Below, one piece after another: positions 1 through 64,000 of a DNA stretch of 64,000 nucleotides. Each line of letters begins with the position of its first letter. Within the stretch, counting starts at the first letter, position 1. The notes under the pieces were generated by a model. The model was not told the origin of the DNA. It saw only the letters and a list, made by a program, of their open reading frames with translations, and made no database searches. The translations under genes were made by a program, and so were the position numbers. Source of the stretch: Halobacteriovoraceae bacterium (GTDB lineage: Bacteria > Bdellovibrionota > Bacteriovoracia > Bacteriovoracales > Bacteriovoracaceae); the NCBI GenBank assembly GCA_963719505.1, contig CAVRCF010000002.1, positions 1-64,000 on the forward strand. Reading direction: 5' to 3'.

Positions 1-1355
1 CCATAGTCACCGGTATACGGATTGAAGTATTCCATCTCATACGAACTCAGTGGATGATTATCAACGGCGGCTTTTACTTTTCTTTCAACAATAAAGCTTC
101 GTCCCTGTTTCCCCATTACATTGACTAGCCCCATATGCCATGTTGCCGGATGAACTCCCACGCATCTTGGTTCTAGTTTTTTAGAGTAAGCATCAGGATA
201 TTTGTCATAGAATCTTCCGTAATTATCTTTTTTAGGTTTTTTCTCATTACAACGAAGACCCTGCATAATGATTCCACCGACAACGGCATCATTTCCTTTA
301 TTATCAACAAGCTTCTCACCTGATTTATTTGTAGGCTCAAACTTTGAGTCCTGAATGAGTGAGTTTGCCCAAAGAAGAGAGGCGATTGCTTTTAAATCAT
401 CTGGAAGGAAATCTAGTGATCTTCCATCGTGAAGTTTTACTGTCACTGTTCTTAGTGGTCTTGGAACAATTCCAGCAGCCGTTGCCCAACCGTGACAAAT
501 TCCTTCCCACAGTGCCATCATTGAATTTTTTCTTTTTAATGTATAAAAATCTTGATTCTCAACCGCTTCTGTCATTCCTTCTGGTAGAGCTGATACAATG
601 TCAGAATACTTTCCTTGGTTGACCATTCGTTGAGCAAAATATTCTGCGAGTCCGCCCCTCAGCTCAATGGCTTCAGGCATTGCTTCAAGAATTGATTCGT
701 ACTTTCCCTCTTCAACTAAAGCTTTCGCAGCTTCAAGACTTTTTCCACCGACTTTATCCAAGGAGGAGAGAAAGCCATATTCTTTTTGGGATCCCCACTT
801 TTGCATGTACTCCCAAACTCTATTTGTCAGGTCAAAGTTTGAGTCTCCAAGAAGCATATCGTATTTTTCAGATGGAGCTAGTGTATTTAAAAAGTCGCTG
901 CCGTAGATGAAGTTCCCTTGGGCATCGAGATTGTTAATATTTTTATGAAGCGTATTTTTTCTTCCTAAAAATTTTCTGTAGTTGTGTTTCCAGTCAAGAG
1001 TACTTCTGGTGTTTAAAGGGTTGAACGGGCTTTTATGAGTAAACCAAGACCCAATCATGCCCTGATTGAGAGGCCAATAAGTACTCATCCAAGGTTGGTT
1101 TTGTCTTTTCCTTCCATTGTTATCAATTTTGAAAGGCTTTCCTCGGGAGAGTTTATTGTATTCGATATCGTAAACATTCTTAATAAATGAGTCATCCTCA
1201 GAGAATCGAGCTCCATCGCTTAAGATTTTCTCAGTCGGCATTGGAACAAATGGATAAATGAGTGGATTATGTCTTGAGTTAACTTGGGCTTGCACGCCAG
1301 TAGCTAAATGACTTGATAAAAGAATAAAGCCGATGGCTTTAACTGATACATTCAT
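1..1355 (-). CDS. Exported transglutaminase-elicitor-like protein (GP42/TGase_elicitor-like), 3' end outside window
   Basis: Not in ORF track because truncated; translated by hand from ATG at 1355. Signal peptide MNVSVKAIGFILLSSHLATGVQA; motifs PWMSTYWP, LAPSEKYD, WEGICHGW (catalytic Cys-His), FYPDDLKA, HPATWH..VN, DNHP. Confidence 0.75.
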   Translation of the reverse strand, partial: MNVSVKAIGFILLSSHLATGVQAQVNSRHNPLIYPFVPMPTEKILSDGARFSEDDSFIKNVYDIEYNKLSRGKPFKIDNNGRKRQNQPWMSTYWPLNQGMIGSWFTHKSPFNPLNTRSTLDWKHNYRKFLGRKNTLHKNINNLDAQGNFIYGSDFLNTLAPSEKYDMLLGDSNFDLTNRVWEYMQKWGSQKEYGFLSSLDKVGGKSLEAAKALVEEGKYESILEAMPEAIELRGGLAEYFAQRMVNQGKYSDIVSALPEGMTEAVENQDFYTLKRKNSMMALWEGICHGWATAAGIVPRPLRTVTVKLHDGRSLDFLPDDLKAIASLLWANSLIQDSKFEPTNKSGEKLVDNKGNDAVVGGIIMQGLRCNEKKPKKDNYGRFYDKYPDAYSKKLEPRCVGVHPATWHMGLVNVMGKQGRSFIVERKVKAAVDNHPLSSYEMEYFNPYTGDY

Positions 1356-1570
1356 ACTTTCCCCTTATGTTTGTAGCCCACCTATCTATAATGGTGGTGT
1401 CAAAGCGACAATCAATTTAGGTACAATTATAATATTTACTTGCACTGAGGCTGTTAAGTCTCCGATATTACGTCAATGTTTAGAAAATTATACAACTCTG
1501 TATTGGCCATTTAATTTCAGTCAGTTATATCATTTCGTTAAGAGATTATTAAAAATTATAAGGAGATTTA

Positions 1571-2506
1571 ATGAAGAACCTACTGATGGCATTCGTCATG
1601 CTTTTTGGCTCTGTGGCTTATGCAGATTCCGTTGACGTACAAAGTTTCAATTACGATGGAACAAGTGAAATCGCAAACCTACTTTTAAATACAGAAAAAA
1701 CAAGAACAGAGTGGAGACAAGTAAGAGTTCCAGCAACTTGTTACAGAACGACATATAGAAGGCAGTGTACAACTCAAGGCCGAAGTTGCAGGACTCGATG
1801 TGATAGAAATAGAAGAAACTGCAGACAGGTGTGTACAGGTGGGAGAAGGATTTGTAGAGATGTTCCTGTAAGAATACCATACAACTGTTATAGAACTGAA
1901 AGTAGACCGTATGAGGTTCACGACTATGACGTTATCACAAATGCCATTTTAAACTTTGATTCTTCTGATGTTGATGGCGGAGCCGATGAAATTTTTAAAG
2001 TAAGAGTAGAAGGAGAGGCAGATGATCTTTCTGTTACTGACTCTAAAAACTATGCCATTATCCTTAAGAATAAGGACAGATCAGAAATTTCGAGAACAGG
2101 ACTAAAAGAAGTAAATGTCTCTTATGATATTAGCTTTGTTAAGACAAAAAGAATGAACGAAGTTCTTGGAGCAGGAATTCAAAATGTCAGTTACAAAAAT
2201 GGAGTTTTAGAATTTTCAGTTGGAAAAGGATTTAATACTCAAGAGTTCACTCAAAATATTCAGATATATAGATGGAGAAGATTTGGAACGGATCCTGTTC
2301 TTCTTGATAAAAATATCGCTGAAAATGAAATGGAAGTTTCTGCAGATGGGAACCAAAGTAGAGTTTCAATCGATTTAAGAAAACTTGGAATTAGCCTTCC
2401 TTCAAAAATGAGAGTTATCATGAAGACCAGTTATAACTTTGGAACTGGAGTCCTTCTCAATAAAGATCTTAAAGCTGAAGCAAGCGCAAATTGGATTTTT
2501 AGATAG
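1571..2506 (+). CDS. Secreted hypothetical protein with Cys/Arg-rich hairpin insert
   Basis: SD AGGAG; signal peptide ending AYA; 8-Cys Arg-rich segment at residues 57-106. Confidence 0.8.
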   Translation: MKNLLMAFVMLFGSVAYADSVDVQSFNYDGTSEIANLLLNTEKTRTEWRQVRVPATCYRTTYRRQCTTQGRSCRTRCDRNRRNCRQVCTGGRRICRDVPVRIPYNCYRTESRPYEVHDYDVITNAILNFDSSDVDGGADEIFKVRVEGEADDLSVTDSKNYAIILKNKDRSEISRTGLKEVNVSYDISFVKTKRMNEVLGAGIQNVSYKNGVLEFSVGKGFNTQEFTQNIQIYRWRRFGTDPVLLDKNIAENEMEVSADGNQSRVSIDLRKLGISLPSKMRVIMKTSYNFGTGVLLNKDLKAEASANWIFR

Positions 2507-2530
2507 TTTAAAAAAAGATAAAAGCATACT

Positions 2531-2561
2531 AGGGGAGAGGCAATTGTCTCTCCCTTTTTTT
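2531..2561. terminator. Intrinsic terminator, probably bidirectional, between convergent genes
   Basis: GGGAGAGGCAA/TTGTCTCTCCC inverted repeat followed by a T tract. Confidence 0.7.
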
Positions 2562-3753
2562 ACTTTGGAAGAAAGACCTCTTTTGGCTTTTTTCTCATAT
2601 TGTAGTGACTACTCATCGTATGTCCGTAAGCTCCTGTATCACAGATAATAACATAGTCTTGATCTGTCAATTTAGGCAACATTCTAGACGTTCCAAAGCA
2701 GTCAGCAGTTTCACAAATAGGGCCGACAATATCTGTTTCGACCAGATCTTTTGAGTCCACTGATGAGAAAATTTCGTGGTAAGCATCATAGAGTGATGGT
2801 CTCACAAAATCATTCATACCACCGTCAACGATGACAAAGCGACAGTCCTCACTCACTTTTGAGCGAATGACCTTAGAGACAAAAAAACCACAGCTTGCTG
2901 AGATAGATCGACCCGGCTCATAGACAACGGCGATATCTCCACATTTACTTTTGATAACTTTATTTACTCCAACAATATAGTCGTGAACTTTAGGCGCTTC
3001 ATCCTTTTTATAATTGATTCCAAGTCCTCCACCAACATCCAGAAATTTTAACTTTATTGGTAGCGCATTGGCACAGTCGCACATATTTTCAATGGCTTCA
3101 AAAGTGGCATCTAGATTCGTTAACTGACTGCCAATATGGATACTCAGTCCTACCAAATCAGTATGAGTCCAGTAACTCTCATTATTTGCAGCCTTCAAGA
3201 TATCATCTTTTAGAATTCCAAACTTATGAGTCTTATAGCCCGTAGAGATGTGTTTATGAGTTTTAGCGTGAACTTTAGGGTTAAGCCGAAAAGCGACTTG
3301 AGCTTTGACTTTCATTTTCTTAGCAAGAGCATTGATCATACTAAGCTCTTCTAAAGATTCTACGTTAAAGGAAAGTATTCCAGCTTTAAGACCTTCTTTT
3401 ATTTCTTTTTCAGTTTTACCCACTCCAGAGAAGACGATTTTACTTGCTGGAATTCCAGCTTTAAGGGCTTGCTTTAGTTCACCTCCAGAGACAATATCGG
3501 CTCCACTTCCAAGATTTGCAAGTGTTTTTAAAACATTGATATTATTATTGGACTTTAGAGCGAAGCAAAGAAGACCCTTTTGTTTCACAGCTTTTATGGC
3601 CTTTTCGAATTCATTGAAGTTATTTGTCAGCGCTCGTTCACTGTAAAGATAAAAGGGGGTCTTATTGCTTTTAACAATTTCGCTGAAATTGTATTTATCA
3701 ATATAGAGGTTTTTCTTTTTAAAGGTGACTAGTTTTCTTGTTGTATTTTCCAT
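2560..3753 (-). CDS. lysA: Diaminopimelate decarboxylase
   Basis: FALKSN PLP-lysine motif, GADIVSGGEL, HIGSQ, DVGGGLG, EPGR, GPICETAD, GAYG; start overlaps the end of pyrE. Confidence 0.95.
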   Translation of the reverse strand: MENTTRKLVTFKKKNLYIDKYNFSEIVKSNKTPFYLYSERALTNNFNEFEKAIKAVKQKGLLCFALKSNNNINVLKTLANLGSGADIVSGGELKQALKAGIPASKIVFSGVGKTEKEIKEGLKAGILSFNVESLEELSMINALAKKMKVKAQVAFRLNPKVHAKTHKHISTGYKTHKFGILKDDILKAANNESYWTHTDLVGLSIHIGSQLTNLDATFEAIENMCDCANALPIKLKFLDVGGGLGINYKKDEAPKVHDYIVGVNKVIKSKCGDIAVVYEPGRSISASCGFFVSKVIRSKVSEDCRFVIVDGGMNDFVRPSLYDAYHEIFSSVDSKDLVETDIVGPICETADCFGTSRMLPKLTDQDYVIICDTGAYGHTMSSHYNMRKKPKEVFLPK

Positions 3754-4342
3754 TGCGATATTATCGCAATTTGTTCATTTGTTAGCAAGCTCTCTTCTTT
3801 TGCATATAGAAGAAGAGCATCAAGATCACAAAGCGAGAAAAAGTCTATGTTTTGGGACTCAAACTCAACTCGGGCTTTATTAAAACCATAATTAAAGATT
3901 GAAAGGACAGCTTGCACCTCAAGGCTTGCATTAGTGGCTTCGACAGCCGCTGCAATGCTTGATTTTCCAGTAGAAATTAGATCCTCTATGATGAGAACTT
4001 TCTGGCCTGCTGAGACGTGCCCCTCTATTGCATTTTTAAGTCCATGTTCTTTAGAGCCTCCTCTTATATAGATCATAGGAACAGAGAGGTCATGAGCAAT
4101 CCAAGCAGCCAAGGGATTCCAGCAGTTGCAGTTCCGGCAATAAGGTCTGTGTCGGGAAAGTTTGTTTTTATATAGTCCACGAATTCATCTACAACAACCT
4201 TTCGATGTTGAGGATAAGAGATTATTTGCCTGTTATCACAGTAGATTGGAGACTCTATACCAGAGGTCCATGTAAAAAAATTATCTGGCTGAAGGTGAAC
4301 GGCTTTTATTTTTAAAAGAATTTCTGAGATTTTGGGATTCAT
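3729..4342 (-). pseudogene. pyrE: Orotate phosphoribosyltransferase, split by a 1-bp frameshift near 4110 (probably a sequencing indel)
   Basis: FTWTSGIESPIYCDNR, IAGTATAGIP in one frame; AAWIA, IEDLISTGKS (PRPP motif) in the next; adding one G (TGG GCT) restores the frame. Confidence 0.9.
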
Positions 4343-5049
4343 ATGAGCTCCTTCATAATATCTTTAAAAGCGTTCTTTGGTGAGCTCGCCTTGGTTATCG
4401 GTCGACCTATGACCAGGTAGTCACTACCTGCTGCTATAGCCTGGGCTGGTGTCATCACCCTTTTTTGATCATTGACCGATGAATTGAGTGGTCTTATGCC
4501 AGGAGTGATGCAAAGAAAATTTTGAGACGTCGTCTCTTTAATCATTTTAACCTCAAAAGCTGAGCAGACCACACCGTCAAGTCCACTGTTAAAGCATAGC
4601 TTTGAGAGGTGCAAAATATTTTGGCTAAGATTAATGTCGATTCCCATATCTTCTTTTAGGGAGTCTTCGGTCGTGCTAGTAAGTTGAGTGACGCCAATGA
4701 GCTTCGGTCTTAAAAGTTCAGGATGTTCAGCCATCGCTTCATTGACTCCTTCAACGGCTGCTTCCAACATTTGTTTTCCACCCCTTGCATGGACATTTAT
4801 TATATCGGCTCCAAGTTTGGTGATTACTTTTACTGAACTCTTTACTGTATTAGGGATATCGTGAAGTTTTAAATCTAGGAAAACTTTATAGTTCATCTCT
4901 TTGAGCTGAGTCACAATTTGTGGACCAAAAGTGTAGAAAAGTTCCATCCCAACTTTTACAAACTGGACTTCATCCTTAAGCTCTTTGAGTAAGGTGTCCA
5001 GAGATAATTGGTCTTGAGTATCTAAGGCGACGATGACCCTGTCTTTCAT
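4339..5049 (-). CDS. pyrF: Orotidine-5'-phosphate decarboxylase
   Basis: IVALD, KVGMELFY, FLDLKLHDIPNTV, VTQLTS, TPGIRP, DQKR, VIGRPIT. Confidence 0.96.
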   Translation of the reverse strand: MKDRVIVALDTQDQLSLDTLLKELKDEVQFVKVGMELFYTFGPQIVTQLKEMNYKVFLDLKLHDIPNTVKSSVKVITKLGADIINVHARGGKQMLEAAVEGVNEAMAEHPELLRPKLIGVTQLTSTTEDSLKEDMGIDINLSQNILHLSKLCFNSGLDGVVCSAFEVKMIKETTSQNFLCITPGIRPLNSSVNDQKRVMTPAQAIAAGSDYLVIGRPITKASSPKNAFKDIMKELI

Positions 5050-8000
5050 AAAGCCATCACTTGACTGGAATTAATCTCGATAACTTCTAGAAGAGCATTT
5101 GTCGTATCTAAAGAGGTCATACAGATGATTCCATTTTCAGCGGCGATTCGTCTCATTTGAAAACCATCACTTTCAACATTTTTTCCTTTCGTTATTGTGT
5201 TGATGATGATGTCTACATTTCCATTTCTTATTTCAAAGAGGATATCTCTATCAGCTCGTCCAATTTTTTCGACCTCGCTAACATAGAGGTCATTTTCTTT
5301 AAGAAACTTTGCTGTTCCACTGGTAGCTAAAAAGTTAAATCCACAAGCCGCAAATCGTTTAAGCATGGGAAGATTTTCTTCTTTGTGTTTATCTGCAATA
5401 GTGACAAGAATAGTTCCAGAGTCAGGGAACTTTCACTCCGGATGCGATAAAAGCTTTCTTCAATGCTTTTTGCATTGTAAGTCCTCGGCCAATGGCCTCT
5501 CCCGTTGATTTCATCTCTGGCCCTAAAGCTGTATCGACATCTTTTAACTTCGAGAAGCTAAAAACTGGAGCTTTTACGCTTACTTCATCCATCTCTGGTT
5601 TTAGACCGCTTTTGAAGCCTTGATCCTTTAAGCTCTCGCCCATAATGGCCCTTGTCGCGATTTGGGCCATAGGGGTGTCTGTCACTTTTGAGAGAAATGG
5701 AATTGTTCTTGAAGATCTAGGATTGACTTCGAGAACATAAACCTGCTCGGACTTTATGACAAACTGGATATTAATAAGCCCTATGTTTTTTATGGCATTA
5801 GCAATCTTGGTTGTTATCTGTATCAGTTGCTTTTGAACGGCAGTGGAGAGGTTCTGTGGGGGATAGACGGCAAATGAATCCCCGGAATGAACTCCCGCTT
5901 TTTCAATATGCTCCATAATCCCAGGAATATAAACATCAATACCATCTGTGATGGCATCAACTTCAACCTCTGTTCCAATCATATATCTGTCCATGAGAAC
6001 AGCTTCATTTGGCCAAACCTCTAGGGCGTTTTTCATGTAACGAGAAAGTTCAGAGTCGGAATAGACGATTTCCATAGCTTGACCACCGATGACATAACTT
6101 GGTCTAAGCATCAGGGGGTAACCAAGATCTTTACTCTTTAGGATTGCGGAATCAATATCCCTTACAGATGTACCAATGGGTTGAGCGATATCAAGTTTTC
6201 TTAGGAGGTGTTCAAACTTTTCTCTGTCTTCTGCCAGATCAATACTCTCTTTACTGGTTCCCAAGATCTTTACACCACGGCTTTCTAGCTCATCCACAAG
6301 ATTGATCGCGGTTTGTCCTCCAAACTGGGCAATGACTCCAACTGGCTTCTCCAGATTAATAATATGCATAACATCTTCAATATGAAGAGGCTCGAAATAG
6401 AGTTTGTCACTGGTGCTAAAGTCAGTTGAAACCGTCTCTGGATTATTGTTGATGACGATTGCCTCTATATTCATTTTCTGAAGGGCTTTAATGGCGTGAA
6501 CTGTAGAATAGTCAAACTCAACACCTTGTCCAATTCTAATCGGTCCAGAGCCAAGAACGATAACTTTCTTCTTATCACTTGGCTTTGATTCATTAACTTT
6601 CTCGTAGGTAGAATAGTAATAAGGCGTTGAAGATTCAAATTCGGCGGCACAGGTGTCGACCATTTTAAAGACGGAATAAGTCCCAGGGCTTTAACTTTTT
6701 CATCAATTTCTTTGATATTAATATTCGAATAGCTTGAAATGGTCTGATTAAGAAAACCATATTTTTTAGCTTTTTTATCGTCTCATCGGTCAGATCTTTT
6801 TGGGAAATATCTTGTTCAATTGTAGAGATGTTTTTCATTTTATCCAAAAACCACATATCAATTTTTGTGTTTTCAAAAATCTGTTTAATGGGGACATTTC
6901 TTCTGAAAAGCTCATGAGGATAAATAATCTTTCATCACAGCAATTTTTATGCGTTCTAATAAATGGTTTGTATCACTTTGACTAATTCTTTTGCATAAAG
7001 ATAGGGACGTTTTATCTCCAGTGAGCGCACAGCTTTTAAAAGCGACTCCTCAAAGTTTCGACCTATGGCCATCACCTCTCCAGTGGCTTTCATCTGGGTT
7101 CCAAGAGATCGGTCCGCACTTAAAAATTTATCGAAAGGCCACCTTGGAATCTTAGTTACTATATAATCCAGTGCTGGTTCGAAACATGCGTATGTCTTGC
7201 CTGTTACTCGGTTTATAATCTCATCCATGGAGTAGCCAATCGCGATTTTTGTCGCAACTTTAGCGATGGGATATCCAGTGGCTTTTGATGCGAGAGCCGA
7301 AGATCTTGAAACTCTAGGATTTACTTCAATGACATAGTAATTAAAACTATGGGGGTCTAGAGCTAATTGAACATTACATCCACCCTCAATTTTTAATGCC
7401 CGAATAAGCTTTAATGAACAATCTCTTAGAATTTGATACTCTTTATCTGAAAGCGTTTGACTAGGAGCCACCACAATGGAATCACCGGTATGAACTCCAA
7501 CGGGATCAAAATTTTCCATATTACAGACAACGATACAGTTATCTTTCGCATCTCTGACGATTTCATACTCAACTTCTTTAAAACCAGCGATACTTCTTTC
7601 AACGAGACATTGGTTTATGGGAGAATTTTTTAATCCGGAATCAACAATTCTCATGTAGTCATCATCATTGTAAGCGATTCCACCCCCCGTACCACCAAGG
7701 GTAAAAGCCGGTCTGATAATAAGAGGATAGCCTATCGTTTTGGCAAACTCTAAAGCTTCGGATAGATTACTAACTGTTTGACTGTCGGGAATAGGTTCAC
7801 CTAGTTTAAGCATGAGTTGCTTAAAGAGTTCTCTATCTTCAGCTTGCTCGATCGTGTTTAGATTAACACCTAAAAGTGCTTACTCTCTCTTTAGCAAAGA
7901 ATCCCTCTTGGGCCAAAGTTAGGGCGAGGTTAAGACCAGTTTGTCCACCAAGAGTAGGCAAGACAGCATCAGGTCTTTCTTTATAGATTATTTTTTTTAC

Positions 8001-8219
8001 AAACTCTGGAGTAAGGGGCTCCATATAAACTTTATCGGCTAAGCCTTTGTCAGTCATATAGGTGGCTGGATTTGAGTTAATTAGAATAGCTTCTATTCCT
8101 TCTTCTTTTAATGCTTCAATCGCTTGAGAGCCAGAGTAGTCAAACTCAGCAGCTTGGCCGATGACAATTGGTCCTGATCCAATGACGAGTATTTTTTTTA
8201 ACGTATTATCTTTTGGCAT
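5046..8219 (-). pseudogene. carB: Carbamoyl-phosphate synthase large subunit, broken into 5 track ORFs by about 7 single-base indels (probably sequencing errors)
   Basis: [81 protein letters not shown]-terminal MGS domain; indels near 7880, 6978, 6938, 6912, 6775, 6667, 5426. Confidence 0.93.
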
Positions 8220-9283
8220 TTTCATCCCTTACAAGTAGGTTGTAGAATTCATCAAATAAAAATTTGGTATCATTGGGGCCTGGGCTCGCTTCTGGGTGAT
8301 ACTGCACCGAAAATGCGTCTCGAGATTTATGTCTTAAGCCCTCAATCGTTTTATCATTTAAGTTGACTTGAGTAACTTCAAGTACTGTTTCGTCTATAGA
8401 CTTTGGCTCCACGGCATAGCCATGATTTTGAGAAGTAATATAGACTCTATCATTTTTAAAATCTAATACCGGGTGATTCGCTCCTCGGTGACCAAATTTC
8501 ATTTTTAATGTATTAGCATTATTGGCAAGGGCAAAAATCTGATGTCCCATACAAATCGCAAATAGGGGATAGGTTTCCTGAAGTTTTTTAATCGTCGGTA
8601 CGACGTGCTTTATATCCTTCGGATCACCGGGACCATTTGATAATAAAATTCCTTTAGGCTTAAAGGTTTTTATGGTTTCAAAGTCCGTATCAAAGGGGAC
8701 GATAATAACATCGCAGCCTCTTTCAAGAAGAGAAGTTAAAATATTTTTTTTAAATCCAAAGTCAACCAGCACGACTGTGGGACCTTTATGATTGGGAAAG
8801 TGCATGGGGCTTTTTACGCTGACTCTTCTTACTTGGTCAGTAAGTAAACTTTTAGAAAAATCAATTGAAGAAGAGTCTTTGACGATGAAGGCACTTCATT
8901 GAGCCATGATCTCTTATCTCTTTTGTGATCGCCCTCGTATCGACACCATAAATTCCAGGAATCTTATGACGCTTTAAAAAATTACTCATCGTCTCTTCGT
9001 TTCGCCAGTTACTAGGTTGATCACAGACCTCACTGACAACGACGGCATTGAGATGAGGTTTTAGGTTCTCGCTATCGCCTTGATTAAAGCCATAGTTTCC
9101 CTGAAGTGGATACGTCATAACTACAACCTGGTCACAGTAAGAGGGATCAGTGAAGATCTCTTGGTAACCTGTCATACTCGTATTAAAAACAATTTCTCCC
9201 AAAATGCTTTGCTCACTTTCATGGCCAAAAGAGAAGCCCTCGTATTCACTTCCATTTTCTAAAACTAATTTAATTTTATTCAT
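8206..9283 (-). pseudogene. carA: Carbamoyl-phosphate synthase small subunit, frameshifted near 8892
   Basis: GEIVFNTSMTGYQE..TDPSY, GVDTRAIT, then LSNGPGDP, ICMGHQ, KFGHRGANHPV, SQNHGY, QYHPEASPGP in a second frame; start ATG 9283 just after the pyrB stop. Confidence 0.92.
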
Positions 9284-9285
9284 CA

Positions 9286-10191
9286 CTACCTTTGTGGTTT
9301 TAACCAATCTAATATCGCCATTCTCGTATAGACACCATTTTCCATTTGTTTAAAAATTCTTGATCTATCACATTCAACGAGGTGATTGAGAATCTCAACA
9401 TCTCTATTCACAGGACCCGGATGCATAATGATCGATTTCTTTTTCATCAGAGATAGAAGCTCATCATTTAAACCAAAGTTTTTATTATAGTCTTTAATAT
9501 CGAGCTCAAACATTTGATGTCTTTCATGTTGAACTCTTAAAAACATAAGGGCGTCAGCTTCTTGTGCCGCCTCTTTTAAATTTACAACTTCACAGTGGGA
9601 GGGAAGATCTTTTTTAGCAGGAAGAAGACTCTGGGGCCCACTTAATAAAACGTTTATTCCAAGAAGCTTAAAAATATCAATATCTGACTTTGCGACACGA
9701 GAAGAATTTATATCTCCACAAATTGCCACTGTTAGCCCTTCAAGTTTTTTGAATTCTTCTTGTAGAGTAAAAACATCTAAAAGAGACTGACTTGGATGTT
9801 GATATTTTCCAGCACCTGCATTGATGACAGAATAGTTGAAATCTCCACAAATACTTTTGATGAAGTGATCATCAGAATGTCTAATAATTGCGGTGTCCAC
9901 ACCAAAGCTTTCAAAACTTTTTAAAGTATCATAAAGGGTTTCCCCTTTTGATAAAGAGGAGTTGGATTCACTAAAGTTTAAAACATGAGCGCCCAATCTC
10001 TTTGCGGCCACTTCAAAAGAAAATTTTGTTCTGGTAGAGTTTTCAAAAAAAAGATTGGCCACAACGTCACCGTGAAGACTCTGCTTGAAACTTTCTCTGT
10101 TTTTGATCTTTTGGGAATAAAATTGGGATTTCTCTAAAAGGGAATAAATACAATCAACTGTTAAATCATTAATAGCTGTTAGATGCCTGAT
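9286..10191 (-). CDS. pyrB: Aspartate carbamoyltransferase catalytic subunit; apparent non-canonical ATC start at 10191
   Basis: LFFENSTRT, SSLSKGETLYDT, HPSQSLLD, RVQHER, MHPGPVNR; frame stays open 43 codons upstream of the track start to ATC, preceded by SD AAGGAG and an in-frame TAA. Confidence 0.93.
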   Translation of the reverse strand: MRHLTAINDLTVDCIYSLLEKSQFYSQKIKNRESFKQSLHGDVVANLFFENSTRTKFSFEVAAKRLGAHVLNFSESNSSLSKGETLYDTLKSFESFGVDTAIIRHSDDHFIKSICGDFNYSVINAGAGKYQHPSQSLLDVFTLQEEFKKLEGLTVAICGDINSSRVAKSDIDIFKLLGINVLLSGPQSLLPAKKDLPSHCEVVNLKEAAQEADALMFLRVQHERHQMFELDIKDYNKNFGLNDELLSLMKKKSIIMHPGPVNRDVEILNHLVECDRSRIFKQMENGVYTRMAILDWLKPQR

Positions 10192-10382
10192 AAGAGAGCT
10201 CCTTTAAAAATTGAAAATGATTGAGTGAGAAAATGAGATTAGGGAGGTTTTTATCAACCAAGTTGGCACGTGAGCTTGTGTGTTGCATCAGATGTGTCAT
10301 ATACCCCAAAAGTGTACGTTTATTTATCCTAGATTGCTTAAATTCACTTAAAATGTCTAGTGAAAAATGCGATAATTCCTCC

Positions 10383-12389
10383 ATGGCAAAAGCGAATTTC
10401 AATTTAGTCTCCAAATTTAAACCTACAGGTGATCAACCTCAGGCCATTAAGAGTCTGACCAAGGGGTTGAAAAATGGACAAAAGCATCAAACACTTCTGG
10501 GAGTTACTGGTTCGGGAAAAACGTTCACTATGGCCAATATCATCCAAAATATTGGAAAGAAAACTTTAATACTTGCCCATAATAAAACTCTTGCCGCTCA
10601 GCTGTTTGCTGAGTTTAAGGAATTTTTTCCCGATAACGCTGTCGAGTACTTTGTCTCTTATTACGATTACTACCAACCGGAAGCTTACGTTCCAGGTTCA
10701 GACACCTATATAGAGAAGGACTCTAGTGTTAACGATGAAATTGATAAGCTTAGACATTCAGCCACAAGAAGTCTTTTAGAGCGAGAAGATGTTATCGTCA
10801 TCTCAAGTGTCAGCTGTATTTATGGTATAGGATCCCCTGAGGAATACGGTGGTCAAAGACTTAAACTATTTGTCGGAGATACAAAAGATCGAGACGAATT
10901 TTTAAGAGAGCTTGTTGCCGTTCAATATCAAAGAAATGACATTGATTTCTCAAGGGGAACTTTTAGGGTCCGCGGTGACTCCGTAGAAGTTTATCCAGCT
11001 TATGAAGATGCAAATGTTATTAGAATCGAATTCTTTGACGATGAGATCGACGGAATCTATAAAGTCGATCCTCTCAGAGGACAAATTCTTGCGAAGCTCT
11101 CAAGCACCACAATCTTTCCGTCAAGTCACTACGTTGTCGGAGAGGAGAAGCTAAAGACGGCTCTTGGAACGATTCAAACTGAACTTCGAGAAACACTTAT
11201 TGATCTCACTGAAAAAAATAAGCTTGTCGAAAAACAGCGCCTTGAACAACGAACAATGTTAGACCTAGAAATGCTCGAAGAGATGGGCTTTTGTTCGGGA
11301 ATTGAAAACTACTCCCGACATCTCACTGGAGCTTCACCTGGTGAGGCACCCCCAACCCTAATTGACTATTTCGAAAAAGACTTCCTCATGATTATTGATG
11401 AGTCTCACGTTACTGTCTCTCAGGTTGGAGGAATGTACAAAGGTGATAGGTCGAGAAAACAAAATCTTGTGGATTACGGATTTAGGCTTCCTTCAGCTTT
11501 GGATAATAGACCTTTAAAATTCGATGAGTTTGAAAAAAGACTTGATCAGATCCTCTACGTCAGTGCAACTCCAGCGAATTATGAGTTGGAAAAATGTATG
11601 GGAGAATATACCGAACAGATTATTAGACCAACGGGACTTCTAGATCCTATTATTGAAGTTAAAGATGCCTCCTCTCAAGTCGATGATATGTTGATCGAGG
11701 CAAAAGCAACCATCAAAAAAGGCGATAGAGTTCTCATCACGACGCTGACTAAAAAGTTATCAGAGGAACTTACGACTTTTTATAAAAGTGCTGGGATGCG
11801 AATAAAGTATCTCCACTCCGATATTGATACTATTGAGAGAATGGAGATTCTCAAAGAACTGCGAGAGGGCGGATTTGATATTCTCGTTGGGATAAATCTT
11901 TTAAGAGAAGGACTCGACCTTCCAGAAGTAAGTCTTGTTGGAATTATGGACGCCGATAAGGAAGGCTTTCTTAGATCAACGCGATCATTAGTTCAAACCA
12001 TTGGACGAGCCGCCCGAAACTCAGAAGGGAGAGTTATTCTCTATGGCTATAAGATCACAAAGAGTATGAAAGAGGCGATAGATACAACAGCAGAAAGAAG
12101 AACTAAACAAATCGAGTACAACGAAAAGCATGGCATCACACCCACAACGATAAATAAGAGTATCTCTGGCGGAGTTATTGATATGCTTCGCAAAAACAAA
12201 ACAAAATCGTCAACTACTGGCAGAGAAGTTCGAGAAATTCTTGATGAGATGACCCCGCAAGCAATAGATGCTAAGATAGAAGATCTTAAGAGAAGTATGC
12301 GAGAAGCTTCTAAGAATCTTGAATTTGAAGTGGCTGCTCAGATGCGAGATGAGATAAAAGAATTATCAAAAATGAGATTAATGCTATGA
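10383..12389 (+). CDS. uvrB: Excinuclease ABC subunit B
   Basis: [56 protein letters not shown]-terminal UVR coiled coil; likely start ATG 10383. Confidence 0.97.
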
Positions 12390-12724
12390 AAATTTTGTTA
12401 TTCATTTTAAGTTTTTATGCCTGTGCAGAAGAGTTTACAGAAGCATTTATTGTGACTGTGGAAGATCAGAAAGTTATGGTGACATCTCCTAAAGCTAAAT
12501 CTGATAATATATCTGTCATTGTAAAAAATAATACCTTTGAGGATATACGTTCAGAAATAGCCAGTGATAAGGGAGTTATCAAAAGATTTAACTTAAAGGC
12601 ACAGTCTTCTCGAAGTCTTCTTATTGATTACAAAGATATAAAAACGCTCTTTTACGTATCTGTAGCTCCACCTTTTCAAGCTGTGGAGTTAAAGTTTAGC
12701 CAAAAGCCTTATGAGATTCCTTAA
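12386..12724 (+). CDS. Small exported hypothetical protein, coupled to uvrB
   Basis: ATGA overlap with the uvrB stop; signal peptide; beta-rich. Confidence 0.7.
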
Positions 12725-12780
12725 AACGATTGCTAAAATGAGTTTACAATTTTAATATGAGTAAAAAATAGGAATTACAT

Positions 12781-13320
12781 TTGAACTACTTGTCATTAAT
12801 TTTTTTAATCTTATCAACGAAGGCGTATACTGCAACACTAAATAGTGCAGTTTCTTTGGCTGCGAATGGCTATTCAGTGTCGAGCGGTGGCGCAAGCTTG
12901 ACCGGGGTAGGGATGGTTAGTGGCACATTGAAAAAACCACTTACGGAAAACCACTATTATGAGATAGGTGGAGATGCTATACTAGCTAGTGAGTCATCTA
13001 CCTCTTTGCTTTATGGCTTAAACTTGGGTTATACATATTGCTTGACTTTATGCAGCGATAAATCTTTTCAAATCTTAAATGATAAAATAGAAAGCTCACC
13101 GAAGAGGTATCAGTCCATAAGCTTTCTATACGTAACGAGAAAAGTTCTCATTAATGAAAGTGACGCTAGTTACACAGGCCCAGGATTGAGGTTGAGGCAT
13201 ATGGAACTATTTATGTCAGATTATAAGCTGATTTTTATTTATGGGGTCGACTTCATAGGTAGTCTCAATAGAGATATAATTTTTCATCAGTTAGGTTTAG
13301 GAATGGAGTTTAGAATATGA
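12781..13320 (+). CDS. Putative small outer-membrane beta-barrel protein
   Basis: Signal peptide; alternating hydrophobic/aromatic strands (YYEIGGD, LYGLNLGYTY, FIYGVDF); ends in LGLGMEFRI beta-signal-like strand. Confidence 0.55.
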   Translation: MNYLSLIFLILSTKAYTATLNSAVSLAANGYSVSSGGASLTGVGMVSGTLKKPLTENHYYEIGGDAILASESSTSLLYGLNLGYTYCLTLCSDKSFQILNDKIESSPKRYQSISFLYVTRKVLINESDASYTGPGLRLRHMELFMSDYKLIFIYGVDFIGSLNRDIIFHQLGLGMEFRI

Positions 13321-13907
13321 AATTTATATTTGTGTTAAGTTTTAGCCTCGTTGCGAATGGCTCGATAACTATAAATTCAAATGAAAATGGTGTCAAAGTC
13401 TCAGAAATTATTGGCGGAGCAAGTACCTTTCGATCCAATGTCCCTTATACAATTGAGGGTGACTTTGGTAAGCCTCGAAGGTTCATCCTTGAGAAAAATG
13501 ATTTTCAGTCCAGAGATATTTTATTCGTTAATGAATCAGTAAAAAAGCATAATACAAAAATTGTATTAAACATGGATCAATTATCTTTATGGTCTAGTCA
13601 ATACCAATCAAATATCATCTCTGAAAAAGTAGAAAAATATGCAATCACATTTTTGAAGTTTCAGTATTATGTTTCCCAAAAACTCATCAATGAAGCTGAA
13701 GAGGAGTTGAATAAACTGAAAAAGATGATTAGCTCATCAAGCTCAATTATTACAATTGCTGATGGCAGTCTGGCTTACTTAAAGGGCGAAAGATCAAAAG
13801 CTCACAGTCTCTTTAATTACGTCGTTAAGGACAAAACAAATGATCCGTTCGTTCTTAAGATGGCAAATGATCTATTAAGGTCATTAAAGTTAAAGGATGC
13901 TAAATGA
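13317..13907 (+). CDS. Exported protein with PEGA-like N-terminal domain and TPR-like C-terminal helices
   Basis: SITINSNENGVKV..VPYTI..FILEKNDF (PEGA-like); GSLAYLKGERSKAHSLF (TPR-like); ATGA-coupled to both neighbours. Confidence 0.5.
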   Translation: MKFIFVLSFSLVANGSITINSNENGVKVSEIIGGASTFRSNVPYTIEGDFGKPRRFILEKNDFQSRDILFVNESVKKHNTKIVLNMDQLSLWSSQYQSNIISEKVEKYAITFLKFQYYVSQKLINEAEEELNKLKKMISSSSSIITIADGSLAYLKGERSKAHSLFNYVVKDKTNDPFVLKMANDLLRSLKLKDAK

Positions 13908-14626
13908 ATTACCTTTTTTTTATATTAGTAGCTGTGGGTTCTGTCTATTACCTTTTTGCTGGAACAGGTATTGACCCTCAATCTTATATTAACTTTCCTG
14001 GCTTTTTAATCGTATTAAGTGGAACATTGTGTGCATTTCTTTTATCGAATAGCATGAATATTATAATAGACACTTTTAGAGAAGAGTTCATTAATAAGAA
14101 GAGAATCTCTAAATTAGATTTTTATCAAGATTTAAGAGAATTTGTTGAAGGTTTTTATAGAGGAGAGCTAAAGCCTTCAAAATATCATCTCACTTCAAAT
14201 GTTATAAAGTATAGAGGGATTGGTATCGATACAGACTCTCAACTGGATCTTATTCAAACTGAGATACAATCGAAGTATGAAAAAGCTATTCTGGTGTGTG
14301 AGAGAATAAAAAATCTTGGTAAATATCCTCCAGCATTTGGCATGGTTGGTACGGTATTTAGTATGGTGGGTGTATTTGGCTCTTTGGGGGGGGACTCTGA
14401 CCCCAATAGTTTGGGAATACACGTTGCGACAGCGATGCTATCAACCTTGTACGGTATACTTTTAGCAAATATAATAATTTTGCCTTTTGCAGAGAAAATA
14501 AAAAATCGAGCCACTGAATTACTGTTTTTGGATAATCTTTTTCTGCAGACATGTGATCTTCTCTTTTCAGATAAATCTAAAGCTCATGTTTTAGAAAGGT
14601 TAAATTTGTATGAAAAGGACAATTAG
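13904..14626 (+). CDS. motA: MotA/PomA-family ion-channel stator subunit
   Basis: 4 TM segments; INFPGFLIVLSGT, GKYPPAFGMVGTV, VATAMLSTLYGILLANIIILPFAEKIK. Confidence 0.85.
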   Translation: MNYLFFILVAVGSVYYLFAGTGIDPQSYINFPGFLIVLSGTLCAFLLSNSMNIIIDTFREEFINKKRISKLDFYQDLREFVEGFYRGELKPSKYHLTSNVIKYRGIGIDTDSQLDLIQTEIQSKYEKAILVCERIKNLGKYPPAFGMVGTVFSMVGVFGSLGGDSDPNSLGIHVATAMLSTLYGILLANIIILPFAEKIKNRATELLFLDNLFLQTCDLLFSDKSKAHVLERLNLYEKDN

Positions 14627-15206
14627 AAATTTTAGAGTGAGGCAGAGCAGCGAAGATCGAGATGATTGGATATTAAGTTTTGTAGATTTGTTGTCTCTTC
14701 TTTTGATTTACTTTATTGTAAGTATGACTTTTACCCCCCCTGAGAAAACAGTTGAAGATATTACAAATAGAGAACTCATGAGTGGTGTTATGAGTTCAAT
14801 TGGTTCTGAATTAGATGCCGAAATGAAAATAAGAGGTGACAAAGTTGTCGTGAAATTCCCAAATAAAAACTTCTTTGACTCAGGGGAATATTTGCTAAAT
14901 AAAGAGGGTGTTTTGCATTTAAAAAAATTTTATCAATCGCTTAAAAACTATTCTGATAAAATAAAAATTAAAATTTATGGACTCACAGACCCTCAAAAAG
15001 TTTCAAAAAGAACAAAACGTTTAGTTACAGGTAATTGGGAGTTGAGAGCTTTAAGAGCTATTTCAGCTATGAACCTTCTTATAGATGAAGGATTTGATAA
15101 AGATTTTGTTATTATTTCTAGTCGTTCTTCAAAAGAATCAACAGGGGAAGTTAAGCCTAATTATAAATTTATGAGAAAAGTAGAAATCGAAATTGAGCAG
15201 AGGTAA
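14610..15206 (+). CDS. motB: MotB-family stator subunit (TM helix with conserved Asp + OmpA-like PG-binding domain)
   Basis: WILSFVDLLSLLLIYFI; FFDSGEY, IYGLTD, NWELRALRA, RKVEIEI. Confidence 0.85.
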   Translation: MKRTIRNFRVRQSSEDRDDWILSFVDLLSLLLIYFIVSMTFTPPEKTVEDITNRELMSGVMSSIGSELDAEMKIRGDKVVVKFPNKNFFDSGEYLLNKEGVLHLKKFYQSLKNYSDKIKIKIYGLTDPQKVSKRTKRLVTGNWELRALRAISAMNLLIDEGFDKDFVIISSRSSKESTGEVKPNYKFMRKVEIEIEQR

Positions 15207-15260
15207 TACAAGTTTACACAGGCTTTAGAGTATTTTTACCCACCCTAAAACCTAATGATA

Positions 15261-15767
15261 TTAGTTATATTTGTTGTATAAGCGACAAGATTCAAGTTTG
15301 TAGGCTCTTTTATTTATCCAGCTTTCATTAATAACCTTCTCTGATATAAGGAGACCATCTTCTTGATCAAAGGAATCAAATCCATCTCGGTCAACATCGT
15401 CCATACTAATAAAAATTTCTCTTGTTTCATCGAAGACTAAGCTTAAGGAATTTCTATTCCTCATATGATTATAAAATCTATACTTATAGGTTAGTTTAGA
15501 TTCATTTAGCTGAGCTTCTATTTTTAGTTTTGCATCTGAGTGCCATACAGCAGGGCCAAAGTCAGGGAAAAAATATGTTTGCAGGTTATCTACAGATTTC
15601 TCAAACATTAATGTTCCATCTTTTTTAAAGCTGTTCATTCTTACTACCATAGTTGACTCATCCTCATTTTCAAGTGAATCAAACTCAATTCTGCATTCAA
15701 GAGTTAATGGGGTTGCAAAAATGTTCATGCTCGCAATAATTAGGATAATTGACGTAAATACTTTCAT
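15261..15767 (-). CDS. Secreted hypothetical protein
   Basis: SD GGAG; signal peptide ending IFA; two Cys. Confidence 0.7.
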   Translation of the reverse strand: MKVFTSIILIIASMNIFATPLTLECRIEFDSLENEDESTMVVRMNSFKKDGTLMFEKSVDNLQTYFFPDFGPAVWHSDAKLKIEAQLNESKLTYKYRFYNHMRNRNSLSLVFDETREIFISMDDVDRDGFDSFDQEDGLLISEKVINESWINKRAYKLESCRLYNKYN

Positions 15768-15991
15768 GTTATCTCCGGGTTAGTTATCTAGTAATACTAA
15801 AATATCTCGATTTCTAAAAATTATATATAAAATTGAACATATTACAGACTAAGCTTTATGAATTATAAAGCTATTTTTATTAAAAAATAGCTTATGTTGA
15901 ATGATTTTTGAGGACTTAGGTGGGGCAAAAACCTTATTAAATCAGTCTATTGGATTGACTAGGTCTCTTTATATCTAAAGTTATTTATAGC

Positions 15992-16018
15992 TAAAGTAAT
16001 TCTTCTTTTTAACGATAA
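15992..16018 (+). promoter_or_regulatory. Sigma28 (FliA)-like promoter
   Basis: TAAA-N15-AACGATAA versus consensus TAAA-N15-GCCGATAA. Confidence 0.65.
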
Positions 16019-16054
16019 GTTTAAAAACAGCTGCTAAATCAATGGAGGGATAGC

Positions 16055-17593
16055 TTGATTCGTTTAAATCTATACCTATTTTCTATCTTTATGGCCTTGG
16101 CGGCAATTTCTTCCTACGCAAACCCTATCGAAATCTCACAGGTTCAAGACTTTGAAAATGATCTTTCTCGATCTTTGACAAATTCGCTGATAAAACTTGG
16201 TGCTGAGATGGGAACTTTGACGAGGGTAAAATTCAGTGGGGTCGTTCTCAAAAAAGAAGAGTCAAATTTTTTGCCACTAGGACTTGGTAAAGTCTCACTT
16301 GGAGTATCGGAGAAATTTAAAATTCGCCGTATCGATATAAGAGTTTTTTCTAAAAAAGCTCTTTCCGAGGACATTCAGAGTAAAATTCGTAAATTTGTGA
16401 AGTCGGAAATTAATATTTCTGGAGCGCGCCTAAAAACAAGTTTTGAAGCGATCTCTCTAGCGGCTAAAGCTTTGCCTAGTGTTGTTGTGAAGACGCCTAA
16501 AGCTAGTGAACTTGAGAGTTTTCTAACGAAGTACGCAGTAGCTGCAGCGCTGATTTTTTCAGCACTGGTTCTGGGAATATTTTTTGTCATAGGTCTTCTT
16601 TTAGTGAGAAATAAAAAGAAAGAGGCAAGTACGTCTTATAGTCCTGAATCTCAAAACCATGACAAAATAAGCTCTCTTCCCCCTCAAATACCTAGAGGAC
16701 ACTATATTGATATTTTATCCAGAGATAATTTTTGGAATAAATTTTCGGAAAAATCCTTGTCTTTGGCGTTTAATGATTTGAGTGCAGATGATAAAAATAG
16801 CTCGGCACTCAATACCCTTATTGGTCAGTACTTGCCGGCAAATAAATACGAAGTGATACAGAATAAATTAAGGAGTATTAGTTCCAATGGGTTTGATTCT
16901 GAAGAAGAAGAGAAAGTTGCGGACCTTGCTAGATACTTAGTGCAAAAAGCTCATGAATACAATCGATTATCATTAAGCGCTCTCAGCTGGAGTATAGGTT
17001 ATTTGGGAGAAGAGGTGGTGCTTGAGATGCTTGAGCAATCAAAGTTTGATACGACATTTCTTATTTTGAGTTACTACCATGCTCCGCCGATGGTTAAGGA
17101 GAGGTTGCGAGAGATTTTACCGGAAGATATTCGTCACCAGGTTGTGAATTTTGATTTTTCTGATCTACACGGAGAGGTCGTAAAAACTCTTGAGGCAAGT
17201 ATGGTTAGATTTTTAGATAAAAAACTTGATGCTTCAGTGGATGTTAATTTTGAAGAGGCGTGTTTTGATTTGACCCGACCACAGAGCTTTGCAGAGGATG
17301 AGAGAAGTTATGTTGAGTTCGGAAATAAGTTTGATTCAGTTTTAGGTTATGTCGACTCTATAGAAAATCTTGGGATGAGTGCTAAGGATCTTTCTTTAGT
17401 TTTTTACGGTTACAGTGAAGATGTCCTTGAAAGAGTGCGAGGACAAGTCGGAAAACTGGAGCTTGAATGGTTTGATTCTTTTGTTGAAGAGCAAAGGAAG
17501 CTGAAGAGTCATTATAACGATAATAAATTGAGTGAGCTTCGAGAGCGAGTCCGTTTGAAGGCGGGAAGCTTCTCGCTTGGTAAAGTGGCATAA
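16055..17593 (+). CDS. Exported single-pass membrane protein with cytoplasmic FliG-M/FliG-C-like domains (copy 1)
   Basis: SD GGAGG + TTG; signal peptide; periplasmic domain; TM AVAAALIFSALVLGIFFVIGLLLV; EEVVLEMLEQSKFDTTFLILSY..ILPEDIRHQVV (FliG-M-like); SAKDLSLVFYGYSEDVLERVRGQV (FliG-C-like). Confidence 0.65.
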   Translation: MIRLNLYLFSIFMALAAISSYANPIEISQVQDFENDLSRSLTNSLIKLGAEMGTLTRVKFSGVVLKKEESNFLPLGLGKVSLGVSEKFKIRRIDIRVFSKKALSEDIQSKIRKFVKSEINISGARLKTSFEAISLAAKALPSVVVKTPKASELESFLTKYAVAAALIFSALVLGIFFVIGLLLVRNKKKEASTSYSPESQNHDKISSLPPQIPRGHYIDILSRDNFWNKFSEKSLSLAFNDLSADDKNSSALNTLIGQYLPANKYEVIQNKLRSISSNGFDSEEEEKVADLARYLVQKAHEYNRLSLSALSWSIGYLGEEVVLEMLEQSKFDTTFLILSYYHAPPMVKERLREILPEDIRHQVVNFDFSDLHGEVVKTLEASMVRFLDKKLDASVDVNFEEACFDLTRPQSFAEDERSYVEFGNKFDSVLGYVDSIENLGMSAKDLSLVFYGYSEDVLERVRGQVGKLELEWFDSFVEEQRKLKSHYNDNKLSELRERVRLKAGSFSLGKVA

Positions 17594-17625
17594 AAGCTTG
17601 GCGATATTTGAGAATCGTTTGATTA

Positions 17626-17648
17626 ATCTACTATAAGACATAGTAGAT
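17626..17648. promoter_or_regulatory. Perfect 9-bp inverted repeat between the FliG-like and adhesin genes (mRNA stem or operator); also at 31307-31329
   Basis: ATCTACTAT-AAGAC-ATAGTAGAT with no T tract. Confidence 0.4.
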
Positions 17649-17690
17649 GAGACAAGGTGTTAAAATATTTATGAGACAGAGGGGGAGAAA

Positions 17691-20600
17691 TTGAGTTCAT
17701 TTATATCTTTGATTTTAGTTTTCTTTTTAGGAATGTCTTGTATGAATAGCGAGGATGCGAAAGAGGTTTTCGGATCTAAAGAAGCGGTGGGAGACGGTGG
17801 AGAATCGAGCTCTCTTGGATTTTTGATCACGAGTATCTATCCTTCAAACGGAGGTTTGGGTGGAGGATATGTGGTTTATATAAACGGTTCAAAGTTTACG
17901 AGCGATACAACTTTTGCGTTGGGCGGAACACCTTGTCTGTCGACGCAGATCCTTTCTTCAACTTCAGCGACTTGCCTTGCGCCACCTAGTGGGGCTTCAG
18001 GTTTGGTAAGTGTTTCGGCGAGTAAGGTCGGGGATAGTTACTCCCAGGCAGGAGGTTTTAGATATGTGGGAGCGACAGTAATAACGAGTGTAAGTCCGGC
18101 GATAACACCTGGAACAATACCAACGAGGATAGTTTTAACGGGGACAAATTTTATAAGTGGAAGTTTGGTAAATATAAGTCATCCCAATCTTCCGAATTCG
18201 CCGTGTACATCAGTCAATGTGGTAAATTCCACGACACTGGAATGTTTTACACCAGTGCTTACACCTAACCAGACAGATACGATGAGCACATCAGGAGTGA
18301 TTCCAAGTATTGAAGTCGTGACGCCAGATGGAGGAACGTCTTCACTTTTGAACGCTTTAACTTTGACGCCAGCGCCTATTATTACGGGAATCAGTTTTGG
18401 AGGTTCGGGAGTGACAGCGCTTCCGGTGGATGGGGTTTTGAATAATGGGGTTTCAAACTTTACTTTAACCCTGACGGGGAAATATTTTGTCGCGGGCGTG
18501 AGTGTAAGGCTTGCTTCTTTAAATGTACCAAATTGTAGTTCTTTTAATTCTAATCAGATCAGGTGTACCACATTGCCTGCAATGAGTAGCGCTGGAGGAT
18601 TCAATTTTGTTATCACAAATCTTGATGGGCAAAGCTCTTCTTTTAATACAAATTTTGTTAATAAACCAATTTCAACGGGATTCTCGCCTACAAAAACAGT
18701 TTTTACCGGTGGAGATGTGACTATATCGGGATCGGGGCTAAGTGTTGTGTCCCCACCGACCATAAGCATTTTTAAAGACTCAGACAATAGTTATGTAGCT
18801 CCTTGTACTATTGTGAGCTCCTTGCCTGTTATTTGTCGGGCACCAGACTTGGGCGAAGCTATGGATGTATTCTTTAGAATCGTGAATGAATATGGTTACA
18901 GAGCTGATACAGGAGTTTATGATTTTAGTGGTAGTACAGCCCTTAAGTTAAGTGGTGATACTAACCTTGAAAGAGTTGCCATAGGTTCTACTTTTAATAA
19001 ATCATTTATTTTTGCTAATCCCTCTGGAACGGTTGATGCTGAAAATCTCGCCTTCGATTTTTCAGGTTTCTCTACACCAGCTTTTAGCTTTGTCTCTAAT
19101 GATTGTACATCGACTCTGAGTGCTGGAAACTTTTGTACTTTAACTTTGAGTTTTAGTCCTACGGCGCTTGATTTTTATGAGTCAGGAAATTTTACGGTCT
19201 CCTACGATAACGGAATAAGTAACGTTAGTACTACTTATTCACTTAAAGGTAGAGGGGTAAAATTAGAGCTTGGACCGCCAACTCTAAACTTTTCTGTGAT
19301 TCCTTTTGGAATGAATCACGCTGGGCGTGCACCAGGTTTTCTTCGAGCTATTGTCATTAACAATGACTCTAATGCCTCAGTTCAAATAGATTCAACAAAT
19401 TTATCTAACACTACTGACTTTAACTATTACGGTGGGAGTTATCCCGGCGTTTTTGCAACACCGTTTAGCCATCAGTGTCCAGCTTCAAATATTATTCCAG
19501 CGAACACTTATTGCGTTGTCGTGATTGAGTTTAAGCCTCAATCTACAGGAGCAAAAACAGCGAACTTTTCTTTGAATTATAACTCAGGGCACTCAACTAG
19601 GAATGTGGTACTTTCCGGTAGTGGTGGTGATCCATCAATTACAACTTGTAATCCTGCAGCGCTGCCTTACGGTGGGGGATCAGGTATAGATGCAGACCCT
19701 TGGCAAATTTGTAGTGAGGCCCAATTTTTAGCTGCGATATCAGAAACAAATGATCATGCGAATACCTCCGCTGGAGATGACGATTTTATTTTGATGGACG
19801 ATATTACTTTTAGTGCTGGAGTTAGTAATGATATAACGCTCTTTAATTCCGCTTTTAGCTTCGATGGAAATGGTTATAAACTAATTGATTACGCGTTGAT
19901 AGATCCAGGCCAGACAAATGTTTCTGTAATTGGTGGACCGAATCGTGGTGGAAGTAGTATTCGTAGAGTACAAGCTTTAAATATGCAACTGAGCGGACTT
20001 TCGGCTGCTCCACTTGGTACCAGTGGGTCTTATGATAGTTTTTTGCAGGGGCAAGTTCTGGCATCCGGTAGTGCAAGTGGAGCTGCAGTAAATTCGGCTG
20101 GATATCTGGGTTTAATGAATCTGCAATTTATTGGTGATATAACTTCGACTAGTTCTTTTGCCGTAGGAGCATTAGACTATAATCAGTCTGTGACAATGAA
20201 TGAAGGATTAATAGTTGCAAATATGACTGGCCAAACCGGAGTCAGTGGCGCTGTTAGAGAGGGACGTTCTGCTGTTGCAGATTATTATGTGTATGCAGAA
20301 TTAAATAGTCCTTCTGGCTCAGCTAATGGAATTGGTGGAGTAGGTACAATTAATTCCCATTTTTATGGAAAGATAGATGCGGCTGGTGAGCTTTCAGGTA
20401 TAAGTAGAGCTCAGGGCTTTTCTAATTGCTCTGCCCGAGGGGTATTTAGTAGTGTTAACGGTAGAGTCGGAGGACTTTCTAGTTTAATAATACCTGGTCA
20501 TTATATTCATAACTCTTACTCTACTGCAAAATTAAAATCAGCAAGTGTAGAAATTGGAGGACTAGTTGGACGTTTCGATGGTCTTGAACTTAAGAACTCC

Positions 20601-20996
20601 TTTTTTGCAGGCCAGATCGATGCAAGTTCTGGGGGAGGGGGTGTTGCAGGTATTAGTTATCAAAATTCTATCGTAAGTAAGGTTTATGTAGCGCCTGTTC
20701 ATTCTGAAAGCGTTTTTATTAAAAATATCCATGCAACCTCCACGCCTATTTCAAGGGGAACAAACCCTTTAACCTTTAATGACGGAGTTTTTTACTTGAG
20801 AGATAGCTTGTCTTCTCCGTATGTAGAAGCTGGTGTTGAAGAATTCTCACAAACACAAATGATAAATCAAACGAATTTTGATACTATTTACGGTTCTTGG
20901 GACTTCAATCCAGCCGGAGGTCGCGATTGGAAGTTTTCCACATCAGGGTATCCTTACCCCATTTTAGACTGGATGGAAGATGATTGGATGCCTTAG
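17691..20996 (+). CDS. Large surface lipoprotein/adhesin: IPT/TIG repeats, Ig-like (ASH/choice-of-anchor-D-like) domains, GLUG-type beta-solenoid (variant 1)
   Basis: Lipobox-like LGMSC; ITSIYPSNG..GG..V.INGSKF..PC..SSTSATC..P repeats; CTSTLSAGNFCTLTLSFSPT; GSGIDADPWQICSEAQF; IGGLVG; WDF..W..YPILDW ending. Confidence 0.8.
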   Translation: MSSFISLILVFFLGMSCMNSEDAKEVFGSKEAVGDGGESSSLGFLITSIYPSNGGLGGGYVVYINGSKFTSDTTFALGGTPCLSTQILSSTSATCLAPPSGASGLVSVSASKVGDSYSQAGGFRYVGATVITSVSPAITPGTIPTRIVLTGTNFISGSLVNISHPNLPNSPCTSVNVVNSTTLECFTPVLTPNQTDTMSTSGVIPSIEVVTPDGGTSSLLNALTLTPAPIITGISFGGSGVTALPVDGVLNNGVSNFTLTLTGKYFVAGVSVRLASLNVPNCSSFNSNQIRCTTLPAMSSAGGFNFVITNLDGQSSSFNTNFVNKPISTGFSPTKTVFTGGDVTISGSGLSVVSPPTISIFKDSDNSYVAPCTIVSSLPVICRAPDLGEAMDVFFRIVNEYGYRADTGVYDFSGSTALKLSGDTNLERVAIGSTFNKSFIFANPSGTVDAENLAFDFSGFSTPAFSFVSNDCTSTLSAGNFCTLTLSFSPTALDFYESGNFTVSYDNGISNVSTTYSLKGRGVKLELGPPTLNFSVIPFGMNHAGRAPGFLRAIVINNDSNASVQIDSTNLSNTTDFNYYGGSYPGVFATPFSHQCPASNIIPANTYCVVVIEFKPQSTGAKTANFSLNYNSGHSTRNVVLSGSGGDPSITTCNPAALPYGGGSGIDADPWQICSEAQFLAAISETNDHANTSAGDDDFILMDDITFSAGVSNDITLFNSAFSFDGNGYKLIDYALIDPGQTNVSVIGGPNRGGSSIRRVQALNMQLSGLSAAPLGTSGSYDSFLQGQVLASGSASGAAVNSAGYLGLMNLQFIGDITSTSSFAVGALDYNQSVTMNEGLIVANMTGQTGVSGAVREGRSAVADYYVYAELNSPSGSANGIGGVGTINSHFYGKIDAAGELSGISRAQGFSNCSARGVFSSVNGRVGGLSSLIIPGHYIHNSYSTAKLKSASVEIGGLVGRFDGLELKNSFFAGQIDASSGGGGVAGISYQNSIVSKVYVAPVHSESVFIKNIHATSTPISRGTNPLTFNDGVFYLRDSLSSPYVEAGVEEFSQTQMINQTNFDTIYGSWDFNPAGGRDWKFSTSGYPYPILDWMEDDWMP

Positions 20997-21301
20997 GTTT
21001 TAATACTTATTACCAAACTGTAAAAAATATTCGTTCATCCTTTTTGCCCCAAATAATGAGAGTTGGTAATTTGGTAGATTGAATTTTATAAACAAAGCGC
21101 TCAGAAGAGGCTTGTTTAAATTTTTATTTAATCGCTCTCCTGAGAATTCGACACAATTTAGAAAATTAAAATATATGAGAGATGTTGCAAGCTTCTTAGT
21201 TTTCGGGGAAAACGCGCTGTGTAGTATTTAAATTATCATTTTCTTTTCTTTTTCTAATATTGCCAGTATCTAGATTATAATGTAGCGTCGGCCAATATTG
21301 T

Positions 21302-21730
21302 TTGTGGAGCTCTTCAATGTTTTTACGTGTATTTATCTTTTTCTTTTCAGTATTTATTTCATTTCACTCCAACGCAGTCGAGTTATACTCAGTTAATTTA
21401 CATAGAGGACTTTATCATGTTTACCATCAAAAAGTTGAGTCTCTACTAGGAAAGCAGTGCTCAGACTTTATAAATACCAATATAGAGATCTCACAATCAA
21501 CTATTAATACTAACTTCGACTCTGTAACCTTAGAGATTTTTTTTGAGGGAGACGATGAGTATTGGGTTTCTAAGCAGGTTTTCGAGGATTCAAATAGTTT
21601 TAGTTTTATACAAAATGGAGCTATCGAACATATTGTTTTTAAGGCCGTTCTGCAGCCAAGTGGGATTTATCATCTTTACTACTATCGAAACGCATGCATC
21701 TACAATTTATCAGTGGAAAAGGTTAAATAG
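21302..21730 (+). CDS. Secreted hypothetical protein (start may be ATG 21317)
   Basis: Hydrophobic signal peptide ending SNA. Confidence 0.65.
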   Translation: MWSSSMFLRVFIFFFSVFISFHSNAVELYSVNLHRGLYHVYHQKVESLLGKQCSDFINTNIEISQSTINTNFDSVTLEIFFEGDDEYWVSKQVFEDSNSFSFIQNGAIEHIVFKAVLQPSGIYHLYYYRNACIYNLSVEKVK

Positions 21731-21807
21731 GAAAAGATTTACCAAGTATCCCGGAAATTCCAACATTACGCAGTCCAAATCTTCAGATTAGTTAAAAAAA
21801 GTATGAA

Positions 21808-23448
21808 TTAGGGAAATGAAAGCCAAGGCTTGTATTGCTTATACTCAGGTGTCTGAGGCTTTGCTTTAGGGTCTATCCACAACATACTTTCATTATTCTT
21901 ACTTTTATTCTTTATACCTACATCTTTATTGGTTTTATTTTCAGGATGACTCGATACTTTTTTAATGGGTCTATACGTTTTAATATTTAGTGGATTCTGA
22001 CAGTCTGAATAAGGGTCCTCTAGGGATCCTGTACAGAGTACATTTCTCGTATAACCGGAGCTAAATTTGACCTTCTTAACTATGCTCATCTGTGAATTAT
22101 CGTTAGACATTTTTGCATATTTTTCGATATAGGAATAGTTTTTAAGAAAAATCACTTTTTCATACTCACCAGTTCCACCATCTACTGTAGTAAAATTTAA
22201 CTTTCTAATTTTGTTAAGATCACTTGAACTTGGCATTAGACCCATGTAACTAAAGATCTTAATATCAATAAGGTCTCCGCCGATATTTTTATTGAATTGG
22301 TCTCTGCTAACTCCTTCTGAGTCAAAGCGGTCCATACTAATACTTGGAAAGTATCCTAGAAGTGTTTTTCCAAAACTTGTGATCGCTCCGTCTACTTGTA
22401 GAGGAGGTTTCTTAAAGTTTTTAAATATGTTCTGTAAGTCATATGGGGATAACTTTCCATTAATTAAAGCATATTTTATAGCTGGCATTAAAGTTAAAAT
22501 ATCCTGAAAACTTGATACGGAATTGTGAAGATTTTTGACTTTTATGCTTAATTCATTCTTAAAACGATTGTAGTCATTACCATAACTAACTCCATTATTG
22601 TCGAATTGTAAAAGTGTACACATTATATCTCTTGTTCTTTTTATTTTATTACACTTTATGTTGATATCGTTACCAACAATAGCTACTTTATCATTTTTGC
22701 TGGAGGCTGGTAATGAGTTTCTAAAGTCAATCATACAAGAAACAACTTTTTCAGAATTGTTGATTGCATCAAAGTCTGAAAATGCATTAGTCAAACTTTG
22801 TTTTCTAAAAAAGTTTTTATATCCATTTACGATTGCTGAGCCCGAAGCTCCAACTCCGTTTGCTCCGATATTAGTTGATGAAATTAGATTGTTTTTATCG
22901 TCGCACACTAGTGAATCAGGGTGACTAAGGAGAATTGAAGCACCTGGACTCATTCCCGATTTTGGAGCTGAGGCGCCAAGGTTTCCATCCATAGAGCATA
23001 CACCGGTTCTGCACGCAGAGTAGTGGTTCATTTTGGCACTAAAGACATTTTTTTTACAACCTTTGTCGCAAGATGCTCGAATTAAATCCAAACTATTTAA
23101 GACATTAGATGACCCATCGTGATCTCCTTCGGTTCTCCAGTACGTTTGACCTTCATTGTCGACAGAACCGTGACTTGAGAGCACGAGCATGTCACAAACC
23201 TTTCCACTTCTTTCTGCATTTTCACATATTGTCTTTACAATATTATCAGATGACTGCCTGTCACTTACAAAAGACTTCTCGTCCACGGAGGAGTAAAGCT
23301 CAACCACATCATAAAGATCCTTTCTACTTTTAAAATAATTAATTTCGTCATTGGAGTTAATAGTGATTCCACAGACAACGGGTTTTTTGGCAATGGCCAG
23401 ACTACTCAGAATTATGAGCCCGGTAATTATAAAAAAATTCAACTTCAT
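21808..23448 (-). CDS. Secreted Cys-rich protein with possible caspase/CHAT-like (clan CD) His-Cys dyad
   Basis: SD GAGGA; signal peptide; CDMLVLSSHGS and NHYSACRTG. Confidence 0.5.
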   Translation of the reverse strand: MKLNFFIITGLIILSSLAIAKKPVVCGITINSNDEINYFKSRKDLYDVVELYSSVDEKSFVSDRQSSDNIVKTICENAERSGKVCDMLVLSSHGSVDNEGQTYWRTEGDHDGSSNVLNSLDLIRASCDKGCKKNVFSAKMNHYSACRTGVCSMDGNLGASAPKSGMSPGASILLSHPDSLVCDDKNNLISSTNIGANGVGASGSAIVNGYKNFFRKQSLTNAFSDFDAINNSEKVVSCMIDFRNSLPASSKNDKVAIVGNDINIKCNKIKRTRDIMCTLLQFDNNGVSYGNDYNRFKNELSIKVKNLHNSVSSFQDILTLMPAIKYALINGKLSPYDLQNIFKNFKKPPLQVDGAITSFGKTLLGYFPSISMDRFDSEGVSRDQFNKNIGGDLIDIKIFSYMGLMPSSSDLNKIRKLNFTTVDGGTGEYEKVIFLKNYSYIEKYAKMSNDNSQMSIVKKVKFSSGYTRNVLCTGSLEDPYSDCQNPLNIKTYRPIKKVSSHPENKTNKDVGIKNKSKNNESMLWIDPKAKPQTPEYKQYKPWLSFP

Positions 23449-23632
23449 ATAATTCCTCGTACGCTTTATTTGATCCAGTTCTATATTAACTCATCTCAAA
23501 AAATCGATCAATATGACAGTTTCAGAGGTAAAAAATGTCTATTTTCTATACCTCTGTTTATATGATGTGCAGTCGCTTTTAATTGAGCGCTACTAAAAAC
23601 GCGGTGTTGAGTGACTATAAAAATGACCAGAT

Positions 23633-23647
23633 TGGTACGATTCTTGC
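23633..23647 (+). promoter_or_regulatory. Sigma54 (RpoN)-like -24/-12 promoter
   Basis: TGGTAC-GATTC-TTGC, 35 nt before the start of 23683. Confidence 0.55.
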
Positions 23648-23682
23648 TGAATACTTAATAGTAATAATTTTAGGAGTAACTT

Positions 23683-25656
23683 ATGAAAAAATTTGTTTGC
23701 TTATTACTGCTGTACATAATTTCAGTAACTTGTGCTTGGGCCAATAATTTTGAATCAAATACGCGAAAGGAAATAAACTCAGTTCGTTATCAGCTTTCGA
23801 AGATAAAGAACAATATTTATATTAGTAATAATAAGTTTGAAGAGAGTTTACTAATTGAGCAAAAATATAAAATGTCTCTTCGAGATTTTGATAGAGATAT
23901 GTATCGAAATTTGAATGTTTTGAAAGCCTTGGCCAAAAGATCTCATTCCAGTGTGAAAAGAAAGCTAAACTTCAAAGACAAAGTTCTTTACCTGTCTTCA
24001 TTGAGCTACCTGAAATGTCTCGCCAATCTAAATAACAATTTATCAATAAAAAATTGTCATGAGCCACATAGAAAACATGATTTACTTATGTCCTTGATGC
24101 CTAAGATCAGTAAACTGAAAAAGAAACTAGAGGTTAGTAAGGACGATATTGAAAAAGCGATCTATTCAGTTCAAAATGACAGAAGACAGGTGATCAGTTT
24201 ACTTGTTGAACTTAGAAAGAAAGAGAATCAACTTAAAATCCAATACACCAGCTTATTAGATAAGGATAGAGAGATATCATTAAGGGCTGAAATTGATGAG
24301 CACAAAGCTAGATATGCGAAATTTTATAATTGCAATGAGGATGGGTATACTCTCGATTTAGAAAATGAAACCATTCATAACACTCTGCCAACCAGAGGTC
24401 CTTTTTATAAGCTTCAGCGTGATAGCCAAGGAGCTTTGGGAACCTGTTACGCCAATACAGCTAAAAACTTAATCGTGGGAATCACAAAAGGCGACTCGAT
24501 TGCTTCATTTTTAGACCTAGCTGCAATTTACAAGGAGAATACAGCAAGTCTAGAGTCTCTTGATGGGGGATTTACTTGTAAAGTTTTAGATCTGATTAAA
24601 GAAAAAGGTTACTGCCCTCAGTCTTATTCGCCCTTAGAGAAAAACAGCTATTCTGTGAATAAGACATTTTATATGGATACTGATATTATTGATTTTTTAT
24701 ATAGATACCATGATCAATCAAGTGAACTCGAATTGGTATATCGAAATTTAGATTCTTTTTGGAATGAGTTTGATGATAGATTAATTAAAACGGGAACATT
24801 TCTTGTCGATAAAGTGGGTTCTCCTTTAGACTCAAACCTTTATTCTAACCTTTATAAATGGAATTACCTCACTTCTTTATCTGAGGGAGAATCAAAGGTT
24901 TCAGAGCCGAGCTTTATCGCTGAGTTAGATGCTGCACAAATTAAGTTTTATGAAAAACTACTAGATTTATCAGATAGTGAAGATCACTTGGATCCTGAAA
25001 GAGTTAAAAACATTTTTCATACTGTTTTGAAAAATACTATAAATAAGTACAGCTTAAATGCGAAATTTAAAGAAGGGTCACTTCTCAGCTTAAAACTGGA
25101 GTACTTTTTTAAAAAATTAACTAAGCGATCTTTTCTTCATGAGTATACCACTGTTCTGAGGGGGGTGCTTTTGGGAAGAGGTCAAATTGAGCAACTTTAC
25201 AAAGACGGTATTTACGATGAACACTTTTTAAAAGTTTTTGCCAGCGAGATGCGGTTTAGAAGGCTAGTTGCTCAAAATGGGCTATCAGTATCTGGGAGAG
25301 ACATCAAAGGGATGAGTAAATTACAGTTTGTTATGAGTGTTGCTGCTCCAAAGTGTTTGGATCAAAGAAATAGGAAAAACATCGAAACCCCTTTTTCGTG
25401 TCAATCATTAGATACCAAAAAGAATAAAGGTGTGATTCATGACAGAATTATAATGAGTTTGATAAAGGGGCTTCCTGTTGGAAATACTTTTCCAACAGGG
25501 GCTTTAACTTCACATATCAATACTATTGTCGGAAGCCGATTTTACCAAGGTAAGTGTGAATATAAAATTCGAGAGTCACAAAATGGTACTTCAAGTTGGC
25601 ACAGTAGAGATACTATCATTCAAAAAATGTCGGATATCACTATTGTTGAGCGTTAA
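23683..25656 (+). CDS. Secreted papain-like (C1-type) cysteine peptidase with N-terminal coiled coil
   Basis: Signal peptide; RDSQGALGTCYANTA (Gln, Cys); LDGGFTC; SHINTIVG (His); YKIRESQ where NSWG is usual. Confidence 0.65.
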   Translation: MKKFVCLLLLYIISVTCAWANNFESNTRKEINSVRYQLSKIKNNIYISNNKFEESLLIEQKYKMSLRDFDRDMYRNLNVLKALAKRSHSSVKRKLNFKDKVLYLSSLSYLKCLANLNNNLSIKNCHEPHRKHDLLMSLMPKISKLKKKLEVSKDDIEKAIYSVQNDRRQVISLLVELRKKENQLKIQYTSLLDKDREISLRAEIDEHKARYAKFYNCNEDGYTLDLENETIHNTLPTRGPFYKLQRDSQGALGTCYANTAKNLIVGITKGDSIASFLDLAAIYKENTASLESLDGGFTCKVLDLIKEKGYCPQSYSPLEKNSYSVNKTFYMDTDIIDFLYRYHDQSSELELVYRNLDSFWNEFDDRLIKTGTFLVDKVGSPLDSNLYSNLYKWNYLTSLSEGESKVSEPSFIAELDAAQIKFYEKLLDLSDSEDHLDPERVKNIFHTVLKNTINKYSLNAKFKEGSLLSLKLEYFFKKLTKRSFLHEYTTVLRGVLLGRGQIEQLYKDGIYDEHFLKVFASEMRFRRLVAQNGLSVSGRDIKGMSKLQFVMSVAAPKCLDQRNRKNIETPFSCQSLDTKKNKGVIHDRIIMSLIKGLPVGNTFPTGALTSHINTIVGSRFYQGKCEYKIRESQNGTSSWHSRDTIIQKMSDITIVER

Positions 25657-26083
25657 GCCTCTCATCTTGGATAATCAATGTGGTAAGAGTTTTCATGTCA
25701 GTGTTTGATGAATGAATGAGGTGAATTATTTTAAAGTCACTACTATTTTGATCACCGTTCATGTAGAGATAAGAAAAGTTACCAGGTGGTAAAACTTCTT
25801 GTAATTGACTAGCACAATCTGATATGTCGATTGTCGTCACCAGATCTTTACAAAAACGAGGGTAAAATGATAACTGAGTAAGATGCTTGTTAGATAATTC
25901 GGTAAAATTCATATTATCAACAATCTTTGAATCATAGATTGTAGCTTCACTTGAGTCATTTAAAATCAGAGATAAAATAGTATGATTAGCTTGGTCAGTA
26001 TAAAAAATTTCGGTAATAATACTTTTACTAGCATGAGCAGTAGAGAATAGTTGAAATGCAATTAGTATTAGAGAGTTCTTCAT
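25640..26083 (-). CDS. Secreted hypothetical protein
   Basis: SD AAGGA; signal peptide ending AHA. Confidence 0.65.
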   Translation of the reverse strand: MKNSLILIAFQLFSTAHASKSIITEIFYTDQANHTILSLILNDSSEATIYDSKIVDNMNFTELSNKHLTQLSFYPRFCKDLVTTIDISDCASQLQEVLPPGNFSYLYMNGDQNSSDFKIIHLIHSSNTDMKTLTTLIIQDERLNAQQ

Positions 26084-26276
26084 GATGTGGTCCTTTGTTT
26101 AGTATTACTTTATTTCCTTATAGCTTCAATTATTTGGAAAATGAATTTTTTTTGACGTATTAAGTAAAAACAACACATTAAATAGAGTTTGTTTACCACT
26201 CCTGAGTTTTACCTTTTTTATAGCTCTTTAGCGATTGTATTCTAAATATTACTCGAATAAATTCCGATACCGTATT

Positions 26277-28313
26277 GTGAAAAATTGTAAGACTAGTTTA
26301 TTTTTACTCTTTAGTTTAGTGCTTGTTTTGCCAAGTCTATCTATTGCTGGTCCTGAATATGAGAAAATTATCAAAGATTTTCCAGATGAAATTCAAAACT
26401 CAAGAGCACTTGGTAACGCTGAATTTGAAATGGAGAGAAATTGTACTCAATTCTTAACTAAATCAAATGTTGTATTGCAACCTGATACTAAATCTAATGG
26501 TAATTCAAACTGCCTTGGTGGTCGGGAGCTTTTGAAAAATGAGGAAGTAGACGAATTAACAAGTAATTCTTTATTTGTTACAAAATATCTCCAAAATCAC
26601 TCAGATAACGTCTCTGTCTCACATCCAGTTAAAAAAGTTGCTGACACGAAATATTTACGTTGGTCCAAGTTATGGGATTCAAAACAAGAAGACTTTAAAA
26701 AGTACAACCCCAATGAGTCCACTGATGAATCCGAAAACCTTTTAGAGTCTTTAAACAGTACATCTACTGAGTTAATTGATTTTGTAATAAAAAAAACGAC
26801 TAAAGCTTTAAATAAACACAAGGCAATTCTTAGTTATTACGAGATGCACTCTGGTTACGTACTGAAGACTGTCAACGAACACCTTTATAAAGTCTCTAAG
26901 AATAATCCTTATTGTGAGCCGCAAATAAGGTTGAAAGCCATTAAGAACTCAGCAATTCGATCGAAAGGTTTAGAGCCATTTTTCACAAGTACAGATCGAA
27001 TGGTAGTGGAGGCGTTTAAAAATCCATGGTTTGTAAGGGTGCTTATGGGAAGTGCGGTTGGAGGTGTCGGCTACTCACTTGACGAAATACTCCGAGGGAA
27101 TGTTTTAAAGCCTTTTGATCCAGAACATATGCTTAGTAAATTATGTACATTTTGGCGTGGTTGGGAGAATAATGAAGGAAAAGCTCGACGAGGTCATAGA
27201 TCTTCTCATTTTATTAAAGCTAAAAAGAATCAAATTCAAGATATTGAAACAACTCTTGCAAATCTGAAAAATAAAAAAATGGAGCTTAAATCAAATAGAT
27301 TGGCCAAGGATCTAGGTACCATTGATGAATTAATGGCTCCTTTTATAATAGAGAATCCAGCCGTAATTAAATCGTTTCTTGCGCAAAAATTTGCAGACAA
27401 AGCTAGGGGAGTGCCTGGGGCACTGGGGATGCACTCTGGTAATCTTTGTTTTTTACTCAATATAGCTAATAATCATAAAACAGAGGATGAAGACTTTAAG
27501 ACCAACGTTAGCTTAGTCATGAGTGGCGTTGGGTTGGTAGGATCTATTTTGGCTCCAGAAATTGGTGTCGTTCTCTTTGCGGGGCAAGGAGTTTATGAGG
27601 TGGGAACTGAGCTTAATGAAATTGCAAAAATAAAAGCTAATAAACTTGATGATACAAGCTCTAATGCTATTAGCAATGATCTTAAAATCAAAATTCTTTC
27701 AGGGGAATTATTTGTGAAAGAGAACAAAGTCAATATTGGTATGCTTACTGCCGCCGCAGGCTTTGTGTTTTCAGCAGTAGATATTCCAGCATCAAAAATC
27801 AAGAGTGCTTTTAAAATAAGTGATAAAGGTTTTAATAGTAAACAACTAAAGAATTTAATAAAGAAGGAGCATGGAAGTTATTTCACGAACGTTGATAACA
27901 TTGTAAATGGCCTCCCTCAGGATGCGGCTCCAGATCTGAGAGATTTACTGGGAATTTGTTTTACACCGAATATTTCTAAAGCCACTTCTCTCAAATATAT
28001 CCACGAGGAGTTATGTGGCGAGAAAAATCTATCAAAGCTAAAGAAATTCATATCTTCTTGTAAAGTACCTAAGACGGCTTTTAATTGTTTAAAATCTAGG
28101 TACTTCAAAGTAGACGATTATGATGCAGATCTTGAGAAGTATGTAGAAAACCCAAACATAAGAGCACTATTTTTAAATACTAAAAGAGGATTGAAAATTG
28201 ATGAGGTGAAAAAATTAAATGATGAATATAACCGACTGATTAAGGTTGGAGTCTCAGAATCAAAAGCCAAAACTCTTTTAAGAAAAAAAATAAATAGTTG
28301 CAGGTTGCGATAA
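26277..28313 (+). CDS. Large secreted protein with C-terminal Gly/Ala-rich hydrophobic helices (possible membrane-inserting effector)
   Basis: Probable GTG start 26277 (track start 26235); signal peptide; VSLVMSGVGLVGSILAPEIGVVLFAG and IGMLTAAAGFVFSAV segments. Confidence 0.7.
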   Translation: MKNCKTSLFLLFSLVLVLPSLSIAGPEYEKIIKDFPDEIQNSRALGNAEFEMERNCTQFLTKSNVVLQPDTKSNGNSNCLGGRELLKNEEVDELTSNSLFVTKYLQNHSDNVSVSHPVKKVADTKYLRWSKLWDSKQEDFKKYNPNESTDESENLLESLNSTSTELIDFVIKKTTKALNKHKAILSYYEMHSGYVLKTVNEHLYKVSKNNPYCEPQIRLKAIKNSAIRSKGLEPFFTSTDRMVVEAFKNPWFVRVLMGSAVGGVGYSLDEILRGNVLKPFDPEHMLSKLCTFWRGWENNEGKARRGHRSSHFIKAKKNQIQDIETTLANLKNKKMELKSNRLAKDLGTIDELMAPFIIENPAVIKSFLAQKFADKARGVPGALGMHSGNLCFLLNIANNHKTEDEDFKTNVSLVMSGVGLVGSILAPEIGVVLFAGQGVYEVGTELNEIAKIKANKLDDTSSNAISNDLKIKILSGELFVKENKVNIGMLTAAAGFVFSAVDIPASKIKSAFKISDKGFNSKQLKNLIKKEHGSYFTNVDNIVNGLPQDAAPDLRDLLGICFTPNISKATSLKYIHEELCGEKNLSKLKKFISSCKVPKTAFNCLKSRYFKVDDYDADLEKYVENPNIRALFLNTKRGLKIDEVKKLNDEYNRLIKVGVSESKAKTLLRKKINSCRLR

Positions 28314-28345
28314 AATAATGATTAGTTTAAGAAGGTGGTTTTACA

Positions 28346-29602
28346 ATGTTCATTAATAGATTACTGATCCCAACAATTGTTATATTTTCTTCTTTAAAAG
28401 CGCATGCCGAGTTTAGTTGGTTTAGTGATTTCGATGATTGTGTGGACCCTGAACCTATTTTAAAGCTTCTCGATAATGATGTAGATAAAATCAAAGATAT
28501 TAATATAGAAGATATTCGATTACAGCTTCAAAAGTTTGATGAAGGTTCTCTTGAGGCGGCGAGCTTTACCGCTCGTCTTTTTAGGGGAGGAGATGATGAG
28601 ATGTCTATGGAATTTATTCTATCCAAGTGTGCCAAAGCTCAGAATCAAGTAAACTGCCTAGATGATTTTATTAATTCACGAGTTGAAATGGATAGTAACT
28701 TATTAAACCACTCTGATTATTCAAAAGTTTTTAAGAAGAAAAATAATGCAATCTATAGTGATTATCGACTTCTTGGGATTGTAGGAGGTAAGTCGAATTT
28801 AGATAAAGGGGCACACCAGCACTTTACTCATTCGATAAAAAGCCGATTTTCGAATACAGAAGCAGAAGAGATCCTAAGCTATTATAAAGGTTGCTTAGGG
28901 ACCCCACCAGCAGCTTCAAATGCCATTAATTGTATCAAATTTACACTCGAAAAACACAAAGAAATTATTACAAATGATCAGTATACAGCCATCAGAGGCT
29001 ACACATTTGAATACGATGCAATGATGAATAATCAACTAAGACATGGTAAGTTCGATAATAGGAATAATGTGAACATAACAGATATGACGATTGAACGAAG
29101 AATAGAGGTTTTATCCAAGACTATTGATGATAATAAAATACCTGATGATCAAATTGTTTATCGATTTAGTGCCGTTCCGAATGAACGATTTAAAGAAATT
29201 AAAAATGCAACAAATACAGGGGATGATGTCCTAGTCGATAAAGCTTTCCAATCAACTGCTTATGAGTTGAATTATTCAAATTATAAAACTTTTGCTCGAG
29301 TAAAGGATGATAAAAATACTGATGTGTTAACTTTATATGTAATAAACTCAGACAATGGTATGAATGTTGCTCACATTTCAAAATTTTCAGGTGAAGCTGA
29401 AGTACTTCTGAACAAAGGCTTAAAGTTTCAAGTTCAAAAAACGAACTCTGCTTTAGATGTTTGTAATAGTGTGAATTTGTCTCTTAATCCAGGCATTAGT
29501 TCTGAGCTTCAAGTTGTAGCATTGCAAGATTCTGAGCTAGCAATGAAAAAACCACGAAAAATCAAATACTCATTCAGTTTGATTAGCTTCTTATGTAAAT
29601 AA
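28346..29602 (+). CDS. Secreted ADP-ribosyltransferase, VIP2/exoenzyme (R-S-E) type
   Basis: Signal peptide; AIRGYT..Y..MNNQLR, IVYRF (Arg), DKAFQST (STS-like), ISKFSGEAEVLL (ExE). Confidence 0.8.
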   Translation: MFINRLLIPTIVIFSSLKAHAEFSWFSDFDDCVDPEPILKLLDNDVDKIKDINIEDIRLQLQKFDEGSLEAASFTARLFRGGDDEMSMEFILSKCAKAQNQVNCLDDFINSRVEMDSNLLNHSDYSKVFKKKNNAIYSDYRLLGIVGGKSNLDKGAHQHFTHSIKSRFSNTEAEEILSYYKGCLGTPPAASNAINCIKFTLEKHKEIITNDQYTAIRGYTFEYDAMMNNQLRHGKFDNRNNVNITDMTIERRIEVLSKTIDDNKIPDDQIVYRFSAVPNERFKEIKNATNTGDDVLVDKAFQSTAYELNYSNYKTFARVKDDKNTDVLTLYVINSDNGMNVAHISKFSGEAEVLLNKGLKFQVQKTNSALDVCNSVNLSLNPGISSELQVVALQDSELAMKKPRKIKYSFSLISFLCK

Positions 29603-29672
29603 TATAAATTGACATGCTTTCGACCTACTATTTGCAAAGTTAAATATAAAAACACATGAAATTTTGTATAGC

Positions 29673-29699
29673 TAAAGTAATTCTCCTTTTTAACGATAA
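29673..29699 (+). promoter_or_regulatory. Sigma28-like promoter (duplicated copy)
   Basis: TAAA-N15-AACGATAA. Confidence 0.65.
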
Positions 29700-29735
29700 G
29701 TTTAAAAACAGCTGCTAAATCAATGGAGGGATAGC

Positions 29736-31274
29736 TTGATTCGTTTAAATTTATACCTATTTTCTATCTTTATGGCCTTGGCGGCAATTTCTTCCTACGC
29801 AAACCCTATCGAAATCTCACAGGTCCAAGACCTTGAAAATGATCTTTCTCGATCTTTGACAAATTCGCTGATAAAACTTGGTGCTGAGACGGGAACTTTG
29901 ACGAGGGTAAAATTCAGTGGGGTCGTTCTCAAAAAAGAAGAGTCAAATTTTTTGCCACTAGGACTTGGTAAAGTCTCACTTGGAGTATCGGAGAAATTTA
30001 AAATTCGCCGTATCGATATAAGAGTTTTTTCTAAAAAAGCTCTTTCCGAGGACATTCAGAGTAAAATTCGTAAATTTGTGAAGTCGGAAATTAATATTTC
30101 TGGAGCGCGCCTAAAAACAAGTTTTGAAGCGATCTCTCTAGCGGCTAAAGCTTTGCCTAGTGTTGTTGTGAAGACGCCTAAAGCTAGTGAACTTGAGAGT
30201 TTTCTAACGAAGTACGCAGTAGCTGCAGCGCTGATTTTTTCAGCACTGGTTCTGGGAATATTTTTTGTCATAGGTCTTCTTTTAATGAGAAATAAAAAGA
30301 AAGAGGCAAGTACGTCTTATAGTCCTGAATCTCAAAACCATGACAAAATAAGCTCTCTTCCCCCTCAAATACCTAGTGGACACTATATTGATATTTTATC
30401 CAGAGATAATTTTTGGAATAAATTTTCGGAAAAATCCTTGTCTTTGGCGTTTAATGATTTGAGTGCAGATGATAAAAATAGCTCGGCACTCAATACCCTT
30501 ATTGGTCAGTACTTGCCGGCAAATAAATACGAAGTGATACAGAATAAATTAAGGAGTATTAGTTCCAATGGGTTTGATTCTGAAGAAGAAGAGAAAGTTG
30601 CGGACCTTGCTAGATACTTAGTGCAAAAAGCTCATGAATACAATCGATTATCTTTAAGCGCTCTCAGCTGGAGTATAGGTTATTTGGGAGAAGAGGTAGT
30701 GCTTGAGATGCTTGAGCAATCAAAGTTTGATACGACATTTCTTATTTTGAGTTACTACCATGCCCCGCCGATGGTTAAGGAGAGGTTGCGAGAGATTTTA
30801 CCGGAAGATATTCGTCACCAGGTTGTGAATTTTGATTTTTCTGATCTACACGGAGAGGTCGTAAAAACTCTTGAGGCAAGTATGGTTAGATTTTTAGATA
30901 AAAAACTTGATGCTTCAGTGGATGTTAATTTTGAAGAGGCGTGTTTTGATTTGACCCGACCACAGAGCTTTGCAGAGGATGAGAGAAGTTATGTTGAGTT
31001 CGGAAATAAGTTTGATTCAGTTTTAGGTTATGTCGACTCTATAGAAAATCTTGGCATGAGTGCTAAGGACCTTTCTTTAGTTTTTTACGGTTACAGTGAA
31101 GATGTCCTTGAAAGAGTACGAGGACAAGTCGGAAAACTGGAGCTTGAATGGTTTGATTCTTTTGTTGAAGAGCAAAGAAAGTTGAAGAGTCACTATAACG
31201 ACAATAGATTGAGTGAGCTTCGTGAGAGAGTCCGTTTGAAGGCGGGAAGCTTCTCGCTTGGTAAAGTGGCATAA
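29736..31274 (+). CDS. Exported single-pass membrane protein with FliG-like cytoplasmic domains (copy 2)
   Basis: 512 aa; differs from copy 1 at 5 residues (F/L, M/T, V/M, R/S, K/R). Confidence 0.65.
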   Translation: MIRLNLYLFSIFMALAAISSYANPIEISQVQDLENDLSRSLTNSLIKLGAETGTLTRVKFSGVVLKKEESNFLPLGLGKVSLGVSEKFKIRRIDIRVFSKKALSEDIQSKIRKFVKSEINISGARLKTSFEAISLAAKALPSVVVKTPKASELESFLTKYAVAAALIFSALVLGIFFVIGLLLMRNKKKEASTSYSPESQNHDKISSLPPQIPSGHYIDILSRDNFWNKFSEKSLSLAFNDLSADDKNSSALNTLIGQYLPANKYEVIQNKLRSISSNGFDSEEEEKVADLARYLVQKAHEYNRLSLSALSWSIGYLGEEVVLEMLEQSKFDTTFLILSYYHAPPMVKERLREILPEDIRHQVVNFDFSDLHGEVVKTLEASMVRFLDKKLDASVDVNFEEACFDLTRPQSFAEDERSYVEFGNKFDSVLGYVDSIENLGMSAKDLSLVFYGYSEDVLERVRGQVGKLELEWFDSFVEEQRKLKSHYNDNRLSELRERVRLKAGSFSLGKVA

Positions 31275-31371
31275 AAACTTGGCTATATTTGAGAATCGTT
31301 TGATTAATCTACTATAAGACATAGTAGATGAGACAAGGTGTTAAAATATTTATGAGACAGAGGGGGAGAAA

Positions 31372-34300
31372 TTGAGTTCATTTATATCTTTGATTTTAGT
31401 TTTCTTTTTAGGAATGTCTTGTATGAATAGCGAGGATGCGAAAGAGGTTTTCGGATCTAAAGAAGCGGTGGGAGACGGTGGAGAATCGAGCTCTCTTGGA
31501 TTTTTGATCACGAGTATCTATCCTTCAAACGGAGGTTTGGGTGGAGGATATGTGGTTTATATAAACGGTTCAAAGTTTACGAGCGATACAACTTTTGCGT
31601 TGGGCGGAACACCTTGTCTGTCGACGCAGATCCTTTCTTCAACTTCCGCGACTTGCCTTGCGCCACCTAGTGGGTCTTCAGGTTTGGTAAGTGTTTCGGC
31701 GAGTAAGGTCGGGGATAGTTACTCCCAGGCAGGAGGTTTTAGATATGTGGGAGCGACAGTAATAACGAGTGTAAGTCCGGCGATAACACCTGGAACAATA
31801 CCAACGAGGATAGTTTTAACGGGGACAAATTTTATAAGTGGAAGTTTGGTAAATATAAGTCATCCCAATCTTCCGAATTCTCCTTGTACATCAGTCAATG
31901 TGGTAAATTCCACGACACTGGAATGTTTTACACCGGTGCTAACACCTAATCAGACAGATACGATGAGTACATCAGGAGTGATCCCAAGTATTGAAGTAAT
32001 CACGCCAGATGGAGGAACGTCTTCACTTTTGAACGCTTTAACTTTGACGCCAGCGCCTATTATTACGGGAATCAGTTTTGGAGGTTCGGGAGTGACAGCG
32101 CTTCCGGTGGATGGGGTTTTGAATAATGGGGTTTCAAACTTTACTTTAACCCTAGTCGGAAAACATTTAAAAGCAGGACTGTCGGTGAGGCTTGCAGGTA
32201 ATACTGCGGGATCTTGTACATTTTTTAATGCAACTCAAGTCCGGTGTACTTCTTTGCCATCAGTTACAACAGCGGGTGGATTTAATTTTAATATTACTAA
32301 CAATGACGGGCAGAGTTCAAGTTTTAATACGAGCTTTGTCGATAAGCCTGTTGTCTCAGATTTCTCTCCAGCGAGAACCGCTTTTACGGGGGGAGATGTA
32401 ACGATCAATGGTGTTGGGTTGAGTATTCTTAGTGCACCCTCAGTTGTCATTCATAGGCAGAGTGATTCTAGTCTACTTGCAAATTGTACAGTCTCGAGTT
32501 CATCACCACTAGTCTGTACTGCGCCTGATTTGGGTTCTGAAGTGGATGTTTTTTTTAGAATAACAACTGAGTATGGTTATCGTGCCGATAGTGGAATATA
32601 TTTTTTTAGTGGAAGTACAGAACTTGGAATAAATGGTGATTTCAATTTAGAAAGAGTTACACTCGGCTCAACATTAGAAAAGAGTTTTATTCTCACAAAT
32701 CCTTCTTTAGGTGTTGATATAACTAGTCTTAACTTGGACTTTAGCGCTTTAGGCGGTGCTTATTCATTTGTTTCTTCAACTTGTACCGCAAATCTTAATG
32801 CGGGGCAGGTATGCAATTTCGTTGTTAGATTTATGCCAACAGCTCTTGAGTACTATGAATCCGGCAATATTAACATTAGTTATTTTGACGGCTTAACTAA
32901 TGTAGCTTCTAGCTACAAGCTTAACGGTTGGGGAATTGAGCTAGAAGTTGGACCACCGGTTATAGATTTTAGCTCTGTCTCTGTTGGTCCGAACCTTCAG
33001 GGTATTGCCCCAAAATTTCTTAAAGGTGTAGTTATTAATAATCGTTCAAATGCTTCGGTTCAGGTAGATATTTCAAGACCATCTGATTTCTCAAATTCAA
33101 CAGATTTTCATTACATGGGTGGTAGTGGCTTTCCAGGGATTTGGCCTACAACACCCGCTGAGGCTTGTCCAGTTTCAGGAGAAATACCACCTAATACTTA
33201 CTGTGTAGCAGCTGTCGAATTTGAACCTCAAAGTTTAGGTGGAAGTACCTCAACATTTTCTCTTAGCTATAATTCAATATACACAACTAAGCCTATTGAA
33301 CTAGTTGGTAATGGAAATGGACTCACGACCACGGTCTGTGATCCTTCCGGAGTACCTTACGGTGCAGGAGATGGAACAAGCATTAATCCTTGGCAACTGT
33401 GTTCAGAAGCCCACATGGTGAGAATGCGAACAAGAATTAATGATACTGATACTGTGGAGGCTAACGATTTTTTTCTGCAAATGAGTGATATTACTTTTAC
33501 ATCTTCTTTTCCTGAGTCAATCGAGATGACTGGTGGGTTATTTGATGGAGGAGGTTACAAACTGATTGATTTTGAAATTAGTAATACAGGTTTAGGAGCG
33601 GCTTCTTTATTGTCAGATAATATTGACGGATACACTAGTCCTTATAGTTGTAATACAACGAGAATGCAGTTGTTAAATCTAAAAATTACAGCCGGTATTG
33701 TAGCTGGGCTTTCATCTTGTAGGAGTTCTAGTGTTGGTAATTCAACACTTCAAGGAGCACTAGTTGGTTCTAGTCGTGTCGGTGGTGTTATTCATCAGGT
33801 TGTCGGCGCAGCTCCGAGCAATACTCAGTATATTGGTACAATAAAAAGCTCCTCGTCCGGTGGTGGTATATATTATGGTTTCAACAATTCTACTGATACT
33901 ACTCAAAATAACTTATTTATTGGATCGGCTGATGTTGTTGGCGGCTTTGGAGGAATAACGATTGGAGGAAGAATTAGTACTATAAATAGCTATGTCTACG
34001 CTGATATCGTTGCAGCTTTAGCGTCAGGGATTAGTGCCAATCAATATGGTGTCCAGGATTCACATTTCTTTGGATCGATAAATGTATCTGGAGATTTTGA
34101 AGGTGTTGGTGCTGCTAGGTACGGCAGCATAGGCGTGGTTCGTTCAAGTTCCAGAGGGACAGTGTCTGGTGGTGGAGGTTTATACTCGGGAGGGGTCAGT
34201 GGCAACTTATCTAGTGCAGTAGGTGTCGAGCAGTCATATTCAACTTTGAAAATAGATTGTCCTTTGGGTTGTGGAGGTTTATCTGGAAGGCACTTAAGTA

Positions 34301-34725
34301 CCTCAGTCGGTCTTCAAGATAGCTTTTTTGCCGGGAAGATGAGCTCGGTTATGAGTGGTATTTCTAGCGACAATTCAAGCCTTACACTCGCTCCAGTTGA
34401 ACGAATATATGTGGCAAGTTCAGATATGTTAAGTATTTTAAGTGACTCTGATGATGATGACGCAAATATGATTACTAGAGATCCAGAGGGTTTTGACTTT
34501 AAGGATGTCTTTTACTTGAGAGATTCATCTGCGGGTAATTATGTTTCAACTGGTGTCACTGAGCTCAACAATGCAGAGATGATGAATATTACTAGGTTTA
34601 GAGATATAGGTGGATGGGATTTTAAAGATACTGCCGAGGATGGAGACCCTGCAGTTTGGAAAATGGGAACAGCTGGCTATAAGTACCCCATTCTCGACTG
34701 GATGGAGGACGACTGGATGCCTTAA
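31372..34725 (+). CDS. Large IPT/TIG-Ig-GLUG surface lipoprotein/adhesin (variant 2)
   Basis: First ~260 aa nearly identical to 17691-20996, remainder homologous but diverged; same terminal YPILDWMEDDWMP. Confidence 0.8.
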   Translation: MSSFISLILVFFLGMSCMNSEDAKEVFGSKEAVGDGGESSSLGFLITSIYPSNGGLGGGYVVYINGSKFTSDTTFALGGTPCLSTQILSSTSATCLAPPSGSSGLVSVSASKVGDSYSQAGGFRYVGATVITSVSPAITPGTIPTRIVLTGTNFISGSLVNISHPNLPNSPCTSVNVVNSTTLECFTPVLTPNQTDTMSTSGVIPSIEVITPDGGTSSLLNALTLTPAPIITGISFGGSGVTALPVDGVLNNGVSNFTLTLVGKHLKAGLSVRLAGNTAGSCTFFNATQVRCTSLPSVTTAGGFNFNITNNDGQSSSFNTSFVDKPVVSDFSPARTAFTGGDVTINGVGLSILSAPSVVIHRQSDSSLLANCTVSSSSPLVCTAPDLGSEVDVFFRITTEYGYRADSGIYFFSGSTELGINGDFNLERVTLGSTLEKSFILTNPSLGVDITSLNLDFSALGGAYSFVSSTCTANLNAGQVCNFVVRFMPTALEYYESGNINISYFDGLTNVASSYKLNGWGIELEVGPPVIDFSSVSVGPNLQGIAPKFLKGVVINNRSNASVQVDISRPSDFSNSTDFHYMGGSGFPGIWPTTPAEACPVSGEIPPNTYCVAAVEFEPQSLGGSTSTFSLSYNSIYTTKPIELVGNGNGLTTTVCDPSGVPYGAGDGTSINPWQLCSEAHMVRMRTRINDTDTVEANDFFLQMSDITFTSSFPESIEMTGGLFDGGGYKLIDFEISNTGLGAASLLSDNIDGYTSPYSCNTTRMQLLNLKITAGIVAGLSSCRSSSVGNSTLQGALVGSSRVGGVIHQVVGAAPSNTQYIGTIKSSSSGGGIYYGFNNSTDTTQNNLFIGSADVVGGFGGITIGGRISTINSYVYADIVAALASGISANQYGVQDSHFFGSINVSGDFEGVGAARYGSIGVVRSSSRGTVSGGGGLYSGGVSGNLSSAVGVEQSYSTLKIDCPLGCGGLSGRHLSTSVGLQDSFFAGKMSSVMSGISSDNSSLTLAPVERIYVASSDMLSILSDSDDDDANMITRDPEGFDFKDVFYLRDSSAGNYVSTGVTELNNAEMMNITRFRDIGGWDFKDTAEDGDPAVWKMGTAGYKYPILDWMEDDWMP

Positions 34726-35007
34726 CTCTAGTTTATTCCAGTAATTTAAGCTACTTATTTACGTTCGCTTTGATTGATCAAGTTTGATAAAATTAAAAAA
34801 AATCAGAAATCTAAAGCTTTTTTCTTCACGCACTTAGTTGTCGCTAGCAAAACGTATAGAGACTAGACACTTTTTTATTTAGTGTTACTAAATTACAATC
34901 CTATATCTTCGGTCCCTTAAATACTGTATATTTGTCTTATAACTTAATCAACGGTTTAAGTCGTCTATGGTAAGACTTTGTAATCAGACTCAAGCCAAAG
35001 GAAAATT

Positions 35008-35547
35008 ATGAAATTATTAATTACTTTCGTTGGGATTGTCTCATTTATTGGTTCAGCATTCGCATCCTCTTCTTCGCTACATATGAAAAGAACTATTCAA
35101 GAGTGCATATCTGCTGACAAGGTTGAGCTTCAAGAAAATGGCTATTTAAGAATATCTGTGTCTCCAACAAAAATTAAAGACCTGAGGGATCATACATTAG
35201 TAGGTATAAATTCTAAAGAAGAATCAGTTCGCGTTTACAACCAACTCGTTCACTCTAGCATGAGTATGTCTCCAGATGAGTTTCAAGCTGAAGATTTCAT
35301 GAATAGTACCTATAGACTGAACGAAGGAGATATGACGACGAGGAGACAATTACTTCTTTCAAGTCTTAAGTCCTCTAATGCAGAAGTTGGACAATTGGTA
35401 CAAGATTCATTAGTTAAGGCTTATAGTGGTAACTCTGGTGCAAAAAATAAACTTATTGCATATTACATTTTTGAGTTGATGTGGGCTTGTGAGAACAACG
35501 ATTCTAGTGATACGAAGTTAGTGAAGATAAACATGAGAAATATTTAA
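35008..35547 (+). CDS. Secreted hypothetical protein
   Basis: SD AAGGA; signal peptide ending AFA. Confidence 0.7.
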   Translation: MKLLITFVGIVSFIGSAFASSSSLHMKRTIQECISADKVELQENGYLRISVSPTKIKDLRDHTLVGINSKEESVRVYNQLVHSSMSMSPDEFQAEDFMNSTYRLNEGDMTTRRQLLLSSLKSSNAEVGQLVQDSLVKAYSGNSGAKNKLIAYYIFELMWACENNDSSDTKLVKINMRNI

Positions 35548-35553
35548 AAAAAT

Positions 35554-35584
35554 TGAATAGTGCGGTTTTTTTCTGCACTATTCA
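35554..35584. terminator. Hairpin terminator between convergent genes
   Basis: TGAATAGTGCGG-loop-CTGCACTATTCA. Confidence 0.65.
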
Positions 35585-36502
35585 CTAATGATTTATAAGC
35601 TTTTTACCGTAATCAATTTTTATAACTTTATCAGTTTTCATGGCCTTTTCAGGCACTAGTTTATCAATGTAATTGAGCCATTGCTTGCACTGAGGTGTTA
35701 AAGCATTTTTTTTGTTAAAGCTATAAACTTGGTCGCAACTCTTTGGTGTAGATTCTATATTTTCAGTTAATCCACATCCTTTGAGGGGTTGAAAACTATT
35801 TAGGACTCTAAGTTCTTCTCTGTAATCCTCATTTAGGTCTTTACTTTTAAAGTGGCTGGGATAAGTAGTGGTATAAGCCTCACGCCTCATCTGGTAGATT
35901 TTATTATTGAGGTCCCTATTAACACACTTAAACTTTATTTGCACCATTGGACATCTCTGAAGCATCTGAGAGTCTTCAGCGTATTGAAAAAGTTTGAGCC
36001 ATTGATATTGTACTAATCGCATAAAACCTACATGGTGGTTCTTGATAATAGGTTTGAATTCTTCTCTCATAACTGCGTTGTATGCATTAATGACTGATGG
36101 AATTGATGTTTCGTTTCCAGTGAACTTAACAGGGTTTAAACCTGAGTTTTGGCGGGATGAATCACCACCTCTTGAATAATCACCATTTAGACCAACTTGC
36201 AGCCGCCAGTACTGAGGGGAGATTTTTACTCCAGCTTTTTGATTAATATTACAACCCATTCCAGTTCCAACGAGATTATTGTTAGTTAAGTATGAGTGAG
36301 GGTTATCGGAGTGTCCCCAAGCGAGAGTGAGTTCACAAACATTGGCGCTAGCGGCATCGTTTAAAAATTTTTGCTCTATTTCCTCTGTTGACGTTGGTAA
36401 GTTGGAGATAGAGTCAATAATTGTAGGTCTAGTTGCAGCTATACTTTCCTCTTGGGATTGGCACAAAGAGCTAAATAAGATTAGTATAAGGATGTAAATC
36501 AT
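35585..36502 (-). CDS. Secreted Cys-containing hypothetical protein
   Basis: Likely start MIYILILILF at 36502 after SD GAGGAG (track start 36538). Confidence 0.7.
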   Translation of the reverse strand: MIYILILILFSSLCQSQEESIAATRPTIIDSISNLPTSTEEIEQKFLNDAASANVCELTLAWGHSDNPHSYLTNNNLVGTGMGCNINQKAGVKISPQYWRLQVGLNGDYSRGGDSSRQNSGLNPVKFTGNETSIPSVINAYNAVMREEFKPIIKNHHVGFMRLVQYQWLKLFQYAEDSQMLQRCPMVQIKFKCVNRDLNNKIYQMRREAYTTTYPSHFKSKDLNEDYREELRVLNSFQPLKGCGLTENIESTPKSCDQVYSFNKKNALTPQCKQWLNYIDKLVPEKAMKTDKVIKIDYGKKLINH

Positions 36503-36632
36503 AAATCTCCTCGATTTGATAATTACAAGAAAGATCATCTCATGTTTTGACTTACAGTAATAAGTATTTTTTTGTCGGAAAGAAATACTTTTATCTCAAT
36601 TCGAGTCTTCTCTGTCTGAAAGAGTCAAGTTT

Positions 36633-36659
36633 TAATGATTTTAATTATTCTGCCGATAA
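36633..36659 (+). promoter_or_regulatory. Sigma28-like promoter
   Basis: TAAT-N15-GCCGATAA. Confidence 0.65.
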
Positions 36660-36710
36660 GGTTTAGTGGGCTATATATGGCCTTTTACTAAAAATTTGGA
36701 GTTAAGAGAG

Positions 36711-38420
36711 ATGATAAGAATTCTTCTGATTTTATGCTTTGTGGTTTCAAGCATGGCTTTTGCACAAGATAAGCCTTTAGTAGGTTTTGAGGTTGAAGGT
36801 TACCTGAAGTCGTCTGACTACTTTAAAGAATCAAATTCCTCTACAATGATGAAGAAGACAGCCGAGTCTCTTCATAAGACCCTCTCTGAAAAGTACGAAA
36901 ATACTGTCTTAAGACAAAATAATAGTAAGCTATGGGAGGTAGAAGTAACTAATAATGATGGTAAGAGTCTAAAGTTTGAGGTCACCCAAGATATGAGTGT
37001 TGTGACTCCTTATGAAGTCGCTAATCCTAATGTAGTTGATGCTGGTTTAGAAGTAAGATCTATAGGAGGACAAAGGTATGATGGCTTTACTAAAGATGTG
37101 TATAGCCTTATTTCTGATCCAAGTTCGGAATTTTCTAAATCTTTTACGACTGATAATAAAATTGACATGGGATTTAAAAAAACTTCGACAGAAAGTGGTT
37201 TGCATTTATGGAGAGGGATATATGAAAAAGGCGTTCAAGACTTCAATTTGGATCATCTAGATCAAACTGACAGCTTTGTTAAGCAAACTGAAAAGCTTAC
37301 AACTTTTCTAGAATCTTACCAAAAAAATTACAATTCAATTGTAGATGGAACTATTAATGACCCTAAAAGAGGTCAATTTCCATTTAATAAAACACTCAAA
37401 AGTAAAGATTTAGAAAGAATAGGTGAGGTTGTAGTAAGACTGAAGGAGCTTAGTACTCAATTTAATAAAATCATTCCTGAGACACCTTTGAAAAAATACA
37501 CTCGTAAGCAAATTGCTTTAGAAATGAAAGACATCGTCTCAAATTTAGCTGAAAAGCCTAAAGAAGGATTGAACTCATCTTCCAGACTATCACTATCTAA
37601 ATCAAAGGTTCTTAATCTAGGTGGGTTAGTAGACAAAGGCGCTGTTGAGATGAGAAATTTTGATTCTCAGGAATTTGTGAGATTAATTGAACATTTGGAC
37701 AAAATTGATAATCTGATTGAGGGTAAATCTCTGCCTTCAGTCAAAAAGCATTTTTCAAACAGTGAATTAAAAATTATTGATCCAGCAGGTAAAAAATCAT
37801 TGCCAAAAGAAAAAATAATGTGTGATCCTGAATTGCGTGGTGTTAAACCTGGGCTTCATGCGATTAATCCTATCCTTGAAGTATTGGATGTCGTAATGAC
37901 GGCGAAAAATATGACGGCATCAAGTTTTGATGAGCGCTTCATCACATGTGAAAGTGCAAGATTAAGAATGGGTAACTTGTATTGTAAAAGGCAGTACTGG
38001 GCAAATGAGTCTTTACCGCTTACAACAGTTTTTAATGATCGAAAATACTATCTTTGTGAAATGTACGTAAATTCTTATCTCTCTCCAATTTCTGTTACTC
38101 CAAAGGGTGAAGATGAAAAAGTAAAGGCATGTCCAATCAGAGGGCTTCATTTTATTGTGTCTCTTGATAAAGAAAACGAATTGAACTACATAGATAAGGA
38201 GAGCTTGCTTGTTCTAAAAAGTGGCTACGAATTTCTTGTCGATAGTGAAAAATTTCACAATGATGTTAACCGCGTGATAGGTGAAATAGAAGAATTTTTT
38301 AAGGAGTATAAATCGCTTAAAATTGAGACAGAGTGGAAAAAAACTCACGATATGCCCTCACGAAAGACGATTATAGAGCTTTTGGAACGAGATGCAAAGG
38401 AGTCTTCGCTCAGGAGCTAA
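36711..38420 (+). CDS. Secreted protein with Amidoligase_2 / glutamate-cysteine-ligase-like fold
   Basis: Signal peptide MIRILLILCFVVSSMAFA; ordered motifs VGFEVEG, VTQDMSV, GLEVRS, SGLHLW, KVLNL, VEMRNFD. Confidence 0.6.
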   Translation: MIRILLILCFVVSSMAFAQDKPLVGFEVEGYLKSSDYFKESNSSTMMKKTAESLHKTLSEKYENTVLRQNNSKLWEVEVTNNDGKSLKFEVTQDMSVVTPYEVANPNVVDAGLEVRSIGGQRYDGFTKDVYSLISDPSSEFSKSFTTDNKIDMGFKKTSTESGLHLWRGIYEKGVQDFNLDHLDQTDSFVKQTEKLTTFLESYQKNYNSIVDGTINDPKRGQFPFNKTLKSKDLERIGEVVVRLKELSTQFNKIIPETPLKKYTRKQIALEMKDIVSNLAEKPKEGLNSSSRLSLSKSKVLNLGGLVDKGAVEMRNFDSQEFVRLIEHLDKIDNLIEGKSLPSVKKHFSNSELKIIDPAGKKSLPKEKIMCDPELRGVKPGLHAINPILEVLDVVMTAKNMTASSFDERFITCESARLRMGNLYCKRQYWANESLPLTTVFNDRKYYLCEMYVNSYLSPISVTPKGEDEKVKACPIRGLHFIVSLDKENELNYIDKESLLVLKSGYEFLVDSEKFHNDVNRVIGEIEEFFKEYKSLKIETEWKKTHDMPSRKTIIELLERDAKESSLRS

Positions 38421-38667
38421 TACATCATTGGAAGTAAAAAAAGACAGCTTTAATTGATTAGACTGTTAGGGATCTGTTTCATTTCCATGCTTCAGATTAA
38501 AATCTATACTATCCGGAAACCAAGCTTCTTCTATTATCAAAGTTAATGCTTTGTATTGGAAATAACATCTTTTAATAATGAGTAAAAAATACTTATTTTC
38601 ACGATGAATATTTCATATGAGAACAAAAGTGCTAGATATAGTATAAACATTTAGCCCCGAGGATTTT

Positions 38668-39021
38668 ATGAAAAAAACATTACTATTATTATTATTGTTA
38701 ACAGGATTTACTGTTCAAGCATCAGAAGCTAGCCCTCTAAGCCAAGAAACAAAAGAATTGATTTTCGATGCAATCACTCAATATGTGTACTTTGAAGATG
38801 ACGGATTCGAGAGAACTCCACAAAGATTAGATGATTTTATTTTTACAATAGTGGATGACCTTACAGTTAGAGCCGTTGGAATCTCTTATAGCATATGGGA
38901 TGTAAAGGATATCGGATATTTTTGTGATATAACTGTATCGACAGATTCTTCTCGTGGAAATTCTAAAACTATTTCAGTTAAATCGTGCTCATTAGAAGGT
39001 GAGAACTGGCCTCACTTGTAA
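38668..39021 (+). CDS. Small acidic secreted hypothetical protein
   Basis: SD GAGGA; signal peptide ending VQA; two Cys. Confidence 0.7.
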   Translation: MKKTLLLLLLLTGFTVQASEASPLSQETKELIFDAITQYVYFEDDGFERTPQRLDDFIFTIVDDLTVRAVGISYSIWDVKDIGYFCDITVSTDSSRGNSKTISVKSCSLEGENWPHL

Positions 39022-39295
39022 GAAATCATAGAGAGTTTTATCTTTCGTTCGGTTCATATAGATGCTTTACTTTCAACACAGTGTCAGTCTTTCTATCGGC
39101 TATTAGTATGATCATAAAACTCTAGTTTTCACACTGAATTACTCTATATTGAAGTGTTCATTGATAGCTTAATGTTTAGTTATAGCTTTTATTAAGCATA
39201 GCTCTGGACTGCGGTCGTAATATCGGAGTCCAACATACTTATTTAAAGCCCTGAAAATAGGTCAATTCTTAAATCTGATATAATCAATTTAGGAG

Positions 39296-39697
39296 TTGAA
39301 AATGACAAAAAGAAACAGAAAAACATTTACCAAAGAGCAAAAAGACTGGGCCGTCGACGAATTCATTGCCGGAAGCCTCAGTGTCGATCAAATTGCAGAG
39401 CAACTCAGAGCTGAACCTCAATACATTTATCGATGGAAAGTTCTCAGAGAAGAAAAACTTAAAGGTCTCAGAGTTGAAGAGCTAACAGCTCGCGGAAATT
39501 CTATCGAGGAATCACAAAGGATTTTTGAACTTGAGCTCGAAGTTGATGCCTATAAAAAGAAATTTGCCGAACAAGTTCTCATAAGTGACCTTTTAAAAAA
39601 ACTCCTGAAGTATCCACCCTTACAACGAGAGAGCGAATTGACTGAGTTACTAAAAACTATAAAAGCACAGGAACTAAAAAGAAGGCAATCCAAATAA
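39296..39697 (+). CDS. IS3-family transposase OrfA (HTH)
   Basis: RKTFTKEQK..AV..IAEQL..IYRW HTH plus leucine-zipper region. Confidence 0.88.
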   Translation: MKMTKRNRKTFTKEQKDWAVDEFIAGSLSVDQIAEQLRAEPQYIYRWKVLREEKLKGLRVEELTARGNSIEESQRIFELELEVDAYKKKFAEQVLISDLLKKLLKYPPLQRESELTELLKTIKAQELKRRQSK

Positions 39698-40518
39698 TGG
39701 AGCTATCATCATCTACTTATTATGAAGATTCAAAAGTTAGCAGGGCAGAAAAAGAAGAACATGATGCTGATATTCGAGGTAAAGTTGAACAGCTAAGAGT
39801 AGCGTTTCCAAGAGCCGGTTACAGGCCATTACTACAGCACTTAAAAAGAAATGGTGTCTCAGTTGGAGAAACTCGTTTAAGACGAATTCTTGGTGAATCA
39901 GGGCTCTTTTTAAAGCCTAAAAGAAAGTATATGAGAACAACGATGTCAGATCACGATGAACTTGTTCATCCAAATTTGATTCAAGGGATGACTATTGATG
40001 GAGTTAATCAAGTTTGGGCCGGAGATATAACTTATATTCGAATTAACAATGGATTTGTTTTCCTGGCAGTCCTTCTTGATCTTTATTCACGTAAAGTTAT
40101 CGGTTGGTCAGTCTCTAAAAGAATTGATGGACAGTTAACATTGGATGCTTTGAAGATGGCGATCAAGCGAAGGCAGCCACCAGATGGAGTTATTCATCAT
40201 ACAGACAGAGGAGTTCAGTATCTCTGTGAAAAATATGTAAAAGAATTGAAGGAAAATAATTTTCACCTATCTTGTTCTCGAAAAGGAAATCCTTATGACA
40301 ACGCTTGGTCAGAATCTTTTATGAAAACTTTAAAGTACGAAGAAGTTTTTTTGAGGAAGTACGATACATTTTTAGACGTGATTGATAAGCTGCCATATTT
40401 TATTGAAGAAGTTTATAATAAGAAAAGATTGCATTCATCTTTGAATTACTTGCCACCGGAAGAATTTGAAGATATTTACACTGAAGAAAAAAATGATCGA
40501 CCTGTTTTTATACTTTAG
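39697..40518 (+). CDS. IS3-family transposase OrfB (DDE integrase core)
   Basis: WAGDITYI, LDLYSRKVIGW, HHTDRGVQY, DNAWSESFMKTLKYE, YNKKRLHSSLNY. Confidence 0.93.
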   Translation: MELSSSTYYEDSKVSRAEKEEHDADIRGKVEQLRVAFPRAGYRPLLQHLKRNGVSVGETRLRRILGESGLFLKPKRKYMRTTMSDHDELVHPNLIQGMTIDGVNQVWAGDITYIRINNGFVFLAVLLDLYSRKVIGWSVSKRIDGQLTLDALKMAIKRRQPPDGVIHHTDRGVQYLCEKYVKELKENNFHLSCSRKGNPYDNAWSESFMKTLKYEEVFLRKYDTFLDVIDKLPYFIEEVYNKKRLHSSLNYLPPEEFEDIYTEEKNDRPVFIL

Positions 40519-40588
40519 CGTGTTGGTGTCCGATCAGACGACCGCAGTCCACTCTCTAGTACTAAACTTTTATTAAAAGGTTTTTTTA

Positions 40589-41536
40589 TTGATGAAAAAG
40601 ATAGAATATGTTCTATTCCCTACGATTTTGTTATTAATTTTATTTTTTATATATTGTTTCGTTCACTTGGCTAAGGATATAAGCGTCTCAGAGTTAGTAC
40701 CTAAATGGTCAACTCCTGATTCCAAGTTCTTGAAGATTCAAGGTATGGAGGTCCATATTACTGATGAAGGATTAAAGAATAATCAAGATCCCATCGTTCT
40801 TATACACGGCACCTCAGCCTCCCTACACACTTGGGATGGTTGGGTAAAAGAGTTAAAGAACAAGCGTAGAGTCATACGTATTGATTTACCTGGTTTTGGA
40901 TTAACTGGGCCTCACCCAACTAGTAATTATAGCATTGAAAATTATGTTAGAACGATAGTGAGTGTATTAGATAAGCTAAATATTAAGCGTTTTATTATCG
41001 CTGGAAATTCACTAGGAGGTTATGTTTCTTGGATGGCCGCAATTTTAAATCCCGAAAGAGTTTCGAAGCTAATATTAGTCAATTCGAGTGGATATCTCTT
41101 CGAACCTGAATCTGTGCCACTTGCATTTTTACTATCTTATAGTTCTTTGACGAGTTTTTTTACGCAGAAAATACTTCCAAGACACATAGTTAAAAGTAGT
41201 CTTAGAAATGTTTATGGTGATCCTAATTTAGTAAATGAGGATCTTGTTGATAGATACTATCAACTCACTCTTCGTGAAGGGAATCGAATTGCTTTGACTA
41301 AAAGGCTAGGGCAGTTGGAGCCTGGAGCTTACTCTCATAGGATCTCTAAAGTAAAACAGCCTACCCTTATATTGTGGGGCAAAAAAGATAGATTAATTCC
41401 ATTGAAATTTGGTATTAAATTTCATGAACAAATCAATAATAGCAGACTTGTGGTTTTTGATGATTTAGGTCATGTGCCTCAGGAGGAAAATCCTGAGGCA
41501 ACAGTTAAAGAGGTGATAAAGTTTTTAGATAATTGA
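40589..41536 (+). CDS. Alpha/beta-fold hydrolase with N-terminal membrane anchor
   Basis: LIHGTSASLHTW, DLPGFGLTGP, GNSLGG nucleophile elbow, WGKKDRLIP, GHVPQEE. Confidence 0.9.
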   Translation: MMKKIEYVLFPTILLLILFFIYCFVHLAKDISVSELVPKWSTPDSKFLKIQGMEVHITDEGLKNNQDPIVLIHGTSASLHTWDGWVKELKNKRRVIRIDLPGFGLTGPHPTSNYSIENYVRTIVSVLDKLNIKRFIIAGNSLGGYVSWMAAILNPERVSKLILVNSSGYLFEPESVPLAFLLSYSSLTSFFTQKILPRHIVKSSLRNVYGDPNLVNEDLVDRYYQLTLREGNRIALTKRLGQLEPGAYSHRISKVKQPTLILWGKKDRLIPLKFGIKFHEQINNSRLVVFDDLGHVPQEENPEATVKEVIKFLDN

Positions 41537-41570
41537 TTCGTTTAATTTAAATTTACTCTTTTTTATTACT

Positions 41571-42893
41571 TTAGAATTCAACCTTCAATTTATTTGGTCC
41601 TGTCAAAAAAACTCTGTCAATTTCATGATCGTTTAGAAAAATCTTGATTTCTTTATTGAAATTGAGCATTTCATTATCGATATTGATATAAATGCTTTTT
41701 GCAATTGAATCTGAAAAGCTTAATCTGATATTATTATTTTCTATATTTGCTTTAAAATATATCGAAGCAAGCTCTTTAGTCGTTTCTCCAAGTTCTATCC
41801 AAAAATATTTCCTTCTAGCTCCTATAAAGAGATCATAGTTATATGTGTATTGATTATTATCTACTCTGTCAGCGGAGAGAAAGTTTCCAAAAAGAACTTT
41901 TTGATTTCTGTTGATCTTCAACTTGAAATGATCCTTTAGTTGATTTTTTAGAAGTACTTTGTCGTAGTTATGACTTCCTTCATAAAAAATAACTTTGTAA
42001 GGTGCTTTCATGCTGTGTAGTTTTTCAAGCTTTGTCACAGCATCAATTTGGTTTTCTGTTCTAGATATAAATGATTGAAAATGGTCATACTTTCCTTGCA
42101 GGTGAGTATATGGAAAATTAAAATATGAAAGAAGATTATGGTCTTTTCTCATATAATCAGCCATTCCAGCTGCTATTGGCATCATGAAAGCGTATTGATC
42201 TGCTAAATTTTGTGCTTCTCTCGTGATGGCCATTCCACCCATTGAGTGTCCAGACAACCCAATTGACTCCATGTCGATGAGACCGGTATCTGAGAGTTCT
42301 TTGTTTATTGCTCTTAGATATGTTGAAGTATGATATGACCACTGATGACTACTTCCTGATGGTAGAATTAGCATTATATTTAGGTCTTCAGCTATACTTA
42401 TAAGGTCATCCATATAGCTTTTAGCAACTGAGAGAGAACTCGTTCTATTTGCTGTCGATGCACCTCCACCGTGCAAAAATACTAGAGCTTTTATTGCAGT
42501 TGATCCTTTGAGATTTTTTGGAATATAATAAAGAATATCGTATTTGAAATCTAGGGGACTTTTTGGGATTTGAAATTTACGATGTTGAACACCACCATAA
42601 ACGAGAGATTCAAAAATGGATTTATCAGAATTGGAATCATTAATATTTATTCTTTCTAGAGTTTGGTCTGCAACTGCACTTTCACTCGTTTTAAGCTGGC
42701 ATTTTTTTGCCGCTGTTATATATGGTAAAAATTTTCTTTGAGCTTTGTAACATGCTTTTTTTACAGATTCACATTCATAAAGCGCTTTTTCAGTATTGAA
42801 ACTTCTTTTAATATCTCTAAAACACTTTCTGTCAACTTTTGCTGTCAGGCTTGAAGTATAGATAGAGAAAATAATGATGATTAATTTGAACAT
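41571..42893 (-). CDS. Secreted alpha/beta hydrolase (esterase/peptidase-like)
   Basis: Likely start MFKLIII at 42893; VFLHGGG, GHSMGG, GKYD, GSHNY catalytic-triad motifs. Confidence 0.8.
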   Translation of the reverse strand: MFKLIIIIFSIYTSSLTAKVDRKCFRDIKRSFNTEKALYECESVKKACYKAQRKFLPYITAAKKCQLKTSESAVADQTLERININDSNSDKSIFESLVYGGVQHRKFQIPKSPLDFKYDILYYIPKNLKGSTAIKALVFLHGGGASTANRTSSLSVAKSYMDDLISIAEDLNIMLILPSGSSHQWSYHTSTYLRAINKELSDTGLIDMESIGLSGHSMGGMAITREAQNLADQYAFMMPIAAGMADYMRKDHNLLSYFNFPYTHLQGKYDHFQSFISRTENQIDAVTKLEKLHSMKAPYKVIFYEGSHNYDKVLLKNQLKDHFKLKINRNQKVLFGNFLSADRVDNNQYTYNYDLFIGARRKYFWIELGETTKELASIYFKANIENNNIRLSFSDSIAKSIYINIDNEMLNFNKEIKIFLNDHEIDRVFLTGPNKLKVEF

Positions 42894-42933
42894 TCTTTTT
42901 ACCTTGAGTGAAGTTAACTCTGATATAATTAAA

Positions 42934-42964
42934 AAGTCGGGCACAGGGGTAATGAGCCCGACTT
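42934..42964 (-). terminator. Intrinsic terminator after 43021-43341
   Basis: AAGTCGGGC-loop-GCCCGACTT with an A run giving a U tract on the minus strand. Confidence 0.6.
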
Positions 42965-43020
42965 CTTTATTTTTTAGTGACCTCGTGACAGGTACTAATA
43001 CTTTTTATTAAACTATTACA

Positions 43021-43341
43021 TTAGTAGTCGAGACAAAGTTCGTGAGAGCCACTATTCCAAGAAATCTCAATACATCTTCTTGAAGTTGTACGAATGGAAA
43101 ACTTCTGGTTATTGTTTGGCGAGTAGTAAACCGAGCCTTGACCATTTTGAAAAGGCACATCAGACATGTGACCATTGTAGTTATACGTACCTCTTAGCTG
43201 TCCATTAGCTTTTTGACTAATATTTATAGCTCTTCCAGAACCTTCAATAGATGAATAAGTTGTAAGTAGAAGTGACTGATTAGATTGTGAGTAGCCAGAA
43301 ATTCCGCTTAGATTAAGCGCTAATACAAATAAATTTTTCAT
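43021..43341 (-). CDS. Small secreted beta-rich hypothetical protein
   Basis: SD AAGGAG; signal-like N-terminus; C-terminal Cys pair. Confidence 0.7.
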   Translation of the reverse strand: MKNLFVLALNLSGISGYSQSNQSLLLTTYSSIEGSGRAINISQKANGQLRGTYNYNGHMSDVPFQNGQGSVYYSPNNNQKFSIRTTSRRCIEISWNSGSHELCLDY

Positions 43342-43846
43342 ATATCTCCTTGAGGCTTATTTAGTAGCACTAAAACAACATGATTTGCGCGCGATGTCAT
43401 GAACTGCGAATATTTTACACGAATCACTTATAAGTTGTTTGGGCTGATCGTATTTTATTAAATAAGATGATTATCTCTTAGAAATAGATCCATCGTTGAT
43501 ATAATCACGATATAACTTGAATTGATCTGGGTAGTAAAGCTTGAATTAAATATTGGTTTGACTGGCCTAGAATTAAACCTTAGTGCATTCTCACTATAGC
43601 GTCTGACAAAAAATGTTGGTCTTTTGAAAGTTTAAGAGTTCGGCTAAAAAAAGTAATGGTAAAATAAAAGGCTATATTTGAATTTTTTTTTGATCGCTGG
43701 TGTCTCACTTCGATTGAGCTCTAGTGGAGGCTATCAATTTAGATCAAATATTGGCCTAAAGACATATAAGCCACTGTTTTGACTTAAAATAGTCTTTGCT
43801 TGCCACAGATTCGTGCCACTCTTTTTTCATTTTTCTTAAATACACC

Positions 43847-43873
43847 TAATGTATCTCATCGAAAGTACGATAA
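43847..43873 (+). promoter_or_regulatory. Sigma28-like promoter
   Basis: TAAT-N15-TACGATAA. Confidence 0.5.
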
Positions 43874-43946
43874 GAAGCTGTAATGCAGTATTACTAAAGT
43901 AAAAATCGATTAATATATGCAGTAGAATCCAAACGGGAGAAATAAA

Positions 43947-46577
43947 ATGATTTTAAAAATCTTGTCGATAGCGCTATTATTTTCAACCTCGCTCCGCGCA
44001 GGTATTAATGATACGGATGTTTGTTCTGAAGTTGACAGAGGTGATTCAGCGACTCTTGGTGGTTATGCTGGAGAAATCCCTGAAGCTCTTATGAAGCAAA
44101 TAGAGTCTTTTAAAGGTGAGGTCGACTGTGTTGAAAAGGCTCGGGAGGCTGCAGGTAGTATCAACTGGGTTAAAGAGATGAACAAAGGTTCAGTCGAAAG
44201 AAATATTGCAGGAGGGCTCGTTCTACAGGTAAAAGCAGATTGTCCGCTCGGAGACTGCAGCGATAGTTCCATGAAAGTATGCACCAAGGGTGATGTTTTT
44301 GAGGAGCGTCTAGGAACGCTCGATCATTATTGTCGTCAGCTTGAGAGAAGGTTTCGAGTCGATCAGTGCAAAGAGAATGTTAATAACAATGAGTTGTACA
44401 ATAGTACTCCTCCAGCATTCCTTAAGAAGAGAATGGAGACTGCATCGCTTATAGGGGAAGCTTATAATGATTATAAGCTGAACTATAGAAAAGCTTTTGA
44501 GGAGATATCGAAGCTTAAACCTTCAGCGATTCACGCAATTGCTAACGCTGAAAAAAGCAATCTGAAAATTAATGAGGTTTTAACTAGCTTGAAGAAAGAG
44601 AATAATGATAGTCAAGAACTCGACTTTAATGGAGAAAAACCTTCAAAACTTGGTGTCGAAAGTTTTAGAGAATTTAATAAATTTTCTAATCCAGCGGGAA
44701 ATCTTGCTCAAATTAACAGTGATGTTGACGAGTATATAAAGTCTAATCCATTCGAAGACATAACCAGTTCCTTTAAAAGTTTAGATGATTTTATTTCTAC
44801 TAATAGTAAGAGCGTTAAATCCATCAGAGAAGAAATTGATCAGAAGATTGTCTTGAGAAAAAAGATAAGCGGCAAGGAGTTTAAAGAAAACTTGCAGGCA
44901 TTTATTGATAAAAAATCAGATGACCCAAAATCAATAAATTATCCAAGAGTAGAGTTTTTTGATATAGTAAATTCTATTCTTAATTCAACCACTGACGATG
45001 AACTCATCATTATTAAAGAGGGAAATACTCCATTAAATGAAACGTTAGTTGAGAGAGTCTTTAAAGATCCGTCTCTCAAAAGAAAATATGATTTAGCTTC
45101 TACTAGGTCTGTTGAGACTGCCTCGGATTCGAATAAAAACACAAATATTGATGTTAAAAAAAGAATTATTATTCAAAAATTAATTGCTGAAAGAAAAATC
45201 AGAAAAGACAAAAAAACTGGAGTCTACTCTGTTAAACCTTTTGACGATATGAGAAAAAACATAGCGGATAACTATATTAAAACTTTGAAAGATTGCGTCT
45301 TAAGTAAAGGATCTTTGACGGGATCAATTGATCCCGATTTAGTTACATCTAATATTGTTAATGAAGACTATCTTTCAGACTCAGATGTTCAGATAAAGAC
45401 AAGTCAAAAATTTACAGTTGATGGCTCTCTCAGTAGCGATGAAGCACTCTATCATAATGTATTTAGCGATTACTCCAATATGGACTCTTATAATAAAGTA
45501 AAAAATGTCAAATTGTCGTGCAGTGACATGGAGTCAAAGAATCATCCTAATGATTTAGTTCCTCTTTTTGGATTTGGCAACCCTGAAAAACAACGAGAGT
45601 TCTACAAAAATGATTGTGAAATTAGTCAAGGAGCTGAGCTTGTGTCAGGTGTGAACAAGAGCAGCTTAGCGAGGGAGCTCAGACCTGGAAAGAAGCTTTT
45701 TGAGGACGCTCAGTTGCATGTCAATGAAGCGCAGAACCAGTCAATTGTTGACTCTTTTCTCCAGAATCCTAAAAATTTCACATATGGTATGAAGTTAAAT
45801 GTCTCTGGTGGTGCTTCTGACGTTTCCATGTCTGCGGATCACTCTGATATGTACAAGAAAGAGTACGGATTGGATGCTAAAATTCCAAACGAGTTTAAAA
45901 ATGAGTATCTTGCGTTGTCCAGAGGGATATATCAGATTAACGATATTCGCAAAAAACTTAAAGAAAGCTTAAGCAATGGCGCATCCACCGTACAAAAAGA
46001 AAATGGCAAAGACTTTTTGAATAAGTTGAAAATATCTAAAGTCGACTTTGTCAAATCTACTTCAGCTATGGGAGAAGGTTTTAGGGAAGAAGCTAGGAAG
46101 ATGTGGTCTTCAATTCCTGATGAGTTAAAGACCGAATCATCGAATGATTCTTTAGCTTTTGATTTCAAGGTTGAAAAGGCGAAAGTTGATGGAGAAGAAT
46201 TACCTTGGATTTCTATGGGTTCTAGTCGAGACGATATGTCGAAGTACTTGAGTAAGGTTATTCCTGGAGACTCTGATAATATAAAAGGTATGAGTCTTGG
46301 TGAGCTTCAATATTTGAAAAAAAGATGGATGGCAGGTGATGTTTTAGGGCCTGGGAAGGTTCATACGTATGATGATCTTTATCGAGGACTGAGAAAAGAA
46401 GAACTTCTGGCAGATATACCAAATTCAAAGAAACTTAAAGTTGAGAGATCTTTAAGAAACTTTATCAAAATGAAGTCTAAAGTTGTTCTTGATTGTCTAG
46501 ATGAATCAATTGCTCTTGCTTGTGAGGGGAAATATGAAGAATCTACGGTTAGAGGTGTTCAAGCGGTTTCTAATTGA
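43947..46577 (+). CDS. Large secreted Cys-containing protein, possible OmpA-like segment
   Basis: SD GGAG; signal peptide; LNVSGGAS..NEYLALSRG resembles the OmpA-like G.AS..N..LA..RA signature (weak). Confidence 0.7.
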   Translation: MILKILSIALLFSTSLRAGINDTDVCSEVDRGDSATLGGYAGEIPEALMKQIESFKGEVDCVEKAREAAGSINWVKEMNKGSVERNIAGGLVLQVKADCPLGDCSDSSMKVCTKGDVFEERLGTLDHYCRQLERRFRVDQCKENVNNNELYNSTPPAFLKKRMETASLIGEAYNDYKLNYRKAFEEISKLKPSAIHAIANAEKSNLKINEVLTSLKKENNDSQELDFNGEKPSKLGVESFREFNKFSNPAGNLAQINSDVDEYIKSNPFEDITSSFKSLDDFISTNSKSVKSIREEIDQKIVLRKKISGKEFKENLQAFIDKKSDDPKSINYPRVEFFDIVNSILNSTTDDELIIIKEGNTPLNETLVERVFKDPSLKRKYDLASTRSVETASDSNKNTNIDVKKRIIIQKLIAERKIRKDKKTGVYSVKPFDDMRKNIADNYIKTLKDCVLSKGSLTGSIDPDLVTSNIVNEDYLSDSDVQIKTSQKFTVDGSLSSDEALYHNVFSDYSNMDSYNKVKNVKLSCSDMESKNHPNDLVPLFGFGNPEKQREFYKNDCEISQGAELVSGVNKSSLARELRPGKKLFEDAQLHVNEAQNQSIVDSFLQNPKNFTYGMKLNVSGGASDVSMSADHSDMYKKEYGLDAKIPNEFKNEYLALSRGIYQINDIRKKLKESLSNGASTVQKENGKDFLNKLKISKVDFVKSTSAMGEGFREEARKMWSSIPDELKTESSNDSLAFDFKVEKAKVDGEELPWISMGSSRDDMSKYLSKVIPGDSDNIKGMSLGELQYLKKRWMAGDVLGPGKVHTYDDLYRGLRKEELLADIPNSKKLKVERSLRNFIKMKSKVVLDCLDESIALACEGKYEESTVRGVQAVSN

Positions 46578-46604
46578 TAACTTAAATAAGGGGCGATATC
46601 TCTA

Positions 46605-49132
46605 GTGTACATCTTGATGATACTTTTCTCATTTTCTGTTTTTGCAAGCTACGAAAGTGATAGATTATCATCTTTGACTCTTTTTGAATCATTAAATTGC
46701 AAAGGGTATATTGAAAAGGCTGATCCACAATTTTATACGCAAATAAATACTGATGTTCTTTACAGTGGAGAGACTCAGCTTGGAGAAACAAACTGCTCTT
46801 TAGGAATAGGCTGTAACACTCGCTATAAGTATCTTCAGCCTACAGGTAACAGTGGAAAAATAAAAGAAGTTTATATTAATCAACTCGATGAAACGAGAAG
46901 CATTAAAGCCAGAGTGACGTCAAATTATCAAAATAACGGTTTGAGATCCCTCGTAGATGATATTAAAAGTACCGGCGCCCCTTCAGCTTGCATCGTTTTT
47001 GCCCACCTTGAGGTCGCAAAAAAACTAGAAAATTGGTATAAGAAAAACTGTAAGACAGCGGATCAAAAAATGAAGTACAACACTCATTACTGTAATAATA
47101 CCAGAGAGACAATTGACAATGTATTCGGACACTTAACAAAGTCAAAAGAGAAAAGTAAATTTTCTCTATCCGCAGATGACTTCTATTCCATTTTTTGTAT
47201 TGATGTCGATAATGAAAGTCAATCGTATAAAAAAACTCTTCATAAGAATAATAGCAATAATAAAGTTTCTTTTGATGAGAAAACGTTAAGTATTCCATCG
47301 AGTTTTACCCAGACATCTTCAACTTACACTCCGCACAAAAAATATCTAGATAAAGCCGTTGATAAATATGAAAAATCGTCAGGTGTCAGAGCAATATTTG
47401 AAATGTCTCCATTGAGGTCACCAGCTGTTTGTACTGACTTTTTTAGAGAATTACATCAAGAAAGCATTAAAAACTTAGAGACTTTTGATACTAAAGCTTT
47501 TAGTGATTACAATAAATCATGCGATAAGAGCTACAGAGACTCGATAGATAAACTGGCGAAAGTGAATCCAGTCTTCTGGGAAAATAATAAAAATGATTAT
47601 ATTAATGCCTTAAAATCAAAGAACCCTCGTGAAGTACATAAAAGTTTAAAAACAGTTATTGAAAAAGATCGAAGTAAAGTTTTGTCATATCTTGCAGGTT
47701 TAGATAAAGAGAACATTGTTAAGCATAAGGCTCTGAGTATTGCCGATCTTCTTGAGTATTCTGAAAACTTTGGTAATGTCGAAGGTGGAACTTGTAGTAC
47801 CGCTACAATAAAATATGGTGCTGGTTTAAATCTCAACTTATCTATGAACAATAGGGGGGGGTATATTCAAGGAGAAACAACGATAGAGTGTATTGGACCT
47901 GAAAACTCCATTGACGAACTTTTGAAAGTCCCATCAGGCGGCACATACACTTAAACTGCTATTGCTCTGGCGGTTCAAGCACAGGCTTTACGACTAACCT
48001 TGGACCCGGTGCGGGTGTTAATGTTGGAGGACTAGCTTTGAAAACTTTTGGGGATTGTAGAGAGGCCGGAGATTACGAGGGAGGTTTTTTTAATACATCT
48101 TTCGGAGGATCTTATTCAGCTGCTCCAGTAGATATCGGCATGGGATTTAATTTGGGAACGGGGTTAGATTTAGAAAAAATGAATAGGGCTTTAAAGGAAG
48201 CTAGAGTTGATGCAAAAACTGCAAAGTTATTCGATAGACATATGGAGGAATTATTTAAGTTCTCTGTAGTTGAAGCGCAGAAGGATCACAAACTTGCACT
48301 AACTTCCTTGGCTCTCTCTGGTATGGTCGCGCCAGTCATCGCTCAAACATTTTTGGTAAATAAAGACATTTTTAACTCAGCAAAAGAGATATTTAAAAAG
48401 TTAGAAGAAAAAAAGAATGGATTAAATGCTCCAACAGTACCCAGTAATTATAAGTACCAAAATCCTACTCCTACTGATGAAGTACTCTCTTACTATCACG
48501 ATCCGATGCAAAGACTTTTGACTTCCTTTTACAAGAAAAAAGGAAGTAGTGAACAAATGTCTTCTTTTAAACTCTTTTTCGATAAAATGCTCAAAGGGGA
48601 TGATAACAAGCTTGGTGGTGGATTTTTAGGGACCTGTCATGCTGTGTCGCTAAATGCTTCAGTCGGAAAATCTTTTCCTTCAGCGTCTCCAGTTGTCGCT
48701 TTTTCGGCTGGAGTTGGTTACACAAAGTACCATAATGGTTTTGATATTAATATTAACAAGGACTCTGTAGACTGTATTGTAAAGCACGGAATTGTAAACA
48801 GTATCGTTCTAGGAACTGGCCTTTTCGGCGACTCCTGTAATATTGTAGATTTAAAAAGTAATATGTTTAAGGAGTGTAGTAAGGCTACTGCTGAGGCGGT
48901 TAAAGATTTTGGTGAGACAGGTTTTTTAATTGCGAGTAGAACTAAGGAGGAGAGGCTGTACAAAACTCCTACAAAGTATACTGACCACTATTTGGATGAT
49001 GCAATTATTAAAGTCTCAGGAAAAAGGGAAATCTATAAAAAATTAACCGAAAACTACGAAGATAGTGTTCACTTAAGTTTAATGAAGCATCAAGAAGAAG
49101 CTTCATTATTTGAAATAAACTGTGGCTTATAA
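46605..49132 (+). pseudogene. Large secreted protein split by a probable 1-bp frameshift near 47950 (track ORFs 46605-47954 and 48038-49132)
   Basis: Second frame is open from 47915 and reads LNCYCSGGSSTGFTTNLGPGAG into the downstream ORF; adding one T (ACT TTA AAC) fuses them. Confidence 0.6.
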
Positions 49133-49151
49133 GCAAAAAAATGTGTTAAGT

Positions 49152-50388
49152 TGCAGTAGTCACGACTTGCGTTTACAAAACGCTCTCAGTCAAAGCTAAT
49201 TTTTATTGTACAGAGATCTCATCACCTGTACTTTTGTTATCGTAAACCATCTCTCCATACTTTAGAACTCCTTCGGTAAAAGTTTCATAAGGAGTTCTCC
49301 CTTTGCACCTCTTTCCTTGATTCGTTCTTTCAAAGTTATAGATCTTCATGAAATCGTCTAAGTCTTTCTGCATTTGATCTAGGCTTTTATAGAGGGTCTT
49401 TCTAAAAGCAACACTATAAAATTCAGCCTGAATCGTTTGATTCAGCTTCTCTACGGCTCCATTTGTTTGGGGATGTCTCACCTTGGTTCTACTGTGTTCA
49501 ATATCGTTAAGGTGAAGAAAAAGCTGATAGTGGTGTTGTGTTTTTACTCCACAGTACTCTCGACCGTTGTCTGTTAAAACTCTCAGAACTGAGATCGCAT
49601 GCTCATCAAAGAATGGAAGAACTTTACTGTTAAGAAAGTCCGCTGCGACTGTTTGGGTTTTATCAAGATAGAGTTTTGCAAAGCCGACATTTGAATAAGT
49701 ATCGATTCCCGTTTGCTGATAAATTTTTCCAACACCTTTGATGTACCCTACGTAGTAGGTGTCTTGAGCAAAAAGGAACCCACTGTGGTGTGTTTCAATT
49801 TCTCCATGTGCCTCTTTCTCGAGCTTTTGATCTTCTAATGCTTTAACTTGAGATTCTGTCAAAATGTTCTTCTCGTTTTTAGACCACTCTTCAAGTCTTT
49901 TAAGGCGGAGTTTTTTGTTCTCGATTTGATGACGAAGCCATACACTTCTCACGCCACCTGGACTAATCAAGATACCGGCTCTTTTAAGCTCGTTAGAAAC
50001 TCTTACTTGTCCATGAGTAGGATTTTCTAGGGCATAGTCTAGGATCGATTTCTCTGTTTCTGGGGCACAGCGATTGGCCATTCTCGGGCCTCGTCTAGTC
50101 TTCTGAGTAAGTCCTTCAAGGCCTTCTTCTTTAATCGCTGTTTTAATGTCGTAGTAATGTTGTCTGCTCACACCCATTTGTTTGCAAGCTTTTGAAATGT
50201 TCATCATCGTGTCAGCAAAGTCTACTATGCTAAGTTTCCGATTAATGAGATACTGTTGTTGAGTCATGTGTTTCTCCTTTTTGTTAAAACTGTTTTGTAG
50301 TAATTACAATTTTAACTGAGAACGCATGACTCAAAAATTACCGGCAATCTTTAGTCAAGTGTTGTAAATGCAACTCGTGTTACTTCCA
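49152..50388 (-). mobile_element. Complete IS481-family insertion sequence (1,237 bp)
   Basis: Imperfect 27-bp terminal IRs (TGCAGTAGTCACGACTTGCGTTTACAA / TTGTAAATGCAACTCGTGTTACTTCCA); flanking direct repeat GTTAAGT (49145-49151, 50389-50395). Confidence 0.9.
49203..50267 (-). CDS. IS481-family transposase
   Basis: NISKACKQMGVSRQHYY HTH; AQDTYYVG..KGVGKIYQQT.IDTYS; LTDNGREYCG; PQTNGAVEKLN. Confidence 0.93.
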   Translation of the reverse strand: MTQQQYLINRKLSIVDFADTMMNISKACKQMGVSRQHYYDIKTAIKEEGLEGLTQKTRRGPRMANRCAPETEKSILDYALENPTHGQVRVSNELKRAGILISPGGVRSVWLRHQIENKKLRLKRLEEWSKNEKNILTESQVKALEDQKLEKEAHGEIETHHSGFLFAQDTYYVGYIKGVGKIYQQTGIDTYSNVGFAKLYLDKTQTVAADFLNSKVLPFFDEHAISVLRVLTDNGREYCGVKTQHHYQLFLHLNDIEHSRTKVRHPQTNGAVEKLNQTIQAEFYSVAFRKTLYKSLDQMQKDLDDFMKIYNFERTNQGKRCKGRTPYETFTEGVLKYGEMVYDNKSTGDEISVQ

Positions 50389-50395
50389 GTTAAGT

Positions 50396-50860
50396 CTATT
50401 GACACTTATATATTGATCTTTCTGAACCTTTTATTACTGTAAGATCTAGGGAACTATTTAAAATCATAACCTTCCTGTATTTTCGAGAAGGTCTATAAAC
50501 ATTGCGAGTGTTTTCAATTTGATAAAAAGCTGAACCATTTTCACATCTAGACTTAACAATTAAATTGTCTCCAAACGCTTCATTAGGGCCATAACTTTGA
50601 TCAATGTAATAATTGAAAGTTAATCTTTCATGCGAAGTGATCATATATTCATGCTGTGCTTTGTCTTCTATGATTTTTAAAATGAGACTCTTATCATTGA
50701 ATACTCTATCTTGTGTTTGTAAGTTGTACATCGGTAAGGGGGTTAATACTAAGCTTTTACTACCATTCGTATGAATGCATGTATACTCTTGCCTTGATAG
50801 GTTTGGGCAAGTTGAAGCTATAGCCGCGAAGCTCACTAAGATGAATACTAAAATTTTCAT
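50396..50860 (-). CDS. Secreted hypothetical protein
   Basis: SD AAGGA; signal peptide; CPNLS..Y.C N-terminal motif. Confidence 0.7.
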   Translation of the reverse strand: MKILVFILVSFAAIASTCPNLSRQEYTCIHTNGSKSLVLTPLPMYNLQTQDRVFNDKSLILKIIEDKAQHEYMITSHERLTFNYYIDQSYGPNEAFGDNLIVKSRCENGSAFYQIENTRNVYRPSRKYRKVMILNSSLDLTVIKGSERSIYKCQ

Positions 50861-50881
50861 TTTTATCCTTTTTTATTTATA

Positions 50882-51478
50882 TTAATTACAATTCAATGTA
50901 AGGGATTTTAATAACGTTTGTTTGACCTCTCGATATCTTTCTTGCTTGGATAGAGCTATTTGAAGATCTTGAATCTCATGTTTTATGGCATTTGTTTCTC
51001 GAGGGGTTAATATTAGGTTCTCATCTCTAATGGGAGGTTGTGAGAGCCGTATTCTTTCTTTATTCTTATTAATTCTAAGTAATAATGAAGCTTTGAGGTT
51101 ATCAATAATTTGGCTATTATCTACAAATCCTATCTCTATGGGGGACCTTAAAAAAAAACTTTTATTCTTAAACATCAATTTTTCCTTTAGTTCAAACGTA
51201 ATTTGATTATCTTCTACAATAAAGAAGTTGAGAGAGTAGGTATTTAAGTTTTTAGATATGTCATACTCAATTCTTGATCTTTTATCCGAGTAAGATTGAA
51301 AAATAGTAAAGTTGTTTAAATCACCGGAGGGAATATTTTCGATTAATAATCTCAGATCTCCACTCATTTCAACTCTCGCTCCATTTAACATATTAATCTG
51401 TGTCACTTCAGCATCAAGATGACAGCTTGTTCTAGCATCTAAAGAAAATAGAGTTAGAAATAAAAAAAATGTTTTCAT
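50882..51478 (-). CDS. Secreted hypothetical protein
   Basis: ATGA-coupled to 51475-52119; signal peptide; C-terminal coiled coil. Confidence 0.65.
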   Translation of the reverse strand: MKTFFLFLTLFSLDARTSCHLDAEVTQINMLNGARVEMSGDLRLLIENIPSGDLNNFTIFQSYSDKRSRIEYDISKNLNTYSLNFFIVEDNQITFELKEKLMFKNKSFFLRSPIEIGFVDNSQIIDNLKASLLLRINKNKERIRLSQPPIRDENLILTPRETNAIKHEIQDLQIALSKQERYREVKQTLLKSLTLNCN

Positions 51479-52119
51479 ATATTATCTCTTATGAAGTTAA
51501 CTAAAAAAAGGTGAGACTTTAACCTCGATAGCTGCTGATGATCTTCGGCTGGTGTTTGGCTTATAAGGCTGCGAATTTTGTAAAAATCCCATTTTAAGTT
51601 TGTGATAACCCCCATATTGACTATTTTGATGTCTGCATAGTCTGTTTCAATTAGCGATGGAATTGATAGTGATAAACTAGAATAATTTTGCATAAAAAAC
51701 TTTTTCTTTTTTATTGAAATTGGCAGACTGTAAGATTCATTACCTTTTGTAACTAAAATTTCAATCTTTATCGCTTTTCGCTTTTTATCTATCTTTTCAT
51801 TATGAGCTAAAAGACTACCGATCTTACATACCTCTTTTGGATTAACATAAAAATTAGTTGGGAAAACTACTTTTTCATTTCCCCCGATGATTTTTATCTT
51901 TGATATATATTTAAGATTTCTTGTTTTGTTCTTGAGTTTAATTAAGCTCTCACATAGCCTCAAGCCTTGATCATCATTTTTAAATCGGCTACTAATTGTT
52001 TCAACAATTTCTCCGTTCCTGTATAGGTTATTCTTTATGGAAGTCATGAAGTTCAAACTGAAGTGCTTTGCTGCAAATACGTTTGTTGATAATATTAAAA
52101 TAATACATAAATATTTCAT
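51475..52119 (-). CDS. Secreted basic hypothetical protein
   Basis: SD GGAG; signal peptide ending VFA. Confidence 0.65.
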   Translation of the reverse strand: MKYLCIILILSTNVFAAKHFSLNFMTSIKNNLYRNGEIVETISSRFKNDDQGLRLCESLIKLKNKTRNLKYISKIKIIGGNEKVVFPTNFYVNPKEVCKIGSLLAHNEKIDKKRKAIKIEILVTKGNESYSLPISIKKKKFFMQNYSSLSLSIPSLIETDYADIKIVNMGVITNLKWDFYKIRSLISQTPAEDHQQLSRLKSHLFLVNFIRDNI

Positions 52120-52130
52120 CTATTAGCTCC

Positions 52131-53330
52131 TTAGTTGAAAAATGAATAATACTTTAAGTTGTAGTCTATCGTTTCTTCGTCTACCCAAATTTGACCCTTT
52201 TCACACTCCCAATCTTTACTATAAGGAGAGCAAGTTTCACCCCAAGAGTTTCTAATGAGTAATTCACACTTATTAGTTTTCCTGTTTTTTCTAGAGCCTA
52301 TAACGATAGATGCGTGACCGCTGCATTTTTCTAGGGCCATAGTGTTAGTAGATCCTTTATGGGAAAACTTTTTATATCTCTTTCCTTTGAATAAAAAGTT
52401 TGCACAATAGCTAATTCCAACTGGTAAGTTAGACTCTAGTAGTCTCTGTGAGATGTCTTTTGTCATTTCTTTGGTTTCACTTCTTGTCAGAGTGGTTAAA
52501 TCGAAACTTGGAACCTGTTTTTTTGAGCTATCTTTGCAGGCTAGTCCTAAAAGATAAGATAGGTATTTAGGACTTTCTAAGCTATTGACTGAAAAATTTT
52601 TGAAAAATATATCTTTTTCAGGAAGTTTAATTCCCAGCTTTGAGTTAAGATATCTGTAGAGTTTTTCTTCAAATTTTTGCTGAATTACCGTCTTTTTACC
52701 TACAAAAGATGACCATGCTTCTCTGTCTTGCCTGTCTCTAATTGATCTAGAATTTTGATATATCGAATCAGAGCCAGGTGCTTGAAAATATATATCACTT
52801 CTAACTTGGTTGTATATTGCCCCATCAATTCGATCAATCTTTTCGATTCTATCTCTAAGTTTGATATCAAAGTTTCTCATTCCTTTTAGGACGCTACTAT
52901 AGCTAAAATTATCTTGAAGAACGTTGAATAGTTCGTCTACTGATCTTTTGTCACATGTTCCAATTTCTCGTAGCTCTAATAATGTATAGTTTAATAGACC
53001 TCCTTCGAATTGGAAAGAATCACTTGCAGAATAGTCTTTTTTCCATTGGTCTCGCTCTAATGATATTGCTGTAAAGAGAGGTGAAGTGTTTGATACTTTG
53101 TTGTGGATACCTTTATTTATATTATCTAAATTAATCTTTGCATCAATCATTTGATTTGCAGTATGGGCATAGCAGATACCTAGTTTTTTTTGATCAGTCA
53201 TTTTCATGTTCTTTACAGGAAGTTTTGCATACTTCATACCCTCCTGGTACTTATCAAGTCTTATGTTGTCACATGCAGAAGCTTTGAGGGTAAACAATAG
53301 AGCTATAAATATTACACAAGTCGCTTTCAT
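52131..53330 (-). CDS. Secreted papain-family (C1) cysteine peptidase
   Basis: TDQKKLGICYAHTA, FEGG, PVGISYC, GHASIVIG, LIRNSWG, GQIWV. Confidence 0.8.
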   Translation of the reverse strand: MKATCVIFIALLFTLKASACDNIRLDKYQEGMKYAKLPVKNMKMTDQKKLGICYAHTANQMIDAKINLDNINKGIHNKVSNTSPLFTAISLERDQWKKDYSASDSFQFEGGLLNYTLLELREIGTCDKRSVDELFNVLQDNFSYSSVLKGMRNFDIKLRDRIEKIDRIDGAIYNQVRSDIYFQAPGSDSIYQNSRSIRDRQDREAWSSFVGKKTVIQQKFEEKLYRYLNSKLGIKLPEKDIFFKNFSVNSLESPKYLSYLLGLACKDSSKKQVPSFDLTTLTRSETKEMTKDISQRLLESNLPVGISYCANFLFKGKRYKKFSHKGSTNTMALEKCSGHASIVIGSRKNRKTNKCELLIRNSWGETCSPYSKDWECEKGQIWVDEETIDYNLKYYSFFN

Positions 53331-53459
53331 ATCTTTCCTTTTTTAGTATTACTTAAATATACCAATATTTTACTTTATTCCCATAACGGGTGAAAACATT
53401 ACAATAGTGTCGATTTATTAGACACTTTTTTAAAAGCATTAGATTGCGAAAGGATAAAA

Positions 53460-53807
53460 ATGTTAAAATATTCAATTTTCTTATTAATACTTAGTTTTTC
53501 AGCCTGGTCTGGCTGTAAAGATATATTGAGTAAATCTCACACTGTTAACGCTAGAGTTTTTGAGTTTTCTGAATCAGATTTAGTACTTGAAGATAGTTGG
53601 TCAAAAAATTTGTTAAGTCACTTATTACTCGATGAGCTTTCATGTGACGAGGCAGAGTTCAAATATAATAGAGAAAACCTTAATTGTTTAGATGCAAAAA
53701 GCACCTCTATATGTGAGTATCAGGATCCTAAGCTTGGTTACTTTGTAATAGTAACAGGGAGTTTTGGTCATTATGAATACAGAATTATTTGGTCTCGATG
53801 GGATTAA
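53460..53807 (+). CDS. Small secreted Cys-containing hypothetical protein
   Basis: SD AAGGA; signal peptide; ends GYFVIV..IIWSRWD. Confidence 0.7.
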   Translation: MLKYSIFLLILSFSAWSGCKDILSKSHTVNARVFEFSESDLVLEDSWSKNLLSHLLLDELSCDEAEFKYNRENLNCLDAKSTSICEYQDPKLGYFVIVTGSFGHYEYRIIWSRWD

Positions 53808-53841
53808 GTATTTATTAAAAACCCTTTAAATATTCAGATAA

Positions 53842-53870
53842 TTGCCTTATAGATACAGAGTGGGTAGTAT
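53842..53870 (+). promoter_or_regulatory. Sigma70-like promoter giving a probably leaderless tetR mRNA
   Basis: TTGCCT-N17-TAGTAT, ATG 7 nt downstream, no SD. Confidence 0.55.
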
Positions 53871-53877
53871 TTATATT

Positions 53878-54453
53878 ATGGGAAAAAAGGGTGAAAACAG
53901 GAAAAAGTCAATCTTAGATGCTGCATTGTTACTTGTAGGTGATATTGGCTTTGAGTCTGTTACCTTCCAGATGATAGCGGACAGGTTGAGAATAACTCAG
54001 CCTAATATTTTTTACTACTTTCCCACAAAAGATGCTCTCTTTTTTAATCTTATTGAGACTGTTTTGACATCAAGCCGACAGGCCAGTACGCCACAAAATT
54101 TAAATTTTAATGATAGTATTAGGTACCTTATTGTTGAGAGCTTAAATTGGGCGCGCGCAAGCTCTGACTCTGCTAAAGTCATTGTTCTTTTGAATTCAAA
54201 AGCGTGTTATGATGAGAAGTACTCGGAAATCTTTGCAAGAGTTACTAGAAATGGTGCAAGACGGGTGCAAGATGAAATTATAAAAGAATTTGGCTCTCTA
54301 AGTGAAGAGCAAGAAAGATTCTCTTATATTCTGCAAAAATTTTCTTTTTCGTCCCTTATTTATCTTTCAACTACTAAAGGTGAGGCTCATATAAACCTAC
54401 GCGTAGAAATTGAAAAACAACTTGAAGATCTAATCTCTTTTTTTCCTACTTAA
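53878..54453 (+). CDS. TetR/AcrR-family transcriptional regulator
   Basis: RKKSILDAALLL..GFESVTFQMIADRL..QPNIFYYFPTKDALF; start ATG 53878. Confidence 0.92.
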   Translation: MGKKGENRKKSILDAALLLVGDIGFESVTFQMIADRLRITQPNIFYYFPTKDALFFNLIETVLTSSRQASTPQNLNFNDSIRYLIVESLNWARASSDSAKVIVLLNSKACYDEKYSEIFARVTRNGARRVQDEIIKEFGSLSEEQERFSYILQKFSFSSLIYLSTTKGEAHINLRVEIEKQLEDLISFFPT

Positions 54454-54525
54454 CTATGTCAAAAATTCATACAATCTTTTAATTTAATTAATTTAGTGTT
54501 ACTAAGTTTCAACAAGGAGATTACT

Positions 54526-54930
54526 ATGAAAAAAATTATTTTACTTACCCTGCTTACCTCAAATTTTGTCTTTGCTAGTAATGTTGCAAATCTTATTACT
54601 TGTACAAGTGCAAACGGCTACAACGTTGACACTCTTACGGTATCTTATAATGATAGAAGTAGCGCTCTTGAGGTTGAAGTTACTCATCTAGACGAAAGTA
54701 TAGAGGTTTATGATATACCTTCCTCGTTGGATTTTGCTGAAATGTCTCTTCAGCTGATGGAATTAGATCTGCATCTCGGTATATCTAATATGGTCTACGG
54801 AACTCGTGAGGCTCTTGAGCTAGAAGTCTCAATCGTTGGTGATGTTGGTTATGCAAAGAGTTCATTGGAAGACCAGTACCTAGATTGTGAATGGTCTGAC
54901 GAAATCTTGGAATGGTACGAAGAGCTTTAG
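54526..54930 (+). CDS. Secreted acidic hypothetical protein
   Basis: SD AAGGAG before MKKIILL at 54526; signal peptide. Confidence 0.72.
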   Translation: MKKIILLTLLTSNFVFASNVANLITCTSANGYNVDTLTVSYNDRSSALEVEVTHLDESIEVYDIPSSLDFAEMSLQLMELDLHLGISNMVYGTREALELEVSIVGDVGYAKSSLEDQYLDCEWSDEILEWYEEL

Positions 54931-54941
54931 ATTTTTCAATG

Positions 54942-54964
54942 AGTCCACTTCAGTTAAGTGGACT
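54942..54964. terminator. Hairpin between convergent genes
   Basis: AGTCCACTT-CAGTT-AAGTGGACT. Confidence 0.6.
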
Positions 54965-55569
54965 TATTGTTTATTAACTTGAGCTTCTTGAGATAATCTT
55001 TTAATAACTTTAAGTCCTCTGGAATTTACAGATTCTGGAGGTGAAAAATACAAATTACATTTCTCTATTTTGTACCTAGACAACTGTACTTCACAAGACC
55101 TTGTATTTTCAGTATTTGAACTAGTTCTTAGTATTGACTTACACGAATCTTGGTCTATTTGGATAAGGTTATTACCAACCTTAACCCTGATTTGCTTTGG
55201 TTGACATGTAGTCTTATTTATAGTGATAAAGGTGTTGGAATCGTGACCCATCAAATCTTTGGTAGTTGCAGAAACTTTTATTTCATTCTCATATACTTTT
55301 CCAGAAAAAATATCCCTCGGTTTTCGGTTGATCTCAAAGGAGTTATTTTCTCTTTGAAACTTTGTCGATTCGTCAAGTTTCGTATAGGTTACATCGCTAA
55401 TTGGTTCGAATTTATAGTCCGATCCAGTTCTGGTTTTCTTTATCAAGCCCAACGGTTGCCATGCCTCAGTGTATCTCCTCATGAGTAACTCATTAGAGCA
55501 AGAAGTTGATTCAGCTGAAGCAGCCGAAAAACTTGAAATGATGAATAGCAAATGAATGTATTTGAACAT
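54964..55569 (-). CDS. Secreted hypothetical protein
   Basis: SD AAGGAG; signal peptide; several Cys. Confidence 0.72.
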   Translation of the reverse strand: MFKYIHLLFIISSFSAASAESTSCSNELLMRRYTEAWQPLGLIKKTRTGSDYKFEPISDVTYTKLDESTKFQRENNSFEINRKPRDIFSGKVYENEIKVSATTKDLMGHDSNTFITINKTTCQPKQIRVKVGNNLIQIDQDSCKSILRTSSNTENTRSCEVQLSRYKIEKCNLYFSPPESVNSRGLKVIKRLSQEAQVNKQ

Positions 55570-55590
55570 ATTATCTCCTTGGTTTTTAAC

Positions 55591-55617
55591 TTATCGTCTA
55601 ATGTTTAAATTAGTTTA
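55591..55617 (-). promoter_or_regulatory. Sigma28-like promoter
   Basis: Minus strand TAAA-N15-GACGATAA. Confidence 0.65.
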
Positions 55618-55663
55618 ATTTATTTTTATGTAATTATAGTAGTGTTTTAATGGAGCAAATTAT

Positions 55664-56371
55664 ATGGGTATTAAAAGAGTATTAATTGTCGGTGGAACAA
55701 AAGGTTTGGGTTTAAGTTTGAGTGAAGAGTATAGGCGGGGTGGTCATGAGGTCGTTATTTTAGGGGCTTCGTGTCAAGAATCTTTGAGTTCGATAAAGTG
55801 TGATATTTCGAGCTCTGATGATCTCTTTCTTTTAAAAACTCGACTTCAGAGAGAGGGTAAATTTGATATTATTCACCTTAATTCTGCAGTAGCATTTATC
55901 AGTAAGGACTCAATAAACTTTGAGCATATTTACAAAATGATTGATATTAATTTAATGGGGACTCTCAAAGTATTAGAGATACTTATTTCTGTTTATAAAG
56001 GTCAATTCCATATAGTGTTTACATCCAGTGTTACTTCTTTTAGAGGTTATTTTAATGTCGCAGATGGAAGTGCATCTAAGTCATTTATGAGTAACTTTAT
56101 TGAGTCAAATTCAGAACGGTTCAAGAAACAAGGTATATTTTACTCGATCATATATCCTGCATATATAGAGACTAGGCTGAGTAACCAGGAAGCTAATCAA
56201 AAGCCCTTTATTATGGGCCCTGATGCAATGTCGAAGTATGTGGTTAGAAAGGTTTTGAAAGGGGACGTATCAATTATGCCCCAAAGGGGAGCATTCTACT
56301 TAGCGAAATTACTTTCACTTTTTAGCTACGAGATTTATTTTAAGGTTTTGAAGTACTGTCTTGGTAAGTAA
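55664..56371 (+). CDS. Short-chain dehydrogenase/reductase (SDR)
   Basis: LIVGGTKGLG Rossmann motif, CDIS, INLMG, TSSV, SASK (catalytic Tyr replaced by Gly), PAYIET. Confidence 0.82.
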   Translation: MGIKRVLIVGGTKGLGLSLSEEYRRGGHEVVILGASCQESLSSIKCDISSSDDLFLLKTRLQREGKFDIIHLNSAVAFISKDSINFEHIYKMIDINLMGTLKVLEILISVYKGQFHIVFTSSVTSFRGYFNVADGSASKSFMSNFIESNSERFKKQGIFYSIIYPAYIETRLSNQEANQKPFIMGPDAMSKYVVRKVLKGDVSIMPQRGAFYLAKLLSLFSYEIYFKVLKYCLGK

Positions 56372-56467
56372 GGCTTTTGACTTTTAAAGTATGTAGAAAT
56401 TACAGTTTTACTTACTGCGTTAGCTAGTCGTGATACTTTAGTATTACTATAAAAGTAAGGAGTCAAG

Positions 56468-56935
56468 ATGAGTTTAATTTTTAGAGTGTTTTTATTGTTA
56501 TCTTTTTCAATGGTCATCGTGGGTTGTGATATAGAGGACTCGCTAACTAACTATGAAGTTCTGGCAGCCTCATCAAGCTACACTTCTGAGAAAGTTGATG
56601 ATTATCATGTAGACTTCCATATAATTAGGAATCGACCCTATCGAGAACCTTTGACGATTACTTACCTGGTTTCGATTCAGGACACTCACACTGCAGAGAT
56701 CGAAGAGTTCTCATTTGATCAAATTAACGCTGATATTGACTACTTATATGGTTTGCCAAAGACTATTGAATTGTTCGACTCCAGAACGAAAGCTAGTTTA
56801 AAGGGGATTTTTGATCATACAACCACCGAGACAAGGGGTGGAGACGGTTACAGTGTCAGAATACACAAGGGAAAATTAACTCTGGATAGAGGAGCACTTA
56901 AGCCAAAAATTACAATTTGGGTTCAAACTAAATAA
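56468..56935 (+). CDS. Hypothetical lipoprotein
   Basis: SD AAGGAG; lipobox IVGC. Confidence 0.72.
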   Translation: MSLIFRVFLLLSFSMVIVGCDIEDSLTNYEVLAASSSYTSEKVDDYHVDFHIIRNRPYREPLTITYLVSIQDTHTAEIEEFSFDQINADIDYLYGLPKTIELFDSRTKASLKGIFDHTTTETRGGDGYSVRIHKGKLTLDRGALKPKITIWVQTK

Positions 56936-56972
56936 ATTAATCCTAAAAAAGAACTTTATCTTTCAAATAGTC

Positions 56973-56999
56973 TAAAGAATTCTTCGCATTAACCGATAA
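56973..56999 (+). promoter_or_regulatory. Sigma28-like promoter
   Basis: TAAA-N15-ACCGATAA. Confidence 0.7.
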
Positions 57000-57025
57000 G
57001 TACACATTGTTAATGCGGAGGTTTT

Positions 57026-58339
57026 ATTACAAAGCTACTACTTACCATTTTAGGACTAACTTTATCTATTATTTCTTATTCAAAGGAATATATCTCCAAA
57101 TATAATATCTCAGACGTCAAGAGTTCGATTTTAAAGAATTATGCCGTTCAAACTCCTTTGTGTAGAGATAGGGTAGAGTTGTTTTTAGATTCTGTTGATG
57201 AACTAGAAAGTGAGAATATTGTATACTCTCAATCTAGGGAGGTGGGGGCGGGCACCTTTGATTGTTCAAGTGCAGCTAAATGTATCTGGAATAAGTTCAG
57301 TGCTAAAAACAAGTCATTGAATACATATGGCATGAACACCTCTTCACAAATGATAGAGAAGGCTCACAGTAATTCTTCGTTAACTATAATAGGTCAAACT
57401 AAACAAAAAGTTGGTTCTAATACTTACACTGGTTTTGAAACTAAAATTGGATCAACTATTGCATATCAGGGAAGTAGTGGAGGGCATGTTTTCATAATGG
57501 TCGATCCGGCCAATTGTATTGCCTTCAATGTCTCTGTGGATCACGATTCATCAAAATCTTCTTATCAAGGCTACGTAGATAAGGCCAATAAGAATGATTC
57601 ATCAAAGCTAATTAAAATAAAAGGATGCAGTAATGGATTTGTTTACGCTTTTAACAAAACAAACTCTGGAAATGGACATTTTTTTGGAGCTAAGTCAGCG
57701 CCAGGCGGAGACATTGTCTCAAGCATTGTAAACTTCATTCCAACATCTCTCGATGAGTGCTTAAAAAAAGTTGCCGATGATCATTGTGAAGACTGTAAGC
57801 CTTCCTTGAGGGGGCATGAAACGAGCAATATAGACAATCTTAGTACCAATATAGAAAATATAATCTCTAATTCAGGATCAAAATCTTATAAAGTGAAGGC
57901 TGGAGATACGATGTATTCACTTTCTCGTAAATTTGGCTTCAAGAAGACTGAAGATTTTATGAATGAGGTTGGAAAAAAAAGTAATAACTTATCTGCTGGA
58001 GAACTTTTAATCTTTAAAAGTGCTGAGAGCTCAGTTGATCCAGAAAAAGATGATTCTTGGATGAATAGACCGATTGGTATAGCAAGCAATTCTAGAAAGC
58101 CATCCGAATCACCGTCTAAGGTTTATGTAAGTGGTGTTGAATTTGATGAGGTTATACCGGACACTCTTGCAGATGGATTGACCCAAAATGCGTCTAATTG
58201 CTCAAAAATGTGTATTAATAGCTATCTTGGTGTTTGTGTTAGGGAGTCTTCAAGGAGCCAGACAAGGTCTCAAAAATATTCTTTATGTGTAAGAACTGAT
58301 AGTGATAGGTTTTTATTTGTTGATGAAAGGGAGTTGTGA
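57026..58339 (+). CDS. Secreted NlpC/P60-like peptidoglycan peptidase with LysM and shared Cys-rich C-terminal domain; probable ATT start
   Basis: Frame extends to ATT 57026 after GGAGG, giving signal peptide TKLLLTILGLTLSIISYS; YSQ..FDCSS, GHVFIMV; LysM YKVKAGDTMYSLSRKFG. Confidence 0.72.
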   Translation: MTKLLLTILGLTLSIISYSKEYISKYNISDVKSSILKNYAVQTPLCRDRVELFLDSVDELESENIVYSQSREVGAGTFDCSSAAKCIWNKFSAKNKSLNTYGMNTSSQMIEKAHSNSSLTIIGQTKQKVGSNTYTGFETKIGSTIAYQGSSGGHVFIMVDPANCIAFNVSVDHDSSKSSYQGYVDKANKNDSSKLIKIKGCSNGFVYAFNKTNSGNGHFFGAKSAPGGDIVSSIVNFIPTSLDECLKKVADDHCEDCKPSLRGHETSNIDNLSTNIENIISNSGSKSYKVKAGDTMYSLSRKFGFKKTEDFMNEVGKKSNNLSAGELLIFKSAESSVDPEKDDSWMNRPIGIASNSRKPSESPSKVYVSGVEFDEVIPDTLADGLTQNASNCSKMCINSYLGVCVRESSRSQTRSQKYSLCVRTDSDRFLFVDEREL

Positions 58340-59907
58340 TGAGGACATTAATAGTGATGATTTTTTTTAGCCTCATTGTTGTTGCTGGAGAGTATTCACA
58401 TATTGAGTACGTGGTAAAGAGTGGTGACACACTTTACAGTTTGAAAAATAAACTGGGATTCGGAAGTGTGAATTTGTTAAGGAGTGCCATGAATCCAACG
58501 CCTAATTCTGATTCAATAAAAGTGGGGGATGTTTACATTATAAAGCTCGATTATGATGCAGACGCAGACTTAAAGAGTGTAGTGCACTTATCCACCAAAT
58601 CCTTTCTAGAAATTGATCCAACCAATGATTTGGTAGGTAAATCATGTGTGTCTAATAATAATTCTCCAAATAATCATGAAGTTTCCGGTTTTTATGTCAA
58701 ACCCAGACAGTTTGTTGGAGGCGGATGCAACTTTTATCCAACCAGTGTCAGCGACATAAGTCTAAGAGATGTGATTGCGCAGCTAATAGTGTCTACGTCT
58801 AAGGACAAGAAGTATAAAGAAAACGCTTCAGCATCACAAGACCTTGCTACTCAGATTGTGATAATGTCAAAATATGCAGGAGTTGATCCCAGAGTAATAT
58901 CAGCGCTTATTCTCAAGGAGAGTTTTTTTGTAGATGCCGCAACGGCTCAAATGCAATTCTCTATTGGTAAAACAACAGGTATGGGGCAAGTGAGTTCTGA
59001 TATACAATCCCAAGTTAAAAATCTACCCAATACTGAGGTCCTTCTCAATCAAGTCAAATCAGAGCTAGGTAATTTAAAAATTAATTACGATGTCTTTAAT
59101 TCTATTATGGCTTTCAAAATAAAAGAGGCAGATATTTTAGATGCTAGCCCTTCCAGAGCTTTTTATTTAAAGAAATATAGTTCGTCAGATGAATCCATAT
59201 TTGGTCGCTTTAATGGAACAAATGAATTGAAAGTTGATTGCAATTCAGATCACTTAGTGGGAGCCACAATAGGTTCATACAACGCAAATAAAGAAGTCCT
59301 TCAAGGTGGGAGCGAAAAATTTTCGCGTGCTGCTTTTTACACTCATGATGTTTTAAGCGTAGCTCAAGGTTTAATGGGATATCCATACTCCCCAGAGAAT
59401 GTTTTTAAAAGGGATAAAATTCCAATATTGAAAAATGTGAAAAGGCTTTCTGGAGATTTTGAATCTAGTAAATACATTGAAACCTCTAGTCTTGTATTAA
59501 AACCTGCAACACCTAAAAATAAAATAAAGAATGATTTAAAATCAGTCAGTAAAAATAATGATTCTGAACAAAATAATGCTTGGATGCATAAACCTATAGT
59601 TGATTCTAGAAAAGATGATTCTTGGATGCATAGGCCTATAGTTGACTCAAAAAACTTTAACGACGGCTCAGTTCGTGTGATGGTCGGGCGGGAAAATCTT
59701 GAGATTGTTGAGGGGGACGACTTGATGGAGGGGCTAGCTGTCTATCAGAAGGCGGATGACTGTCAGAGTCAATGCTATAATAGATTTATGGGGAGATGTG
59801 TTGATGTATCTTCTCGATTTAATTCTTCACATGTACAGGTTGGCATTAATAAGTATGGCTATTGTAGAAAAACAAACTCAGGCTTCTTTGTTTTTACCAA
59901 AGATTGA
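58336..59907 (+). CDS. Secreted LysM + lytic transglycosylase (SLT-like) protein with shared Cys-rich C-terminal domain
   Basis: Start overlaps the upstream stop; signal peptide; YVVKSGDTLYSL (LysM); GVDPRVISALILKES (catalytic Glu), GMGQV, SYNA. Confidence 0.72.
   Translation: MMRTLIVMIFFSLIVVAGEYSHIEYVVKSGDTLYSLKNKLGFGSVNLLRSAMNPTPNSDSIKVGDVYIIKLDYDADADLKSVVHLSTKSFLEIDPTNDLVGKSCVSNNNSPNNHEVSGFYVKPRQFVGGGCNFYPTSVSDISLRDVIAQLIVSTSKDKKYKENASASQDLATQIVIMSKYAGVDPRVISALILKESFFVDAATAQMQFSIGKTTGMGQVSSDIQSQVKNLPNTEVLLNQVKSELGNLKINYDVFNSIMAFKIKEADILDASPSRAFYLKKYSSSDESIFGRFNGTNELKVDCNSDHLVGATIGSYNANKEVLQGGSEKFSRAAFYTHDVLSVAQGLMGYPYSPENVFKRDKIPILKNVKRLSGDFESSKYIETSSLVLKPATPKNKIKNDLKSVSKNNDSEQNNAWMHKPIVDSRKDDSWMHRPIVDSKNFNDGSVRVMVGRENLEIVEGDDLMEGLAVYQKADDCQSQCYNRFMGRCVDVSSRFNSSHVQVGINKYGYCRKTNSGFFVFTKD
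59572..59649 (+). repeat. Imperfect 42-bp (14-aa) tandem repeat encoding WMHKPIVDS / WMHRPIVDS
   Basis: TGGATGCATA at 59581 and 59623; related sequence AAAAGATGATTCTTGGATG also in the upstream gene near 58045. Confidence 0.8.

Positions 59908-64000: not shown

What the first reader, a model, noticed from the sequence alone, without database searches (positions are those of the whole stretch)
15986..34725. 2,487-bp near-identical cassette joined to two divergent adhesin tips
The repeat starts 6 nt before the sigma28 -35 box, covers the whole FliG-like gene (5 aa differences in 512) and stops abruptly mid-gene at ~codon 260 of the adhesin (2 aa differences up to there). Beyond 18472/32153 the two adhesins remain homologous but diverge strongly, most in the GLUG solenoid. 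They reconverge only at the protein level (VFYLRDS, YPILDWMEDDWMP, the latter with synonymous changes). Inference: recent gene conversion or cassette capture keeps a constant motor-interacting base while distal, possibly prey-recognition, tips are swapped. Co-duplication also suggests a dedicated FliG-like/adhesin pairing.
Basis: partly seen in the sequence, partly recalled or inferred. Interest (0 to 1): 0.78.

Follow-up and report, generated by a model that had tools for sequence, protein, structure and literature searches.

The report
Duplicated rotor-adhesin gene pair, half homogenised
A predatory bacterium carries two copies of a gene pair, a flagellar-rotor-like membrane protein followed by a large surface protein; the front 2.5 kb of the copies is kept almost identical by gene conversion, while the outer ends of the surface proteins have drifted far apart.

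Summary
There is an ungapped 2,487-bp direct repeat (15986-18472 / 29667-32153) at 98.6% identity, present twice in the genome. It covers a sigma-28-like promoter, a 512-aa gene (A, 5 aa differences) and codons 1-261 of a ~1,100-aa lipoprotein gene (B, 2 aa differences).

Synonymous divergence is about 0.05 inside the block and saturated just beyond it. This indicates recent gene conversion on an old duplication of the A-B unit, not differential constraint.

Gene A has no direct Pfam hit. Fold search, profile-profile comparison and language-model neighbours all place it among membrane-anchored FliG-like (FliF/FliG-fusion-like) proteins. In 11 of 12 related Bdellovibrionota loci its homologue directly follows a MotB-like gene. 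The window holds all five genes of that module; copy 1 lies 850 bp downstream of motB.

Gene B has TIG/Ig-like domains and one GLUG-type beta-solenoid module. The motifs that "reconverge" are that module's conserved caps.

"Swapped prey-recognition tips" is untested. No related strain was found, and the boundary falls inside a TIG domain.

This scan has noted the flagellum-free FliF-FliG/MotAB module before on other DNA. New here are the duplicated rotor gene and its pairing with two divergent surface proteins.

The parts
12781..13320 (+). Module gene X: small secreted protein, possibly outer-membrane (179 aa)
   Evidence: An HMM of the ~190-226-aa ORFs that follow the A homologue in 12 loci hits it at E 7e-15. 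A signal-peptide-like N-terminus and a C-terminal ...GMEFRI are seen in the sequence. No Pfam or NCBIfam hit.
13317..13907 (+). Module gene T: homologue of the TPR/PEGA-type protein that precedes motA elsewhere (196 aa)
   Evidence: An HMM of 7 upstream ORFs from related loci hits it at E 4e-16. Two of those ORFs carry Pfam TPR_19. This ORF itself has no Pfam hit.
13904..14626 (+). MotA-like stator subunit (240 aa), a divergent flagellar-type paralogue
   Evidence: Pfam MotA_ExbB E 4e-16. The best NCBIfam models are flagellar motor protein/MotP/PomA/MotA, all below their cut-offs. It is one of 10 MotA_ExbB matches in the genome.
14610..15206 (+). MotB-like stator subunit (198 aa) with an OmpA-like peptidoglycan-binding domain
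   Evidence: Pfam OmpA E 9e-8 and a weak MotB_plug match. NCBIfam MotD/MotB family at E 7e-14 and weaker, below cut-offs.
15261..15767 (-). Interposed 168-aa ORF on the opposite strand, between motB and A1 (not part of the module elsewhere)
   Evidence: ORF list. No family hit. It is not hit by the X or T HMMs.
15986..18472 (+). Near-identical block, copy 1 (promoter + A1 + spacer + B1 codons 1-261)
   Evidence: 98.63% identity over 2,487 nt, ungapped.
15992..16018 (+). Sigma-28 (FliA)-like promoter motif, TAAA-N17-CGATAA
   Evidence: 8 matches in the window against 0.89 expected, and 0 of 100 shuffles reach 8.
16055..17593 (+). Gene A1 (512 aa): signal/N-terminal helix, ~130-aa periplasmic alpha/beta domain, TM helix (~153-186), FliG-like helical cytoplasmic domain (~215-505)
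17691..20996 (+). Gene B1 (1,101 aa): lipoprotein-type signal (LGMSC), TIG-like domains, choice-of-anchor-D/HYDIN-type Ig domains, GLUG-type module
19665..20996 (+). B1 GLUG-type beta-solenoid module (residues 659-1101) with N-cap PYGGGSG..DPWQI and C-cap ..WDF..W..YPILDW
   Evidence: There is no direct Pfam hit.
29667..32153 (+). Near-identical block, copy 2
29673..29699 (+). Sigma-28-like promoter motif, copy 2 (one base differs in the spacer)
29736..31274 (+). Gene A2 (512 aa), 99.0% identical to A1
31372..34725 (+). Gene B2 (1,117 aa), collinear paralogue of B1 (56-58% identity overall)
33355..34725 (+). B2 GLUG-type module (residues 662-1117), 24-39% identical to that of B1 except at the caps

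Best explanation
The region holds two paralogous copies of a two-gene unit. Each unit is a sigma-28-type promoter, then gene A, then gene B.

Gene A is an inner-membrane protein with a small periplasmic alpha/beta domain, one TM helix and a FliG-like cytoplasmic domain. It is the 'rotor' gene of a non-flagellar FliF/FliG-fusion + MotA/MotB module. Gene B is a large surface lipoprotein with an Ig-like stalk and one GLUG-type beta-solenoid head.

The unit (about 5.0 kb, 15978-20996 and 29659-34725) was duplicated long ago, as shown by the saturated synonymous divergence of the 3' 840 codons of B. Recently the 5' 2,487 bp of one copy was copied over the other by homologous, non-reciprocal recombination (gene conversion). 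At the 5' side the tract ran to the edge of the duplicated unit. At the 3' side it stopped inside the third TIG-like domain of B, where divergence (about 60% nt identity) no longer supports strand exchange.

Both copies have since been under purifying selection (dN/dS about 0.1), so both are probably in use.

Inferred working model: one MotAB-type stator, encoded just upstream of copy 1 together with the module's TPR and small secreted protein, serves two nearly identical rotor proteins. Each rotor gene is probably co-transcribed with its own surface protein, most likely in the attack phase. Concerted evolution keeps the rotor and the cell-proximal stalk of B uniform, while the distal solenoid surfaces have diverged.

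Shown: the repeat, the dS step, the fold and profile affinities, and the synteny. Inferred: the direction and mechanism of conversion, co-transcription, attack-phase expression, surface location of B, any physical A-B or A-MotA contact, and any role in prey binding.
For: Repeat and its limits.

dS/dN step:
- A: dS 0.043, dN 0.0042.
- B codons 1-261: dS 0.055, dN 0.0043.
- B columns 262-660: pS 0.71 (saturated), dN 0.40.
- B columns 661-1050: dN 0.86.

Only A and B are paralogous between the two regions. The flanking and downstream ORFs are unrelated. Mismatches inside the block are clustered (10 within 130 nt; 9 of 10,000 permutations reach this), as expected for patchy or repeated conversion.

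A is FliG-like:
- Domain model with pLDDT 82.
- Foldseek ranks 1-9 are all FliG, E 0.035-0.85.
- In VIA-align all 8 chains with Z>=5 are FliG (for example 3soh_B Z 7.0, rmsd 2.4, 71 of 80 aligned; 8umd_B Z 6.1, 202 aligned), and the next row has Z 4.0.
- hhalign of the 17-sequence A family against a 7-sequence family gives 97.7%, E 2.5e-12, 480 collinear columns. Of those 7 sequences, 7 pass Pfam FliG_C and 6 pass FliG_M.
- Atlas neighbours score 0.91-0.93 and are Bdellovibrionota, Myxococcota and other clusters carrying FliG_C/FliG_M, some with YscJ_FliF_C.

Synteny: a motB-like gene lies immediately upstream of the A homologue in 11 of 12 fetched loci, and motA is seen in 10 of 12. A ~190-226-aa ORF follows A in 12 of 12. 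HMMs of that ORF and of the upstream TPR ORF hit window ORFs 12781-13320 (E 7e-15) and 13317-13907 (E 4e-16).

B: TIG E 1.5e-18 / 2.9e-21; choice-of-anchor D; GLUG through distant homologues and language-model features.

Promoter. In B. bacteriovorus a FliA-like motif was found in 92 of 140 attack-phase promoters (PMC3627812, passages read).

The organism belongs to Bacteriovoracaceae: UvrB is 67-77% identical to records so titled.
Against: - No orthologous A-B locus was found in any other genome or metagenome. The order of events therefore has no outgroup, and conversion cannot be told from a recent partial duplication that replaced the 5' end of a lone B paralogue.
- A1 itself matches no Pfam or NCBIfam model. 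PF01706 and PF01514 searched over the genome at E<=1 do not hit it. hhalign of the A family against the genome's own single FliG sequence gives only 2.4% probability (E 0.019), though the alignment is collinear. All fold Z-scores are below 8, a range the tool warns can be unspecific for helical proteins.
- The periplasmic domain is modelled poorly (pLDDT mostly below 55). Its FliF-RBM3 match (Z 8.9) sits among unrelated alpha/beta folds at Z 7-8.
- No B homologue lies next to A in the 12 other loci, so the functional pairing rests on adjacency and co-duplication in one genome.
- dN/dS in the solenoid is below 1 (0.3-0.75 in most bins, one bin 1.35) with saturated dS. There is no evidence of positive selection on the 'tips'.
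- The assembly was not checked with reads.
Confidence: 0.62

Rival explanations
1. Recent 'cassette capture'. A2 did not exist before. A copy of the 2.5-kb segment (promoter + A1 + 5' end of B1) was inserted in front of a lone, old B paralogue. It was joined by homologous recombination within B on the 3' side and by an illegitimate join on the 5' side.
For: There is no diverged remnant of an older A2. The 5' limit of identity is abrupt, with no homology upstream. Homologues of A in other genomes are single within their module in 10 of 12 loci.
Against: It needs two different recombination mechanisms in one event. The exact, ungapped, in-frame join inside B requires homology anyway. An old duplication of the whole A-B unit followed by conversion up to the end of homology explains the same pattern with one mechanism. 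There are no data to decide between them, because no outgroup was found.
Confidence: 0.2
2. An active variation system. The two 2.5-kb direct repeats are kept identical because they serve as recombination substrates that switch, delete or amplify the B variants and the 13.7-kb interval between them. That would amount to population-level switching of surface proteins.
For: Direct repeats of 2.5 kb at 98.6% identity are good RecA substrates (general knowledge). The interval encodes secreted proteins, including an ADP-ribosyltransferase-like one. Clustered mismatches suggest more than one exchange.
Against: No site-specific recombinase, invertible element or silent cassette array was seen in the ORF and family scans of the region. 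There are only two copies. No read data are available to show recombinant forms.
Confidence: 0.1
3. There was no recombination. The duplication is uniformly old, and the 5' block is identical only because of very strong purifying selection.
For: The block covers the gene most likely to be constrained by a shared partner (the stator).
Against: Synonymous sites and non-coding parts are also almost identical: dS 0.04-0.055, 1 difference in 69 nt of promoter/5'UTR and 2 in the 97-nt spacer. Synonymous sites are saturated immediately beyond codon 261.
Confidence: 0.01
4. Assembly artefact. The second copy, or the linkage of blocks and tips, was created by the assembler.
For: Not tested with reads. 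The longest mismatch-free stretch is 394 nt, so short reads alone could mis-phase the copies.
Against: Both copies have unique flanks on both sides and 34 private differences, mostly synonymous. Both reading frames are intact, and the 3' parts are genuinely different genes. A collapse or chimera would not create two intact diverged B genes.
Confidence: 0.03

Closest known systems
Flagellar motor core: FliF MS-ring, FliG, MotA5B2 stator
   Same: A's cytoplasmic domain has the FliG middle/C-terminal fold and is homologous by profile to proteins that pass Pfam FliG_M/FliG_C. Its periplasmic domain resembles ring-building motifs of FliF/PrgK/EscJ (weak). Its homologues are encoded directly after flagellar-type MotA/MotB paralogues.
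   Different: It is one polypeptide with a single TM helix. It has no direct Pfam FliG or FliF match. No FliM/FliN, export-apparatus, rod or hook genes are among the region's ORFs scanned. The genome's real fliF-fliG pair is on another contig. Conservation of the torque-helix charges was not tested.
Flagellum-free FliF-FliG rotor + MotAB + TPR + small OM protein module, noted earlier in this scan (e1-5067899, e1-2455699, e1-4539719 and others; AI notes, no published name that I found)
   Same: All five gene types are present in the window.
   Different: Here the rotor gene is detached from the operon: an opposite-strand ORF lies between, it has its own sigma-28-like promoter, and the order is X-T-motA-motB...A instead of T-motA-motB-A-X. 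It is duplicated, and each copy is followed by a TIG/GLUG lipoprotein gene not found beside the module in the other 12 loci.
Partial gene conversion between paralogous adhesin or outer-membrane protein genes, for example Helicobacter pylori babA/babB, and the Haemophilus influenzae hmw1ABC/hmw2ABC loci (recalled from general knowledge; no paper read here)
   Same: Paralogous surface-protein loci in one genome have one segment and accessory genes kept near-identical by recombination, while the binding part differs.
   Different: The homogenised accessory gene here is a FliG-like motor component, not a secretion or glycosylation partner. No evidence of host- or prey-driven switching was obtained.
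Bdellovibrio bacteriovorus MAT (mosaic adhesive trimer) fibre proteins (PMC10769870; abstract and outline read)
   Same: A predator surface-protein family proposed to give varied binding capabilities, in the same phylum.
   Different: B is a predicted lipoprotein with TIG/Ig domains and a GLUG solenoid. No fibre or trimer features were found, and homology to MAT proteins was not tested. The two B 'tips' share the same fold module, so they are not chimeric tips.
Motor-driven surface adhesins of gliding bacteria: GldLM/T9SS with SprB in Bacteroidota (PMC12239597, search listing and start of abstract only); Agl-Glt in Myxococcus and Bdellovibrio (recalled; AglRS is mentioned in PMC12505986, passages)
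   Same: A MotAB-family ion motor is encoded with envelope proteins and a large adhesin-like surface protein.
   Different: Those motors use GldLM or TolQR/ExbBD-like (AglRQS) units and no FliG-like partner. Here the stator is flagellar-type and the partner is FliG-like. No motility role has been shown.

Membership tests
FliG (Pfam FliG_M PF14841 / FliG_C PF01706; TIGR00207) | Direct match of the protein to the family models above the curated cut-off | tested here: not met
   A1 and A2 have no Pfam or NCBIfam hit. PF01706 searched over the genome at E<=1 finds 3 other places, not A.
FliG (Pfam FliG_M PF14841 / FliG_C PF01706; TIGR00207) | Armadillo-like middle and C-terminal domain fold | tested here: met
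   Domain model with pLDDT 82. Foldseek ranks 1-9 are all FliG. All 8 VIA rows with Z>=5 are FliG and the next row is 4.0. The Z values (5.2-7.0) are moderate.
FliG (Pfam FliG_M PF14841 / FliG_C PF01706; TIGR00207) | Homology to bona fide FliG-domain proteins | tested here: met
   The link is transitive: the A family against the 584-636-aa family gives hhalign 97.7%, E 2.5e-12, and 7 of 7 of the latter pass FliG_C. The direct A-family comparison with the genome's own FliG is weak (2.4%, E 0.019). Atlas neighbours carry FliG_C/FliG_M.
FliG (Pfam FliG_M PF14841 / FliG_C PF01706; TIGR00207) | Conserved charged residues of the torque helix that face MotA | not tested
   The alignment places ...GK...W..SF... 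of the A family opposite the torque-helix region. No residue-level analysis with a numbered reference was done.
FliG (Pfam FliG_M PF14841 / FliG_C PF01706; TIGR00207) | Encoded with fliF, fliM/N and other flagellar genes, and part of the C-ring | tested here: not met
   The canonical fliF (C3:23351) and fliG (C3:25610) lie on another contig. The ORFs around A have no flagellar family hits other than MotA/MotB.
FliF / YscJ ring-building-motif proteins (PF01514) | Match to PF01514, or an RBM fold in the periplasmic domain | tested here: inconclusive
   PF01514 at E<=1 hits only the canonical fliF. In the fold search FliF RBM3 8z5v_A is top (Z 8.9, rmsd 3.1, 100 aligned) and PrgK/EscJ/SpoIIIAG are listed, but OsmC, KH and ribosomal folds score Z 7-7.8, and the model there has pLDDT below 55.
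Flagellum-free FliF-FliG/MotAB five-gene module (earlier notes of this scan) | Fused rotor-like gene, MotA, MotB, TPR protein and small secreted/OM protein encoded together | tested here: met
   All five are present at 12781-17593. The order is altered and an opposite-strand ORF is interposed. Synteny was found in 11 of 12 related loci.
GLUG-motif proteins (PF07581) / Peptidase_M26_N-type solenoid | Match to PF07581 | tested here: not met
   No hit even at E<=10 for the two C-terminal parts.
GLUG-motif proteins (PF07581) / Peptidase_M26_N-type solenoid | Homology to proteins that carry PF07581 | tested here: met
   P0010 (E 5e-9) and P0011 (E 2e-5) carry PF07581. BLASTP aligns B1 659-1099 to repeated modules of P0010, cap to cap. 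21 of 30 Atlas feature hits are in the Glug set, top score 0.96.
IPT/TIG domain proteins (PF01833) | Match above the gathering score | tested here: met
   B1 67 bits and B2 75.7 bits against a cut-off of 20.9, with 3 stretches each.
Bacterial lipoproteins | Signal peptide ending in a lipobox with Cys | tested here: inconclusive
   ...LILVFFLGMSC at residues 7-17 was read by eye. No predictor was run, and the final location (inner membrane, outer membrane or surface) is unknown.
Gene conversion between paralogues | A tract of near-identity, including synonymous and non-coding sites, embedded in old divergence | tested here: met
Gene conversion between paralogues | Phylogenetic incongruence against orthologues in an outgroup | not testable with these tools
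   No orthologous locus was found.
Sigma-28 (FliA) promoters | TAAA-N15-GCCGATAA-type -35/-10 elements upstream of the gene | tested here: met
   TAAAG-N15-ACGATAA lies 37 nt upstream of the A start in both copies. Activity and sigma-factor dependence were not testable.

The most novel reading that the evidence does not exclude
The orphan, flagellum-free FliF-FliG/MotAB motor, which this scan keeps finding and for which I found no published description, has a surface adhesin as its output. In this predator one stator serves two interchangeable rotor-adhesin sets. Each rotor gene is co-transcribed with its own TIG/GLUG surface lipoprotein from an attack-phase promoter. Concerted evolution keeps the rotor and the cell-proximal stalk compatible with the shared stator, while the distal solenoid faces diverge for different targets, possibly prey surfaces. 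If so, this locus would be the first genetic handle on what that motor moves.
Probability: 0.22. Interest if true: 0.85.

Novelty: new variant of a known kind. Interest (0 to 1): 0.6.

Why it matters
Partial gene conversion between paralogous surface-protein genes is a familiar process, so the repeat itself is not surprising. The interest lies in what is being homogenised.

The homogenised gene is a FliG-like, membrane-anchored 'rotor' gene. It belongs to a MotAB-linked module that is widespread and has no known function. My four literature searches found no description of such a partner.

Here that gene has left its operon, has been duplicated, and is tied twice to a large Ig/beta-solenoid surface lipoprotein. 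In 3 of 12 other loci, giant Ig-repeat proteins lie next to the module.

This gives a concrete, testable hypothesis for the motor's output: a surface adhesin. The organism belongs to a group in which attachment to prey is central and in which sigma-28 promoters mark attack-phase genes in the studied relative (PMC3627812).

Tried and rejected
- Relatives of A by single-sequence search: 0 of 40 related genomes. The word-indexed protein search found only the window's own cluster, with the single sequence and with the profile. The exhaustive search gave just 4 distant relatives.
- Two metagenome scans, one with A and one with the B1/B2 alignment, found no relative.
- Sequencing-run search: none was listed, and no RNA holder was listed. 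Read laying was therefore not used, and neither the assembly nor expression could be checked.
- Complex prediction of A's periplasmic part (residues 22-150) with B's conserved N-terminal part (residues 18-262) gave no answer (score 0.03, mark 0.32). This is not evidence either way.
- The PDB sequence search with the A profile returned only chance-level rows (E about 1).
- The sigma-70 promoter and terminator scan of 15200-35150 showed no excess over shuffles (48 vs 57.7; 12 vs 11.7). No terminator-like site was listed in the A-B spacers.
- The composition profile showed no island-like GC anomaly (33-41% throughout).
- My first promoter pattern had the wrong spacing and found nothing.
- The search for related loci with the 17-sequence A alignment failed for lack of a conserved stretch.
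- Positive selection on the tips was considered and rejected as unsupported, because dS is saturated and dN/dS is mostly below 1.
- Supplementary tables of PMC3627812 (lists of attack-phase promoters and genes) could not be consulted.

Full report
**Observation.**
The two regions align without a gap from 15978-18724 to 29659-32405 (95.3% over 2,747 nt). Counting mismatches in 50-nt bins shows a sharply bounded core. Between 15986 and 18472 (offset 13,681) there are 0-6 mismatches per bin. Upstream of 15978 there are 21-34 per bin, which is random level. Downstream of 18472 there are 13-30 per bin.

Against the whole 3.69-Mb, 5-contig assembly, the core is 2,487 nt at 98.63% identity and occurs exactly twice. 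The assembly is rated 83.5% complete, so a further copy in missing sequence cannot be excluded.

The 34 differences are distributed as follows:

| Segment | Differences |
|---|---|
| Promoter/5'UTR | 1 |
| Gene A | 19 (5 non-synonymous) |
| 97-nt A-B spacer | 2 |
| Gene B, codons 1-261 | 12 (in 11 codons, 2 amino-acid changes) |

**The evolutionary event.**
A codon alignment of B1 and B2 gives the following:

| Region | dS | dN |
|---|---|---|
| Gene A | 0.043 | 0.0042 |
| B codons 1-261 | 0.055 | 0.004 |
| B columns 262-660 | saturated (pS 0.71) | 0.40 |
| B columns 661-1050 | saturated | 0.86 |
| B last 75 columns | saturated | 0.42 |

Synonymous and non-coding positions are homogenised too, so differential constraint cannot explain the block. 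Recombination can.

Only A and B are paralogous between the two regions. The upstream sequences, the ORFs downstream of B1 and B2, and the six ORFs in between are unrelated. Homology ends at the stop codon of B. The ancient duplicated unit was therefore about 5.0 kb (15978-20996 / 29659-34725). The near-identical tract runs from its 5' edge to a point inside B.

That point, codon 261/262, lies about 31 residues into the third TIG-like domain. TIG-like domains begin near residues 46, 131, 231 and 330. It therefore looks like the end of a strand-exchange tract, not a domain junction.

Mismatches in the block are clustered: 10 fall within 130 nt, which 9 of 10,000 permutations reach. This fits patchy heteroduplex repair or more than one event. 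Since the last exchange both copies have evolved under purifying selection (dN/dS about 0.1).

I cannot separate 'old A-B duplication plus conversion' from 'recent copy of A + 5'-B recombined onto a lone old B paralogue'. No orthologous locus exists in the data I could reach:
- 0 of 40 relatives had A.
- For B there were only weak domain-level hits.
- Two metagenome scans were empty.
- No sequencing run was listed.

**Gene A.**
The 512-aa protein has no Pfam or NCBIfam match. The AlphaFold model shows an N-terminal helix, a roughly 130-aa alpha/beta domain, a long TM helix (about 153-186), a disordered linker and a helical domain from about 215 to 505.

- With the whole model, Foldseek's best rows were FliF MS-ring chains for the N-terminal part and FliG for the C-terminal part (E 0.004-0.05). 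VIA-align gave FliF RBM3 at Z 8.9 and FliG at Z 7.1-7.7.
- I then modelled residues 215-512 alone, using 17 family sequences and none of the Pfam-positive ones (pLDDT 82). Foldseek ranks 1-9 were all FliG (E 0.035-0.85).
- In the Foldseek-independent search of 48,161 chains, all 8 chains with Z>=5 were FliG. Examples are 3soh_B (Z 7.0, rmsd 2.4, 71 of 80 aligned) and 8umd_B (Z 6.1 over 202 residues). The next row was at Z 4.0. The Z values are moderate, but the family stands clear of everything else.
- A profile of the A family aligns collinearly over 480 columns (97.7%, E 2.5e-12) to a family of 584-636-aa proteins from the same phylum. Of those, 7 of 7 pass Pfam FliG_C and 6 of 7 pass FliG_M.
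- The language-model Atlas puts A1 next to clusters of 480-720-aa proteins carrying FliG_C/FliG_M, some with YscJ_FliF_C. They come from Bdellovibrionota, Myxococcota, Cloacimonadota, Pseudomonadota and Elusimicrobiota (scores 0.88-0.93).

The direct comparison with the genome's own FliG is weak (2.4%, E 0.019). The periplasmic domain's likeness to ring-building motifs is only suggestive, given its low pLDDT and the many unrelated folds at similar Z. A is not the flagellar FliG: the canonical fliF and fliG sit together on another contig.

**Context: a MotAB-linked module.**
A profile search of 401 genomes of the phylum found matches in 20, including G000. I fetched 12 loci with strong matches.

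- In 11 of 12 a MotB-like gene ends at or overlaps the start of the A homologue.
- In 10 of 12 a MotA-like gene precedes it. One of the remaining two loci is cut by a contig end, and one (L042) has no motAB within 19 kb.
- In 12 of 12 a 190-226-aa ORF follows A.
- A TPR protein precedes motA wherever the sequence extends far enough.

The stator genes are closest to flagellar PomA/MotA and MotB/MotD models, all below the equivalog cut-offs.

HMMs built from the downstream ORF (12 sequences) and the upstream TPR ORF (7 sequences) hit window ORFs 12781-13320 (E 7e-15) and 13317-13907 (E 4e-16). The window therefore carries the complete module, but in the order X-T-motA-motB, then an opposite-strand 168-aa ORF, then A1.

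Copy 1 of the repeat is thus at, or near, the ancestral place of the rotor gene. Copy 2 lies 13.7 kb further on, without its own stator. Other relevant loci:
- One locus (L044) has a second motAB pair beside a 799-aa protein that passes FliG_M and FliG_C.
- Three of the 12 loci (L034, L045, L036) have Big_1/Invasin-type Ig-repeat proteins of 2,315, 2,089 and 596 aa just beyond the module.
- None has a homologue of B.

**Gene B.**
Both proteins begin with a lipoprotein-type signal (...FFLGMSC, read by eye). TIG domains follow, then choice-of-anchor-D / HYDIN-type Ig domains, and then a C-terminal region of about 440 aa.

That region has no direct Pfam hit. Its only distant sequence relatives carry PF07581 (GLUG) and Peptidase_M26_N, and 21 of 30 Atlas feature hits fall in the GLUG set.

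BLASTP against one of these relatives aligns B1 659-1099 to repeated modules of that protein. Each alignment runs from an N-terminal 'P-x-GG-x-G...DPWQI' to a C-terminal '...WDF...W...YP..DW'. The two 'tips' are the same fold with diverged surfaces (24-39% identity), not different swapped domains.

**Expression signals.**
TAAAG-N15-ACGATAA lies 37 nt upstream of each A start. The pattern TAAA-N16-18-CGATAA occurs 8 times in the window against 0.89 expected, and 0 of 100 shuffles reach 8. By my reading of the ORF map, 6 of the 8 lie just upstream of ORF starts.

In Bdellovibrio bacteriovorus a FliA-like motif was found in 92 of 140 attack-phase promoters (PMC3627812, passages read). The window's UvrB is 67-77% identical to records titled Bacteriovoracaceae or Bacteriovorax. 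Attack-phase expression is therefore a reasonable inference, but untested. No terminator-like site was listed in the 97-nt A-B spacers.

**How it most likely works.**
- Shown: an old two-gene duplication, half of it recently homogenised by recombination, with both copies intact and constrained.
- Inferred: the single MotAB-type stator drives or engages a ring or cluster of the FliG-like protein A. A1 and A2 must both fit that stator, which favours concerted evolution of A. Each A gene is transcribed with its own B. The B proteins share a conserved anchor and proximal stalk but present different solenoid surfaces.

Whether A and B touch, whether B is on the cell surface, and whether prey are the target are all open.

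**Comparison and novelty.**
The recombination pattern is a known kind. Partial conversion among adhesin or OMP paralogues, such as H. pylori babA/babB and H. influenzae hmw1/hmw2, is recalled from general knowledge and was not read here. The Bdellovibrio MAT fibres (PMC10769870, abstract read) are the nearest precedent for variable predator adhesins, but they are a different architecture.

Earlier notes of this scan describe the flagellum-free FliF-FliG/MotAB module repeatedly (143 notes in at least 108 genomes). I re-derived the module independently here for this phylum.

Four literature searches and the passages I read from a 2025 survey of MotAB relatives (PMC12505986) turned up no description of a membrane-anchored FliG-like partner. 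That is not proof of absence from print.

What is new in this window is the detached, duplicated rotor gene and its double pairing with divergent surface lipoproteins.

Noticed in passing
window 28346-29602 (+): A 418-aa ORF with a signal-peptide-like N-terminus matches Pfam ADPrib_exo_Tox (E 3.6e-15; residues 202-369). It ends 65 nt before repeat copy 2 and may be a secreted ADP-ribosyltransferase of the predator.
   Followed up: no
window 21302-29602: All six ORFs in the 13.7-kb interval between the repeat copies start with hydrophobic signal-like N-termini. Five of them have no Pfam hit. Recombination between the two 2.5-kb direct repeats would delete them together with the B1 3' part.
   Followed up: partly
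window 10349, 15992, 24786, 29673, 49237(-), 55591(-), 56973, 62229(-): There are eight TAAA-N16-18-CGATAA motifs against 0.89 expected. Most sit just upstream of ORF starts, which suggests wide use of sigma-28-type promoters in this genome. The one at 10349 lies upstream of the likely true uvrB start, since the NCBIfam match begins at residue 59 of the listed ORF.
   Followed up: partly
L044 (G057:C13:130000-149000), 1351-12205: Two MotAB-linked modules lie in tandem. One has a 578-aa A homologue. The other has a 799-aa protein that passes Pfam FliG_M and FliG_C (57 bits), beside a second motA/motB pair.
   Followed up: partly
G000:C1:1220115-1220435 and C1:579442-579762: Two short ORFs (145 and 142 aa) consist of little more than a FliG_C domain (58 and 43 bits) and lie away from the canonical fliG on contig C3.
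   Followed up: no
L037 6474-7487 (-): Two genes downstream of the module in one relative there is a protein combining GerE HTH, response-regulator receiver and PilZ domains. This hints at c-di-GMP or two-component control near the module.
   Followed up: no
L028-L032, L046 (one genus of the phylum, complete genomes of 3.6-4.1 Mb): The 584-588-aa FliG_M/FliG_C membrane proteins of this genus are preceded by conserved 327-330-aa and ~140-195-aa ORFs with no family hit. MotA/MotB-like genes lie 3-5 kb away rather than adjacent (seen in L046).
   Followed up: partly

Follow-up and report, generated by a model that had tools for sequence, protein, structure and literature searches.

The window, which is the whole stretch of 64,000 nucleotides analyzed here, contains all five genes of one module. 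They encode an outer-membrane barrel, a PEGA/TPR-type protein, MotA, MotB and a FliG-like membrane protein. These genes and the neighboring features are as follows.

12781..13320, + strand: small outer-membrane beta-barrel-like protein, 179 aa, found with a profile of positional homologues
13317..13907, + strand: secreted PEGA/TPR-type periplasmic protein, 196 aa (profile E 6e-15)
13904..14626, + strand: MotA-like stator A subunit, 240 aa (PF01618, 4.1e-16)
14610..15206, + strand: MotB-like stator B subunit, 198 aa, with a transmembrane (TM) Asp and an OmpA-like domain
15261..15767, - strand: ORF parting motB from the FliG-like gene, 168 aa, signal peptide, no family
15986..18472, no strand assigned: duplicated segment, 98.6% identity over 2487 bp to 29667-32153 (blastn)
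16055..17593, + strand: FliG-like gene, 512 aa; signal peptide, RBM3-like periplasmic domain, TM helix and FliG-like cytoplasmic part
16124..16498, + strand: periplasmic a-b-b-a-b domain of the FliG-like protein, aa 24-148 (AF2 model, alignments, FliF match)
16526..16609, + strand: its TM helix, about aa 158-185 (hydropathy; AF2 model helix 150-185)
16688..17569, + strand: its FliG-like part in the cytoplasm, aa 212-505, resembling FliG-M/C from about aa 318
17691..20996, + strand: lipoprotein with IPT/TIG and Ig-like domains, 1101 aa (Pfam TIG 1.5e-18)
29736..31274, + strand: second copy of the FliG-like gene, 507 of 512 residues identical, no motAB adjoining
31372..34725, + strand: paralogous lipoprotein, 1117 aa; the first ~260 aa nearly identical to the product of 17691-20996, the rest diverged

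The module and its stator

The barrel was recognized with a profile of 28 positional homologues of related operons. It is the second-best match of the genome (E 4.2e-12), after the own barrel of another operon of the same kind (type 2, C2:305582-309887). Pairwise BLASTP with the barrel of G033, a genome of another genus, was not significant (E 0.068). Likewise, the PEGA/TPR protein was found with a profile of 7 positional homologues, which have weak PEGA/TPR matches in Pfam, and pairwise BLASTP was not significant for it.

By sequence, the stator is of the flagellar type, MotA/PomA with MotB/PomB, carrying the TM Asp, a plug-like segment and the OmpA-like domain. MotA has nine matches in the PDB at E<=0.01. 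All of them are flagellar MotA/PomA (best 1.6e-15). It keeps the conserved prolines and is 33% identical to MotA of the G033 operon. MotB matches only MotB/PomB in the PDB, and its segment SFVDLL, with the conserved Asp, aligns to YADIL of MotB. In Pfam it matches OmpA (8.7e-8) and, below the cut-off, MotB_plug (0.0064; 16.5 vs 24 bits); the MotB of the type-2 paralogue passes MotB_plug with 40.5 bits. The NCBIfam equivalog cut-offs for MotA, PomA and MotB were not reached by the window stator. Zorya, ExbBD and TolQR were considered as identities for this stator and rejected, with no such chain among the PDB matches at E<=0.01.

The motB and FliG-like genes of the window lie 849 bp apart, with the opposite-strand ORF between them. 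This ORF has no counterpart at the same place in the other loci read. No Rfam family reached its gathering score in the window, so a riboswitch before the module is not indicated. The promoter and terminator scan of the window gave fewer sites than shuffled sequence and was not used as evidence. The earlier note on this DNA described the gene at 16055..17593; it did not include the module's MotA/MotB (13904-15206) or the second copy (29736-31274). The two copies of the FliG-like gene differ by 14 synonymous and 5 non-synonymous substitutions. By this ratio the frame is under purifying selection and is not a product of chance.

Layout of the FliG-like protein and its homology to FliG

The FliG-like ORF starts with TTG, and GGAGGG is read 6-7 nt upstream. 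The protein consists of a signal peptide, a periplasmic alpha/beta domain of ~125 aa, one TM helix and a helical cytoplasmic part of ~325 aa. In the hydropathy profile (Kyte-Doolittle, 19-aa windows, threshold 1.6), only residues 1-19 and 155-188 exceed the threshold. The first is a signal-like N-terminal segment ending in SSYA/NP, predicted to resemble a cleaved signal peptide. The second holds the single TM helix, followed by RNKKKE, which reads as positive inside. The AF2 model shows the periplasmic elements H25-40, E47-54, E90-99, H105-118 and E125-132. Next come one long helix (150-185) and a region made up of helices only (215-505), with pLDDT mostly 82-97. The insert at aa 55-88 of the periplasmic domain is modeled with low confidence and contains the near-invariant L73-P74. 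The cytoplasmic domain is modeled less well when folded alone (mean pLDDT 73.6; 50-80 in the middle part) than as part of the full-length protein. Hydropathy and model thus confirm the signal peptide, periplasmic alpha/beta domain and single TM helix that the earlier note had proposed. With these three in the same chain, the protein is not a soluble one held by FliF.

Searches with this protein alone found few relatives. Neither Pfam nor NCBIfam matched a family, and in Pfam no FliG family (FliG_N PF14842, FliG_M PF14841, FliG_C PF01706) appeared at E<=1. The word-indexed protein search, with the sequence and with a family profile, returned only its own cluster. Exhaustive phmmer against 1.84 billion representatives gave 5 matches at E<=0.001, the protein itself included. 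Foldseek with the full-length model gave nothing at E<=0.001. The protein belongs, as a strongly diverged and fast-evolving form ("type 1"), to a family present in 87 of 401 sampled genomes of the phylum, about a fifth, often with two or three diverged copies per genome.

Taken at the level of sequence profiles and of the predicted model, the cytoplasmic part is shown to be homologous to FliG and to fold like it. The homology by profile comparison is transitive, from type 1 to type 3 and from type 3 to canonical FliG. The type-1-only profile (10 sequences, window protein first) aligns end to end with the type-3 relatives over 496 columns (hhalign 98.7%, E 3.8e-16). Type-3 relatives exceed the Pfam cut-offs for FliG_M (35.0 and 36.7 bits), FliG_C (28.6 and 41.1) and FliG_N (25.0 and 32.7). 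The type-3 set aligns with the canonical FliG of the same bacterial family at positions 11-324 of 344 (97.2%, E 3.5e-11). Direct hhalign with canonical FliG was not significant, either for type 1 (E 0.038, 1.4%) or for a mixed type-1/2 profile (E 0.11, 0.5%).

Against 177,635 PDB sequences, the mixed type-1/2 profile had Thermotoga FliG (T. maritima) in its top four places (4.7e-6 to 9.7e-5; the next match at 0.054). A second mixed profile gave the same four places to T. maritima FliG (1.3e-7 to 7.5e-5). The type-1-only profile found no FliG there (best match 0.33, unrelated), so these matches are carried by the type-2 rows. In the own genome (11,817 ORFs), the first non-self match of the M/C profile with filters off was FliG (E 0.01); the default filters of HMMER missed it. 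Among 32 family members compared singly with Pfam, three matched FliG_C (best 0.0023) and two MgtE_N, none above the cut-off. The members of genomes G509 and G523 do exceed the Pfam FliG cut-offs.

The fold points the same way, to the armadillo-like M and C domains of FliG. Foldseek with the cytoplasmic model placed FliG at all ranks from 1 to 12 (E 5e-3 to 0.11; the next at 1.2). VIA-align against 48,161 representative chains had FliG at ranks 1-6 (Z 7.7-6.3, absolute values that are middling for helical proteins) and FliG or MgtE in 10 of the 12 top rows. Single FliG domains matched as well: 3soh_B with Z 7.2 (rmsd 2.2, 71 aa) and 1qc7_B with Z 6.8 (rmsd 3.9, 80 aa). In the ESM Atlas, the ten best named clusters for residues 300-512 alone were all FliG_C (best 0.88). 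Profile, fold and language-model searches therefore all lead to FliG, and the absence of any FliG- or MgtE-like match for residues ~300-500, named beforehand as the refuting outcome, was not what they gave. The FliG-M and FliG-C segments aligned by eye in the earlier note fall where HMMER and hhalign place them on FliG, in the same register.

The EHPQ motif of FliG-M binds FliM. It is present in the consensus of the own canonical FliG. The earlier note could not recognize it in the window protein, and the hhalign alignments agree, with EQSKFDTT of the window protein opposite INEHPQTI of FliG. A motif D/E-D/E-K-x-K/R occurs in 22-26 of 28 family rows, at the start of the helix aligned with the torque helix. 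Its Lys is aligned opposite the Arg of SKRAAALL in FliG. The acidic pair further along the FliG torque helix is not kept in the family, and the window protein has GKLEL at the motif site. Apart from one conserved Lys/Arg starting the putative torque helix, the charge pattern of FliG is not kept.

The periplasmic domain and the distribution of the family

The AF2 model gives the periplasmic domain an a-b-b-a-b fold, that of ring-building motifs. VIA aligned it to FliF RBM3 chains with Z 7.1-7.2 (95-98 aa, rmsd 3.6-3.8) and to EscJ with Z 6.5. Domains of uS3-like, OsmC and CzrB proteins match the model at or above FliF RBM3 (Z 8.4 vs 7.2), so this fold is not specific to RBMs. In the own genome, the best non-self match of the periplasmic profile is weak but falls on RBM3 of FliF (E 5e-4). 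The match is made of colinear pieces, profile 5-38 on FliF 245-278 and 92-124 on FliF 401-434, which flank the FliF insert and are the two halves of an RBM3 split after its first strand. By hhalign the resemblance to FliF is weak (E 0.011 and 0.093 over 31-34 columns), and among PDB sequences the periplasmic profile found no FliF (best E 0.34, unrelated). The predicted complex of four copies of this domain scored 0.02 against a mark of 0.42, run without controls, and speaks neither for nor against a ring. For the ring-building, FliF-like domain suggested in the earlier note, the fold and the match in the own genome speak in its favor; the sequence link is weak and the fold unspecific. In the fused FliF-FliG-like rotor considered possible there, the FliG part is borne out by profile, fold and language model, and the FliF part is supported more weakly.

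The motA-motB pair adjoins the family gene in 31 of the 34 loci read. In most of these loci MotA and MotB were recognized by eye, judging by their sequences and lengths, and in others they were checked with Pfam. Family loci also encode the PEGA/TPR protein and the small barrel of the outer membrane. In the type-1 operons of other genera (G033 and G194), motB and the FliG-like gene overlap.

The module most likely works apart from the flagellum, whose fliF, fliG and motAB map elsewhere in the genome: canonical fliF-fliG lie at C3:23201-25957, and C5:1149544-1150218 holds a MotB_plug stator. Genome G424 (97% complete) has no match for FliM, FliG_C, FlhA, rod or FliF. It holds the order PEGA, MotA, MotB (plug), a 554-aa positional homologue and barrel. 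The 554-aa protein resembles the family weakly (E 0.012; hhalign 0.0029), and neither it nor the other FliG-like candidate of G424 has a Pfam FliG match. A flagellum-less relative of G424, G266 (99% complete), has no family protein and no MotB_plug match. Since FliM was read from the match lists in 83 of the 87 family-carrying genomes, most carriers are flagellated. G330, although without FliM and FlhA matches, was rejected as a flagellum-less carrier because FliF and rod genes are present. Two further genomes with no FliM match, G509 and G523, contain FliG and FlhA; their completeness is 84% and 75%.

Possible function of the module

We consider that the FliG-like protein is probably the rotor-like partner of the module's own MotA/MotB stator, apart from the flagellum. 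The evidence also leans towards a family that resembles a natural fusion, in which a whole FliG follows the final ring-building domain and TM2 of the MS-ring protein FliF. MotB would anchor the stator to peptidoglycan and ion flow would turn the MotA pentamer. MotA may then push the FliG-like domain, as it does on FliG. The RBM-like periplasmic domains would oligomerize, making the protein a small rotor or, at the least, an element that is driven. The targets of its periplasmic face could be the PEGA/TPR protein and the barrel, and perhaps also the neighboring giant Ig-domain lipoproteins. With EHPQ lost and no FliM/FliN-like gene in the module, no chemotactic switch is expected.

The order of RBM3 and TM2 of FliF, followed by FliG, is that of the periplasmic RBM-like domain, TM helix and FliG N/M/C in this protein. 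The module also has in common with the flagellar core the FliG fold and homology and a stator of the MotA/PomA and MotB/PomB kind. Unlike FliF and FliG, it is one polypeptide, where a cleavable-looking signal peptide replaces TM1, and there is no RBM1, RBM2 or second TM helix. Where FliF has the beta-collar, it has only ~35 inserted residues, compared with ~120 in the own FliF. It has lost EHPQ and, apart from the one Lys/Arg, does not seem to keep the FliG charge pattern. In contrast to the flagellum, the module has no genes for FliM/FliN, export gate, rod, hook or filament, and its partners are the PEGA/TPR protein and the small barrel.

For natural RBM-TM-FliG proteins accompanied by a MotAB pair of their own, the literature searched yielded only the Chlamydiaceae fusion and engineered fusions. 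The former is a natural FliF-FliG fusion of ~330 aa (Bergeron 2016, PeerJ, PMC4768692). Like the window protein, it is one natural chain in which a signal sequence, an RBM-type periplasmic part and a TM helix precede a cytoplasmic part resembling FliG; its setting is non-flagellar. In the part of that article available, its description sets the two apart: it has RBM2 and one more RBM-like domain without the SpoIIIAG-like (RBM3) domain, its cytoplasmic part matches FliG-M only, and it is discussed with the injectisome, with no MotAB partner named there. The engineered FliF-FliG fusions of Salmonella and Vibrio show that a covalent chain can form rings, and in Salmonella rotation is still supported (PMC4768692, PMC11481574, bioRxiv 2023.02.06.527414). 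Unlike the window protein, they are man-made and contain full-length FliF in a complete flagellum. ExbBD, TolQR, AglRQS, GldLM and ZorAB are, as proposed for the module, ion-driven stators outside the flagellum, often acting across the envelope. According to PMC12505986, it is the B-type subunit or else a partner in the periplasm that delivers the output of these 5:2 motors; their A subunits have condensed cytoplasmic domains and their B subunits are mostly without a plug. The module's stator matches only flagellar subunits in the PDB, and a FliG-like partner is present.

Other explanations were weighed against the rotor-like partner. The module could be a flagellar-motor accessory that provides alternative stators together with a periplasmic scaffold for them (the PEGA/TPR protein and barrel). 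The FliG-like membrane protein would then dock, store or position stators at the flagellar pole, or join the MS-ring beside FliF. The flagellar type of the stator subunits and the flagellar genes of nearly all carriers agree with this. In the complete, Bdellovibrio-like genome G375, MotB_plug matches lie at 129, 1086, 2913 and 3173 kb, that at 2913 kb in the type-3 cluster. Judging by position, this pair may be among the three motAB pairs treated as flagellar in PMC11323537, and other high-torque motors are reported to have TPR and outer-membrane stator partners. The same paper counts only one motAB pair in Halobacteriovorax marinus, so such extra pairs do not always enter the flagellar count. 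Moreover, the whole operon is kept in G424 with no match for the five flagellar families, the TM helix and periplasmic domain leave this protein no place in the cytoplasmic C-ring, and EHPQ is lost. We therefore consider an accessory role unlikely.

A driven but non-rotating element is rather improbable. Here monomers or small oligomers would be pushed by MotA at the FliG-like domain, moving the periplasmic domain, or the FliG-like domain would only sense stator activity as a signal. Force transduction by TonB/TolA and the lateral transport of gliding motors are the analogues. The short collar insert, the lack of RBM1 and RBM2 and the frequent occurrence of the a-b-b-a-b fold outside ring builders would fit it. 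So would the Bdellovibrio stator gene mutations that alter life style and c-di-GMP level (PMC11323537). Nevertheless, the two halves of the protein resemble precisely the ring-forming proteins of the rotor, and they follow each other as these do in nature. Decay has very little probability, with the type-1 copies of the window as paralogues of the type-2 operon that are no longer stator-coupled. In its favor, the window protein and its type-2 counterpart in this genome show no BLASTP similarity (E 1.3), motB and the FliG-like gene are parted by an inserted ORF, and the query has no match in three genomes of the same genus. However, the frames are open, with the synonymous excess given above; type-1 operons with overlapping genes persist in G033 and G194, and the MotA prolines and MotB Asp are kept.

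A more specific form of the rotor-like reading is possible, although we hold it only tentatively. It is a free-standing, ion-driven rotary motor without a flagellum, in which a ring of RBM3-TM-FliG chains with its own MotA5B2 acts on giant surface lipoproteins. Such a motor would have no export gate, rod or switch, and the PEGA/TPR protein and the outer-membrane barrel would transmit its output; one example would be the movement of adhesins in gliding or in contact with prey. Such a machine would either descend from the flagellar motor in stripped-down form or show a rotor-stator core able to exist without type III secretion.

To our knowledge, the pairing of FliG with MotAB is known only from the flagellum. 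If this conserved module is a true torque pair, with the rotor fused to a membrane ring domain of its own and with envelope partners added, the flagellar torque generator has been reused, or once existed, as an independent machine. This bears on an old question of origin, the joining of the motor with the type III export apparatus, and it would add an unstudied envelope machine to the predatory Bdellovibrionota. Because the phylum has cultured carriers with genetics, the idea can be tested directly.

The lipoprotein at 17691..20996 is a possible cargo or partner of the module. Giant Ig-type lipoproteins also stand beside the operon at the loci L059, L088, L106 and L095.

Layout and cytoplasmic part of the protein

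The protein X is encoded by one reading frame of the window.

16055-17593, + strand: target gene X, ORF of 512 aa with a TTG start

The sequence GGAGGG lies 6-7 nt upstream of this start. Only residues 1-19 and 155-188 give hydropathy windows above 1.6. As read from the sequence, the first segment ends in ...SSYA/NP and resembles a Sec signal peptide. RNKKKE directly follows the second one, which should place the C-terminal 325 residues in the cytoplasm. The AlphaFold2 model (input alignment of 32 sequences, mean pLDDT 75.4) presents a periplasmic a-b-b-a-b domain (H25-40, E47-54, E90-99, H105-118, E125-132), in which residues 55-88 form a disordered insert. It is followed by a long helix (150-185), a linker without order (188-211) and a part made only of helices (215-505, pLDDT mostly 82-97). 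The earlier note had proposed a signal peptide, a periplasmic alpha/beta domain and one TM helix. This layout is confirmed, because the hydropathy segments, their flanking residues and the model agree.

X has no match in Pfam or NCBIfam. A word-indexed search of 5.8 billion proteins returned its own cluster only, and exhaustive phmmer against 1.84 billion representatives gave five proteins with E<=0.001, X itself included (1.8e-19 to 3e-5). The single sequence had no match in the three same-genus genomes (0/3). A weak match in another genus (genome G033) is a 551-aa homologue with the same layout, in a tight operon. We widened the family by iterated profile searches. The type-1 profile A1 found it in 10 of the 238 genomes of the order, and A2 in 51 of them. 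A3 extended it to 87 of 401 sampled genomes of the phylum (57/204 genera). Type 1 comprises the window protein and nine others (alignment A9). Type 2 is the majority, with one member in the same genome. Type 3 occurs in Bdellovibrio-like complete genomes.

A set of 177,635 PDB sequences was searched with the full-length profile A3 (32 rows) and with A5, which covers the cytoplasmic part (28 rows). Their four best matches were the four T. maritima FliG constructs (A3: 4.7e-6 to 9.7e-5, next match 0.054; A5: 1.3e-7 to 7.5e-5). These matches cover both FliG-M and FliG-C, in the same register as the alignment first made from the sequence. Type-3 proteins exceed the Pfam cut-offs for FliG_N, FliG_M and FliG_C. 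Other members above the FliG_C cut-off are those of G330 (51 bits), G523 (31 bits) and G509 (25.2 bits). Family members scanned singly gave a FliG_C match in 3 of 32, none above the cut-off.

In hhalign, type 1 (A9) and the type-3 set (A7) align from signal peptide to C-terminus (98.7%, E 3.8e-16, 496 columns), and A3 likewise matches A7 (98.4%, E 5.3e-15). A7 in turn aligns with A4, the canonical FliG of this bacterial family, over FliG 11-324 of 344 (97.2%, E 3.5e-11). Thus the whole FliG, N domain included, has a counterpart. Direct hhalign with canonical FliG was not significant for A9 (E 0.038) or A3 (E 0.11), with the register the same, and the type-1-only profile found no FliG among the PDB sequences. 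Among the 11,817 six-frame ORFs of the own genome, canonical FliG was the first non-self match of the M/C profile with filters off (E 0.01). It was missed with default filters.

The fold gives the same picture. Foldseek with the cytoplasmic model placed FliG at ranks 1-12 (E 5e-3 to 0.11, then 1.2). VIA-align of this model against 48,161 representative chains placed FliG at ranks 1-6 (8umd_B, Z 7.7; 3soh_B, Z 7.2, rmsd 2.2, 71 aa; 1qc7_B, Z 6.8); 10 of the first 12 rows were FliG or the related MgtE N-domain. The full-length model matched the FliG-C chain of the MotAB-FliG complex 8ucs with Z 7.7 over 78 aa. For residues 300-512 alone, the ten best named clusters in the ESM Atlas feature search were all FliG_C; the best value, 0.88, is below the 0.9 line and so gives a lead only. 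Through the intermediates and the fold, homology of the cytoplasmic part to FliG is established. The window X is among the most diverged members of its family.

The EHPQ motif, reported as not recognisable in X, is indeed not kept in the hhalign alignments with canonical FliG. Of MFXF, 23 of 28 rows retain one Phe. The helix that aligns with the FliG torque helix opens with a conserved D/E-D/E-K-x-K/R motif, and the later acidic pair is not kept. The last codon of X lies at 17588-17590, and the family C-terminus is almost always Ala, often Ala-Ala or Ala-Ser (consensus ...AA). This last residue is nearly invariant in A5, whereas canonical FliG has another ending. The conserved alanine could be a protease recognition tag.

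Stand-alone FliG_C-only proteins of ~140-180 aa were also seen (L002:1426-1848; L003:1498-1923, - strand; L064-L073 in five related genomes). There are two or three per genome, besides canonical FliG, and that of L002 reaches 57.9 bits. In L002, L065 and L067 the gene adjoins one of ~330 aa, with an NAD-dependent epimerase-like start of the product.

Periplasmic part

The modelled periplasmic fold corresponds to the a-b-b-a-b ring-building motif. FliF RBM3 chains match it with Z 7.1-7.2 over 95-98 residues (model 16-136 on FliF 228-438), and EscJ with Z 6.5. Domains that share this topology but are unrelated (ribosomal uS3, OsmC, CzrB) score as high as Z 8.4, and the structural comparison by itself therefore cannot single out RBM3. 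A search of the own genome with the periplasmic profile gave FliF, encoded by the ORF immediately before fliG, as the first non-self match (E 5e-4). It falls into two colinear pieces (profile 5-38 on FliF 245-278, profile 92-124 on FliF 401-434). They flank the long FliF insert, and the short Leu-Pro insert of the family sits between the same pieces. Starting from A6 (periplasmic domain) and A7, hhalign finds the same FliF spot (...ALGIN..RGD.LVIKNMEF...), with E of only 0.011 and 0.093. The periplasmic profile found no FliF among the PDB sequences. The best outside matches of the two halves of X are the neighbouring rotor genes fliF and fliG of its own genome, in natural order. We consider RBM3 ancestry of the periplasmic part likely, with good confidence.

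The best conserved spot of the family is a Leu-Pro in the disordered periplasmic insert (aa 73-74 of X, about 16271-16276). Its Pro is invariant in 28 rows, and the site corresponds to the long insert of FliF RBM3.

The module and the flagellum

In G033 the order is a 193-aa PEGA/TPR protein, MotA-like, MotB-like, the 551-aa homologue (its start overlaps the motB end) and a 204-aa barrel-like protein. The own type-2 operon (C2:305582-309887) reads PEGA/TPR, MotA, MotB, 568 aa, barrel, then a 1214-aa PKD/NHL lipoprotein. The window has a rearranged order, with X last.

12781-13320: barrel (profile of positional homologues, E 4.2e-12)
13317-13907: PEGA/TPR protein (profile of positional homologues, E 6e-15)
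13904-14626: MotA (PDB matches MotA/PomA)
14610-15206: MotB (PDB matches MotB/PomB)
15261-15767, opposite strand: unrelated ORF between MotB and X

The barrel and the PEGA/TPR protein are too diverged for BLASTP (E 0.068 and 2.1). In the positional-homologue profile searches, each ranks second to the type-2 operon's own protein. The window MotA is closer to the type-1 MotA of G033 (33% identical, 9e-36) than to the own type-2 MotA (29%, 3e-22). The type-1 and type-2 X proteins of this genome show no BLASTP similarity (E 1.3). The duplication of the operon is therefore old, and the stator evolves far more slowly than X.

At E<=0.01 the window MotA matches only flagellar MotA/PomA in the PDB (1.6e-15 to 5.8e-7), and the two conserved prolines are in register. 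For MotB, which has an OmpA-like domain, the only matches are MotB/PomB chains, and these align at the TM Asp. The stator is of the flagellar and not the Exb/Tol kind, in the terms used in an excerpt of PMC12505986. Its scores stay far below the NCBIfam equivalog cut-offs. In all, 10 MotA/ExbB-family genes are present in the genome, among them a separate stator pair with a strong MotB_plug match (C5:1149544-1150218). Its canonical fliF-fliG lie at C3:23201-25957.

motA-motB stand directly beside the X-family gene in 31 of 34 loci (type-1, type-2 and G424, upstream side readable), mostly called by eye from length and N-terminal sequence and Pfam-confirmed in the window, L059 and L106. The loci are L010, L023-L028, L037-L058 minus L046 (contig end), L059, L088, L106, L095 and both copies in the window; L026, L095 and the second X copy are the ones that lack the adjacent pair. 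Type 3 has a larger cluster, in which motAB lie at a distance of four genes. In L087 and L089 (G532, G375), the interval from motB to the FliG-like gene contains a second barrel (other strand), a PEGA/TPR lipoprotein of 301-317 aa, a barrel and a single-TM protein of 324-327 aa that matches no family.

The module may serve the flagellum or be a machine of its own. FliM is present in 347 of 401 sampled genomes, and comparison of the two genome lists leaves 4 of 87 X-family carriers without a FliM match. Three still have flagellar genes: the incomplete G509 and G523 have FliG and FlhA, and G330 has FliF and rod genes. In G375 the type-3 MotB at 2913 kb, one of four MotB_plug sites, may by its position belong to one of the three motAB pairs regarded as flagellar in Bdellovibrio, according to the part of PMC11323537 that treats them. 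The fourth carrier, G424 (97% complete), has no match for FliM, FliG_C, FlhA, rod proteins or FliF. Its operon comprises a 1591-aa fn3/TIG lipoprotein, PEGA/TPR, MotA, MotB (plug + OmpA), a 554-aa positional homologue and a barrel, with an additional PEGA - X - barrel set. Pfam found no FliG match in its X-like proteins, and the operon's one resembles the X family weakly (E 0.012; hhalign 0.0029). A full operon here is what an independent machine predicts, in a single case with the operon's X member assigned by position. G266, its flagellum-less relative (99% complete), has neither an X-family protein nor any MotB_plug match.

The analysis shows the cytoplasmic homology and fold, the kind of stator, the conserved neighbourhood, the separate canonical flagellar genes and the purifying selection on X. 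In the proposed mechanism, MotA would engage the FliG-like C-terminal domain. The periplasmic domains would oligomerise, and the resulting assembly would rotate or at any rate be driven. The effect might reach the outer membrane through the PEGA/TPR protein and the barrel.

The module consists of parts of the flagellar torque generator. FliF-FliG fusions made by engineering assemble into rings and are functional in Salmonella and Vibrio (PMC4768692, PMC11481574, bioRxiv 2023.02.06.527414). According to PMC4768692, a natural one exists in Chlamydiaceae (~330 aa, RBM2, one RBM-like domain and a FliG-M-like tail). As described there, it has no RBM3 and MotAB is not discussed, whereas X has an RBM3-like domain and its own MotAB. 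A full-text literature search returned no paper in which an RBM3-TM-FliG protein is accompanied by MotAB, a PEGA/TPR protein and a barrel of its own. The fusion, its partners and the likely independence from the flagellum are new to print.

Giant Ig-domain lipoproteins adjoin the module in the window (twice), L059, L088, L106 and L095, and none do in L010, L024 and L025. They are candidates for what the module acts upon.

Duplication around the gene

The window holds X twice.

29736-31274, + strand: second copy of X, 507 of 512 residues identical

Both copies lie in a duplicated segment of 2487 bp (15986-18472 and 29667-32153, 98.6% identical). It extends into a large IPT/TIG lipoprotein gene for the first ~260 codons (~780 bp). 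The remaining ~850 codons of the two lipoproteins diverged (56% overall), and the last 41 bp are alike again (88%). The pattern resembles gene conversion, or a cassette whose head stays constant while its body varies. The two X copies differ by 14 synonymous and 5 non-synonymous substitutions, a pattern that points to purifying selection and not to a gene in decay.

The secreted proteins nearby at 23683-25656, 26235-28313 and 21808-23448 have no family match. The gene immediately before the second copy (28346-29602, + strand) encodes 418 aa including a signal peptide, and its product matches the ADP-ribosyltransferase exoenzyme family PF03496 (3.6e-15, 56 bits, over cut-off). It is possibly a secreted effector of this predatory bacterium.
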